A stretch of 61,760 bases of DNA, counting the filler, from Streblomastix strix (taxonomy: Eukaryota): NCBI GenBank assembly GCA_008636045.1. It is 3 parts of 3 records of this genome, joined end to end, with 100 filler letters (N's around TTAATTAATTAA, not from the genome) between each part and the next. Parts side by side here need not be neighbours in the genome. Positions count along the whole stretch, not along the records: positions 1 to 20,566 come from SNRW01000429.1; positions 20,667 to 41,225 come from SNRW01000430.1; positions 41,326 to 61,760 come from SNRW01000433.1. One strand, 5' to 3'. Below the pieces are notes generated by a model. The model did no database searches, was not told the DNA's origin, and worked only from the letters and a program-made list of their open reading frames with translations. Below are positions 1 through 61,760 of the stretch, one piece after another. Each line of letters begins with the position of its first letter. Position 1 is the first letter of the stretch. The position numbers were made by a program, and so were the translations under genes.

Positions 1-336
1 TCCGAATATAATTAGTTTATTTATTTTTTCTCACTTCTGGCAGAATGGCAGGCAGGCAGCTCTTTTTGGTAGAAATTTTTGACTCGATGCACTCGATGCA
101 CTCGGTGCAGCTAAAAGTCATTCATTACCTAATCCATTTATTCGTGTCAATAACATATATTTATTAACGATTTCAGCGTAGCAACTTCAACGAATTCATT
201 TATAAATTCACATACAAATATATTTTATGTTCAAAATTCACTAACGAAGTCATCAACGAAGTCATTAACGAATTCATCAATAAATTTTAGGTTTCCGATT
301 ATAAAATCCAATAACCAACTTCATCAACTTCACCAT

Positions 337-604
337 GTAGTTATGAGAATATGGAGAGTGCCATACGTTCAAAAATCAACATCATTAATCAATATCATTA
401 ATCAACATCATTAATCAATATCAATAATTATATTCATAATCATATAATCATTAATCAAACACATATGAATATTCTGGATTACATTATTTTATTATAATTA
501 TTATTTTTTCATTATTTAATATTATTATTTTATAATCATTATTTTATTTAACATTATTTATTTTATTTTTCTATGTGGGGCACTCTCCATATTCTCATAA
601 CTAC
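337..604. repeat. Cassette bounded by a perfect 26-bp inverted repeat
   Basis: gtagttatgagaatatggagagtgcc at 337-362 is the exact reverse complement of 579-604; AT-rich spacer with short atcattaatca repeats. Confidence 0.95.
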
Positions 605-2285
605 TCACAAGCAAGAATCCACCAACATTAGATTGAATCAACAACGACAGGGGCCATTCTGCGGATAACGTAATACCGTGCTGCTTATTCTGTAATAAAT
701 TTAAGTCAAATTAAGAAGAAAATTTGATAAGATTTGTAATACAACTAAAGAATTTCTGATATTGCAAAAAATTTACCAATGATAATAACTGATGAAGAAG
801 TTTATCAAATTTTAAGTTCTGGAATATCTGGTGGTCTATCATAGGTGATGCGTAGATGTAATGTTTCAGGTGAAACTAAAATAAATTAATTAAAATTTAT
901 TAATGGAAAAGTCATCAGCTAAGATACCGACCACATAATGACCTATCTTTTGACACTAGATTTCAATTATTAATATCCCAGCCTTATGAGCTCAGAACCG
1001 TATAAGTTCATCAAATATACGGGAGGTAAATTATACATGGCGGGATAAATATTGGATAAAATTATTGATAAATATACTGCAAGAAATTTAATTTATAATC
1101 CATTGCGATTTAATGATGTTGAAGGAATGCCTTTATTTATCGCAGTTATTAAAGGACACATCGACGAAAAACATATTAATGATTTCATTAATTTTCTTCC
1201 TGTACTGAGAAACATTAATATTTTGGCTGATGAAAAACGTTATGTTCATATATATATATAATCTAATACTGAAAAATAATATATAGCACGTTGAAATTAA
1301 AAAAGAATTAACAAATTTATCTTGGATACATGAATAGTTCATGTCGTTCAATAATTAATATTTGTGGTTTCTCATTGATGATTTTCATTTCATTATTGAT
1401 AACATTTAATATATTAAATCATTCTCTAAGCATGACAGATTCATTCAATTTGTTAAAAAATTTTTAAATCAACGAATATAGGTAATTAACGAAAAAATGA
1501 TGGAAAATAACAATTCTATAAATTAGCAAAGAATTCAAGTTTTGGAAATGATGGAATGAATTAAGAAAAATACACTCAAACAAAGTTGTTAAGCTCTGAT
1601 AGGACATGGTTGTCTCATCTCTAAGGTTCATTCGTTAAGGACTAATAATTAATAAATGATTTATTTGCTGTGTTTTTAATGCTAAGAGCTGCATCTGTAA
1701 CATTTGGCTCCATTCTGCTTATTTCGTATAAAATTATAACTAATATTTGTATCCTAATTTAATCTATAATTTTATGTATAAAGCTTTCGATATGAACAAG
1801 ATGCACTATATATGTGGTGATACTGATTCGATGACATGGGCCGTCAGCGTGAATCGTGAAAGCGAATACAGACAGAAGTTTAAATACGTCATAAAAGACC
1901 AGAAATTTTTCGATGAAAATTATGCTTTATTCTTCGGTTAATATAAACAACTATTGGGAGTCAGTTATGAGGTAGAAAGAACAGCTTGCATTGCTCTAGC
2001 TCCTATAATTTACTACATTTATAATACAAAACTTAATGAGAATGAAAATGATTAAAATTACTGTTTAAACAAAGTAATTTAAAACAAAACATACAACTAA
2101 ATGATGAAGCATTCAAGTAATCTTTAATTGGAGAATCTATTTATGCATAAAATATTATTCCTCGTTAAAGAAATAAATAATTGTCAAAAATATTTATATT
2201 TAAAGTAGGTTTAACATCAATTCATATCAAAATGGTTGTTCTTGAAAATTAGTATTGTGCTACATTCTTATACATTAACGGTTAA
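605..2285 (+). pseudogene. Family B DNA polymerase (protein-primed type) preceded by an HNH-like motif; 5' truncated and frameshifted
   Basis: With TAR=Q: PPTLD*INNDRGHSADNVIPCCLFCN (HNH-like), ILSSGISGGLSQV, motif A LTLDFNYQYPSLM (~950-990), motif B FYKLAKNSSFGNDGMN (~1515-1561), motif C YICGDTDSM (~1807-1833). Confidence 0.85.
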
Positions 2286-2470
2286 TAATTAAGTTCAGAT
2301 AATTAATTAATTACTACTGTAAGTCATTAATGAATTTCATAAATTTGACACGATAATTTGAATTTGATAATTAATGACTTTTGAGTGTTCCGTGTGTTCC
2401 GAATGTTATGAGTCAGAAATTTTCATAAAAATCTGTAACTAATCTGCTAATTTACCAGATTATTAATTGA
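2280..2470 (-). repeat. Inverted copy of the element's subterminal module
   Basis: Reverse complement (cagatttttatgaaaatttctgactcataacattcggaacacacggaacactcaaaagtcatt) aligns by eye with 4384-4447 and 57-123. Confidence 0.8.
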
Positions 2471-2518
2471 TTTCATTAGTAATTTGAATATAAATTGTTT
2501 TATTTTTACATTAAATAA

Positions 2519-3950
2519 ATGTAAAACGAAAATAGATTATATGAAGATATATTAAGGACTTTTGCTGGTGAAAAATATCAAAGAGAATAATATGTATTTG
2601 ATGTATAATGAGATATTGATGGTAAAGCATATAAAGTTCATTATAAAATGACTCTATCAGAGTTCATAAAAAATATCCTTAAAATTGCAAAGAAAAAAAT
2701 ATCGATGTTATGGTAGAGAAAGCTGATGAAATAATTATTGGAAAAAAGAACAGTGTAAGAATAGTACTATTATTATTTTTCAGTTTAATCGCAGTATCAA
2801 CCTACAAAATATTAAAATTAATAAAAAATAAAAAAATGGAATAAGATCTAAAATATGCTGTTTAATCATCCAGTTCATCAACCACTTCATCATCCAGCTC
2901 AAAAATGGATTAATTATAAGTTTCAGAAGATATTCCTTACTTTTCCTTCAAATCAAATTTAAAATTGTTTGAAAAAAATAACAAATAAAAATATGCTAAT
3001 AATCAAAACTTACCAATAAACGATTATAAATTAAAACCATTATAAAGAGTAATACGGCCTTATTTCTCTCCAAAGTTGGGAAGTTGGGAAATAGATGTAG
3101 TCTTATCTGTCGACCAAGCATTGTAAGAAAATAACGATGAATATGATGCTGCTTTCTTTGAAAAAAATGAAATAAAAAAAAGAGATGAGAAACGTATTGA
3201 ACCTATTAAGAAAAAAGGCTTGTATTTTTTTTCTGCATAAACATTAATACGAAATATTTAGTGGTATATCCATTGATAGATAAATCTGCCGCATAGGTAG
3301 TTAGATAATTAAAAAACTGTTTAAAAAAAATATTATGTAAATAATATTCGTGGTGATGGAGAGAAAGGATTTAATGGTTCATATTTTGCTTTATTTTGTT
3401 CTGAGAATAAAATTAATGGTTATTTCACAGATTCAAAATTCACTAATCATAATCGAGTAGTCGATTCAGTTATTGGAACAATAAGGAATGCGTTTGGTTA
3501 TAAATTTAATTAATTTTCAACGAATCACTAAATGCAAATAGTCGTTGGTATATGCAATAATACACCACATCTAGCGTTTCAAAATAAATATAACCCATTT
3601 CAAGTTCAATTGTCAAGAGATTTAGAAGGACAACATATACGTTCATGAATGAAGAAATTATAACGATAATTAGCAAGAAAACAATAACAGGGCATATTAT
3701 CATTTAAAGCAGGAAATATAATATTAATACATCTTGATTTTTAAAAAACATAATAAAAATTTATGAAATAAAAATAAATTTCAAATAATTAACTGAATTC
3801 TTCAGTTATATAAATAGTACTGTTTTATGCTGATTATCGAATCATTCCTATCTAATAAATATTATAAAAATTACCTACGCATTATTGTAAGTATGTAAGT
3901 GAAAATAAAGAATCTATACCAGGATATTATGCAACAAAGTTTTAATTTGA
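2519..3950 (+). pseudogene. Retroviral-like (rve) integrase of Polinton type, frameshifted
   Basis: RPYFSPKLGSWEIDVV, FCININTKYLVVYPL, NNIRGDGEKGFNG, FTNHNRVVDSVIGTIRNAFG, CNNTPHLAF: the order of motifs in an integrase core. Confidence 0.8.
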
Positions 3951-4006
3951 TGAAATAAAAATAATAATTATAATTATTTATTTTTAATTTCCAATTTTAA
4001 TTAAAA

Positions 4007-4326
4007 TAACAGATAATCAAGCAATCAACGAATTAACACAAATTGAACAATAAATAGCTTCAGGTAAATATGGAATATCAAAGAAATATACCGATAAAGA
4101 ATAGACAACGATTGCTACAAGAGAACAACGCAAAAATGCAACAATCAGACATAAATAAAATTTAACTAATTATGTTTCAAAATTCAATGATATTCAACTA
4201 TTAATAATCAAAAAACATTAAAGAATAATCGTAAATTGTAATATTTTGATAATAATAAACGAATTGATTAAAAAACATGATGAGAAGCCACAAATATAAG
4301 AAAACAACGAATCAATCATCGTTTGA
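4007..4326 (+). pseudogene. Small hypothetical ORF of the Polinton-like element
   Basis: ITDNQAINELTQIEQQIASGKYGISKKYTDKEQ... ends TGA 4324-4326; start appears mutated (ATA). Confidence 0.4.
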
Positions 4327-4611
4327 ATTTAATCTTATTTTTATTAATGTTTCTCACTTGTTCACAGATTGGCAGGTTGGCAGCAGATTTTTATGAAAGT
4401 TTCCGACTCGGAACTCTCGGAACACTCAGAACAATCAAAAATCATTCACTACCTATATCAGTTATTTATGCTGGCTAAATGAATTTTATTAACGTTTTAC
4501 AGTAATAATCTATCAATTTCACTCTAGAAATGTTCAAATAATTGCTAATTTCACTAATATATTTTAGATTTCCATAAATGTTTATCCATAAACTAAGTCA
4601 ATATTACACTT

Positions 4612-4880
4612 TAGTAGTTATAGGAACAAGGGAAGTACCTTATATACAAAGATTACTTCCATTAATCAAATCTATTAACCATGTACATATATCACACTCA
4701 ATATCCGTATCTAATCACGTAATTCATTAATCTAATACAAATGAATATTTTCTTTCACATTATTGATTCACGAATTTTATCAATCATTATTCATTATCAT
4801 ATTTTAATTTCATTACATAATTATCATTATTTATAAAAATCTTTCCATGTGGGGCACTCTCCTTGTTCCTATAACTATTA
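4612..4880. repeat. Second inverted-repeat cassette, homologous to 337-604
   Basis: tagttataggaacaagg (4615-4631) pairs perfectly with ccttgttcctataacta (4861-4877); atgtggggcactctcc is shared with the first cassette. Confidence 0.9.
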
Positions 4881-5563
4881 TCCAGCATTATATCATAAAT
4901 ACACATCTACATCATTTAAAAATGAATTTCTTATATAAATTTCGAAGTTCTTCTTATCTATTTCTAAAATAGCAAAAAATCAGCTTCAATTTCAAAAAAT
5001 ATAAGAAATTTAGAGGTGTTTTACCTATTATGATTACATTATTATTTCAATAAAAGAAAAATAAACTAAAAAGGGAAATAATTATAGATCATAAATTAGT
5101 TTTTATTTAAAAAATTATAAAATTTTATTAATAAATATGTAAATTTTTTATCAAAATATTGAAATCATTATCAAATTATTGTAAGTTCTATATAAAAAAT
5201 GAAATTTATATTAGAAATTGAATAAAATAAATTAATTTTTGTTCAATTTCAAATTAAAAGTTTTATATATAAAAAAGAAATTAAAATAAAAAAGAATACT
5301 TTAATTATTCATTATTTTTATATTCTTTATGTTTACAATATAAAAAAATAATATATTAGATAACATTGTATAAAATATTTGCAAATTATCTAAAATAAAA
5401 CAATAGATTATGAAACTAAGTATTGCTTTGTATTATTCCAATACCTTATCAGTATAAGTATCACTAAATCTAAATTTATTTAATTATAAAATTAACCATA
5501 ATTAATTAATAATTTTTATTTTCAAATTCAAAAATTACTCATCAATGGGCGCGATCGAAGAAA

Positions 5564-6609
5564 ATGGTCATTGATTTCAGCTTATAATAATATATCATTT
5601 GCTACAAGAACACATATTTTTTACTAATTAAATAAAATTTTATCTTCTCAATCTCTCCTTGTTGCGCAATTTTAAAAATAGTCAGGAACTGCTCAGAACA
5701 TACGCTCTACAATCCACTTAAAGGGAAGCACACAGATTGTCACTGAATACTTTGGATTTAGCATTAATAGTATCCTTTTCTAGGTATTTGAGCAAATTGC
5801 TTCGTTACGAGGACTATTGTTATTTATTTCTTTTGCAGCGCGGAATCTACCCAGCAGAAAAGTTTTAGGTTGTGAACAAGTATGGACTACAAGTTTACGT
5901 GACAAAAGATAATGGACTAAAGGCGTATCTTGGCTAGGTTCTCACTCAAATCTCTGGTATTTACATAATATTTTTGTAAACCTTTTTATGTGTTTCTTAC
6001 CATTTTTTGTTATTTTTCCTAGAATGGCTAATGTCTGGTGCTGTTTAGAAGCTTGTGCTTGTTATTTCATCTGCTACAACGAATGAAGTCCTCGAACGCT
6101 GGGTATTTGATGTAGAAACAGATAAAGAATTAATTGCCAGCTAAAAGTCTGCTCTTTTGAGATTTCATTATTGAATTTGAATTATGGTAACATAATCATA
6201 ATTTTATTTTATGTTGGTAGACCTGTTCAGAAGAGCGAAAAGGACATTCAACAGGAGATTCAAGCGATCATGAGATAGATTGCTGCTTCTGTAACATACC
6301 TGCCACTCCTAAATGAACCTTGTATGCAAACTGTCATTTACTAGTCTATTAAGTAGTATTATATATTCTATTTTAAATATAGGTGCATTTGACCTCCTTG
6401 TATACGCTGATGACACAATCCCAGTCCCACCAGCATGGGAAGAGAGTGATGCTAAACTTATTGCAGCTGGAGGAGACACAGTCGATTTCAAAACATTCAG
6501 TACAAAGGTTTCATTATTTTGTTTTATTATATTATTCATCGTATTTCCTTTAAATATGCTTATTTAGATCCACACAATTCGCCCAACAGTTTCATACAAG
6601 TGTGTTTGA
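5564..6609 (+). CDS. MAD2: Mitotic spindle checkpoint protein MAD2 (HORMA domain), 6 exons
   Basis: Spliced: M|SGTAQNIRSTIHLKGSTQIVTEYFGFSINSILFQ|RGIYPAEKF...VLERWVFDVE...IQAIMRQIAASVTYLPLL...FDLLVY...WEESD...FSTK|IHTIRPTVSYKCV-TGA. TAG sits at the conserved Gln of ILFQRG and RQI. Confidence 0.95.
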
Positions 6610-6815
6610 TTCTGTGTTCAGTAATCGCACAATGTTTTATATGGGAATGTCTTCATTTGAAAATGGGCTTATAATGCGTCATTCAAGCAACAAGAGTATT
6701 TAACACTCAAAAATAAAAAACTTTAGATTCCAGTTTAAGTAAATTCATTTGATATGCATTTTATTATCATTCATACTCATGTTTTCGAGTAACTAATTAA
6801 GAAAGCAACACGTAT

Positions 6816-7489
6816 TCATTTTCTTGCTGGTGGATAAGATAACTGTGGTTGTGGCTAGCCTGCCATACGTTGAAGAACCAAATCTACTCTTGAAATTGTA
6901 TCATCACGTGCTTGCCTGATCATCTCACGTACTTCTTTAAGGATTTCTATCTTCAGCTTCTCAAGTTTTGTATTCAAGTCATCATCTGATTTATTGCATT
7001 ATATAATGAAAAAGTTAAATAAGCGCATTTCGAAGAAATAAAATTAATAGCAGACTGTCGGGGATAAGGCCTCCACCTGGGGCTACTTAGGCCACATCGT
7101 CAGGCTGTGGCTGTGGGATTAATTAAAGAATACGCTTGACAGCATCTAATAGTTTTGTTGTATCCTTCTAATCTACAAAATTGAAGCCGAAAGAGCCGGC
7201 GAATGGTGATTAGAAATGTACAAAATTAGGAGAAAGCTTCTAGACAGGTGTGTCGTGAAGAAGCTCCGCATTTATTAAGAACTATAAAATTGAAATCGTT
7301 TTGTATAAAAGAATAAGACAGTAGACAAACTTTCTTGGTCTCCAAGTGAACGGCAACAAATCTTGATCGTTTTTCGGTAGGGTCGTACAAAAGCTCTAGC
7401 TGGCAAAGCCCTTCTTCCACAGATCTCCATTATTCATCTTCAACCTGAGTAATTTGGCAGTTGCCCGAAAAATAACTTGTCTCAGCCAT
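6816..7489 (-). CDS. EVH1/WH1-like protein with a C-terminal VASP-tetramerisation-like coil, 3 exons
   Basis: MAETSYFSGNCQITQVEDEQWRSVEEGLCQLELLYDPTEKRSRFVAV...QKASPNFVHFQSPFAGSFGFNFVDQKD...DLNTKLEKLKIEILKEVREMIRQARDDTISRV; ends TGA. Confidence 0.7.
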
Positions 7490-7823
7490 TTTTTCTAAAG
7501 AGTTAAAATAAAAAATTTTAGATTTTCAAGGCTCAATAATCTCGAAAATGGATTTAGTATGGTAGAAAAGTTATAAAAGAAATGATATATATAATTGTGC
7601 GCAATAGTAAAATTTAAAAAACGTATAATTAATAGTGGTAAGTGGGTAAATTGGAGTTTTAAATTAATTAATAATATCTCTTTTAATTTCAATTAAATTC
7701 ATATTATATCTTGATTACATACTCACAGAAATATATAATGTCGTCATCAGGATACATAAGAAGATATATTATGAACTTTCAATTCACAAAAATGTTTGAA
7801 ATGGTGCCTTAAAGAGAGCTGTT

Positions 7824-8285
7824 GGTGCGTTACCTGTTATGATGGCTTTTTATCAATATAAACTATACTGGCTTTTTTAGGGCCACTATTATTTAATAAT
7901 AATAGTTTTATATGTTATATTGGCTGAATTTGATTTTTTATCTAAATTTTTTATTTTTATGGTTTAAATAATAAACATAAATGTTTATTTAAAATTAAAA
8001 TAATTAAATTTGTGCATGTAATAATGATAGGGTTAGGGTCTTGGTCCCCACGCGGCCTGCTCAAGCTTTCACCTATTCTAATGATAGGGTTAGGGTCTTG
8101 GTCCCCACGCGGCCTGCTCAAGCGTGTGCCTATTTTTTTAAGAAAGTTAGTTTAATTAAATTATAATGGCCTAAGCCAGTATATTTTCATTATTGGTTAG
8201 TAAGCCATTATAACATATGATACTGTATAAAAAGCCACTATATTTGAATTCATTGTTAAAAAGCCAGTATAACATGTAATGAACC
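7824..8285. mobile_element. Non-autonomous DNA transposon (MITE), possibly Merlin-type
   Basis: 8-bp TSD gagctgtt at 7816-7823 and 8286-8293. Imperfect TIRs ggtgcgttacctgttatgatggcttttt and ggttcattacatgttatactggcttttt; repeated subterminal tggcttttt motifs. Confidence 0.85.
8022..8135 (+). repeat. Two tandem 57-bp-period GC-rich units containing TAGGGTTAGGG
   Basis: The 45-mer taatgatagggttagggtcttggtccccacgcggcctgctcaagc is identical at 8022-8066 and 8079-8123. Confidence 0.95.
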
Positions 8286-8417
8286 GAGCTGTTCAATTCA
8301 ACTTGTTAAAAATATATTTATTCTATATTTTAATTCTGATGATTATTTAATAATATTTATATATAAATAACAAAGATAAAATATGAAGTGAAATTAATTT
8401 AATTGAGTTACAAATAT

Positions 8418-9618
8418 TCAATTTTAAATTCGCTGAAGATACGCAGATTCTACAGATCTAGAGAGCTGCAAAATTATAAATAATATCAATTAACATTTAA
8501 ATAAAAAAGAATATGCAAACTGTTTCAATTGATATTACAATACTCGAGAGTGTATCTTTGCATGCATCACATTCTGTATCTAAGCGTTCCTCTATATCTG
8601 CAGTAGAAGTCAGTAATCTGATTTCTAATTTATCTTCTTCTTCCTGACTAATGCGGTGGAATGCAGCAATCTCCTATTCCAACCTTCTAAGCTCTATCTA
8701 TGTCCTTGTCAGGAAATCACGCCATCCTTCTTCCATTGCTCGGATTCGATCAAGAAGTTACTGTAGGAGAGCATTCTCTTTTAAAGGAGCAACACGAAGA
8801 TTATTCTCCAGATCAATCTTATATGAAAGTAAAAAGAGAATGAAAGTAATGAAAATAATATAAGTAAAGAATAGACAAAGAATCATACAGCAATCTTTGA
8901 TGTTACAGGTTGGAGTTTATTAAACACAGCTTTTATCTTCTCAAGTCTTGTATCTTTGATTGAAAGATCAGTATCAATTATTTTGAGTCTTTTCTATGTT
9001 GCATCACATACTGATGAAATCTCCTTAAATCTTTCTTCATATTCTTTCAGCGAATTTGAAAGAGTTGTCCCAAATAATGTTTAGAGCACATCTCGAAGTT
9101 TCTTGAACTCAGAATCGCGTTTTGTTCGCTCAAGTTCCAAGTTATGATCAAGCTTAAGCACAATTTATTGCAGGATTACAACACGTGCAGAATCTTATTT
9201 CTTTAATTAATCCTATTAAGATTTAATTTTTTGGAGGAAATCTGGTACAGTGCTATTAATTTATTCAAGTCTATAGAGAAATATGGTTAATTCTTAAAAT
9301 AAAAATGTTTAAATACTTCTATACAATGTTAAACTATTGATCTTCTGTTATTTATTAAACAGCTTGTTATGGAGGAGATGCTTTAACAAGAGGAGATGCT
9401 TTAGCTGGCGGTACTGGCGATGCATCTTTTTGAATTTAATCTTGTTCTACTATTTTCTGTTAAGAAACCTCTTGTATTTTATTGCTTTCTTCTTATTTTT
9501 AAACTTTACTTTAAGTTTTTAAGTCTTTAACAGTTTGTTGCTTGGTTTTTGGCTTCGGTGGAGCTGATTTTCCTAATGTTTATTGTTTTGCTTTAGTTAC
9601 GCTCTTAGACGAATTCAT
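8418..9618 (-). CDS. Hypothetical coiled-coil protein with a Lys/Pro-rich N-terminus, about 4 exons
   Basis: MNSSKSVTKAKQQTLGKSAPPKPK...DHNLELERTKRDSEFKKLRDVL...RIRAMEEGWRDFL...SRSVESAYLQRIQN-TGA; GT-AG introns. Confidence 0.65.
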
Positions 9619-10268
9619 CGAATCTTAAATATAAAATAATTAATAATAAAAACATATATGCAATTAATTAATTGTTTATTTGTTTAAAATGTTGAAATGT
9701 GGAGGTAAAATCGAAATTTCTTATTTATCTTGATTTTAAAGCCTAATTTTTATTATTATTATTGTAATTAAGTACAAAACATGCAAATATTTAAAAATAT
9801 TACTATGAATTTCACTAAATATAATAAGTGACTCCAAACCGTTGATTTAGAATTCGGATCCTCGCGCAGCTCCTTATTCTAAATATATTAAATTTAATTG
9901 GATTATTAAATTAAATTAAATTTTATTTGATTAATATTTCTGGTTTATATTTACAGCCATCCGAATTGGTTTTAAAATCTCGATATGTATAACCTTTTAA
10001 TTTATTTTAAACTAATAATTTATTAATAAAATCCAGTTAAAATTTAAAAAATATAAATCAAATAACTAATAAAAAATGAAAAGAGCAGATTGCATCTTTA
10101 CTATGTAATTCTTGTTTTCTAACTATTACAATCATAATTTAACAATTTCACATGTAAAATGTTATTTATATATATAAATAAAATTAATTTATATTATCAC
10201 TTTTTAATATATTACCTTTTTGTTAAGTATTTTTTAAAGAAAATTAAAATTCGGATCAATTTAAATCA

Positions 10269-12836
10269 ATGACCTCCCCATCTGTAGTGAATAAAAGTGA
10301 GCGTATGATAACCGAATATTCTGAAGCAGGAAATGAAGATGAAGGTGAAGACGAAGGGGAAGATGATATTGAATTGCAATAAAAATAATAAACAGAAATT
10401 ATTCTAAAAAAAGAACCAATCAGTAAACGTAAAAGAAAGAAAAACTCGCTCTCTGTCAATTTAACATGTATATACATAATATTTTTTAACTTCAGTTTCA
10501 ATTTATTAATAATATTCTTTATTTCTTTGCTAATATTAGTATGTAAATATTAAGTGCTTAAGGACGTTATCAAAGAACTTGGATGGGTAGAAACAGAAGA
10601 TGAGAATGAATGGATTTTATTTTGGACAGACAGATCAGTCTGTGCAGATCGATTAAAGAGGATGCAAAGTTATCAGAAAATAAATCACTTCCCAGGAATG
10701 AGGTAAATTAATTATCAATATTTGCTGAATTTAATATATAATTATCATTTATTTCATTTATTATACTATCATCATTCATTTTATTTAATTTATTAATATT
10801 ATTTTCTACGATTAATATATTGTCATCATTCATTTTATTTAATATATTATTTTTAGCGAAATAACTCGTAAAGTTTGATTAATAATAATCATATTTAATA
10901 AAAATTTTGATAATTTTTTATATCTTTAGGATTGTTTAGGAAGAAATATGAACAGAATGAAGAAGCTCTATCCTGAAGAATATAAATTTTTACCTAATAC
11001 TTGGATTCTACCACATGAGTATATCAATATTTAACGTTAAAATAATATTTTTACCAATTAAAATATGATTATTAATTTAATTTTCAGTTACAATGATTTA
11101 AAAAACTTTTGCTAAAATCATCGAAATACAAAAACGTTAATAGTGAAACCAGATGCAAGTTGTTAAGGAAGAGGAATCTTTCTAACTCGAGATCCAGACT
11201 CAATTTCATATTCAGATGATTTTGTAGTATAAACATATTTGTCTAAACCTCACCTTATAAATGGATACAAATATGATATTAGAGTGTATGTTCTAGTTGC
11301 ATCATGCAGTCCTTTATGAGTATATCTACACAAAGATGGGATAATACGTTTTTGTACAGAGAAATATGAAAAGCCATCTTCAGAGAATATCACACATCAA
11401 TACATGCATTTAACCAACTATGCAGTTAATAAGAGGAATAAGAATTTTGTCTTCAATAAGAATAAAGAAGCTGATGATGAAGGAAGTAAGTGGTCTCATG
11501 CATCATACAGAAAATATATGGAAGAACATGAAAAAGTGGATATTGATATGTTGTGGAAACGTATTGGATTGTGCTGTGTAAAGGTTTGTAACATATTATT
11601 TCATTATCATTGAAATTATTATATTAATTATCATTGAAATTATTATATTTATTATCATTGAAATTATTATATTTATTATCATTGAAATTATTATATTTAT
11701 TATCATTGAAATTATTATATTTATTATCATTGAAATTATAATATTTATTATTTTATCATACACTTTTAACAGGTGATAGTACCAATTCAATCTATTTTAT
11801 CCCATACATATACCATTTGTACTCCAGATGATTAAATTACAGCTAGATCGAGCATGTGCTTCGAAATCCTTGGTTTTGACGTTATTCTGGACAATTAACT
11901 TGAACCACATGTTTTGGAGGTAAACCATTCCCCATCTTTTGCAACGGACACACCCTTAGACCACCACGTTAAAGTATATTATTATACTTTATTATTATTA
12001 TTATTATTAATTCTCATTCTTCTTATTGTAATTTTTCTTTATATTATTAGTTTTCAGTTATTCGTGATACTCTTATTCTTATGCACATTAATACATCTGA
12101 TAAATTTACATGCAAGAGAATGTAAAGATAATAACATCTTAAAAGAATTCTTCGACCTATTTAATAGCGACCATCATCTCCGTTTGATAAATAAGATAAA
12201 GAAAGAACTGAAAGAGACAATAAATCAAAAGGAATAAGAACATAAGGTCAAATATCTTCAAACTAACCTTAATCATAAAATTAGTAACTTTCAAACTAAA
12301 ATACTGATTTAATTCCGTAAAGATCAGGAAGCGCGTAAATAAGATCAAAAACATCGAATCTAATTAAGAAGAAGACTCCAATATCAATAAAACCCTTTGA
12401 TCCATAATTGTGGGAATAAAATCATTTAGGAGAATTTATTAGAATTCATCCTATTCCAGAAACCGAAGGATTTGAAAGATTTATTATTTCACCCGAATAA
12501 TTCTTTGCAGCAGAAACAGCATCGTCAAAAGCAAGAAGAGAATAAATACAGCGTTCAAATGAAGAGAAAGAAAAAGAAAGATAAAAAATAGCATCAAATC
12601 GACCATATGGAAGTTCTATTTAATTAACAAATGCAAATACAAATAATTCAAACATTTCTTCTTCATAGGCATAATCAGTATCTGGAAATATATAAAATAA
12701 ATAATCATCATCATCTAATACTTAATTATAATCAGTAAATTCAAATAATAATATAAGATGACCATCAGCTTAAAGAAGCAATCCATTTCTTCCTTAATTT
12801 CCTTCTTCCTCACCAACACCACCAATTGATACAAAC

Positions 12837-12906
<70 letters not shown>

Positions 12907-15900
12907 CAATATATTCATAATATGCACCTCCTGGAACTACATAAGTTAGTAATATCCAACAGAGAACATCATACAGCGCAACTGGATAAAGTAGTACAAT
13001 TAATATAAATGAATAAAAAGAAAATAGAAATTAAAGAAATAGAAAAAGAGTAAACAGAAATATAACATGAAACAGAATAAATTAAATAGAACTTCCATAT
13101 GGTCGATTTGATGCTATTTTTTATCTTTCTTTTTCTTTCTCTTCATTGAAATTAATATATTTATTTTTCTATCATACACTTTTAACAGGTGATAGTACCA
13201 ATTCAATCTATTTTATCCCATACATATACCATTTGTACTCCAGATGATTAAATTACTGCTCGATCGAGCATGTGCTTCGAAATCCTTGGTTTTGACGTTA
13301 TTCTGGACAATTAACTTGAACCACATGTTTTGGAGGTAAACCATTCCCCATCTTTTGCAACGGACACACCCTTAGACCACCACGTTAAAGTATATTATTA
13401 TACTTTATTATTATTATTATTATTAATTCTCATTCTTCTTATTGTAATTTTTCTTTATATTATTAGTTTTCAGTTATTCGTGATACTCTTATTCTTATGC
13501 ACATTAATACATCTGATAAATTTACATGCAAGAGAATGTAAAGATAATAACATCTTAAAAGAATTCTTCGACCTATTTAATAGCGACCATCATCTCCGTT
13601 TGATAAATAAGATAAAGAAAGAACTGAAAGAGACAATAAATCAAAAGGAATAAGAACATAAGGTCAAATATCTTCAAACTAACCTTAATCATAAAATTAG
13701 TAACTTTCAAACTAAAATACTGATTTAATTCCGTAAAGATCAGGAAGCGCGTAAATAAGATCAAAAACATCGAATCTAATTAAGAAGAAGACTCCAATAT
13801 CAATAAAACCCTTTGATCCATAATTGTGGGAATAAAATCATTTAGGAGAATTTATTAGAATTCATCCTATTCCAGAAACCGAAGGATTTGAAAGATTTAT
13901 TATTTCACCNNNNNNNNNNAGAAGAAGACTCCAATATCAATAAAACCCTTTGATCCATAATTGTGGGAATAAAATCATTTAGGAGAATTTATTAGAATTC
14001 ATCCTATTCCAGAAACCGAAGGATTTGAAAGATTTATTATTTCACCTGAATAATTCTTTGCAGCAGAAACAGCATCGTCAAAAGCAAGAAGAGAATAAAT
14101 ACAGCGCTCAAATGAAGAGAAAGAAAAAGAAAGATAAAAAATAGCATCAAATCGACCATATGGAAATTCTATTTAATTAACAAATGCAAATACAAATAAT
14201 TCAAACATTTCTTCTTCATAGACATAATCAGTATCTGGAAACATATAAAATAAATAATCATCATCATCTAATACTTAATTGTAATCAGTAAATTCAAATA
14301 ATAATATATGATGACCATCAGCTTAAAGAAGTAATCCATTTCTTCCTTAATTTCCTTCTTCCTCACCAACACCACCAATTGATACGAATATATAATAGTA
14401 ATAGTAATAATAATCAATTTATTCATAATATGCACCACCTGGAACTACATAAGTTAGTAATATCCAACAGAGAACATCATACAGCGCAACTGGATAAAGT
14501 AGTACAATTAATATAAATGAATAAAAAGAAGATATTAATATACCATATTAATAATAATCAAGTTAATTCTGGTAATAAGTTAAATCAATTACTGATAAAA
14601 ATGAATCGAATATCACCTCAAATTAAAATTCGTAAAACGATTCATCAAATTAAATTCAATCCAACTAATAAAGTTAAGCCAATTAAATAAATAATGATAT
14701 TAAAAGAAGGTAATCATTATAATTTATAGTAATGCATCCTCCTCCATCAGATTATACGTGGATACTAAATAAATCAATTGATTTACATTCTAATAATAAA
14801 GAAATTAATAATAAATAAATAATTAATTAAGAAATTAGTGAAAATGTTACTTTACAGAAGAAAGAGATTATAGCTGGTTTATAACGAAGATGGAGTGCAT
14901 CTAATTAGAAATAATAAAAAGAATAATAATAGGAATAACAATAATAAGAATAATAATTAAAATATAAGAAAGATGCAATCTTAGAAAGATACGAATTGAT
15001 GAAATAATTAAATTTCAAATAATTTGCATCTTAAATTGTTGAATATGGTAAGAAAGGTGGAGGAAAGAAATAACACATTTCAATTGCACAATAATAAATA
15101 GATTAATTATAAGAGAAAAATAAAATAATGAAGAAAAAATAAGTTGAAATATAATAGACTGATAGTTCAGATAAAGAATATTATGGATAACAATTTATGA
15201 AAGATAAACTTTCTAATGAAACTAATGATGATATAAGAATGAGAAACAAAAGAAAATAAATTAATGAAAATTAAGTTTAAAATATTAATGATAATAATAA
15301 AGAAATAAATCAGTTATAATAATAGTAAAATCAAACAAATACAAATCAAATCATTTCATAAACTTCATCACTACTCATATAACAACCTATTAATTCTTAG
15401 ATTGAAAATTCAAATTTGGAGTAATCCGAACAACAATAACATATACAATCCATTTCACATATATTTAATTAATAACAATCAATACCCATTTCATCACAAT
15501 AATAAATATAACCAATAAATATATCTTCTTAATCTTAAACAAATCCGTCTTCATTTTTTAATCATATATCAGAATCAAATTCGAATTAAGAATCTTTTAA
15601 TTCATTATAATTAAGTTAAAGATCATTAACATCTTCTGGCAGACCAAGACCCCAATCAAAGACTTCATAATCATCAAATCAAAATACTTAAACTGGAATG
15701 TCAGCATCAAAAGATGAAAATGAATATTAACTAAGATAGTCTAGATCATCCAGTGCTGACTCAAGATAGAAATAAGCATTGAATAATAAAGAAAATATTA
15801 TTTTAGTTATTAATTCAAATCGTTATGATGAAGATCTTCGTTCTAGCTAATTGTCGAATAGATTAAATTCAGTAAGGAGTATATAGTAATAAGATAATAT

Positions 15901-16666
15901 CATTGATTATAAAAACTTTGAATCTAATAATATAAATCCGATCACAACTTCAAATATTACTTTCAATGGATTAAATAATAATAAAAATAACTATTAAAAT
16001 TCAATATCTACTGCAACGAATCATCTCCCAATTGCATATGTATAACAACAAATCAAACGAAACTCAATGTTTGCACCATCTTCCTATTAAGCAAATTCAA
16101 ACATCACTGATAATAATAGCAGAAGTAGTGATAATATTAGTTTAAGTAGTAGAAAAGAACATTAATAAGAAACAAATTCATAATAATTTGAAGGGAGAAT
16201 ATCCAAATCTCCCAATTCAATATATTCATCTACATCATCATCATCCATTCAATAAACAACAAAACCTTATCATAGAATTAATTTACATATCTCATCTAAT
16301 AACTAATTATCACCACAAATATCATCAATTAAAAACCATACATTACTTTCATAAAATCCTCTTCTTTATTAATCACGTTAATCTCCATCATTCTACACTT
16401 CAAATATTAATCAAAATAATACAAATTCATACATATTTCAATCTTCTAATTAAATTCGATCATCGCCATCACCTCCTGCTGCTAAAAAACCCGGTACACA
16501 ATCTTCATCATCCTCTTAATCATCTCCTCGTCCTAAAATCAACTAGAATTCGCCAATATTAACTGGGAGCAGGATAAGTAGTCGATTAAGCGCAGATCAA
16601 ATACATATATTATCACCACCACTACTAAGATCAATTGAAGCAAGAAAATTGAATGGTCAAATATGA
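10269..16666 (+). CDS. Tubulin polyglutamylase TTLL6/TTLL13-like with a long Q/N/S-rich tail; contains an internal duplication and in-frame TGA codons
   Basis: QKINHFPGMSEITRKDCLGRNM, IVKPDASCQGRGIFL, KYDIRVYVLV, MHLTNYAVNK, CFEILGFDVILD, LEVNHSPSFATDTPLD, HLGEFIRIHP, ETASSKARREQ. Confidence 0.9.
11604..11747 (+). repeat. Intronic 24-bp minisatellite, about 6 copies
   Basis: Unit ttatcattgaaattattatattta in tandem, no spacers. Confidence 0.9.
12840..12905 (+). repeat. (TAA)n tract encoding poly-Gln in the TTLL frame
   Basis: In frame with DTNI-QQQ...-SIYSQYAPP; the second copy (~14392-14412) mixes TAA and TAG. Confidence 0.85.
13063..14530. repeat. Near-identical duplication of TTLL exons (about 11755-13020) with a short inverted piece and a 10-N gap
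   Basis: 13170-13909 repeats 11755-12493; 13920-14530 repeats about 12367-13020; 13083-13147 is the reverse complement of about 12558-12622. Confidence 0.9.
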
Positions 16667-17090
16667 ACACCTTATAAAATATCTAGTTTTATTACATTTT
16701 TACCAATAAATACAATTTTTACAATTAATTAATATGGCCTTGGGGTTTAGTTTTATTCTTTTGGCGTTTTCAAAATTTCAATTTGGAACGTGATTCTTAG
16801 CCGCCTGTTTAGTAATTTCTCTGTATATATTTATAATAAACAAATATTAACTTGATCTTGCATCACTATTATTTGCATCATCTGACACATTGTTGGTGTC
16901 GAATTTGAGAATCCAAATCTTCTATCAGTTTTATACAATAATTCCAACACTAATTATTAATTTTTTTATAAGAATTTTTATCTTTCCATCGAATTATATT
17001 GTCTTTATTGTCTATTTTATTCATTATTGAATTTATTACAGTTATTTTACTCCCTATCGTTTTTTTTCAACAAATCAATAATTTAGCAAA

Positions 17091-20000
17091 ATGAGCACTG
17101 TAGAACTTAATACATCCACTGAAAATCCACCAGAGAAAAAGAAGGAGAAGAAACTTCTTGAAACAATGTAAGGAATTTTTATACCAACAGCTTCGCAAGT
17201 TCTCGGAACATTGATTTATGTTCGACATAGTTAGATTATTGGACAATCTGGGGTTATTCTCACAGTATTCTACTGGCTAGTCAATGTCATAACAGTATGC
17301 TTGCCACTCATGTACATATTTCTTTGTATTTTATTTGTAACAATTAAGATTGTTCTTACAATATGTTCTGTTAGTGCTCTGGCAACTAATGGAAAAATAG
17401 AAGGTATTAATATTTATTTGAATACATTCTTTATTTATTTATTATTTCTTAATCAATTTTAGGAGGTGGTCTATATTATTTGCTCAGCAGAAGTCTGGGA
17501 CCTGAACTTGGTGGAGCTGCAGGTCTATTATTTTGTATGGGGAATGCAATGGCAGCGTCTATGGAAAGTTTGAATAGATAAACGTTATTTATTTATTTAG
17601 TTAACTATTTAATTAATTAATTAAATATTATATTTAATTATTATACTTAACTAATTAATTACTATATTTACTACTATTATTTATTAAATTAATTAATTAT
17701 TATATTTAATTATTTATTAAATTAATTAATTATTTATTTAATTATTTATTAAATTAATTAATTATTATATTTAATTATTAATTATTATATTTACTACTAT
17801 TATTTTTCTTATTTTTGCTATTGAATTTACTATTATTAATATTAATATATTTATTATTTAGTATTGGGCTTTGCTGAGATATTGCTAGATTTGATTCCTT
17901 GGTTTAATCCAACAACAAATTTTAATAGACAAATTATTGGACTTGTTGTTTTAGTTCTACTAATGGGAATTGTTGTTGTTGGAATGAAATTGGTTTATTT
18001 TCTTATTATATCTTTTATAAGTCAGCATATTCTAACAACAAATACTCTTTCCTTTATTAGATCAATAAATTTGAGATTGTCTTCCTTTTCTCACAAATCC
18101 TGGCTGTCCTTACATTACTTCTTGGTACTTTCTTCTAAAATGACGAATTAGGAACAAAGATGAGTGTAGAACATCTTTAGGCCAATATGGGTATAATAAG
18201 ATTATTATTCATGATATTCACTTAAATATATTTATTCACTTTAAATATTATAGGACCTAATTTTTCAGAAGGAGTAACACCCCTTAATAATTTTGCAGTA
18301 TATGCAACTGGATTCATTGATTGTGTAGCAGGGATTACTCGATCAGGATAGTTGAAGAATCCATCTAAATCAATTCCAAGAGGATCTCTTTCTGCTCATG
18401 CTTTTGTTGCTGTTATATATCTTATAGCAATATTCTTATTTGGAGCATCAGGGCCAAGAGAATCAATGAAGACTACAGAAACATTGATGGTATTGAATGG
18501 ATGGCCTCTGGCTATTCTATGCTAAATTGGAGTTATGGTGGATTCATTAGGATCATCCTTGCAATTCCTCTCTGTTGCACCAAGAATATTACAATCAATA
18601 GCGAATGATGATATCACTCCTACACTCAGATGGTTTAAAGGCAAAGGGGAGCCCAGAAAAGCTATGATTATATCGTTTATAATTTGTGCAGGATTTGTAT
18701 CAATGGGAGAACTTAATATTGTAACACCATTTATTTCATTATTCCTATTTCTTGTTTATACTCTTGTGAATGGAGTTGTATTTCTTATGGCTTATAATGG
18801 AGATCCAAATTTTCGACCTCGTTGGAAGTTTTGGAATAAATATACTGCACTCGCTGGAATGATATTGTGTATAATTATCATGTTTGTATGCTCATGGTAT
18901 TTTGCTCTTGCTGTGGTTTTGCTAACATTTCTTCTATATAAGTATTTTGAGCAATAATTTATAAGAACTGATTGGGGTGACTCATTTAAAGGACTAAATT
19001 TCACTGCAGCAAAGAATTCACTCCTTAGTCTTGAATCAACTCCCTTGAAATCCAGAAATTGGCGACCTCAAATGCTTGTGTTTGTTAAATTGAATAAAAT
19101 TGCCACTGGACAATTGGAAGCTGAGAACCAGGAACGAAGAGCGCAATAAATGAGATAAAAGTTGGAGAATCGTCGAAAGAATGAAGAACGCGAAGAAAGA
19201 AACCAAAGAGCTAAAGCCATTAAATAATATTAGAAAGATGTTTAGAAGCAGTAGAAAGAGGGTGATACAAAATATCGAACTGAGTAAAGGGAGAATTAAA
19301 GGAGAGAAGCTCGAGAGAAATAATAAGGATAAGAAAGACTGAAATCTCATAATTCATCAAGTACAATATCTGAAGGAATGCAATCTGAGCGTCTTGCTGC
19401 AAATACAGCTGTAAACAGCAATGTACAAAGAACAACTCTAGATTCTGATCCACCTAGAATTACGCTTCGTCAGATATTTGATACATAAATACCATAAAAT
19501 TCACTGATTACTCCAACTGATCAACAATAAAGAATAGGTTCAAATGTAGAAAATCAAAATATTGTCTCAAATCAAAGTTAATCACCTGGGGCACATTTGA
19601 GTAATATCATTCCTTCTCCAAATCAATAATAAAATACATCAAATGTTCATGATAATAACATTGGCCAGAACACTGACATTAATTCGGAACATTCGAAGAA
19701 TGATATTACGATTGATAGCCGATTTTAAGATGAGAATATTCGCAATAATTTATTAACAATTTCATAAATTCCAGGTCGAATTGATGAATCAAAGGAAGTA
19801 AGGCCAAGTTTAGCAAGTGTCTTTGCACCATTCAAAAGTGAAAATAACAAATCTCTATCCCCGCTTATAAGCTCAGATGAATCTTTGAGTGAAAAGAAAT
19901 AAGATTAACAATCACCATAGTAAATTATGCCTTCTAAATTGAGTACTGTTTCATCTGAAGCTGTATGTGATTAAGGCTAATTTAATTCAATACCAAATTT

Positions 20001-20566
20001 ATCTCTTCAAGCAAAAGATGCTTAAGCTTCATAACTCTAGAATGCATTATTTGATCATACACTACTAAACTTAAATGCATAATTAACATCTGATCTCGAT
20101 ACACCACAGGATAGTGCAAGACATGAATCTAATCTTGTATCATTTGCACAACAACTGACACAAGGAAGCGGTCTTGTAGTATTTGGTGGAATTCAAGAAG
20201 ATGATCCAATCGCGCTATTTAAGAATAGGAATAGGAATAAGAGAAGTACAAATGATATTGATTCATCTCCTTTGAATCTACTTCGTGCTTCTATTGATGC
20301 TTTTAAGCAAAGACTTATACAGAATAAAATTGATGCATTTGTTGAAGGAGTTTGTTCATCTAACTTCTTTGAAGGAGTGTCTGCCTTGTCACAATGTGTT
20401 GGAATTGGACAACTGAAGCCAAATTTGATTTGTCTGGGCTGGCCTGTGAATTGGAGAAGAGGGCACAATGGATCTTCTCTCAATTAGAGAGATGAAAAAC
20501 AAATAATATTCAAATAATAATAATTATAATTAATTGGTTCATAAGAAGAAGGCAATTAATTATTTG
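17091..20566 (+). CDS. SLC12-family cation-chloride cotransporter, 3' truncated by the contig end
   Basis: [116 protein letters not shown]. Confidence 0.92.
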
Positions 20567-20666
20567 NNNNNNNNNNNNNNNNNNNNNNNNNNNNNNNNNN
20601 NNNNNNNNNNTTAATTAATTAANNNNNNNNNNNNNNNNNNNNNNNNNNNNNNNNNNNNNNNNNNNN
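20567..20666. other. Artificial contig linker
   Basis: N-run + ttaattaattaa + N-run; the same linker recurs at 41226-41325. Confidence 0.95.
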
Positions 20667-21264
20667 ATATCGCGGACAAAACGTTTTAAATCGAGATTAA
20701 GCAGAAATGCGAGTATAAAGTCTCATAAATTAAGAAAATACGTCATTACAGCTATAAGTTAAAGCAAGAATTCATCCCATATTTCGAGAAATTGCATGGC
20801 GAATATGCTGAGACGATTGATAAAGGATTTAATGAATGAAATCCCCCAAAATTCCACAGTTAAAAAACCAATCTGCATTGTGAAATACAAAATTCATAAT
20901 TATTATTTTTGAAAATTCATTTTTACAAAATTCTCACAAAAACCCTATTTTAATGAATGAAATCATAAAATAATCATATCATCCTTAAATTTTGGAGTGT
21001 ACTTGGTATTTTGTTATATCAGCCGTCATTCCCGATCCCCTTTTCCAATTTCACCACCTCAACCTCAGTTACATCAGTTATTACCCTAATCATTAAATTC
21101 CCTCTTTTATCACAATTTCTTATACCATCCCCCAAACCTTTAATTCATACCCCATTTCAATTACCCCAGTAATTCATCTTCAATTACCAACAATAACCCC
21201 AATTTTAATAAATCTTTTTCAATCTCAAATCTCTCAAATCCCCCATATAATTATTTATTCCCAG

Positions 21265-21682
21265 GGTTTTTAACACTTGCCATGAATGGCGCCAATTCCC
21301 CCTACTAATATCCAAACCTCAAATGAAGGACAATTGGCAGCTTCGAACGATTTTCTTGGCAAAACAGCCTTTGCCATTTCTTACTAAACGTGTATAAGTT
21401 GATGTGGAAAGAGTATAGGAATTAGAATTTTCTCCGGCAACAGCAATTAAATAATAACTAAAGAAATTGGATCGTGCAATGTAATCTGTTCAAGAGGTTG
21501 TTAATTGTGCATAGTAATCAAAAATTAAGGAAGAAAATGTATAATAATTAAACAAAATGATAAAATATTTAAAGGATCTTTAACTCCAAGAATTAGAAAG
21601 TATGAGAAACGCAAATGAAAAATTTTTCGTATCTTAAAATGTGCTTGGGACAATGCAATCAAGGAAATTCATTTTAAATTGA
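21265..21682 (+). CDS. Hypothetical coiled-coil exon or ORF
   Basis: Open frame VFNTCHEWRQFPLLISKPQMKDNW...KLDRAMQSVQEVV...RKFILN-TGA; no family recognised. Confidence 0.35.
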
Positions 21683-22147
21683 AATTTGTATGATAATGAG
21701 AATTTGAATAAATTTAGTTTACATTTGGCTAAATTGGGATAATTGTACATTTTTTCTTATTATTTCAATTTTATTTTGCTTATATGAATTGCTTCTTGTT
21801 TATACTCAAATTTCAACTGAAGAAACAGATTAATTAGGATTTTATTGTTCTTTTTTCCTTTTTACTTTTATCATTTTAAGCAAATCATCTTCTTCATCAT
21901 CATCTTAATTATCTTTTTTCTTCTTTTGTCATAACTAATTATACCTTTATCTGGATCGAATCTCTCGAGCGGTTTGGATTTTCTTATTGGACTCAAATTC
22001 CGACTCCCTTCCTCTTTCTTTTTTTCTTCTTGCCTAATTTTATCTTTCCTTAATTTTTCTTTATTTTAGTGTTCCTTAGCTTTATATTTCTTTTCTTTGG
22101 GTAATAAGTCAAGCTATCTTTGTTTTACTATTAAATTTCTCATATTA

Positions 22148-22710
22148 TGATAAATGAATTTCCTATTTTATTTTAATTCATATGGTATACGTTGTTTTTA
22201 TCTTCTTTTGAATGGGTTCGATTTGCGCTATATATGGTATCCTGTAGATAATCGTAATATATCTGCATGAAAAGGCAGTTAACGAAACTGATCTACCTTC
22301 TCTTTTATGAATGAAGATAAGTTAGGAGTAATTTCATTTAAAATTGTCCTTATACTCATTCTGAATTAATTTCTTTCAAGTGAATTGATAATTGAAAATG
22401 CTTACTCTTCTTATAAAGTTAGTTTGAAATCTTTTTGAATTGTTTTATCATTAATATTAAGTGCGTTATTTCCATTTCTTAGTACGTGTGAAGAAACAAG
22501 TCCTAACTTTTACGTATCCTCAAAAATTATTTTTTCCTTTCAGGAGAATCATCCCCTCTAATGACTTCGTACGATTTTATTACATTTGACAAAGTGGAAT
22601 TATCGAAGGAGTGACGAGAAGATTAATTTGGAAAGAACAGTTTAAAATTAACTCTTCCATGTTAATATAAACTTCTTCATCATTGTGTGTCTTAATAGTA
22701 GGGATATTTG
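22148..22710. repeat. Direct repeat copy 1 (~560 bp), part of a minus-strand hypothetical ORF
   Basis: 22148-22681 reads identical to 25126-25659, followed by about 30 bp of imperfect match. Confidence 0.95.
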
Positions 22711-22859
22711 TGCAATTATTTTTGTAAACGCACAATTAAGAATTGATAAAAAAAATAAATATGCATAGTATATAATTTTCCTAAAATTTGTTTTAAAATA
22801 AAAATACTCCTTCCTGATTGAGATATTTTGCGCTTATATTTATGTATTATTTGAGAATG

Positions 22860-25045
22860 AAGTAATAAAACGATGACAAGCAGGAGACCGTCGCATAAAT
22901 AATTGCAAGATTGTAAAGTGAGATCGAACTATCTACAAAATTAAGACATAGAACGCCTGAAATACTTTTCTTAACGTGCTAGGAAGTGCCAACTACTTTC
23001 AAAACCGTCATTCGCGCTTGTGCTATTTCACTTCAAACTGAAAATGAGATAAAAGTCTACAGTATATTTTAAATGAAATGAGATTATTGAAGGGCAGCAA
23101 ATGTGCGCCTTAAGAAGTACGAATTCTGCAGCTCGAGGAAAAACTTTGTTGTTCCAACAAATAGCGATGGAATTAGAGCTACACACGCAAAATTATGACA
23201 TGATTTTATTTCGGTACATACACTTGATTCATCAGAAAATACTGAAAGTACAGGTTTGCAGAATAATTTTTTTAGTCGTTTTTTTTTAAATATAAATTTT
23301 TCATTAATTATCTTAAAGTTAAGGTAGTTAATTGATTCATATGAATCAATAAAGAGTGATACAATGATTTAGTCTCAAGAAATTGTTGCATATGTAAGTT
23401 TCATATATTTTTTGAAAGAAATACAAATTTTCTTTATCAAATTTTAACTTTTTTTTTATTTACAGCTATATACTAATTAGAATCCGAGATGAAAAAGGAT
23501 GATATACCATCAGTTATTGTTCAACATGAATATTAGAAATCGTTAACATAAGCTGGAAGATAGAGAGAGAAGTATTTATGGAATTAGCATTTTCATAATT
23601 CGAATGAAACTAACTAAATGCAACATGATCAATTTAACTTTCTTTCGAGTGATTCCTAATCAAATGATGAGAAGGAAATGAATGAATTATTCTCAAACTA
23701 GCAAAAAAATGAAATTAAACAACCAGGTGCAAGAAAGAAGTTAACCGATTCGGATTCTGAATATTCGATTTGCCTTTATTTGTAATCTTTAAGAGACAAA
23801 GAGTAAGTTGCAAATGCTGCTATATAATCTTAAGTTCAAACTTGAAATTTAAGAAGTCAAGACACTATTCCCGAATAATCGATATATAAAGAAGAATTGA
23901 GAATAGGATTTGCAAATGCTTTACGAAATTATGAAGATGCATAAATACCTGATGATAGACATATTGAATGCAGATCTAGTTAAACTTATTAACCTGAAAG
24001 TGAACCTCTGCTAAAACATGATGATGACTAAAGACTAAAATCAATGTAGTATTTTCATCCTATAACCGTTTAGTCAGATGTAAATGATGTTGAATTGAAG
24101 CACATAATTGCAGGTTAATACCAATTAGTTCCGAACAGTTGTCCAAAGTCATATATAGGAAATTATCAGTTAATTCCATAAAAACAATATTGCTATGGAC
24201 CTAAAATTGCACTATATAAAATATTCACTGAATTATTTCCATTTGCATCAACATCATTATCAAACTTCTATAACAAAACAAAGAATGTGATTGAGCCGAG
24301 GAATAGGACATATCTATGCTCTGATTGTCACATAAGTGAACAAATAGAAGCTTCTATGAGATCAAAAAATCTTACTACTGATTAACTAGACGAAGACAAA
24401 AGAGAATTCATGAGATTATTGGAAATCCATAAAATGAGGGCAAATCATCAATGACAAACGATGTATAGTGATGTTTTCAATGTGAGTCCTGGAGAAGTTG
24501 TACTATTAAGAGATTTTAAGCATAATATCTATTTACCTCTAGAAATTGATTAAAAGGGCTACTAATTCTTTGAGAACTAACCTATAACATGCTTATCAGT
24601 AGTTGCCCATTCATGCAATGATTATGGAATACATGTCAAAAGGGTGTACACATTGTTATCAAGATGTCTTACTCACACTACCGGATTTGTCTTAAAATGC
24701 CTCAAGTTAATATTTGCCCAACCAGAATTTTGGGGAATTAGTCATGCTACATGGTGGAGTGATGGTGGTCCAAATTTTAGAGATAAAAAATTTGTTTATG
24801 CCTTATTAAGTAATGAAAAACATTTTGTTAATGGTTGAACATTTTCTGTCAACTATTTCACTCCATCACATGGCAAGTCGGAAGTGGATAGTTGTTTTGG
24901 TTTCTTTAATCGTTTAATGAAAGTTGCCCTTCCTGAATAAGGAATAGAATCATTAAACGAACTTCTAACATTTCTTGAAGATTAAACGAACGAATACAAG
25001 AATGCTGATTAAGAAAATTAAAAGAAATGTAAATTCTTTAAGTAC
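22860..25045 (+). mobile_element. DDE-type transposase gene, Sola-like, with introns near the 5' end and in-frame TGA codons
   Basis: RTYLCSDCH, VVLLRDFKHN, TWWSDGGPNFRDK, VNYFTPSHGKSEVDSCFG; one frame from about 23465 to 25042. No TIRs identified. Confidence 0.7.
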
Positions 25046-25125
25046 ATTTTAAATAAAATTATTACTAAATTTTATTTATATATAATTAATTATTTTTCAT
25101 TTAATATATTTAATTTCTCTTATTT

Positions 25126-25688
25126 TGATAAATGAATTTCCTATTTTATTTTAATTCATATGGTATACGTTGTTTTTATCTTCTTTTGAATGGGTTCGAT
25201 TTGCGCTATATATGGTATCCTGTAGATAATCGTAATATATCTGCATGAAAAGGCAGTTAACGAAACTGATCTACCTTCTCTTTTATGAATGAAGATAAGT
25301 TAGGAGTAATTTCATTTAAAATTGTCCTTATACTCATTCTGAATTAATTTCTTTCAAGTGAATTGATAATTGAAAATGCTTACTCTTCTTATAAAGTTAG
25401 TTTGAAATCTTTTTGAATTGTTTTATCATTAATATTAAGTGCGTTATTTCCATTTCTTAGTACGTGTGAAGAAACAAGTCCTAACTTTTACGTATCCTCA
25501 AAAATTATTTTTTCCTTTCAGGAGAATCATCCCCTCTAATGACTTCGTACGATTTTATTACATTTGACAAAGTGGAATTATCGAAGGAGTGACGAGAAGA
25601 TTAATTTGGAAAGAACAGTTTAAAATTAACTCTTCCATGTTAATATAAACTTCTTCATCTTTGTGCGTCCTAATAGTATGGATATTTG
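25126..25688. repeat. Direct repeat copy 2 (~560 bp)
   Basis: Same orientation as 22148-22710; the minus-strand ORF extends 5' to about 25820 here. Confidence 0.95.
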
Positions 25689-26619
25689 GTTATTCGTTGG
25701 AATAGAAGACCAATATTTTCCAAATCATACTTTTGAGGAACAACAAACGGAGGATTTGGTATTTTTATCTTGTTCATATTGATAAATGCTTCTAATTCTT
25801 ATTAGCTTTATTTTTTCCATTAGTCAGTCCTACTTTTAATTTTTTCAATTTGTAGTAGTTGTGAAATTGTTAGTTTCTCATTTGAATTCCGTATAAATAA
25901 ATTCCAATAATAATAAAAATAGTGAAAAATAAAAAATTTATGTACAATATTTTGATCTGTCGGATATATTAGACTTCGTTTCTATAAGTTTAAGTCCATT
26001 ATAAAATTCCTTTGGTCTATATAAATTTTCTCCAACAAACAACAATAATAAAGTATATAATTATAGCAATGATAAAAACACACTCAAAAAAGGAATGGTT
26101 TTGTTCTGCGAACTCATATATAATCGCACCAAGAGCAAGTACGTCACTTTATTGTGTTTGTCTATAAATCATCGAAGGATAACTTCTATGAGGCACCATC
26201 TCAAATGCTGCATAATCCCTATAAAAGAACAATTTATATAGTGAAATTTAAATATAAAATAAATTCAAACATAATCTCAAATGCAAATGAAAAAGAATTA
26301 TGTTCATATTGGCTGTTGGATATAAATCATAATAGTTATTATATTAATAATTATTTACAGAAATTTATTAAAAAGAATTAACAAAATCTTAGTAAATATA
26401 TATATGTATTAAATAAAATAAAAAATTAAAATTTTTTATTAATTAAAAATTCTTAATAAATTTAATTTAAAAAAATTTTTTTTTAAATTTTTGTAATTAA
26501 AATTAATTTTTGAAAAATTTTTAAATAATTTATTATTGTGATATTAATCAGTAAATAATATAAATCTTTTAAAATTTTTGATTGGAAATATTCAGTTATG
26601 TAACTTGTACAATCGTTTA

Positions 26620-27090
26620 AGTTAAAATGTATGCTACCATTGGAACTGATCCGTAATACGCCATTGGTGTTGAACAATTTTATTCTATTTTGAAAATAAA
26701 TATAATTAAATTGTAATAAGAACACAGCATACCAAACTGAACTATGTATGTACTTGGATGTAAAATCGTCTTAGGTCTCAAATTTCCATAGACATTTCCA
26801 TCATGCTTCTTGTGAATATCATTCATTTCTTCACAACACATGGCAAAGACATCAAATATTCTCTAACATATATAATAAAATAATTTAAAAATTTGAAAAT
26901 AGATATCATATAGATTCGGTTGGCATAGCCTGTAAATTCTTTAATTCCTTTTCCTCGTTTAAAAGCGTCTTAATTATACATTCAATTTCGAATTCAGTTT
27001 ACCAAGCAGATGCCCTGTCTGAAGCAGATAATGAGCCTGAAAAAAATTGATTTTCTCCTATCAGACGATATGGGACCTCTTGTTCAAATT
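26620..27090 (-). pseudogene. Possible degenerate protein-kinase fragment
   Basis: RIFDVFAMCCEEMNDIHKKHDGNVYGNLRPKTIL resembles kinase helix E plus the catalytic loop (HGDLKPxNIL). Confidence 0.3.
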
Positions 27091-27109
27091 TACATATAAT
27101 ATATGGCAC

Positions 27110-27860
27110 GTTTTAGTCGATACAACAAAATATAACATATATATTCGGAGCATCGGTTCCAACTAATGCAATCACTTAATCACCCTGTTTTGGTCTTGCT
27201 TCTTGTGGATAACTTTTAAATAAATATCCATTCGGAAATACACCTGCTGTTGCATATGATGCTGTCAGTGTAATTCTATCACCATAAACGATTAATTATG
27301 AGTCTGAATCATTGGAAGCTAAGAAACTTTTTCGCTCTGATTATGAACTCAAATCCAATTTCATTATTGCATTCGGCACTAGTTGTTCGAACGCATCATT
27401 TGAGTCATCGCCTGAACCATAGATAATATCATCGATATTTTCACCTGTTAATGCAGAGTTAGGTTTCTAATAGGTAAAAGTTGTGGCTGCTCACCAATCG
27501 GCTTAGGATATCGTTCTTTGATATATGCGTATAATTCTAGGAGGTCAGATAAACCAGGAGCGTCTAATAATCTTTTATCGATATAAACGTTCGACATTTA
27601 TATTCAATAAAAATAAATAATTAATCCAAATAATTAACCTCAATCTGGGTTTTCATTTAAATCATGTAGCAATTGCACATTAAATGTATGTATTTGTTGT
27701 TGATTTTAAGGAAATAAGTCCATTTGAATGAGTAATCGATACTAAACTACCTTTATCAACGGTATGATTCGGAAATTGGATATATGTCATAACAGCTGCA
27801 TAATCCAACACTAAATAATCAGGATTAAAAGTTTCATCGTGCAGGAATTGGCTCGCAATT
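27110..27860 (-). pseudogene. Relics of two small intronless ORFs, possibly virus-like structural or fibre proteins
   Basis: MSNVYIDKRLLDAPGLSDLLELYAYIKERYPKP...VYGDRITLTASY...YLFKSYPQEARPK (frameshifted) and ...HSNGLISLKSTTNTYIQCAIAT*FK*; beta-rich and reminiscent of fibre-tip domains. Confidence 0.3.
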
Positions 27861-29080
27861 AGTAGGAGGTGCTCTAGTCGCATGTATAGTAGAAAATGAA
27901 TGGAATAAATGAATAAAAGAGCTCATACACGAGGACGACTGAAATGTTTAATTTTTTGCTGAATTTAACACATCTTTGTATAAACTAGGTGTTCTATTTA
28001 TAAGAACACATAATATTAAAGCATATAAATATTAATTATAGTATAATTCTAATAAAATAGATGAAATAACATATTTATTTGATTTTTATTTTCTTAAATT
28101 GTCAACCATATAAACGCAGTAAACTTTAAAAAACGAATATATGTTTCTGTATCTATTCATTAACCTCTTTTTCTTCATTTCACAGAATTCATTCATATCC
28201 ATCAACTTTTCTCAATTCAAGTAGGATTATTTCACAACTGGGTACTTTCTTCATAACTGGGAACACTTTTCTGTTTTCAAACTTATTGATTCGATTTGGT
28301 TGAAATTAATACAACTGGTAGAGTGTCGAAAATAAATAATGCATTTTTTTTCTAAACTAAAATTATAAGCTCATTGGTTCGGGAAAAGCGCAGAAAAACT
28401 CGATGTCTTAATTTTTTGGATATGTTAAAATTTCAAAATTCCATTGGTTTATCATTTGTAACTGCATGCACATGTAACGAATAATACACTAACATAATTT
28501 TTAGCTCAACGCTGGTTGCGTGGAACCTTACATAAAATTGCTCAATGCTGATTATAGCATGTATTAAATAATTGTATTGGTTTTATATTTAATTTTCATC
28601 TATTTGCACATATTATTGTCGAATCTTCATTTATATAGAAATTTTTCGATACATACATATAAAATTTGACTTTTTATAATTTTCTGACAAAAACTTTTAT
28701 ATTTCTTTATTCACAAATAATTTCTTTTCCAATTTAGTTTAATTCTTAATATAAATTAATGATAAATATATTAAGATATAATTTAATATATATTTATTTA
28801 TAGGGTAACTAAAACGTGAGGAACAAAACAAAAATATAAAAATATTGAAATTTACTTCACAAATAAATTCTAAACTTATGAAAAACATTTAATTATGTTT
28901 TATTTATTTTTCTGCATATAAATTTATTACTAAACAAAATAATAACGATCAATAAAAAAAATTTTATAAATATTCTATTTTTTATTACCTATTTTCTTAC
29001 ATTATATTCAATTATTTTTCTTACAAATAATATTTTTTCTTCTATTTTATTTTTTTACAAATCGTTTTATTAAAGTTTTT

Positions 29081-29680
29081 GCTGGAAAGATGATATATAG
29101 CAAAGGCGGATGATTCAAAGTATATAAAAATGACAAATTTGAATAGCAAACTCTATACTTCTTTCCGCATGAATTCAAACTTCTGGATCCTCACTAAAGA
29201 TTATCTTTTGAAGTTGCTTATGAGACATTTGAAGATGTAAGCATTACTCTGCCTGAAATGAATGGATCAAAACAGAAGCACATGTTGGAATCTCTGCAAC
29301 TGATTACTCATATTTATAATTCTAGGACGTCAATACAATTGATGTTCACACACAAATTGGAATATCTTCATCAATAATAGTTAATAAACTTTCTTATTTC
29401 TATAATCTATTGGGTCCTTCATTCATAATAGATATAGCATGCTCATCCACACTTTTTTCGTTGAATTGCACATGTCAATCTATTCGTAATGGTGAATGCA
29501 GATCAGCTTTATGTGGTGCAGATAATCTGAAAAGGTTTCTTGAGATTACAATTCGAATCAGTGAATTAAGAGTACTCTCTCCAGATGGATAATGTAAAGC
29601 TTTTGATGATTCAGCCAATGGATATGTGAGATCTGAAGGTGCTGGATTACTTTCTTTGAAACCACTCTTTGATGCATAAA
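29081..29680 (+). pseudogene. Type I polyketide/fatty-acid synthase ketosynthase (KS) domain fragment
   Basis: LLDPHQRLSFEVAYETFED, KLSYFYNLLGPSFIIDIACSSTL (active-site Cys 29440-29442), LSPDGQCKAFDDSANGYVRSEGAG. Confidence 0.9.
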
Positions 29681-32600
29681 CAGTATGATGTAGAATATGA
29701 CTTTGCTCCATTTGTAATTGAACGCGTTATGGATGTGTGTCTCCAGATTGTTGAGATCTACTATCACATCGTTATTGATTAGTTTATTATACTGTGTTGC
29801 GAATATGTCTATCCGTGGCATGTAGTTCCATGTCTTGCAGATCATTTAAATCATTCCGTCCGTCAGCGTGTAGTCTCCTCATCTGCGCAGTTTCGAGAAT
29901 GAGTCTATTGTTGAGTTCAATTTTCCTGGGATGTTGATTGTTGCGATTTATAATTGAAGTCTTTTCACTAGGTAAATTACTTGTTTTATTCTTTCTATCA
30001 GGAATTCCTTCACTTTCCATTTCCCAATATCGTAGACTGCTGTTGTGTTGTCTGAATGTATCAAAACTACCTGATCTTGCATCTTCTTGAAAACTTGCTC
30101 GAAACGAAGTAGCCCGTAATAAATAGTTTTAATTTCCTTAGCACTGCAAGTTATTTGTACTTTTTTTTCGCTTTATCAGTCGTGTTGTACTAATTCTATT
30201 TGATTATCGTATATCAGCATTGCTACCCAACCCTGTGGTGATGCGTCTATTGTTGACATGCATGTTACTGTTTTGTTAATCAATAACTCTGGTTGATTAT
30301 CTCCTATTCTCCTTAAGCACCATTCCAGTTCTCTGATTACTACTCTGTTTACTATCGTTGTCTCGTCCCATGATTTTGTCTTCAATGCTTGTGTCTTCGC
30401 TTTATCCAATTTCATTAGATACGGAGACGCTTCTTTTATATAGGGTCTAAGGAAGTTTATTCTGCCTATCAGCGCTGCTACTTATCTTATCTTCACGCTT
30501 TTATTTTTATATGTTGCGTTGCACCTGTCCTTCAATGCTTGAATCTTTTTCAACTTTCTTTCTTATGACATTCTTATATTCATTTCCTTCAGATTCCACA
30601 TCTATCCCAAGAATGTTATTATCTATTTCTGTTCTGTTTCGCATTTCTCTGCTGATATTGTCCATCCGAACTGTTTCAATGTTCTCATTATTTCAATTGT
30701 TTATGTTTTAAATATTTATTTGTCTTAGTGGATTAGAAGTATGTCATCGCAGTAGTTCAGAATTTTAATTTCTGAATGTATTCATATTTATCTAAGGATT
30801 TATTTTATTTCTTCTGCGAAGAAGATTGAACTATGATTAGTCCCAAAAAGCTTTTTTAATGCATAATTTTAAAATTAAATGCTAGGTATGGTATTGAGTT
30901 TGGAGATACTGTGATGTGGTGAAATGCTGATTTGTTATCGAGGGATGTTGCATAATCCATTTATTTTGCTAGATTATGGACTTCTTCTAGTCCATGCATT
31001 TTAAAGCGTAATTTATCTATTTTCTTATTCAACTTATTCGTACCCAGAATCTTTCTCCATGTTCAATTGGATTTCATTATCAGGAATGTATGATTCCACC
31101 ATTTCACTTAGTCCTATCAAATAGGCATCACTATTCCTTCTTCCAATTCTTCCTTCAACATTTCTTGATAGACTTCTTTCTCTTCTTCCGTTCCTCTAAG
31201 TGAGATTATCATTTTATTTTCATCTAATCTCTATTAACTGTTTAAGTCTTTGAATCTCAGATAAAATCCAGTGTTTATGAAATCTTCTTTCCCTATCTGT
31301 TTCCATGCTTATATGAATCTTTTAGTCTTTCCTCCCATTCCGTTTTCCTTTTCTTTATATATCAATTCTCCAATCCTTTCCTCCATCTCCTGAGGTGCTG
31401 TCCTCATCAGCTCGCTTCTCTACTCTGTTCCAGATGGAGATCTCTACGCTGATCTCCCTTAGTTGGAACGTCCCTGCCCGACCAGGGGCTCTACTCCCAT
31501 TCATCCTCATCGTTAGAGTTTTCTGGTTCTGATATAACCTATTTGGCTTTTTTCGTGCCTTCTTTGGGCGTAACCTTATGTTTTGGAACTGTGGATGTTG
31601 TTTATGTTTGAGCTTGGGCATTGTTGCCCTAGTTTTATTACTCAGAGGCATTCAAACCTTCTGTTTTTGATTTTTTACTTCCTCTTCCTTTCTTAAGCTT
31701 CACCTGTACTCCAACTAGAGCAAGGCCTGGATTATCTTTATCCATTTAACTAAAAGCATTTAAGCCTTGACTATTATATGGTTGTGTACCCAGATTCTCT
31801 TAAACTGGGAGCTATGAAATTATTCTAACTCTATAGTCTTTGCTTTGGATTAGAGCTGTTTCATTGGTTTATTCATCTTCTTCCTCTTCAGCATTATCCT
31901 CTTGGCCTTCATTTATTTAAGGATCTGTTCTTTCCTTATTACTGGCTGATATTGATCCCGTTTCTTTTAGCCTCAGCTCTGCATTAATACTTGGGCTCTG
32001 AGCACCGGAACACGGTTACAAACCAGTTAACTGTCCAATAGTTCCCTGAATAACAGATATATCAACGTTCATGTTGTTGAGATAATTTTTTCCTTATTGT
32101 AGAAGCTATTGACTTGCTTGTAATTATTTCAATTCTCTCCAAAATATCTTTTATCTTTATTTAACTCCTCCTTTATGAGCAGTTTTCTATGTTGTGATAT
32201 CAAGTCATTGTGTTAAGCTACTTTATTTGTCCTTGTTTATTCACGTACTAATTATCCTTGGCACTGATGAAACTATCTTTCATTAAGCTTTAAAGCTAGC
32301 TATTTATTATTGAATTTGTTATTTTGCAACTTAGTTGAAGACTGATTATTAATTCATTTGTTATTATTATTATTGTTGGGCTTATTTGGATGTATGGGAA
32401 TTATTATTATCTATTTCTGCAATTACTTGTTGCTAATCGTTCTCTGAGTCAGATATACCATATTATTCTTTATCTTTTTATAGAGCAGCTAACTTCACTT
32501 GTAGTATTTCTTATTCATCAATGTCGTCTTGATTTGACGGTGCATCTTTTGTACCTCTCTATCTTGGTATTTAGACTGGGGCCTGTTATTTTGGTTATAT

Positions 32601-34685
32601 TTGTACATGTTATATTCGTTAAGTTTGTTTGACTGATTACTTTGGTTATGGTGCTGTTATTTGATTTTGAGGGACTTCATCTTCTGTCCAGTTTGAGTCT
32701 CTATCACTATGGTTTTCAGGCGGATCTTTTTGCATTTGTGTCCGTTTTGTCCACTCATCATTTGAGTTGTCATACCAGCCTACTCCTCTATTCCTGTTAT
32801 AATATTAGTGTATCCTATTCCAGTTTAGTGGATACTTTGTCTTGCTAAAGATCTATTTTGTATTTGGATTATACTTTTTTGCTTCTCTATTTCACTCTTA
32901 ATATGATTGTTCTTTATCTTAATAGCTTTATCTTTTTCCATAGTAGTTAGAATCCCTTCCTCTAAACGCTCCCCGGCCTCTGCCACTCGGTTCGCCTCAG
33001 GTTTCAAATCCATTCTAATTTCCATCGTCATCCATTCTAGTTTCTCATGAACCTTAGTAGTCTCTCGATCTCAAATAACCTCTTGATCCTGATCATTATC
33101 TTGATTAGCATCTTCTGTCGGTGGAGTCATATCTTGATCTCTTGTTGCGCGGTGATATGGATTTACTTTTATGTCTTCCAAATCTATTTCTAAATTCCTG
33201 TCTTGATGTTTTTGCAGGTTGTAATGTATCTGAGTCGTCTTTTGAATCATATTCTTTCCTTACACATGCTACTTTCAAATCAAAATTGTATTCTCTCTAA
33301 AATGCTCTAACTTCATCCATCGAAGGTGTTTAACCTTATTGTTTTGACTTTCTCCAATTTGTCGCATGTGGTACACGTGGACCAAAGCCTGGCCAATACT
33401 GTCCTTCATCAACCTTGCCTACTGGAATTAGATCGAATCCTTTAAGCATCCAACTACACATGCGATCTTTGATAGTTTCTGTCGTCATTACATTTAAAAT
33501 TTCTGGTATTTATTATTCTGCATTCAATGCAGGAAGGAAAATCGTTAACTATAGTATCGTTGCGTTTCTTGATGCACATAGTCCTGTTGGTCCTTGTCCT
33601 GGTGGAGGTTGTCCTCACGGTCCTGAGTTTGGAGGTAACTTATCGTTATGCGCTATTGTAATCTGGATTTCTTGGTTTTGTTCAAGGGCCTGGTTCTCGT
33701 TTTAGTACAAAATTGGTCTAATTATTTGTTTCCAGATTACTGATGGTGTTAATTGGCAAAATCTTTTAGTTTTGACTCTTTCTTTTCCCAGCTGCTGGAT
33801 TCCGAACAGTAAATTCGTAACTCCTGTCGTTTCTTTGTTCGCTATTTTGCTCCATGCAATGATTTGTGCTCCCAGCATGATTGATATTGTTTCGCTATTC
33901 AAGTGTAAGTTAATTGAATTCGCACCCAAGTAATAATAGTTTGCGTTGGCCAAATTTTCGTTTTACGATCTTGCAAAGTGCGTCCACTCGGCTTCCCTTA
34001 TGTTACGGATCATCTAACTAAGTACTTCGATTGCCAGTTGTTCCTGTTGCTGTTCACACAAGTGTGCCAGTATTCCTTCACCTATTCTGAAGTTGTATAA
34101 CGCCAGTGCTTGCTCGCTCTGCAAAATTTTGTCGATCGGACTGCGCTTCGAGTCTAGTACTTCGTCTGGTACTGGTACCGATGTAATGGATAGTTGCGAA
34201 ATGCATTATATCTCCCTTCTCCAAACTTCGCCGTTCTGTTCGTAAAGGATGTTTGTCGCCCAAAAATCAGTCTCACTCGCTTGTACGTCAGTCATCTCTT
34301 CCAAGACCTTTGCCAAAAGCGTCTGCGTCCTCTCACTGACCGCCTGTCTCGAAGTTAGTTGTCGCTCGATGTCCTGTAGCGTCGGCTGCAGCTCGGACTG
34401 ATGAAACTTCCCGATCTCGTCTCCCATCTCCGGTAGCTCGTTAATGGTTGTGACAGGTATCTTTGCAGTGAACTTCGGTGGGTAGAAATTCACAAATAGT
34501 CCCGGCTCTGACGGTTCCGGTTTTATTGAACTATTTGATATTTTTGAAAATGGCCATCTCATAGATCGGATGCCTGTTCGTGCACCGATCATATTGAAGC
34601 CACAATGGTATCTCAATAAAGAGGTGGGATAAGGAGAGAAGGGGGTAACCTATTATTATCCTCGTCTCCCTTGGAGACAGGGTAA
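29681..34685 (-). mobile_element. Decayed DIRS-like retrotransposon (gag-like ORF, RT, RNase H, methyltransferase-like domain); 3' truncated, no tyrosine recombinase seen
   Basis: ORF1 MRWPFSK from 34562. RT: WWNHTFLI..WRKIL, ATSLDNKSAFHHI, NYCDDILL (~30738-30760). RNase H: STIDASPQGW, IHSDNTTAVY. MT: IDIFATQYNK..NAFNYKW. Many frameshifts. Confidence 0.85.
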
Positions 34686-35251
34686 GTATTATAATAAAGA
34701 TAAAATGTAAGTTCTTTGAAAAAGATGATTAAGATTATTTTAATACTCATTTATCGTTAGCAAATTTTGAATTTATTCATTTTTATTTATATGAACATGC
34801 TTCCATATACCTCATTTATATGTCCAATACTTTTCTGTCATTAAAGTAATTGTCCAGCGATTTTCCATTATTTCTTATCTAGGCTCGCAATCGGCTCTAT
34901 TTTATTTACATGGGTGCAATACATGATATTTTTTATAACTTCTCCATATTTACGACAGAAAGTCTGATTTCAATATGTGGCGAGTGTTGGAACAAAAAAG
35001 AAAAAAACCCGAGTTTTGTCTTCAAAATCAATCATAGTATATGTATTTCTAAATCAAACTCTGCATAAATATATTTTTACTAACATTTAAACCGATTTAA
35101 ACAGTTTCCTTATTTATTTTATCGCTTGGCGTGGCATTTTATGATTTCTACACAATAATCTTTTTTTCACCCACATTTTGACTAAATAACACATAAATAT
35201 CAAATAATTATTTTTATTTTGTAGTAAATAGCCTTAAATAAATTACATATT

Positions 35252-38200
35252 ATGAGTTCACTCTCTCCGGAGAAGGAAGAATTGATAAGGTAAGATTAGA
35301 ATGCAATTTCTCAGCAGCTTGGCTTATAGGTTAATTATACTTCCTTATTGTAAATAATATAACTGTATTTTATTTTATTATGCGAAGAACCCATCACCGT
35401 TGGGAGCCGGAGCGTGGGGCCGTGTTTATCGTGCATAGGATTTATATGGTTTATTTATTAGCTTTATTATAATCTTTACAATATTCAATATTTTCTTTTC
35501 TTAATTGCACTTAATATTCTTTTTTATTTTATTTAATATATTCTTTTTTTAATATATTCTTTTCTTTATTTTATTTAATATATTATTTTCAGGGTAATTG
35601 TTGGCTATCAAAGTACAGAAATTGGAAGAGTATTTAGACTCCGAATTTGCCGCTGCAGGCATTCTTGAGAATATACCAACACCATATTTTGTAAAAACAT
35701 TTGGAAAAAAGGAGTTAGGAGACAGAGTATTCATAGCGATGGTTTGTTTTATATCACTTTTTTTTATATATATTATCTTTTTAACTTTCTTGTCTTTTAT
35801 TTTCTTTTTTTCTTCTCTCAGGAGTACGCTGACATGGGTGTTTGCTTTATTCAATTTCATTTTTATATTTTTGATAATTCCTTTCGTACACCATGTTTAG
35901 TCTTTAGAAAAAACAACTGATGCATGTCTTATGCCGAGAGTAAGTATTTTGGGTTTATAATAATTTCTTTTATGATCTAAAATGCTTGAATTTTACTATT
36001 TTTTGTATTATTCTTTTAATTTACTAGTTATTATTGCTCATGATCTCTGTATGAATATTTTTTGGTTATTATTCATTATATTTCTTAAAATATATAATAT
36101 TTAGTGGAATTTCTTTCTCACCTTCATCGTAACTTTCTTGTTCATTGGTTTTTTTATTACTTTGCTGTATTATTTTTATTTTTATTTTTATCAAATTTTA
36201 TTCTGACAGTAATATCAAGCCTTCAAATATTGTATTAGCTCAAGTGGAATATACCGACAACTTCATTCCAAAGATGTGCGATTTTGGTGAGAGTGCAGGA
36301 ATGGAAATGATGAAAACTTCGTTAGACATTGGAGGGTATACTATATATTAATATTAATATATATTTCATTGAATTGATTGTTTATTTTTCTTAATTTCCT
36401 AATATTTAGATCTCCATTCTTCCATCCGCCTGAAGTTAGAAACAAGAAGGGTAATTACGATGGCGGAGTTGATATATGGGGATTAGGAATTGTACTTTAC
36501 TTGCTGGCAACTGGGAAGTATTTTACAATTCAAATTTATTTTATAATAAAGAAAATAAATTAATTTATATTTATCTTATTTTTATTCTTATTCTCAGGAG
36601 TATGAATCATCCACGTGCATTCTTTGCGTTACGATAATATGGGTTAGTTCTCCCTTCTGATCTTTAGATGATTACAGAACCTCCAACTCCAATGCCTCAT
36701 GTTAAATGTTTGAGAAATTCAAGTTAATATTATCAGAAAACCGTTACTTAATTTTTATTATATTTTTTTTATTTAATTATTCTTATTTTTATATTTTTTT
36801 AATAGAGTAAGAATTGAATATATTTTAATAAGATCTATTGCTTGATAAAAATGGAGTTCATTTGAAAGTATATATATTTGAGAATTATTCCATTTTATTT
36901 AAAATTGAATTAAAATATATTTTTTATTTCAATCTTCAATCATACTTTTTATTATTATATAGGATACAATGGGTAAGGATTTTCTTCAGCTGCTTAGTTT
37001 GATGTTAACTGTCGACCCAGTATTAATATGAATTAATAATAACAATTAATTAATAGAATTAATTTATTAATATTTAATTATTTTATTCATTCAGACAAAG
37101 AGACCTACAGCTGCTCAACTGCTCATGCATCCAGTCTTTACAATGGCTGATAATAATATAACCAGCATACCCATTTCTTATGCAAATGAATTGGGAATAT
37201 AAAGTATTTATTATTATTATATTTTTTATTAATAAATAAATTAATTAATTTTATTATTATTATTTCTTCCATTTCAAATTTAAAGTTGATTTGAGGAGTC
37301 AACTTGTTTCTGCTCGTGTTAGACCTGTATTCATCCATTTATTCTTTTTTATAAAAAAATAATTTTATTTTTATTCTATAAAATAAAAGGGAATCTAAAT
37401 TTCTAAAATTCAATTAGAAAAACAAGTCACATTGAATGGTTTGCAAATAATAAATTTTTTTATAAACAATAAATTTTCACCATTAATGTATTATTTTTTT
37501 CATTTTAGAGCGTTTAAATCAAGAATAAGCAGCAATACGACAGCAATTTGGATTGGAAGTTGATGAAATAATTGCAAAATTAATGATGTATAATTAAAAT
37601 TATTATATTATTATTATTATTAAGTATATATTATTTTTTAGAAATGATGCCTTTGCCAACTTCGCAACAATTGAAGACTTATATGCAAAATTATAAGAAT
37701 ATGAAGATTAACAACTACATTTTATGATATCCAAAGATATTATCCAAGCTTTGACTAATGCTACAATACGATGCATCTTTGATTTTGCTCCCAATACTCC
37801 ACTTACACAATCTGGATAATCTTTCTATCGTAATAAGAGTCAAAATTATATTGAATCAGATTAGAGAGCTAAGATATTGTTAATTCGTTCTCATTACAGT
37901 TATATGATTGCAATATTCGTAGATATTCAAACTAAGTTCAAACGTGGAAGAGAACGTGTTAAATAAATCTTTGCAGATACAGTACTTTAGGAACTACTTG
38001 TGAGTTTCCTTGAACCTATATATAACATTTAAAAAGAATTTCTTGAAGCTTTGGATAATACAATTCCATTCTTTGCCCCAGAACAAGTGAGAGATCTTGT
38101 AAAAAGTAAAGAATTGATTCTTTATTTGAGTTAAGCAGCTGTAATGTTTTCTAAAGTCAAACCAGATATCACGAATTTAGCTATTAAAATTCTTGCTGCA

Positions 38201-40929
38201 GTTGCCAAACATGGAATCAAACTTGGTGAAGGAGCATAATCATTTAGTGTAACTTCAGATAATTTTGTATTATTATTATAGCAAGCTGAAAGTGGAGGCA
38301 AAGTTGATATTACTGAAACAAAAGAGCATCCGTTCAAATAATATTTTGAGAGGAGCGGATCAACAGCAAATATTGCATTAATATTCAATCAAACAATAGA
38401 AAAACTTGAATAATATAAAATATAGAGGGATTATGTAGCCAAAGGTGGACCAAACAATTCATCAATCTACCGCGATCCAAAAGTTGACATGACACTTAAG
38501 TTAACTGATGGATCTGATCCTGAAAATCCTGAAGAGTAACTTCTCTACACACGTTTGGCTTCATCTGCTTGTATTGTGCTATTTCACAATGGCAGTAAGC
38601 TACAGACCATTCATCAAAGAGTGATTGAAGTTCTTATTGAAGAGATTTTTCCTCCAAGACTCGAATAGTCATTGAAAGATATTAACTTATCCCCCGAACA
38701 CAAAGAAATGATGGAAAAGAGACTAAATGATGCCAGTATAGCAATTATTGCCCTCGGATACTTACTCCATCTTCCGGGTATATTATTCCTCTTCTATAAA
38801 ATATTGAAATATTTATTTATTTATATATCAGCAAATTACGTGTTTGGGGATAAAAATTCTATTACTGGAAACATTTAGAAATTCCTTATGCTTAGCGAAA
38901 TGTATCCTGAAGCGTATGCATTATTATTAATTTATGATATTAAATTTATTTTATTTATTCCTTTACAATAAAGTGATGTGGTTCATGCACTAAGTCTTTT
39001 GTCAGTGCTTGCAAGGAGCACTCCAAATGATTAAGTTATTGCGGCAATTAATTCCGTCATGATTAGTCCTGAAGTTGCAAAGATTCGCCAATTACAAGTT
39101 CAGCGAAAAGAAGTTGATGTGATTGAGAAGTTGAATATCCTTGAAATAGTACTTACTAAGTTTGGCTACAAATAATAGAAATAGGAACTGCCATCATTAG
39201 GATCAAATTATGGATCAGGAATATCATAAACATTTTCACAAGTTCAAAGAACTCTCCCACCTCAATAATTGATAAATCAATTTTAAATTCTTCAACCATC
39301 ACTGATTTCATCTATACCTTCCTCTTCATAAACACGTCCACTATATGATAAAACTAACTCTGATATTAATAAACCTAATTAATCACAATTGATATAAGAT
39401 TTATAAGCATTGAATTCTCAATTAACTTAAACTACATCAATACCTTCTTCAACAACTTCATCTTTTATCTAATAATTATCTCTAATTCCAAACTTCAATA
39501 TGAAATGGAAGAAATCAAATTGTATGAATATAATTGTTTAATTTTTAATCATATTTATTTTTAAACTTCAGTTTAGAGAATGGAAAGACTTGGCAAAGGT
39601 GGATTTGGAGAAGTATGGAAAGCTAAAGTTATATCATCTGGATAGCTTGTTGCATATAAAGAACTTGCTTATTACTCAGACGAGGAAAAATAAATGGTTA
39701 ATAAAGAAATTACTATAATGTTAGATATTTACTAGATTTTACATAAGGCTTTTCCTTCTTCATTTCTTCATGTTGTTGAACCGTTGGGTTTCTTTGTTGA
39801 AGATGAAGAATTCAAAGCTTATCTTGTGTTGGAATGCTGTTCTAATGGTGATTTGCGTCAATATATTAATTAAATGATGAAAATGGGAGTTGAGATCAGT
39901 GATAAAGTATAATTGAAATTTAGTAATAATAGTTTATTGAACTTATATTATAAACTTCATTTTTACTTATAATTTTATTATCATTAATAATCTTATATAT
40001 CAACAATGTAGAAAGCTTGGGAAATGGTTGGTTAGGTTATAGAGTCTCTTAATCAACTACATGCAAATGGAATAATACATGGGTTTACCAAAAAATATTA
40101 CTATAAATAATCTTATTTACATTTATTGATATTTTATTAATATTTTCAGAGATATGAAACCTGAGAATATCCTTCTAACTGAAGACTTTGAAGTGAAATT
40201 GGGTTTACTATTAAATATTTTTCCTTAATAGATTTATATTTGAAATTTGTAATTTAGCTGACTTTGGTTTGACTAAAAAGTTATAAGAGGGAAGAGAATA
40301 CATAACTGCTTTTGGAGGAACAACGTTTGATATTTTGTTTTCATATAATTGAATCTCATTTTTCATTATTATAATATACTATTAAGTCGCTATCTTTCTC
40401 CTGAACTTCAAAAAGCAGATGAACCACAATAAAATGGAAAGTCTTAACAGTTTGCATAAAAAATTCCATATTTTCTATATATTTATTTTAAATTATACTT
40501 GAATTTATTTATCTATTAATCTCAATTTAAAGAAAACGAATGCAAACAAAAGCAGCAGATATTTGGGCTGTAGGGATTATGATGTACGAACTTTTAGCAA
40601 AAAGACATCCATTTTTCACAGATAAGGCATTTGATTTTTTAATTTTCACATTACTTATTATTTTTTATTTATAATAGGAGAAGAACATTTCACTTGGTGA
40701 ACTTGTCCTTCGTGTGACAACTATTAATCCTCCCGAGATTCCAACTCATTATCCCGAGAGTTTACGGAAGCTTATCAAAGGGATGCTGGAAAAAGTGTGA
40801 ATTTAATTATTTTTTCATTTCTTTATTATTACTCTATTTTATTTATTTAATAAGGATCCTTCTCGGCGTATTACTTCTGAGTAAATCCTAAAAGTTCCTG
40901 AAGTAGCAGAAAGTTTGAAGAAGGAATGA
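35252..40929 (+). CDS. Multi-exon protein with an N-terminal kinase-like domain, an ARM-like helical middle and a C-terminal NEK-like Ser/Thr kinase
   Basis: Domain 1: LGAGAWGRV, LAIK, HCNIKPSN, DFG, HPPE, DIWGLG. Domain 2: LGKGGFGEVW, VAYK, HGDMKPEN, DFG, YLSPE, DIWAVG, DPSRR; TGA 40927-40929. Confidence 0.85.
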
Positions 40930-41225
40930 ACAATTAACAATCGCTAATGTGAATTCATATCAATACATTCTTTATCTTTAACTTCTTCATCATATCTTAA
41001 TCTATTCATTAACCACTTTTTCCTCATTTCACAGAATTCATTCATATCCATCAACTTTTCTCAATTCAAGTAATAGCGTTATTGAATAAATAAATCTGAC
41101 AATAAAAATATTGACATTTTTGTTTTTAATTATTGTTATATTTTCTATAATTTTCTTTCAAATTTGTTGTTTGGTATTAATTTGATGTTAAATTATATTA
41201 ACTACTGAACCATGGCTGAAATATA

Positions 41226-41325
41226 NNNNNNNNNNNNNNNNNNNNNNNNNNNNNNNNNNNNNNNNNNNNTTAATTAATTAANNNNNNNNNNNNNNNNNNN
41301 NNNNNNNNNNNNNNNNNNNNNNNNN
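41226..41325. other. Artificial contig linker
   Basis: N-run + ttaattaattaa + N-run. Confidence 0.95.
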
Positions 41326-43877
41326 TCCTCAATAATTGGTTTCATTATTTCATGGAACCTTTCAATTACTTCCAATAACCCCGCATATTGTTGTAATTTT
41401 TGTTTTTTTGGTTCTGGTTCCATTTCCTTGTATCCTCGTGGATCTCCGGGAGGATTTGTCCTTAATATAGCTAATGACTCTTCTAATGAGGGTGATGATG
41501 ATTGTTGTTGTGGGTGTGGTGAAGAAGGTTTGTGAGGTGAATTGTGCTATGGACTTATGTAATTTAGGTCTATGTTTTGGTTTGCTTGAGTATTCTAGTC
41601 AGATTGTATGTGTGAAATGGTATTTCTTAATTCTGAACGCCTTTCTATTTAGTTTTCATTTACTTCTGGATTCTTTTCCATTTGTGATTGTTGTGGTTGG
41701 AATTGTTATTGGTTCTTAGCCAATTGTTGCTTATCAAATACGATCTATCTCTACTTCTCCATTTATCTGTGGCGTTCATCATCCTCCAACCAATCTTCAT
41801 CTCCATCGGTTCACGGAATCTCCTTGTTTCCTTTCACTGTCCAATCTTCTTATATTTCTTAGCTGCTACTGCTACTGCTACTACTGCTGCTACTACTACT
41901 CTGTTTCTTTTTCGTTTCTGCCACAAAGAATTATTCATCTAATCTCGGCCTTTTCAATCCTTTCCCATTGTCTATTGCCTATTACTTCTCTCTTTCATAT
42001 ATCCTGATAGATTCATTTCTCCTGGACTTGTCGTGAGGACTTTGAGACTTGTACTATTTTGACAGATAGTGTGGTATGTTGATCTATTCCAATGAAAAGC
42101 CTGCATCTGACCAGAACTCTCTCCAATCTCTAAATGTGAAGGGTTTCTGAGTTGCCAGTTTGCTGTGCCACTTCGAGTTCTTGTATTTGATCACACTTGG
42201 ATCTCTTACTAAATCATATCCCTTGTTTTACCATGTTCTTTGTGCTGTTTCTATGTCCTTCATGTGCGGTGGTAAGTGTGGCATTGTCATTTCCGGTATT
42301 ATTACATCCAGAAACTCATCATCCTCCGATTCATCTGCTTTTTTATGTGGTGGAGATATTGATCTCTAACTCTGTCTTTACTATTAATTCCTCTCTGTAG
42401 TGTAGGGTAGCAGCGGTATTCGAGGAGTCTGTTGTTGCGGATATGCCGGAATTGGTGGAATCAACATATTGTGTACACTTCTGCTTGATGTTGTACCTTG
42501 TCGTGATCTCTCAACTGTTTATATTGCAGATTGTTCCATCTATTAACTTGGTTAACCTATACTCTGTTACTTTCCTACCGTTTCATTGTTAGGTAGTCGA
42601 GGTTCACTCATTTGTGTTTACGGTGGGTTCACCGTTGGTAAAAACGGATTTGGTAGTCGGATATTTGGGAACTGAACTGGTTAAATTCGGTATTGCATTG
42701 GTTGGCCGGAGTATTGGAAAGGGTATTGTGGTGGTTACTATCCCTATATCTACTGTTGAGGGGGTTGGTTGTAAAATGGATTCAGTGGTGCGTATGGATT
42801 CAGGCTTTGCTGTTATAATTGACTCAATAGTGTTAAAAACGCAGTCAGTTGGGTTTCTGGTGTCGGTTTTCTAATTAGATCCTGAGCCCATTCTGGTGGC
42901 ATTATCTCCGGCTTGCTCCTAATCATGTCTATGACTTACTGCGCGGTCAGTTTCTTCAGCTCCTAGTCTAGTTCCCCTGTGAACCCTCCAATTCTCGTTA
43001 ATAACGTATCTACAGAAGCCGGATGTGCTCCATCTGTCTGGGGCAGTGCTCGTAGTGACCTCAGCATTTAATTATTGTACGCTGGACGTATTACTGGTGA
43101 CGGTTACGTTTTCAGCAGGTTCCCTTGCTCTGTCGTGTCCATCAGCGCTCGCATCATATTCACCTTGTAAATCATGTCGTATATGCTTATGAACGTGCAC
43201 AAATTGAATTTCAGAGTTGCTAACCAGTCTCGTTTTACGATCTATGTCAGTGTTCCCTATAGTAATCTGTACTGTTGCAGCAATTTCGTTTCTAGATCTA
43301 CGAGAACCTGGTCAAAAGCGAGCATCGGTTGCGCTGGTGGATTATTGTGTTTCGGCGGCTTTCTGCGCGTTACCAAGTTCGTGGCTGCTCTTGCGCATTG
43401 TCTAGCCTCTATCACTTGCTCTTCTGACGGTTCTTCCGTGTAAAAATCGATTTGCGACGCTTCCTGTCCAGATAGCCCTGCCAAGAGCACCCGTGCTGCT
43501 GTTATCGCGTTCGTCGGTACCTTTTCTGGTGTCGCTATTGTCTAGTCAGGGTCTAGTGGATCTATTTCCAAGTTCTAGTGGAACGCGTTCACAAACGTCG
43601 GTTGCGGCTGCGCGGCGACCTGCAGCGGGTTTTGCGGTACTAAATTCGCGTAATTCGGTGTCTAGTATGAATCCCGGCTAATTGGTCGTCTGTTGGTTTA
43701 TTTAGTCCTGCGCTACATCCTTTCTTTTGCAGTTTTTAAAATGGCCACCCCATTGTAAACGTTGTTTTGGGAATGGCCAGAAGAATCACTTCAAATAGTT
43801 GATGGCAATCACTCAATAAAGGTGAAGTTGTTGAATATGATATATACACTCCTCAATTGCCAAAGTGGGACTATTGG
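41326..43877 (-). mobile_element. 5' part (gag-like ORF) of a second DIRS-like retroelement, cut by the contig start
   Basis: GC-richer intronless ORF MGWPFLK from 43753 with Q/P/R-rich segments. Shares the ctttattgag leader and MxWPF start with the 29681-34685 element; no RT in view. Confidence 0.6.
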
Positions 43878-43879
43878 TA

Positions 43880-45531
43880 CAGTCAGTCCGCAGTTCCTGG
43901 AAAAGTGGAAATTTTTCCATTTTTTTTGACATAATACCACCGCAATAAAGTTAAAATATCTTCAAAGCCACAGTTTTAATCATGATGATTTTTTGTATTT
44001 TTATTAAACACATAATATAGATTCAAATAATACTGAAATGCACTCACTCATCTTTTAGAAGGTCGCAATTTAGCACGCCAAAGTCAGATTGTTTGTATTT
44101 TCGTATGACTCTAGTTCCGATTTATTTTGACAATATATTATCTTTTTCGCATTATTTAATGATTGCATCAAACTTTTATTCGTTAATCTTTGTTCTCCAA
44201 GGCCATGCTGTTGCGTCCCGCTCGATTCCTCCTTTTTGCCAACTGTTGACGAGCGTTTCCAGACAAACTGACATTTAGTAAGCACTTGCAGACAGTTGTA
44301 GTAGCTCTGCCAAAGTGTCATGATGATAATTTCGTCTCAATTATTGAAAATGTTCTTTATAAGTGCCAAATACGCCAAGATCAAGTACTTACAAATAATG
44401 CGTGGAATTTGGGAGAGTCATGATTAGTGCAATATTGTTATCTGCTAAAATTTATAATACCTCATGATTAACGTGGCATTTGCAACCATCAGAAATTATG
44501 AAACCTCGTTAATTCGGTAGATTATACTCATTTCTCAAATATTAGAAATGCGGAATCAGAAGTTCGCGAACGATGAGTTTGAATACTTCCAGGGTCATAT
44601 TACCATTTTCCGTTGAGTAATAGTAGCAATTAAAATTCTTCCGAAGGCCCCTGTTAATTAATTATTGTTCATCAAAGCCTTACTTCAGCAAAAAAATTGG
44701 ATTGAAAAATTCCATTGACAACGAAATAACCGCGAGAAGGCTAAAGTGCGGCTCGCTCCTATCTGCTGGCATGTGTGCAGGTACATCAGCAACCCCTTTC
44801 GGAACAATTATTGGTTATGGACGAGTATCGTGATACGCTTGGTAACCAGTTTCATCAAGTTACAAAATGAATGCACAAATTACGCCCAAAATCCAAATTT
44901 TAAGAACTTCTATATAGCTACGAATATCTTATATTTTCACATTCATTCTCTTTTCATCTCTTTTTTTTGCAATTTACATTTCCAGTTCATTGTCATGTCT
45001 ATCGAGGAAGCTCTGGTGAAAACTACGCCCAACGCTATGGCCGGCTTTTTGTTCCACTATCCCTCTTAATGTTTGTGGTGAAACTATCTTTCCATCTTTG
45101 TACTATTATTTAATTTCTTCGCAGACTTCCTCCTCTTCGCTTGATTCGAGAGTCATGCTTTTTTTTCTTGAAGATTTTGTTGCAAGGCGATTATTTCTGG
45201 CCTTGGAGACCAATGGCTCGTTACAACTGACGATTCCAGCTATTTCAGCGTTAGTCAATCTAGAAATTACTTTTCTTTCCTCCAATAAAAATAGTTTGCG
45301 TACAAATTATCTTTTTGTTTTTGGTTAGTCTTTCCTCATTTTCGCGTTTATAGAGTCAAAATCAAACTCTGATGTTACTTTATTTAAGCGTCACATACAC
45401 TGTTCGAAGTTGTATGATGGTTTACTCTTAGTTTTTGGCATCGATTCACTATAAATTGGCGATTTTCCAAGGGTAAATAGGGGGAAAAAAGAGAAAAAAT
45501 TTCCACTTTTCCAGGAACTGCGGACTGATTG
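43880..45531 (-). mobile_element. Tc1/mariner-superfamily (pogo-like) DNA transposon, apparently full length
   Basis: About 37-bp TIRs ca(g/a)tcagtccgcagttcctggaaaagtggaaattttt with one mismatch; TA at 43878-43879 and 45532-45533. Confidence 0.95.
44044..45441 (-). CDS. pogo-like DDD transposase, 465 codons, single in-frame TGA at codon 17
   Basis: LDETGYQ, STENGNMT, ISDGCKCH, PNSTHYLQVLDLGVFG; 1398 nt, no frameshift found. Confidence 0.88.
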
Positions 45532-45710
45532 TAACATTAAAATTTTTTATAAATTTTTGTAAATAATTTATATAAATATTTTCTATATTAGTTTATGAAC
45601 AATATTTAAGTTAATTCATTGAAATTTTATATAGTTTGAACAAAGCCAAAAATAAAAAAAATAAAGGTGCAATGGTTTTGGATTTTAGACAGACGCATTG
45701 CTCTATTAGT

Positions 45711-48700
45711 ATGTCAAAAACATCATGCCAAACATTTAACGCAATTATGAACAGTTTTTATTAATTTTAATATAAATATTTATACGTTTTTAAACTTGTT
45801 CGAAGGCAACAAATGGATCGAATATTTTTTTATTTCAATCCTCATTTTGACACAAATCACTTATTTTTCATTTTAATATTTTTATTATTCAGAAATGCAT
45901 AGTATTATTCCTATTGCATTTCGCAAGAAGAAGCTGAAAGGTTTGTCATACTAGAGTTTTTTTGGTTCTTTTAATTTTTTTTTCACATTTATTTTTATTA
46001 TTATTTAAGCAAATTAAGAAGGCATGCTCTATTTTTATTTTATCTATACACATTTTTTATTTATATTTATCACATTTAAATAATTAGATGGAGTATATAT
46101 TGGAGATTTGGTTGAAGAGCTATCAGAAGAGGAGATTGTCTAGGCTTTCAATAAATTTGGACAAGTGAGAGATATATAAATAGCAATGAACAAGAATAAA
46201 AATAGAAAACCAGTTTATATTTTTAATTTACCATTTTTTAATAGGATTTAATTGTCAATTTTTCTTATAGTATGGTTTTATTTGGTTCTACAAAGTCGAA
46301 GATCGAAATACTGTGTTGAGTTAATGTTCCAAAGACGGGATTGTATGACTATTTTATTCTTTTTATGACTCTTTATACTTTTTCTCATTTATTGAAGATG
46401 GTAAGAGGTCATAGATTAAGTGTTTCTGTTGCAGAGTAAAAAAAGACATTGTTAATAACAAATATTCCTCCAAATGGTACTAAATTGCAACTTTCTGATT
46501 ATTTGCTGTTTGAAAATTGATTATATAAATAATTATTTTAGTGCAAAAACATGAAATATTCATTTTTACATTAATAACAATAATATTTATTAATATTTAC
46601 TTTCGATGTGATTCTGTAATATTCAGTAATTTTGGCTAATTAGTTTCACTTGAATATGAATCGGGACAATCTTAGGCAATTGTGAAATATTAATAGCATG
46701 ATGATGCTGAAATGGCTCGAACAACAGGTATATTATATATTAACGTGTTTAAGAAAGGGTTATTATTGTTGTTTTATATTTTCTTGCCATTTTTTTTCAA
46801 ATTTCAATTATTTTTATAGGGGAACGTTTGCCTTTTTTGAACCAGTATCTTCAAATTGAATGGGCAGATACAGACCAAACGAATAATATTTTCGAGTTCA
46901 ATTTTGAGTTGACAACATCTCTTCTCCAAACACTCTAATCAATTCCACCTCCAACTCAGCCTTCTTCATAAACTTCTTCATATAAATCACTAACTTATTA
47001 TTCCCCTTCAAAATACTAACCTCAATAATCATTATAGTAGTAATAACAATTATACGTAAAATCGCATCTTGAAATAGCAATTAAAGATTAATTTAAGTAA
47101 TATGGTAATGTAGTCAAAGTATATGTGTGCCCAGTATGCACAGAAGAAGAGATTGAAGATCCATTATTGAAAACTGGGATGGTTTATTATGAAAAGAGAA
47201 AATAAGGAGAAGAGGTATAGTGAAATAATATATTGAATGCTTGAATTGTAATATTTTTATTTTTCTATTCCAAATATAATTATTTTTAGAACGCATTATT
47301 GGCTTAAGAAGGAATTATAAAAGACCCATTCTTGAAAATTAATAATGAGAAATTACAAATAAAAAACTGGATGATTGTAAAAAAAGGGGCAATGAAAAGT
47401 ATGATGTTGAATTTAGATTACTAAGGAAAGAATAAATATATAATAATTCAATAATAATAAATTGATTCTATTTAATCTTTAATTTTTTTCATTATGTATT
47501 AAATTTAGGATAATTAAAATCAAGGGACGATGATTTATATTCATACCAAGAAGGCAGATATTAATATGATTCAAGAAATATTAATCCGTATTACACTCAA
47601 TTAATTCCTTAATTACAATAAATATAATTGTAACAATATTAACAACAACAATAGTTACAATTTATATAAGCGTAATAATTATAGTAATAATTCCAATAGT
47701 AATAATAATATATTTTATAACCATAAATTCTATATTAATAATAAGGAAATCAAGAACTCAAGAACGAAGAGAAAATTGGAGAAGAATAAAGAGAAAATGA
47801 ATCAGAAATAGAAAGGAAAGGAGTAGAATCATAAGGAGTTGCATAAACATCAATTATCTTTTAGAATTCTTCTCAACCATCTTCCATTCCAACTTAATCT
47901 CCTTCACAATAACAACAGTTTGCTCATATACCAACTTACTATTAAAATTTAGGACCTCAATTAAATTAATTATTTCCTAATCCAAATGTCCCAGTTAATA
48001 ATCCTTTGATACCCCAGAATGTTTATATGTATCCAAATAATCCTTTGTATTAACCTCCAATATAAACTCCTATTTAACCATCAGTATATTAATAATCTCC
48101 TTTAATACCATTGGTTTATACAAACCCTATTTTGCCACTTCCTCAGAACCCATTAATTTCTCCTACATTTAATCCATAAGCAATATAACCTACTTAATCT
48201 TTATTACCTTCTCCCCCATCTATTTAAAGTATAACTTCATCTGTATAGAATAATCCAACTCCAGATTAATCTACTCCATAATCAGTATAAAGTGCTTATT
48301 AGCTTAATTAGAAATCTACTTCTATATTTATCCCTCAATCAGCGAAATCAAATCCACCTCCCGTTTAATCTACTCCTTCTTCTAATATAGAAATAGTTCC
48401 TTCACCATTAGTTCATCAAAATGAACAAATTAAACCAGAAAAAGAAATTAAATTGACTTCTTAAACTTCTTCTTCCACTTCATTATCTCCGACTAAGATT
48501 TTTAAACCAAAATATTATCAGAAGAATAAACAGATTGAAGTTGATTCTTAATCATAACCAACAAATTAATAAAATTAATTATAAAAATTAAATCCAAAAT
48601 CAGATGTGTTTATTCCATCACATAAGAGTACAACATTTGTTTCACAACATATACTAAGTCATGCATAAACCAAAATTATAGAGAAAGAAGAATATAATGA

Positions 48701-50906
48701 AAATGAAAATATTAGTAGAATTAATAATGTGGATAGTTAATCCACAGTCGTTGTAGACAATACTAATATTCCTAGTAGTCTATCTCCTTTTGTTTAAGAA
48801 TAATAACCTGAATAATAGTAATAGTTATCTCCTAAATATATTGAATAATCTTATGATTCTCCACCTTTTGGCCTTGATTAACCACTTGATTATTCATCAA
48901 TTCATCCTTAATCTCCTTAATTTTATACTCCAGGTGATTATAGTTTATAATTTATAAATTTTTCGTCTCCTAAATAAGAAAGTTTTTCTTCTCCGTCCCT
49001 AATTAATACCAAAAATGATAATGATAATCTGCCTTAGATGAATTATGATAATGAAAACAATGATTTGCTTCCTCCTTAATAATCATCACCTCACACTACA
49101 TCGACTCAATCATATGCTCATTTATCCATTACATCAAAATCTAATTCAAAATATTCAACATCTACTTTTTCATCATCTTCTACAGGTACAACAAAGTCAT
49201 CAATTCGTTCTTCTCCCTAATCCGAATCATCTAATCAATAGTCCATCAGTTCTTTTAATAGGTCTTCATTATCTTCATAGACCACATCAACAGTTACATC
49301 TAATAATTCGCATTCATCAACTTTGCAGTCCTCATAATAAAAATAAAGGAGCTTGTGTAAATACTGTAAGAAATTGATTGATAAAAGTAAATAATCTTAA
49401 CATAAACTTACTTGTAAGAAGAAAAAAGGTTCAACAAAATCAAGAAATTAATATAAAACATAATAATAAGAAGATGATGATTGGTTCTAAGATGTATATG
49501 AGGAGGAAGATGAAGAAATTGATGGATAAAGCAAATTATATACATAATAAGAAGCAATCGAAGAAGATGAAATATAAAAAAATAATTTTAATTAAAAGAA
49601 GAAAAAGAAATTAACATCAAAATCTTCAACTATTAATTCATCAGTAGCAATTAAACATTTAAAACCAACTTCTTAATCATCATCAATTACAGCTTTAAAT
49701 CTTCCTCTTCCTCCTCCAATACCTTTTCTCAATACATCTAATCAGAATTAATAGCCAATTTCATTGAGTGAAATTTTATCTTAATAACCTACTTAATAAA
49801 CTTAGTAAGAAAATGATATGTCAATTCTTCCTTTCCCAAACAAATCTAAACAACCATAAAATGACTATCAAAATTTATTGGTTTTGAATGTTATTTAATA
49901 AAATGAAAAAATAGAATAAATAAATTTTCCTTCAAATATATCATCTCCAAAGATATAATCACTTATTATGCCAAAGCCACCAGATCATGTGAGTAAATAA
50001 CATTCTAATTTATAATCATTATCACACAACTTTTCATAGTCACTTTCCAATCCTCTTACAAATCCACTTGAATTTATTCCTTCTGAATAATTATCATAAA
50101 CAACTCCTTCTTCATTATAATTAAAATCCCTTCCTCCTCCACCACCAATAACATCCCTATAATAATAATAATAATAATAAACTATTAATCCTCCAACTAA
50201 TACACCTACTAATACTCCTATTGTACCTTTATTATCTCTTCTTCCATCATCTCCTTAATCACAGTATAATGATCAATCTCAGAAACAAATATCATTGGGA
50301 GAAACACAATCTTAATCCACATCATCATTTAATAGTAATTTCCCACAACCATTAATAACAAAACTTGGTAATTCTTATGCCAGTGATATAACTATGAATG
50401 AGAGATCATTATTAACTAGTAGATCTTCATTATAAACTGATAGCAGCTACAATAGTAAAAACTCTGGTCAAATTGGAGAATAAAGCGAATAATAATCTGA
50501 CTCTTCTTCATCAAGAGCATTATCAGATTAATAGAGTAAAACAATTCCAATTCATTCTCCAACATAATTTAAGCCAAAATCATAACCTTAAGAACAGCCA
50601 TAAAGCAAACTTGATATAAATTGGAGTAATATGAACTTTTCTTCCACATATCCTATTTCTATATCGCAAGGAGCTAATTAAGAAGAAACCAAAGAGAAAA
50701 GTAAAAGTGAAGAAGGATTTGAAGAAGAAAAGGATAAAATAAATTAGAACAAGTAATTTAAAGATAAAAAAGATGATGAAGAAAAGAAAGAGAAACAAAG
50801 AGAAGAGATTAATGGAGGTATGACTAACAATCAACAAAACATTACAATTTAAACTCCTTAGAAACCCAATTCTTCTTTCAGCTACACTCCCAAAAAACGA
50901 TAATGA
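45711..50906 (+). CDS. Multi-RRM RNA-binding protein with a long Q/P/S-rich tail, a PAM2-like motif and a small C2HC zinc finger
   Basis: GVYIGDLVEELSEEEIVQAFNKFGQV...YGFIWF; KTLLITNIPP; FGQLVSLEY..QAIVKY; QFKQYGNVVKV; LNPKSDVFIP; CKYCKK..HKLTC; TGA 50904-50906. Confidence 0.8.
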
Positions 50907-51428
50907 TTATCATATTAATTTATAAGGAAGTAAATTATAACTAATAATTATATGAAAAAGATCTAAATACATAGGGCAGATAAAGGATGAACAGAGGTTT
51001 AAGTTTAATTTATTTAAATCTTTAAGTCATTCTCGATTGAAATTGAAAATCTGCTTTTTTTTTATTTTGCAAACATTCCTTAGCTTAGTTTTTCTTCCAA
51101 TTATTTTAAATTATTTATTTTCACAAAATCAATTTATTTTTACTGGAGTCTGACCATATTTTATCAATTTCCAAGCATTAATCAATATAGCTTGTTTCAT
51201 ATATTTCATATAGAGCGTAATATATCATACATTATTATTAACTCTCTACGAGGCTATTTCTCGCCGAGCCAATAAATAACACAATGAGAGTATTGTAATA
51301 TGATTGATTTATTGAAAATTCTCTATGATTTTGAAATTTAATTATTGTAAAACTAATGAATGATAAAATTGTGAAGTGAGTGAATTGAATTAATTTTCTT
51401 AGATTCATTTTAATTACCTATTATGAGA

Positions 51429-54400
51429 TCATGAGTCTTCTATTAGATCATTTATTTTCCTTTTGGTCAGTCTTTGTTCTAACTCATTCTTGTGCTTTTG
51501 TTCGAACTCGTCCACAGCTGAAAATTAAACAAAGTTGTAAAAATATATAAAAATATATAAAAGGGCATAAAATGGATATTGATATTAAAACCTTTCTTCT
51601 GGTTGATTGGAAGAACTTTCATTTGTTCTTCCAATTCACTTTGAGCCCATTCAAGGCTTCTTGCACCTTCTATTAACTCTTCTATCTTAGCCCTTTTGAC
51701 TTCCTCACGTGTTGACATGCTTTCAACAATGAAATTTCTAATATAACCTCTAGTGATTTAATAAATACAATTCGGACATTGCGTAAGTTAGAATTATAAG
51801 CTGAATGTTTTAGATTAGATCACAGATTGAGATGGATTTGAATGTTTGGGGGTGATTTTAGATGAAGAAATCATTTAAGACTTATTTTTTTCTGGAGTAT
51901 GAATTGAAGATTTTATTGGTTCAATCATTGTATTGTTTTCAGTTATTTCAGGTCTTGTGAAATCAATTGAAAAAGATCCATCTGATTTAGTTGATAATCG
52001 AGATGGAGTCATTGGACTATCAAACTCGTTTCTATAATATTCTTAATGTTATTCTTATTTATTTTATTTAGTTTATTATAGTTATTACATGGCAACTGCA
52101 TGAGGACCATATTCAATGTCTTCATGGTCATTTGAGACATATGCTCCAAAATTCTCAATAGCAAACATCTCATATTATTATTGTTGTTATTCTATTTATT
52201 TTTATTTCTAATTTTGCTTTATTAAATCATTTCCTCTCCGATCTCCAGTTTTCCCATCATAATATCTCTCAGGTCCAAGATATTAGCTCTCTACTTCTAC
52301 CATGAAATTATCATAGTTACCTTATGATTGCTGAAACTTCTTTTATTATGCTGTAAATGGTCTTGTCATTTTAGAAAGTGGACTTTTAACTTATTTAACT
52401 TATTCAATTTATGTTTGTGCTTATTCTTTTCTCAATTATTTTATTTCTAATACTTTTTTATTTCCATTTTCACTAGGAGGGCCTCCACCCGCTTCAATAA
52501 ATTTTGTTTTTCCCAATCTACTATTGAAATTTTGTTGATTTAAAGGCAAAATTGCTTGTCCTATTATATCTTATTATTTTATCTATTTAGTTTTGTCCTA
52601 ATTTAATTATTTATCTTTTTAGTTTTATTATATGGAATCATTAAATGCCATCTTTCTTCCATAATTATACGCGCACCGTCGACAAATAGTATGCCCACTA
52701 AAATTATAATAATATTATTAATAACAACAATAATAAAATATGTATTTATGCACACCAAGGAATAAATGTAACAGGTTCTCTCAATACTTTAAGGCAAATG
52801 TTGCATGTAAGATCAACCTAATAAAAAGTAGATGGCATATATAGATTAAAAAAGATTATTATCACACCATCATAGCTTCATTTATTGTTTGTATATCAAT
52901 TAATGTTTTGGATAAATTGATTAAATGTCTTCTACAGAAGCTAGCTACTCCAAGAAGAGCTTGACAAATACCTGAGAAAGCAGCCTAATAAATTAGGAAA
53001 GAAAATAAGAAATAACGAAAATATTATTATTCTATACTCTAATCTTTGAAAGATCGTCTTAAAATCTTTCAATATCTTTCGCCATATCATCAATGTATTA
53101 TGATAAATGTCATGCATTGATAATTAAATAAGTCTATATTATAATATGAATTATAAAATTAATAAATGAAATTAATACATTTAGATGTTGAATTAATAAA
53201 AATAAAATATTAGTTTTCAAACAACTCCATCAAATTTGTAACATTCTGGTTTTAGTCTTCTTCTCATTCCATCTTCAGTTAATTGAGTCCAATCAAGAAC
53301 GAGTGTCATTTCATTCTAAAGAACAAGTCTAGCAATAAAAAATAGAATATATGATATAAGATAATAATATTCTCTAATTAATAGTATTATAATATCTTTA
53401 ATATTTCTTTATTTTCTTATTTGTAAACCTATGCACAGTATCTTTAGATCGATCCAAATCTTAACTTGTCTTTTTCATTAATTTAATTTTTTCATTCTAT
53501 AAGTATATTTATTAATTCATTTTTAGTTTTTCATCTTTAAGCTATTTTAAAATTTCAATAAATCCATCCTCTTATTTTTTCCATTCTTTTTCCTTTTTCT
53601 TTAATTTATCTTTAACAATAACTAATTATTATTCTTATTCACTCAACTAATTTGATTTACTTCTTTTCTTTCCTGTTCCACTACTTGCACTTCTCTCACT
53701 CAATTTCAATTAATATTAATTTTATTAATCCATTTACATATTCTCTTTCAGTTCTGCTTCTTTTTAATTATCTTTTATATTTGATCTACTGGAATGAGAC
53801 CTAATTACATTTGTATCAACTGAATCTATAATAATATTTTCTTTATTATTCAGATTATGAAGAGGAGATGAAGAAGAATGAGATATTTAAGAAGGAGAAC
53901 GAGTAACAGAAGTAAGAATTTATTATGGAATTTCTTATTTTATTGATTAGAAATTATTGTTTAAAAATGAATCAATATCAACATTAGGAGTTTACTACAA
54001 TTGTGAAAGTATTAATTATTGTTAATTTAAAGTTTTTTACATTCTTTTTTTCCCTTTTCTTTCTACTTATCTTCCTACTTCAATTATTTATTCATTTTAA
54101 AGCATATCTCCTGAAATTTATTCAAAATCATTATCAACTAAAAATTCATTATTATTAATATTATCGTCTTTTTCATTTAATCTTTCTAATTCACTATTAT
54201 TCTAGTTCAATTATGAATAATTTGGTATTGAGATTGATATTTCTCCATTATCCTATTTAATATCTAATGATTGAACTTAATCTAATTTACTTTTACTTTC
54301 ATCCATTCTTGGTTTCTATTTGCTATTTTATTCTTTCTCTTCATTTATTTTTCTTGATGATTATAATATATTTTAATCTTAATCATTGTTTTCAACGAGA

Positions 54401-57400
54401 AGGGATAACAATTTCTTTTTTTTCCTTAGATCAGTTTAGAGTATATTTACATTTTGAGGTGTTTCTTAAGTTTAATTTTCTTAAATTGCCATTTCTGAAG
54501 CAGATACTATATCTTGGAATAATTACGTTCCTTTGTTATTTTTTGCAAATTATGCCTACAATTATTTTAGTCTATTTTCACTTTTCTCTTTTATTAATTT
54601 ATTATTATTTTATTAATCCAATTATTTCAATTTTATTAATGATGGTCTTTTTCTTGGTGATGAATTTATTTCTTCTTCCTATTTCTTCTTCTTCTTTTTC
54701 TTCTTTTATTCATTCTCTTCTCCAATATAAATATCTTCATCATTATCATAATCTTATTCTTCAACAATGTCCAATTTCTGCTCCTTATTTTTTTATTCAA
54801 TCAATCTTTGCCTTCCTTCACCTTCAATTGTGATATTTGTTTGGCAATACTTAGTTGAAGATTATTTTTTGACTTATTTCATCAGGTCTTCAATTTATTG
54901 CTTCAAATACTAAATTAATTTATCTTTAGACAATTCTCTAATATTATAAATTAAAATTAAAATATTAATAAGAAATAACAATCAATATAAATTAATAATT
55001 CCAATCAATTTCTATAATTTTATTTTTCTATGTATATTTTTTTCATACATTTAATCTCTTTGTTTCAAATCATTTTCTAAATTTTCTTTTTCTTTAATTA
55101 ATTTTTCAATCTCTATTTTCAAATTTACAATTTATGCTTCAAGATTTGAGTTATTTTATGTTAAATTATTATTATTTTCCTATAAATTAAAAATTTCTTA
55201 TTTCAATTATTAGATTAAATCGTCTTATTTTGAATCACCAAGTTATTTATATACAATTTTTTCTATTGTTCTCAATCTTCCATCATTTCTATTCAAAAAT
55301 GAATAAATATATAGATTAAATATAAATATTAAGATATATAATAGAAATAAAATATGAAAAAAGAATGAAATTTTTATTAATAAATAATTACTAATAATCC
55401 ATTTATTTAATTTATTTAAAATACATTATTTTTTAATCTCCATTTTCGTCCCATTCATTATTTTATCCTTCTCCATTATCTTAAAATTTATTATCACTAA
55501 AGTCTTTTGGAGAATATGAAATATGAGGAACTTTTGACAGTTGATGTGGAGTTGGGGTTGGTTATGGAGAAATACTAAATCTATCATAATCATTTTCTTC
55601 TTATTATTCATCAAATGATTAATCTTATTATTATTACTATTATTATTACTATTATTAATATTATTTCGGTGATTGGTATATTTATGATTATTACTGTTAT
55701 TGTTAGTTCGGTGATTGGAATATTTATGATTATTTCCTTCTCAATTTTTCTCTGTACTCTCATTAATACTATTTTTATTCATCTTCATATTATTAATAAG
55801 GATATTTCTGTTAAATTAATAAATTAGATTTTGATTATCTTTCATTCATTAATTATATTTACAATTTTCTTTTTCTTTATTAATTATGTATTTGTTTCTA
55901 AGAATTTGATTTATGAATTTAGTCCTAATTCTAATAAGATAATTATGATGGTGATTAAGATGGTGAAATAGAATATTAAGATTTAGATTAAGATAAGAAT
56001 GAAGAAGACGTTTATGTAGTCTGAATAAGATGACTATTATCTTTTTGTGTCTTATTATTAATTTAATCATTAAATGAAGTGAAAGAAATTCTATCATCAA
56101 TATTATGTTCATGATCTTTCTATTCATTTGTTTCATAATCAAAATATTCATTATTTTACTTTGATATATTTTTATTAAGTTAAATCGTTTGATTATCTTA
56201 GTCTTATTATTTTAGATCTTTTAAACTTTATTTTAATTATTCAATATTTTATCCATTTTTTTGTAATTATTAATCATGCAATATTTTTCTCTCATTAACA
56301 AATTAATTTATTTTATTAAATTCTTATTCAATTTTTCCTTCTATTTCTTCTTTTCCTTCTCTTTCAATCATTTTTAATTATATTTCTTCATTTATATTAT
56401 TTTTTTCTATTTGAATATTTGGACTTTCATATGAGTTTTGAATCATTTCTTATTATCGGTCAGTAATTTTGTTATATTGTTGTAATTATTGTTGTCGAAT
56501 ATCCTTTTGAGACACATGTTTTCTAATATTTGGACTGCTTTGTATTGATTGTATTTAATTACCATCTAATATGTTATTAATTTATTTATTATTGATTTGA
56601 TCATTATTATTATTTGCATTAATTCTTGATGTCTATTATTTATCTCTTTATCTTTAATTAATAATTCTTCCTTCAATTTCATCCATATTCTCATTTTCAC
56701 TTCTATTACTGTTACTCATAATATAATTAATACTTTCTGTTGTATTCATAACATCAATTTCACTTCTATTATTCTAATTTCTTCTTCCTTTTCTTTCTTT
56801 ATCTCGAAATTATCCATCATTTCTTTCTTCATTTCTTTCTTCATATGAGTTCATATTTCTTTATTATGGTTGTGATTCAAATGTATTCAATAGTAATTAA
56901 GATTATTATTGAGATTATTGAGGATGAACTTAGAAAAAAGGATTTGAATCTTGATCACTCCATACACCTTAATTAGGAATAATTGATACTATTATTTTAT
57001 TATTTTATTCATCTCCACATATTGATCCAGTTAATCTTGCAACTTCTGCTTAATTTAATAAATTTGAAAATGATGAAACTAATTTATTTAATGATTTAGG
57101 TTATTGCCAATTTCCTTGCCATCATTATTGTTTTTATTGTGGATATTATGTTGTTTAATCTTGTCCCACGAACTTATGTAACGCAAGAGGAACAACAGTC
57201 ACCGTTTTCTCAACATTATTCTATCCAGAAGGTAATTATCGTTTAGATTTCATTCTTTCTGTTCCAGTTCCAAAAATAATTTCGTGTTTTCGAATAAGTT
57301 CATCTTCTTCTTCTAATGTCAGACCTCCTTTTTCTTTCCCATAGGGAGATTCGAGAATTTTGAGTGCTTCTTTATCCACATTTCTGGTTGAAAAAGCAAT

Positions 57401-57475
57401 AGCTGAAGTCTGAGGACGATTCAGAAGTTATAAAGGCAGTTTGAGACCAACTTAAATTTGTTTTGTGCTGCGCAT
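51429..57475 (-). CDS. Large Q/N/E-rich coiled-coil protein with a C-terminal C3HC4 RING finger; contains in-frame TGA codons; 3' end uncertain
   Basis: MRSTKQIQVGLKLPLQLLNRPQTS...; DLTCNICLKVLREPVTFIPCGHTICRRC ... CPNC..RNFIVESM; GT-AG introns. Confidence 0.75.
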
Positions 57476-58245
57476 TGGGATAAATGGTTATATTTCTTTA
57501 AACAAGTTATAAAAAATAATATATATAATTAAATTGAAAATAAAAATTAAGATTTAAAGATTTAATGTCAAATTTAATTATGTATTTCATGAATTATGAG
57601 CTTTTATTTGAAAAATAATGTTCAGTATATTGTTTTTAAGCTTAAAAGTCAGAATTGTGAAATTTTAATATTTAATTTGCAAATTAAGCTTGATAAATTT
57701 TATATTATTACAAATTTCATAATAAACAATGAAGAAATTGGTTTTTTTCTAAATTTGATATTTTTCTCATTGTATTAAAGTTTATTATTATTATAATATA
57801 CTTATTTAATTAATTTATTTATATTACAATATTTATATTTCACATTCAATATTTATTTAAACAATTGATGGCCGAGATATTTTGCACAGGCTATTCTGCT
57901 TCAATCCAAAATATTTATTATTAAATAAGTATTTCTTTTTACTCCATAATATATTTTAGTTAATATTATATTTTTTTCAATTATTATTTCTATTTTTTAA
58001 CTCTTGGGCAGAACTTTTAATTTTTTTTTTGTTAAATCTTGCTTCGTGCACGAATAGATTAGCATTTCGATATGAATCCATAATATATCCATATTATGCT
58101 TAATTCAAGCTAATTTTATTATTTATACAATCATAATTCCACTTACCATAATAATTATTATTAGAGTTGAACAATAAAATCTTATTTATCTCTACGAATT
58201 CTTAATTATATTATAATTTAATTTATGGCATTTTCCAGATTTACT

Positions 58246-59165
58246 ATGTCTTCTGAAGAAGGACAAAATTCCTAAGAAAACTAGAATACAGTAGTTGTAG
58301 AAGGCACAGTAAAACCCGAAATAGCAGAAAAGACTCGCGAAGATGAAGAATTAATCCGAGAATTGGAAGATTCGGAAGTCCCCGAAATCGATTAGATTCC
58401 TGTTCTCTTCACGTGGAGCTTACCAGCTGGTAATGAGGCAGTATTTATTAGTGGAACATTCAATCAATGGCAAGAAAGAGTTCCAATGCAACTAGTAAGT
58501 ATAAAAGATGAAAAAGGACTTGGAGAATTAACTCCTAAATGGCAAGTAACTATTCCTCTATCACCTGGTATTTATGCACTTCGATTCATTGTTGAAGGTA
58601 AATGGCGAATCAGTCCTTCTCTTCCAATTCGATCAGATGATAAAGGAAATGAATTTAATGCAATTCTCGTTTAAAGACGAAATAAACCAGCTTCTTAATC
58701 AGGTATCAATAACTTCTATTTATTTATTAAATTTATTATATGTTGTAATAATAATAATTTATTTAATATATTATGTCTTAATTAGATGCGAATTAATGGA
58801 CATAAGAAATGCCTCTACTTTGTGGATTGCCATAAATTCTTCCAGCAGAAGCTATTGAATCTCATTTAAATATTTCAATTCCAAAAGAAACTGAACCATT
58901 TTTGCTTCCGATTCCTCTAATTTCATCATTACAACATCTGTATGTATATATTATTTGTTTATTATTTACTTGTTTATTTATTTATTATATAATACTATTC
59001 TAATATAAATTTATATTTAGATACACACGACCAGATCGAGAACGCGATATTGTTGTAACTTCTATTACGACTAGACTAAATAATAAATGCATTACATCTA
59101 TATTATATAGTCTAAATCCACCACTATACACACAATTAACACATTAAGATAACAAGACTGACTGA
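58246..59165 (+). CDS. AMPK/SNF1 beta subunit (CBM48 glycogen-binding plus ASC domain), 3 exons
   Basis: IPVLFTWSLPAGNEAVFISGTFNQWQERVPM, LSPGIYALRFIVEGKWR, DDKGNEFN, EPFLLPIPLISSLQHLY, VTSITTRLNNKCITSILY; TGA 59163-59165. Confidence 0.88.
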
Positions 59166-59466
59166 TTTATATTATAATATTAGTATGATTATGAGTATAA
59201 AATATTATTTAGTAAACAAAGTCTATAATTCTTTCTTTTCCAAAACACTAATACATTTCATCATTATTAAATCTTCATTTTCATTATAAAATTCATAAAA
59301 TTTTCTTCAATATTAATTTGAAATTTAAGATTGATCCGAAAATATTTTTTTGAAAGTAAATAATATTTAAATAATATCAATCAATCAAAAACATTTAATT
59401 AATCGTTAAATTAATTTTATTTGGTCAATCTATAATAATTGCCAATGGTATGAAAGATTTGAATTG

Positions 59467-61760
59467 TCAATCCCCAGTTTTTTCAGTAAGTTCTTGAATT
59501 GATTTCTATAGTTATTTAAGACCGCCTTCAATATCATCGCTTCCAGGAAGTCCTGTATTCATTAATGCACCCTGCAGTAGAGATCGTATCTTTGGATCAT
59601 CTGGGTCATTTGTTTGTTGTTATGAGTCATCATTTCGTGCTGATTTTGATTTATTCATATCATCACCTTGTTTTCCTTATTTATTAATATTTCCAATATT
59701 TTATGAATCTGATCCATTATCAATATTCTTTTCTTAATCATATGAATTATCATAATTAATATCTGATCTATTACCAATACCTCCTTTTGACATTGAATAA
59801 GAAGCATTCTTTGATCTTTATGAATGTCTTTTATTATGTTATTCAGTTAAAGCTAATTATGATCCGGTTTCTGTTGCTCTAAGTGCATTTTCCATTAGTG
59901 GTTAATTCACTTATGGATTATCACTAATGAAATTCATTCCATGTAAGAAAGCTGGTGAGCTTGCACCTGCTGCCTGAGTCCTTTGTGCAGTTGCAGGACT
60001 GAGACCAGAAGTTGGAGAACTGCTGATACGAATAATTTATTTCAATTTTGCTTATGCCTGCAAATGAGGAGCAAAAGTGCCAATATTTGAACCAGCTTAT
60101 GAAATATTTGATATTGGGCATGTTTATTTTTAACATTAATACTTTCAACTTTATATAAACATTAATTATAAATGATTTTTGAATTTTATTATTATTTTGA
60201 TGTAATAATTCATTTGTAGTCTAAATAACAATATTAACATAAAATGTGGCCTTCGAATTGCTTTCTTCTCCGAATCAGCATCGAGCAGTTATAATCATCT
60301 CATCAACTTGTGTTGTGGCTAGAACTAGATCAATGCAAATATCATCAGTGCATAAGTCTAGAAATAATTTATAGAGTTAACAATAAGATATTTATATTGC
60401 AAAATGAAAATAATATAAAAATAATATATTTTATGATAGCAAACTAAATTTATTTTATTCTTACATTATCTATTCAATCTAGTATGTGTTTTCTTCATCA
60501 AAATCATCTTCATTTGTACTCTCACAATCAATCAAAAGCTGAGATACAAATAATCTTTTATGAATAGATGAATTTACAGTCGTTTAAGAAATGAAATTTG
60601 CCAATTATGCTTCAATGTTATCAGATATTTCATCTTTAATCATCATTTTCTTCCCAGAAATCTATTTCTTTGGTATTTTACCCTTTTATTTACCATTCCT
60701 CGTTTATTTCTTCTTCAATAAGCCAGATTTTGCTTTTCCTTTCTTTTTCATAACTGATGATTTCTTGTTTATTTAATTGATTTTCTATTCGGTGTGATCT
60801 AAAGAAGTATTATTCGCTTCTTTACAATCCGATCCACCATTTTATTATTCAGTCTTATTCAATTCATTACCTTCCTTGTCTACCAAGTTTTGAAGTTATG
60901 GCTCTAATTTCGGCAGAGTTGGCAATAAATTATCTTCAGAAGTAGCACGCTGTGTTAGAAGAAGTTATTTGGATGATTGAGAATGAGAAATAGATTATTA
61001 TTAATCTTCTTAAGTTTGAATATTAGGTTATTGTTATAAAGCTTTTGCCTTAACTTCATCTGCTCTCTTAAATCTTTCTTGTATTTCCTTCATTACACGA
61101 TCAACTTCATTTGCCTTTCTTTTCTTTGAAGCAGAGGTGGTTGTCTATTTAGAATTACTCCTTCCATCAGATGAGTCATCTTCTTCATTATCTGCTTCAT
61201 CTCCTGATTCTTTATTATCTTCAACTTCATCATCAACAAACTCGAAGTCATCATTATCTTCTGATTCTTTAGCATCTTCCTAGAAGTCCGAATCAGCACT
61301 ATTGTTAGAAGATGTAAAGTCTGATTCAAAATCACTACTTCCACTTTCAGATTCATCTTGTTTTATCATCTTTTTCTTGTTTTATACGCTTTTCTTTTTA
61401 TTTTCATTTAATTGCTTTGTTGCTACCTTCTAAACATTTTCTACTTTTATTTACTGTTCAACATCACTCTTTATTTGTTATTATTCTTGATCTTAATCTG
61501 GTCTAGCAGCAGAGTTAGCATCACTTTCTTCAGCGTCTTCGTTTAGTCGCCTACGTTTTTAGCCATTATCAGCATTTTCTTGTTAATTATCATTTGAACA
61601 TTGAGATTGCTACACGGTACTACTTTATGACTCACATAAAAAACACAGAAATCTGCCTCTCGGCTTATAAATAAGTCCTAGACATTTCTGGTGAAATTCT
61701 GTGAAAAAAATTAGCCAAACACTAAAATAATAAATATATATGAGTACATACATTATCTGC
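59467..61760 (-). CDS. Partial hypothetical protein with acidic and Lys-rich low-complexity regions; 5' end outside the window
   Basis: Long open frames with TAR=Q at ~61700-60450 and ~60140-59470; middle exon phase ambiguous. Confidence 0.6.

Follow-up and report, generated by a model that had tools for sequence, protein, structure and literature searches.

In-frame UGA codons that may be translated as arginine in the oxymonad Streblomastix strix

Streblomastix strix is an oxymonad (Metamonada), a termite-gut protist belonging to an amitochondriate lineage. The window, meaning the whole stretch of its DNA analyzed here (61,760 nucleotides), contains TGA both at the ends of genes and inside frames that otherwise stay open, which raises the question of whether an internal UGA is translated and, if so, as which amino acid. 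A preliminary description had proposed that UGA is read as Arg inside genes while still terminating them. All 11 TGA triplets cited for this were found at their positions and on their strands; the main features are collected in Table 1.

Base code and gene ends

TAA and TAG are scattered along long coding frames that are open only under table 6, and the public annotation contains the window proteins, letter for letter, when they are translated with this table, which bears out their assignment to Gln. TGA ends all four genes for which this had been claimed (MAD2, the AMPK beta subunit, the kinase, and the RRM gene), as well as the WH1-domain gene, the TTLL gene, and the pogo transposase. The 3' UTR measured 124 nt in MAD2 and 68 nt or more in the WH1 gene, the two transcripts for which it was seen. 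These two true stops lie 124 and 68 nt from the cDNA end, and internal TGAs lie more than 2 kb 5' of gene ends. Nothing in the flanking sequence context distinguished internal from terminal TGAs, and a tRNA gene search of the window returned none.

Table 1. Location of genes, elements, and TGA codons in the window
Feature	Position	Strand	Remark
HNH/endonuclease VII motif, TGA at Arg column	634..636	+	very high-copy polB-type element, frame broken
MAD2, terminal TGA	6607..6609	+	exons defined by cDNA; poly(A) 124 nt 3'
WH1/VASP-like gene, terminal TGA	6816..6818	-	end of cDNA match 68 nt 3'
TTLL6/13-like tubulin polyglutamylase gene (TTLL)	10269..16666	+	~1,400 codons, 6 introns
TTLL, in-frame intron	11019..11087	+	69 nt; still present in cDNA contig
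TTLL, in-frame TGA, codon 233	11317..11319	+	TTL catalytic domain; conserved Arg column
TTLL copy 1, AGA then in-frame TGA (12759, codon 623)	12756..12761	+	low-complexity region
TTLL copy 2, TGA TGA	14309..14314	+	783 open codons afterwards
TTLL, terminal TGA	16664..16666	+	
Sola-like transposase remnant	22920..25050	+	six in-frame TGAs
Polyketide ketosynthase remnant	29075..29652	+	frameshifted; TGA 29111 faces Gly; decay control
NEK-like kinase, terminal TGA	40927..40929	+	
DDE_1 (pogo-like) transposase	44044..45441	-	one in-frame TGA, 45393-45391
RRM gene, terminal TGA	50904..50906	+	
Large coiled-coil gene (RING gene)	51467..57475	-	putative C-terminal RING-type motif, intron-split, read from sequence
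RING gene, second in-frame TGA	55760..55762	-	both flanks coding-like
RING gene, in-frame TGA, codon 118	57122..57124	-	public annotation stops 117-aa protein here
AMPK beta subunit gene, terminal TGA	59163..59165	+	

In-frame TGAs of the TTLL and RING genes

The spliced TTLL model, with its six GT-AG introns, is open from the ATG at 10269 except for the TGAs at codons 233 and 623. Arg had been expected at the first of them, and the column of TGA 11317 indeed holds Arg in 110 of 120 homologs (Lys in 6), while both conserved Trp columns of the exon are encoded by TGG. The model contains no frameshift, and its catalytic motifs are intact 3' of the TGA; identity to homologs is 34 to 48% downstream versus 46 to 71% upstream, the downstream part taking in the variable tail. 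Three loci were retrieved by a metagenome scan, and the two that were translated (L001 and L002) have Arg at the site equivalent to 11317. Both were rejected as copies of the S. strix gene.

The middle portion of TTLL is duplicated (copy 1, ~11730-13030; copy 2, ~13140-14530), and TGA 14312 aligns with TGA 12759. The four TTLL coordinates initially described are all present but amount to three sites, since 12759 and 14312 are one site in two near-identical local copies; no homolog could be aligned there. The adjacent TGA 14309, present in one copy only, aligns with AGA of copy 1, as predicted for an Arg position. CGA>TGA, by relaxation of first-position C/U, is not the sole route to such codons as had been supposed, because the only allelic exchange observed is AGA/TGA. 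This exchange would be equally neutral were 12759 a true stop. The copies differ at 20 other aligned places and have TGA 12759/14312 in common; 10 of 12 differences were synonymous (P = 4e-5), as were all four counted 3' of TGA 12759 (P = 0.005).

The cDNA support consists of assembled contigs, with a single contig for TTLL. TGA 11317 is unchanged in this spliced contig, which derives from a second sample: the piece 10928-11581 shows exactly five differences from the window, none of them in the TGA codon. Downstream of the TGA, 7 of 9 differences between cDNA and window were synonymous (24% expected; P = 0.001), as were all six differences located in the catalytic exons. This synonymous excess, together with the unbroken frame of the window model, argues against relaxed selection; two sites are common to the cDNA and copy comparisons. 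The contig is one A short in the seven-A run at 10406 and ends at 12278, with the copy 2 TGAs 14309 and 14312 outside its cover. Among the cDNA matches listed, none extends to 12759, and the cDNA data hold no long piece over 43900-61760, the RING gene and pogo region.

Exon 1 of the RING gene comprises 681 codons, open apart from TGAs 57124 and 55762 and free of frameshifts. The proposal that in-frame TGAs of host genes stand in otherwise open frames therefore holds for both TTLL and the RING gene; no homolog could be aligned at either RING site. Neutral decay to two TGAs would entail ~70-80 substitutions and 6-7 indels in the TTLL model and RING exon 1, and the probability of finding zero indels is then 0.002-0.006, given an indel rate (8 indel against 93 substitution places among the matches listed) that one element dominates. 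A window-trained coding score, trained partly on the frames being scored, ranked 12759, 14309, 14312, and 55762 highest of 2,622 TGAs and left 11317 and 57124 outside the top 70.

Residues facing internal TGAs

Arg faced 6 of the 12 alignable TGAs, followed by Cys (3), Trp, Lys, and Gly (1 each). Arg codons are the largest single mutational source of TGA (31% in globular regions), and against this expectation 6 of 12 gives P ~0.13, which does not stand clearly above chance. By class, Arg was found at 2/2 sites in the intact TTLL gene, 1/2 in kinase models, and 3/8 in elements. The two alignable sites in intact genes are both in one gene, TTLL. UGA does not follow a Trp reading: Trp occurred once among the 12, in a decayed element, and the TTLL exon has TGG at its two conserved Trp columns.

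Among the elements, the Arg predicted at 634 was recovered in 3/3 viral HNH loci and also gave the best PHROG score, and the Arg predicted for the pogo-like transposase at 45393 is present in a sister copy that is 95% identical. The same prediction failed for the Sola-like remnant, where 24452 faces Cys (1/1 paralog), 24836 lines up with Cys or Ile in two paralogs, and 23843 gave no alignment; of its other TGAs, 23079 faces K, 23088 R, and 23196 W. Pfam recognized neither the HNH piece nor the Sola piece, and scans of viral and genome contigs returned no copy of the S. strix elements. The eight alignable element sites thus comprise Arg 3, Cys 2, Trp 1, Lys 1, and Gly 1. Because Arg occupies only 3/8 of them and the copies are frameshifted or decayed, the element TGAs, previously offered in support of UGA = Arg, were largely dropped as evidence; they are mostly ordinary decay. 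The preliminary description would have counted against itself other residues as frequent as Arg, which is what the element sites show and the two intact-gene sites do not.

In the kinase paralog test, 73 proteins were mapped, and early ends fell mostly at exon borders. Ten models with mid-exon ends were looked up: seven were "partial", one came from another source, and two were complete. One complete S. strix model stops directly before a column that is 69% Arg, and the other stops before a Cys column. In kinase model P0161 a gap begins at an Arg column, as seen in the model only. Of ten further frames sought in the protein collection, nine were absent and the remaining one was alone in its cluster.

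Alternative readings and known ambiguous codes

UAA and UAG encode Gln and UGA ends genes, and the evidence from the intact TTLL gene suggests that the rare internal UGAs of intact genes are likely translated, probably as Arg, a reading to which we assign a probability of a little under 0.6; Arg at 6/12 sites overall weighs against it. The initial proposal stands as far as an intact host gene is concerned (cDNA, purifying selection, Arg), and not in its element examples, its novelty, or its sole CGA route. A genome-wide code is a further claim. That S. strix has no dedicated stop codon, with UAA/UAG as Gln and UGA as Arg throughout the genome when far from poly(A), with 3' UTRs of ordinary length and an independent origin, seems to us an even bet.

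Leaky termination, in which a mix of near-cognate tRNAs (Arg, Cys, Trp) reads internal UGA and no codon is reassigned, is an unlikely explanation. The residues that yeast inserts at UGA (R, C, or W) make up 10/12 alignable sites, Gln, Ser, and Leu occur at none of them against ~26% expected together (P ~0.03), and a Cys column follows the end of one complete kinase model. Yet the Cys and Trp sites sit in a decayed element or in a model of uncertain status, both alignable sites of the constrained TTLL gene are Arg, and two to three UGAs per mRNA would demand efficient decoding. Less probable still is that the TGAs arose by plain nonsense mutation of CGA or AGA codons, which would make TTLL and the RING gene young pseudogenes, or split genes under table 6. 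Stops in pseudogenes are a known pitfall when codes are deduced, the element TGAs show just such behavior, Arg codons are the chief source of TGA, CpG is mildly depleted in the window (0.75), and the TTLL contig retains an intron and lacks one nucleotide. Against decay stand the synonymous excess 3' of TGAs that divergent alleles have in common, the lack of frameshifts in the window model, and the catalytic motifs intact downstream; a split at codon 233 would sever the TTL domain.

Removal of UGA from the mature mRNA by editing or cryptic splicing is very improbable. Splicing is incomplete in the sole cDNA contig, which could predate editing, and around 11317, 14312, and 55762 there are GT-AG pairs that keep the frame, but the contig contains the TGA with no joint at 11317, excision there would lose conserved residues, and no frame-keeping pair spans 57124 or (as an intron of 21-129 nt) 12759. 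Errors of amplification or assembly, to which the local duplication, the N gaps of the assembly, and the single-copy TGA 14309 might point, are largely refuted for 11317, seen also in the cDNA of the other sample, and for 12759, shared with 14312 by copies that differ elsewhere; we consider them the least credible account. Selenocysteine recoding was rejected, as the TTLL column is Arg and an Rfam search of the window gave no match at gathering score.

If internal UGA is translated as Arg, a near-cognate tRNA-Arg may outcompete eRF1 at codons far from the poly(A) tail, UGA being the sole remaining stop. The candidate decoder would be tRNA-Arg UCU (UGA-reading in yeast) or UCG, and a dedicated UCA tRNA is also conceivable. 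UGA would in that case be an infrequent synonym for Arg, making up ~2% of the Arg codons in the exons sampled, and the code would be of a Q/Q/R-or-stop type (TAA/TAG/TGA) at low frequency. A genome-wide code of this kind would be the first in Metamonada without a dedicated stop and, outside ciliates, the first with UGA = Arg, and a textbook table-6 organism would use all 64 codons as sense. Such a code would have remained hidden because table-6 annotation splits genes; the public S. strix gene set would be fragmented at internal UGAs, of which one such cut is observed (RING gene), and claims of gene absence in this amitochondriate lineage would be affected.

The S. strix code described so far is table 6, with UAR as Gln and UGA as stop (Keeling and Leander 2003, as cited in PMC11687900), and our literature search, covering sources other than subscription journals, returned no sense UGA for any oxymonad. 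In yeast, tRNA-Arg(UCU) and the Trp and Cys tRNAs are reported to read UGA (Blanchet et al. 2018, PMC5866558), in keeping with the AGA/TGA exchange as well as the R/C/W spectrum; that readthrough is low-level and mainly Trp, whereas in S. strix it would have to sustain a catalytic domain. Context-dependent codes with one codon as stop and sense, UGA being Trp, are described for Blastocrithidia nonstop and Amoebophrya sp. Condylostoma magnum and Parduczia resemble S. strix, on the reading suggested here, in a codon that is both stop and sense with no flanking motif, and distance to the transcript end has been proposed as the switch (Swart et al. 2016, PMC4967479). Their UGA is Trp, whereas that of S. 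strix is Arg-facing and rare inside genes, and the heterotrich median 3' UTR of 21-23 nt contrasts with the 68 and 124 nt of the two S. strix transcripts, which are not ultra-short. Sense UGA would accordingly need neither Trp nor ultra-short 3' UTRs, if the Arg reading is true.

The closest precedent, which overturns the initial statement that no UGA = Arg code is known, is the Q/Q/R code reported by Chen et al. (2023, PMC10089648) in seven spirotrich ciliates (Uronychia setigera, U. binucleata, Sterkiella, Tetmemena, Stylonychia, Paraurostyla, and Uroleptopsis), whose codons they term bifunctional. The novelty would therefore be an independent UGA = Arg case in an oxymonad and not the UGA = Arg code itself; the ambiguous code would have arisen independently, far from ciliates, and a second lineage would back the ciliate report. 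The two cases differ in lineage and in number, with 987 coding TGAs in U. setigera (PMC10089648) against a handful of sites in S. strix. S. strix has TAA/TAG as Gln, a terminating TGA, and an independently supported internal TGA; the ciliates share with it the Gln codons and the low-frequency internal TGA facing Arg, and their worked example is likewise a tubulin ligase gene in which TGA faces Arg (PMC10089648).

Host context and gene-ending TGA codons

The window is AT-rich eukaryotic DNA (GC about 28%) with introns, and its long frames are open solely if TAA and TAG both stand for glutamine; S. strix is cited among UAR = Gln organisms in one paper (PMC11687900). The public annotation contains two of the window frames exactly, as table 6 translations. 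The top three matches of the TTLL exon come from the oxymonad Blattamonas nauphoetae (54-58% identity); all three 90% cluster mates of the pogo frame, as well as the Sola and kinase relatives, are named as Streblomastix strix. The 11 internal TGAs listed in the preliminary description are all present, and its reading of TGA as the last codon of MAD2, AMPK beta, the kinase and the RRM gene was borne out. TGA is also the terminal codon in the WH1/VASP-like gene, TTLL and the pogo frame. Neither tRNA genes nor Rfam families were found in the window, and the long exon of the SLC12-like gene showed no in-frame TGA. The WH1/VASP-like gene may encode an Ena/VASP-like protein in a metamonad.

Features of the window, with positions and supporting observations
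Feature	Position	Strand	Observations
polB-type element	1-4300		HNH/endonuclease VII motif and integrase-like frame
WH1/VASP-like gene	6748-7802	-	Spliced, expressed; WH1 domain and weak VASP tetramerisation match, both under Pfam cut-off
Spliced TTLL model	ATG 10269 (start)	+	Six GT-AG introns, no frameshift
TTLL microexon (16 nt)	10857-10872		Supported by cDNA letters between joints
Duplicated TTLL middle	11730-14530		N gap at 13910-13919
SLC12-like cation-chloride cotransporter gene	17088-20811	+	3' end enters N stretches and recombinase-like remnant
Repeat flanking Sola-like transposase	21800-22600; 25050-25800		Same stretch on either side
Ketosynthase remnant (type I polyketide)	29075-29652	+	Matches to PDB polyketide synthases and to Pfam ketoacyl-synt (E 5e-29)
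Decayed retroelement pieces	29500-34800; 41400-43800	-	Weak RVT_1 match; long frames that overlap, with a number of TGAs in frame

Internal TGA codons in the TTLL and RING genes

The main case for sense use of UGA is TTLL, a TTLL6-like tubulin glutamylase gene. In its spliced model, codons 233 and 623 are the sole stops, and a further 783 codons are open after them. Codon 233 is the TGA at 11317, within the TTL domain (PDB TTLL6 match, E 9e-40), in a column holding Arg in 110 of 120 homologs and Lys in 6. The middle region is present in two copies of about 1.2 kb that differ at 20 aligned places and adjoin an N gap; these are most likely two haplotypes set in tandem. The TGAs at 12759 (copy 1) and 14312 (copy 2) are therefore one site, and the TGA at 14309 is present in one copy only. 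A Gln tract also differs in length between the copies (22 versus 7 codons).

A template-switch adaptor, poly(A) and GT-AG joints mark sequencing run X2 as cDNA, and its sample is not that of the DNA runs. The TTLL cDNA evidence is a single X2 contig, ending at 12278, in which TGA 11317 is unchanged (10928-11581, depth 44.7; exactly five differences, all outside the TGA). This contig keeps an in-frame 69-nt intron and is short of one A at 10406, in a run of seven, with slippage as the likely cause. A DNA contig spanning 11317 shows three differences, positions not itemised, and its run may have fed the assembly.

Stops in pseudogenes can imitate reassignment (Shulgina and Eddy), and a pseudogene having acquired two TGAs would be expected, at a rough rate, to show about 80 substitutions and 7 indels. 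The listed exon differences between window and cDNA 3' of the TGA are synonymous in 7 of 9 cases (24% expected; P = 0.001), including 6/6 in the catalytic exons. Between the two copies, 10 of 12 differences are synonymous (P = 4e-5; two TAA/TAG differences inside the Gln tract left out), as are 4/4 beyond the second TGA (P = 0.005), and the copy and cDNA comparisons have two positions in common. At the thirteenth coding difference, copy 1 has AGA where copy 2 has TGA. This exchange would be neutral too were 12759 a genuine stop, but the frame beyond it is coding-like and constrained, and its first ATG lies 140 codons further on. These data are most simply explained by ribosomes continuing through the UGAs of the TTLL gene, and we place the probability that they are translated at about 0.8.

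RING exon 1 stays open over 681 codons from ATG 57475, save for TGAs 57124 and 55762, with a RING-type motif, read from the sequence, 3' of both. No frame-keeping intron of 21-129 nt was found across 57124, where a publicly annotated protein of 117 residues stops. Because these TGAs lie outside homolog and cDNA cover, they back readthrough by frame continuity alone, and are silent on the residue. The codon before both is Gln, as is that before the true stop of the RRM gene; in yeast, stop-flanking Gln codons increase readthrough (PMC13192750).

Residues opposite internal TGA codons

Twelve TGAs could be aligned, in TTLL, kinase models and mobile elements. Six lie opposite Arg, three opposite Cys and one each opposite Trp, Lys and Gly, never Gln, Ser or Leu; the share of Arg does not clearly exceed chance (P ~0.13). 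Of the 10 S. strix kinase paralog models with mid-exon ends that were checked, two are complete, one stopping before a 69% Arg column and the other before a Cys column. In proteins P0131-P0200, a large family of NEK-like kinases of S. strix type, HGD stands in place of the catalytic-loop HRD.

The preliminary description had also counted element TGAs as evidence for Arg. This did not hold, since 3/8 opposite Arg is what mutation alone predicts (31%; P = 0.47), although 634 and 45393 do match Arg. The HNH site 634 is opposite Arg in 3/3 viral loci (bit scores R 32.7, Q 30.3, X 27.1, W 26.0 and C 25.6), and a sister copy of 95% identity carries Arg at pogo 45393. Opposite the five alignable TGAs of the Sola-like copy stand Lys, Arg, Trp, Cys and Cys/Ile, and opposite that of the frameshifted ketosynthase remnant stands Gly. 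The polB element has a broken reading frame; it is at very high copy, its summed contig depth in sequencing run X1 (10,000-260,000) being far above that of single-copy genes (20-50). A rumen actinobacterial contig (L007:10001-10093) weakly matches the HNH piece (52% over 30 residues).

Sampled host exons contain 211 Arg codons among 5,527, so four fixed internal TGAs would correspond to about 2% of Arg use. That internal UGA is chiefly Arg, as a low-frequency genome-wide code, seems to us somewhat better than an even bet.

Decoding and known UGA = Arg codes

UGA is internal in a constrained, transcribed gene and terminal in others, with no obvious flanking motif telling the two apart. Internal UGA may be decoded by a near-cognate tRNA-Arg where termination is weak. 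Yeast UGA is read by tRNA-Arg(UCU) and by Trp and Cys tRNAs (PMC5866558); the AGA/TGA exchange fits reading by tRNA-Arg(UCU) better than the CGA-to-TGA route initially proposed. In Condylostoma, poly(A) distance was proposed as the switch (PMC4967479). Here, the cDNA end lies 124 nt from one of the two measured stops and at least 68 nt from the other, and the internal TGAs are more than 2 kb from their gene ends, distances that would be compatible with such a switch.

We found no report of sense UGA in oxymonads in the literature outside subscription journals and the S. strix genome paper. The statement that no UGA = Arg code is known has to be withdrawn: in Chen et al. 2023 (PMC10089648), seven spirotrich ciliates are assigned Gln/Gln/Arg for TAA/TAG/TGA. 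Among them, Uronychia setigera has 987 coding TGAs; five TGAs of a tubulin ligase gene lie opposite Arg. The words "arginine" and "Uronychia" are absent from the main text of a later ciliate code paper. The S. strix code would work like that of these ciliates, and its membership of the group would hinge on Arg across many genes.

Follow-up and report, generated by a model that had tools for sequence, protein, structure and literature searches.

Streblomastix strix, an oxymonad protist of the termite gut, reads TAA and TAG as sense, which leaves TGA as the only codon for termination. Is TGA then also read as an amino acid? The question is raised by a TTLL6-like tubulin polyglutamylase gene in a window of 61,760 nucleotides, filler included, made of three parts of three records of the S. 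strix genome (GCA_008636045.1) joined end to end. In this gene TGA occurs in frame within apparently coding sequence, and at one position it alternates with the arginine codon AGA. Judged from sequence, the TTLL6-like gene has TGAs within its coding sequence at 11317, 12759 and 14309-14314 that likely specify an amino acid, probably arginine, with a probability of about 0.5. At about the same level, and from one 61-kb window, UGA would serve in this organism as stop and as sense codon alike. The original prediction, that TGA acts as a sense codon exchangeable with AGA, came through our tests and gained support from a TGA in the catalytic core and from a coding-like tail; it remains plausible only, because a candidate intron spans the tail TGAs and the sample is one window.

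TAA and TAG codons occur within conserved domains across the window (TTL, SLC12 and kinase). Seven are found in the TTL-domain translation of the TTLL6-like gene, and 101 in the 783-codon frame of its tail. The organism translates TAA and TAG as sense, and TAR is given as glutamine in Streblomastix (PMC13002328), for which the same paper mentions single-cell transcriptomes.

The plus-strand frame with the tail TGAs encodes a TTL-family protein, and the features of the gene are collected in Table 1. PF03133 (TTL) matches residues 13-237 of the translation (10879-11613) with 164.9 bits and the exon at 11776-11973 with 49.2 bits; both scores exceed the Pfam cut-off of 20.1, and the product thus has a TTL (ATP-grasp) domain. 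In the PDB, the nearest solved structures are polyglutamylases and not tubulin tyrosine ligase: the best is TTLL6 (6vzt, E 7.4e-40), with TTLL7 at 2.2e-37, TTLL11 at 3.9e-31 and TTL at ~1e-9. Homologues (n=188) reach 44-46% identity at best, and the JGI hits among them are named 'tubulin polyglutamylase TTLL6/13'. JGI metagenome contigs yielded only four relatives (39-52% identity) and did not provide the orthologous TTLL6-like locus. The exons show neither of two marks of a pseudogene, frameshifts and lost synonymous bias: there are no frameshifts across ~1500 codons, and 13 of the 15 differences between haplotypes in the whole compared coding part are synonymous (p=3e-7).

Table 1. Coordinates of the features discussed, counted from the first letter of the window.
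Feature	Position	Strand	Basis
TTLL6-like tubulin polyglutamylase gene; tail split in the assembly by the mis-joined second haplotype	10306..16666	+	Pfam, PDB, homologues
TTLL6-like gene, inferred exons	~10306-10468, 10540-10702, 10930-11018, 11088-11573, 11774-11973, 12051 to tail	+	sequence and homologue alignment
TTLL6-like gene, inferred micro-exon	10857-10873	+	sequence and homologue alignment
In-frame TGA in the TTL catalytic core, motif SCSPL-TGA-VYLHKDG	11317..11319	+	translation and homologue alignment
Repeated unit, haplotype/copy 1 (end of an intron, exon 11774-11973, an intron, start of last exon)	11715..13031	+	repeat families, pairwise alignment
Haplotype/copy 2 of the repeated unit	13131..14539	+	repeats, pairwise alignment; X1 contig
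Gap of 10 N in copy 2, flanked by duplicates 13783-13909 and 13920-14046	13910-13919		
Inverted junction between the two units, 68 nt	13080-13147	.	100% reverse complement of 12558-12625
AGA TGA in haplotype/copy 1, TTLL tail	12756..12761	+	sequence; X1 unitig
TGA TGA in haplotype/copy 2, TTLL tail	14309..14314	+	sequence; X1 unitig
Candidate in-frame intron GTAAAT...CAG	12735..12962 (228 nt); copy 2 14288-14470 (183 nt)	+	read from sequence
783-codon TGA-free continuation, Ser/Asn/Gln-rich tail ending at TGA 16664	14315..16666	+	frame, shuffles, codon score
First exon of the second gene (low-complexity/coiled-coil protein), with TGAs 57124-57122 and 55762-55760	55428..57475	-	frames, codon score
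Decayed retroelement, pseudogene control	29303-31651	-	close paralogues

Of the in-frame TGAs, that at 11317 alone falls on a position that is conserved and can be aligned. It does not break the Pfam TTL match (X147), and the alignment column, which has no gap, holds arginine in 23 of 25 homologues, serine in the other two, and tryptophan in none. The TTLL6 structures read SCDPLRVFVYNEG at this position, with R in the column. A contig from X2 has TCT CCA CTT AGA ATA TAT here, in a stretch encoding C-S-P-L-R(AGA)-I-Y-L-H-K-D, and a paralogue contig from run X1 has ATG AGA ATA TTT at a depth of 88.8. Over 11085-11580 the main X1 contig, at a depth of 46, matches the window without a difference. 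It is the single contig that covers the site, and X1 holds no alternative unitig lacking the TGA; since both variants were kept as separate unitigs at the tail, both haplotypes probably carry TGA 11317. Recoding as selenocysteine, which would call for a SECIS element and for UGA at a Cys/Sec position, is unsupported, as no Rfam family reaches its gathering score in the window and the aligned residue is arginine. The higher X1 depth of the AGA paralogue is an observation that runs against reading TGA as sense: the paralogue could supply the function if the TTLL6-like copy were dead.

The two tail sites had been described as lying in two copies of the same exon. Most likely they are instead two haplotypes of one TTLL6-like gene that were mis-assembled in tandem, because there are repeats of period 1416, the N gap is flanked by 127 nt on each side that are identical, an inverted segment of 68 nt (likely a chimeric join) separates the units, and a 3644-nt contig of run X1 connects 11629 straight to 13142. 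Both variants are recovered in X1 as unitigs with no other letters at any position: the AGA-TGA variant over 12698-12809 at a depth of 36.5, and the TGA-TGA variant over 14251-14362 at 17.7, with their shared flank at ~46. The runs that contain the locus are metagenomic.

The sequence differences themselves are as originally reported. Haplotype 1 reads ATA AGA TGA CCA at 12753-12764 and haplotype 2 reads ATA TGA TGA CCA at 14306-14317, and the named synonymous differences are all present (ccc/cct at 12494, cgt/cgc at 12554, agc/agt at 12779, and TAA/TAG at 12728, 12890 and 12896). Downstream of the shared tail TGA all seven substitutions between the haplotypes fall on third positions and are synonymous (p=5e-5), including five of five that do not lie in the TAA repeat (p=0.0011). 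The haplotypes also differ there by an in-frame indel of 45 nt. The non-repeat parts of this stretch have a GC content of 0.32, compared with 0.09-0.13 for the five introns of the gene. Its codon-frame score is +0.97 and +0.58 bits per codon, compared with -0.39 to +0.23 in the introns, and none of 1120 off-frame windows reaches 0.58. This stretch looks like coding sequence in the same frame. Haplotype divergence across the candidate intron in the tail, at 8 substitutions in 228 nt, is higher than the 6 in 684 nt upstream, an observation that weighs against the sense reading.

The TGA-free frame that follows the TGA pair was confirmed at 783 codons. It scores +0.40 bits per codon, the other two frames -0.21 and -0.42, and it is constrained, in that nine of the 14 listed X2 differences within it are on third positions. 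Its length is not due to chance: the window has five TGA-free runs of at least 700 codons, and none arose in 200 block-wise first-order shuffles. In the tail frame no ATG occurs for ~139 codons after the tail TGA.

A second gene displays a similar pattern. Its first exon consists of frames of 154, 453 and 158 codons parted by single TGAs; the codon-frame score stays positive through both of them (0.0 to 0.77 per 25 codons), while the other frames across the gene score mostly negative. Neither a frameshift in this gene nor a GT...AG near its TGAs was found. The search for homologues at E<=0.001 returned none among 7989 candidates, and there were no Pfam hits for this gene, for the genes at 23.4-25.1 kb and 2.6-4.3 kb, or for the GC-rich frame at 41.3-43.8 kb, which leaves their TGAs with no aligned residue. 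The TGA at 57124 adjoins TGG in a W-containing motif.

Elsewhere in the window TGA appears to terminate. Open frames of 977, 813 and 1146 codons have no TGA inside, and several genes have no internal TGA and an apparent end at TGA, the clearest being a kinase with TGA 40927 after the last conserved motif. Long frames end at TGA, often with more TGAs 0-6 codons further on. The next TGA follows within 12 codons in 10 of 26 long frames, against an estimated ~24% by chance at a TGA rate of 2.1% per codon; clustering above chance is only suggestive. The base after TGA offers no usable difference between candidate sense sites (G, C, T, C, T, G, A) and presumed terminal sites (A, G, A, T, T, G, A). 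In-frame TGA is rare, with roughly five cases in 8000-9000 confidently coding codons by a rough count. Both host-gene TGAs whose origin can be traced pair with AGA, although AGA accounts for just 9.7% of codons that differ from TGA by one step. The window contains no tRNA genes.

A decayed retroelement served as a pseudogene control and was given no weight as evidence on decoding. The 37 best database hits to it are all proteins under the label Streblomastix strix. In close paralogues, the residues opposite its four alignable TGAs are mostly Gly, Arg/Lys/Ile, Cys and Ser, which indicates that plain damage, too, gives rise to TGA in this genome. Other damage is present in this copy, whose N-terminal part is shifted. 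Another candidate, TGA 35976, which at first seemed to match a conserved arginine of CK1-type kinases, was rejected: paralogues (8 hits, 6 aligned) place it in an intron of the kinase at 35.3-36.3 kb, for which the PDB search gave no match.

That TGA is an ordinary stop throughout seems unlikely, although several observations agree with it. The TTLL copy would then be a young pseudogene or null allele, created by a change from AGA to TGA at 11317, with its normal stop at TGA 12759; the AGA/TGA difference would just drop the last residue, a change that would be nearly neutral beside the true stop, and the downstream frame would be a relic or another gene. TGA does seem to terminate genes elsewhere in the window, decayed genes in this genome have TGAs derived from several codons, and an AGA paralogue is present in X1 at a depth of 88.8. 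However, a relic or untranslated region would not give seven of seven synonymous changes, +0.97 bits per codon and 32% GC immediately after the TGA, and the frame has no ATG over the ~139 codons that follow. The ~1500 codons free of frameshifts, the lack of a TGA-free alternative unitig at 11317 in X1 and the second gene with the same pattern also speak against ordinary stops. Splicing accounts for the tail in another way: the tail TGAs could be intronic, the AGA/TGA difference an ordinary intron polymorphism and the core TGA an unrelated nonsense allele. The candidate intron begins with GTAAAT, as does the first intron of the gene, and has a YAG 3' end; its 183-228 nt fall within the 46-229 nt given for introns (PMC1501061). 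Its divergence is ~4 times that of the exon upstream, it is polymorphic in length, one or two TGAs per 61-76 non-coding codons are the chance expectation at 2.1% per codon, and the apparently in-frame kinase TGA 35976 did prove intronic. Nevertheless, the segment is judged less likely to be intron than exon, and we regard the reading built on it as improbable. Its non-repeat GC content lies far outside the range of all five introns, its frame score is above that of any intron or any off-frame window tested, and seven of its eight substitutions are on the third position of the frame. The 3' end TATCCAACAG has no T-rich run of the kind present in the other five introns, and 11317, 57124 and 55762 would be left unexplained.

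If UGA is sense, it might still encode tryptophan, or a mixture of Trp, Cys and Arg, with the links to AGA coincidental. Known codes with all three stops reassigned and the position of 57124 beside TGG fit tryptophan. We nonetheless hold this to be quite improbable, given that the only conserved position has R or S and never W, that both traceable changes are between AGA and TGA, and that the conserved W column beside a retroelement TGA holds Q and not TGA. Sequencing or assembly error is scarcely credible as the source of the TGAs. The locus is visibly mis-assembled, with its N gap, duplicated flanks and inverted junction, and comes from metagenomic runs, but the separate X1 assembly repeats TGA 11317 as well as the AGA-TGA and TGA-TGA variants without differences (X1 may, though, be the source of the window).

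The reading that best accommodates these observations is that of UGA as a context-dependent codon, stop or sense, as in organisms without a dedicated stop codon. The ribosome would pass internal UGAs by inserting an amino acid, probably arginine. This could be supplied by tRNA-Arg(UCU), a near-cognate tRNA that would mispair with the first base of the codon. Alternatively, a dedicated tRNA with the anticodon UCA could supply it. UGA would still terminate other genes, many of them with several TGAs clustered at their ends. The stronger version, in which S. strix has no dedicated stop codon at all, with UAA and UAG read as Gln, UGA as Arg internally, and UGA as stop only in a terminal context, is a possibility that we consider doubtful.

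Were UGA to prove a sense codon, S. strix would be another independent lineage in which all codons are translatable, outside ciliates, trypanosomatids and syndineans, and it would have the first nuclear code with UGA as arginine, as far as is known or could be found in the literature searched, which yielded no account of oxymonads with sense UGA. Exchanges between AGA and UGA would then be synonymous changes, and gene models that assume code 6 would be truncated at internal TGAs or would contain false introns there. The organism would offer a natural case for studying how termination is recognised when the sole stop is also sense, and would tie the reassignment of a codon to the way in which tRNA-Arg is known to read UGA as a near-cognate. 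If UGA is not sense, the locus is still a useful example of allelic mis-assembly and young nonsense alleles mimicking a code change.

The Streblomastix gene resembles the TTLL6/13 family in its TTL domain followed by a long low-complexity C-terminal tail, and differs from it in its internal TGA codons; its product is a predicted enzyme with at most 44-46% identity to the homologues. The presence of TAA and TAG inside conserved coding sequence agrees with NCBI genetic code 6, where both encode Gln and TGA is the sole stop. In code 6 TGA never lies within coding sequence, whereas here TGA 11317 is found inside an ungapped TTL-domain match, which still fits code 6 if this gene copy is a null allele. 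By all sequence criteria TGA is also internal at 12759/14309 and in the second gene.

Sense UGA is reported in Condylostoma, Parduczia and other karyorelicts, some trypanosomatids and Amoebophrya. Codes with all three standard stops inside genes are described as having several independent origins, and in one case UGA is described as being read by a tRNA-Trp(CCA) whose anticodon stem is short. In these ambiguous codes, tables 27, 28 and 31, UGA encodes tryptophan. If our reading is true, S. strix would be like Condylostoma magnum, Parduczia and other karyorelicts, Blastocrithidia and Amoebophrya sp. in having the three standard stops within genes while UGA still terminates; it is unlike them in that the evidence points to arginine and in-frame TGA is rare. 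Near-cognate readthrough of UGA under the standard code inserts Arg, Trp or Cys in yeast and human cells. It usually amounts to a few percent and depends on particular contexts, UGA-CUAG among them. Mispairing of tRNA-Arg(UCU) could likewise give arginine at UGA in S. strix and fits the AGA/TGA pairs, but the contexts here are different (TGA-GTA, TGA-CCA, TGA-TGA, TGA-TGG and TGA-GAG), and decoding would have to be efficient, because one TGA lies in the catalytic core and one haplotype carries two consecutive TGAs.

The window is AT-rich, with a GC content of 23-43% in 2-kb bins, mostly ∼27%. Its conserved genes (a TTL-family gene, an SLC12 transporter and kinases) have open frames only when TAA and TAG are taken as sense codons. 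TAR is established as Gln for the oxymonad Streblomastix strix (PMC13002328), and the top 37 matches of a retroelement in the window, at 49-76% identity, carry this species label. For comparison we used contigs and unitigs, taken from Logan, of run X1, a DNA run labelled termite gut metagenome that contains 0.94 of the sampled words of 14050-17000, and run X2 from another study, which contains 0.05 of them; no RNA run was among those matched to this stretch. X1 is possibly the window's own source, so a match to it represents re-assembly and not an independent sample. The sequence is interrupted at 20567-20666 and 41226-41325 by artificial joints, each of which is a six-frame stop linker with the structure N44-TTAATTAATTAA-N44; the window thus consists of three or more contigs strung together. 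Apparently, the SLC12 gene extends past the first joint.

The original prediction was that an AGA codon in one copy of a TTLL exon is exchanged for TGA in the other in the manner of a synonymous change. Both quoted 12-mers (12753-12764 and 14306-14317) are exact and sit in the plus-strand coding frame of a TTLL6-like gene. The frame 11904-12761 holds the C-terminal motif region of the family (...LGEFIRIHPIPETEGFERF...) and then reaches AGA TGA. In the second unit, the same frame reaches TGA TGA and then lacks TGA for 783 codons, up to 16666, in agreement with the predicted ∼780, and the observation as a whole holds. In 200 shuffles preserving local dinucleotide content, TGA-free runs of at least 700 codons never occurred, against five in the window; for runs of at least 400 codons, 0.8 were expected and 18 observed.

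The two units are read as two haplotypes of one locus that carry different numbers of the 24-nt intron repeat and were stitched in tandem. This reading follows from the layout and from X1. The units repeat with a period of 1416 nt (direct repeat families D4 and D7), the N gap is bordered by identical 127-nt flanks (D5), and between the units sits I1, a 68-nt segment that repeats 12558-12625 exactly in inverted orientation. An X1 contig of 3644 nt (depth 46) matches 10300-11629 and then directly 13142-13391, with far fewer copies of the 24-nt repeat than the window, an indication that the haplotypes vary in repeat number. In X1, AGA-TGA and TGA-TGA are found on separate 112-nt unitigs with depths of 36.5 and 17.7, which sum close to the depth of the shared flank. 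The predicted sequence difference is present; the separate copies are probably haplotypes, a true duplication being the less likely reading.

Apart from AGA/TGA at 12756, the differences between haplotypes are largely synonymous, as predicted. The exon 11774-11973 carries two synonymous changes (ACA/ACT and AGA/CGA), and the last exon before the TGA carries four (12494, 12554, 12689, 12728) along with two replacements (12613 Ser/Asn, 12669 Ala/Thr). Past the shared TGA, a TAA repeat differs in length by 45 nt, and all seven substitutions (12779, 12833, 12836, 12890, 12896, 12911, 12929) fall on third positions of the gene's frame and are synonymous. With a chance of ∼0.25 for a random substitution to be synonymous there, this gives p=5e-5 (p=0.0011 for the 5/5 outside the TAA repeat); over the whole compared coding part, 13 of 15 are synonymous (p=3e-7). 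A minus-strand frame is also open here but would take replacements at these sites, and is not the constrained one. The tail past the TGA common to both haplotypes has been constrained in its evolution.

A third TGA, missed by the original prediction, lies at 11317 in the catalytic core (...VLVASCSPL-TGA-VYLHKDGIIRFCTEKY...), and the Pfam TTL match spans it in one stretch. An alignment with 25 of the 188 homologues found has no gap there, 23 of them having Arg and 2 having Ser; TTLL6 structures read SCDPLRVFVYNEG in this region. A related X2 contig (∼87% identical, differences mostly synonymous) reads, after 11306, T TCT CCA CTT AGA ATA TAT TTA CAT AAA GA, translated as C-S-P-L-R-I-Y-L-H-K-D, and an X1 paralogue contig (depth 88.8) reads ...ATG AGA ATA TTT CTA CAC. 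The counterpart of the TGA is AGA in both. A single X1 contig covers the site, without differences from the window, whereas unitigs of both variants are retained for the tail site; both haplotypes therefore probably carry this TGA, although contigs can drop variants.

We surveyed every TGA with at least 90 open codons on each of its two sides and looked further at those within plausible genes. A low-complexity minus-strand gene (ATG at 57475) is divided by single TGAs, at 57124 and 55762, into frames of 154, 453 and 158 codons. The codon-frame score of this gene is positive through both TGAs, other frames being mostly negative, no GT...AG was found near them, and splicing appears to join the frame to long exons downstream that end near 53311. 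No homologues were found, so the residue at these TGAs cannot be read. The TGAs of the retroelement, which has many paralogues labelled S. strix, align in close paralogues with Gly (11/12), Arg, Lys and Ile (9, 3 and 2 of 14), Cys (14/17) and Ser (13/14); this copy is damaged (shifted N-terminal part, Q at a conserved W), and its TGAs, which served as a control, reflect the ordinary decay of codons of several kinds. As a second control, the TGA at 35976 in the kinase falls within an intron. Three long frames (977, 813 and 1146 codons) are free of TGA, and many long frames have further TGAs 0-6 codons past the end.

Further features of the window and their positions
Feature	Position	Strand	Remarks
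Maverick/Polinton-type fragments (resemblance)	1-4300	+	HNH-like motif; family-B DNA polymerase motifs DFNYQYPS, KLAKNSSFG, YICGDTDS, split between two frames
Integrase-like frame	2620-4323	+	two in-frame TGAs (3274, 3646); no Pfam match
24-nt tandem repeat	11576-11767		∼7 copies, inside TTLL intron
N gap	13910-13919		10 N
∼180-codon stretch (…INEFPILFQFIWYTLFLSSFEWVRFALYMVSCRQSQY…), twice	∼22900 and ∼25000	+	∼2 kb apart, either side of transposase-like gene
Transposase-like gene	23.4-25.1 kb		three in-frame TGAs (23843, 24452, 24836)
Resemblance to N-terminal half of beta-ketoacyl synthase (…GPSFIIDIACSSTLFSLNCTCQSIRNGEC…)	29100-29760	+	probably a gene fragment; part before it has five TGAs in ∼35 codons and a frame change
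Retroelement	29303-36000 (TGAs aligned in 29303-31651)	-	tyrosine-recombinase-type (DIRS-like); reverse transcriptase and RNase H; region 34-36% GC
Kinase	35300-37200	+	lineage-specific family, 8 database relatives; many short AT-rich introns; HCD in place of HRD in paralogues, SDSN in window copy
813-codon frame and a kinase with first exon at 39583	37436-40930	+	frame runs, without an earlier stop and out of frame, into that first exon; the two may be one gene (long N-terminal region plus kinase, joined by intron)
GC-rich frame	43790-41331	-	659 + 249 open codons, one TGA (41813) between; 43% GC vs local 27%; Pro/Gln-rich; no Pfam family match; may be of foreign or mobile origin
DDE_1 (pogo/Tigger-type) transposase-like frame (…SDGCKCHVNHEVLQILADNNIALIMTLPNSTHYLQVLDLGVFG…)	44044-45390	-	judged from translation

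The tail TGAs could instead lie in an in-frame intron, running from GTAAAT at 12735 to the CAG ending at 12962 (228 nt, 183 nt in the other haplotype). Published Streblomastix introns measure 46-229 nt with 9-38% GC (mean 23%; PMC1501061). The candidate has a 5' site identical to that of the gene's first intron and a haplotype divergence above that of the upstream exon, and one or two TGAs in such a length is the non-coding expectation. However, its non-repeat parts have 32% GC, against 9-13% in all five introns of the gene and 27-38% in exons, and the pattern of third-position synonymous substitutions speaks against an intron. Scored with a codon model for which the window's other genes were the training set, it reaches +0.97 and +0.58 bits/codon in frame with the gene, where true-frame windows have a median of 0.38 (leave-one-gene-out), none of 1120 off-frame windows reaches 0.58, and the five introns range from -0.39 to +0.23 in any frame. 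We consider the intron improbable.

A young null allele with a relic tail explains part of the data, as does an intron combined with a null allele; each leaves strong residues unexplained. UGA as a sense codon would explain all observations, with Arg fitting best. AGA makes up 2.04% of codons in confidently coding frames and 9.7% of all those codons that are one step from TGA, yet both host-gene TGAs with a readable counterpart pair with AGA (2/2). Neither the TTLL gene nor the second gene contains frameshifts. From these comparisons we put the probability that the in-frame TGAs are translated at about one half; that they mean Arg is a tentative proposal and rather doubtful. The original reading of TGA as an exchangeable sense codon is thus supported in part: the AGA/TGA pair and the synonymous differences are real, translation is evenly balanced, and the two copies are probably haplotypes.

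Two routes might allow UGA to be decoded: tRNA-Arg(UCU) could mispair with the first base of the codon, as is known from studies of readthrough, or a dedicated tRNA could carry the anticodon UCA. The release factor would win at UGA only in terminal context. If the haplotype with tandem TGA TGA is functional, decoding would be efficient rather than rare leakage. No precedent for sense UGA in oxymonads, or for UGA = Arg in a nuclear code, came up in our literature search. The proposed arrangement resembles the ambiguous codes described for Condylostoma, karyorelicts and Blastocrithidia, in which UGA likewise ends genes only in terminal context.
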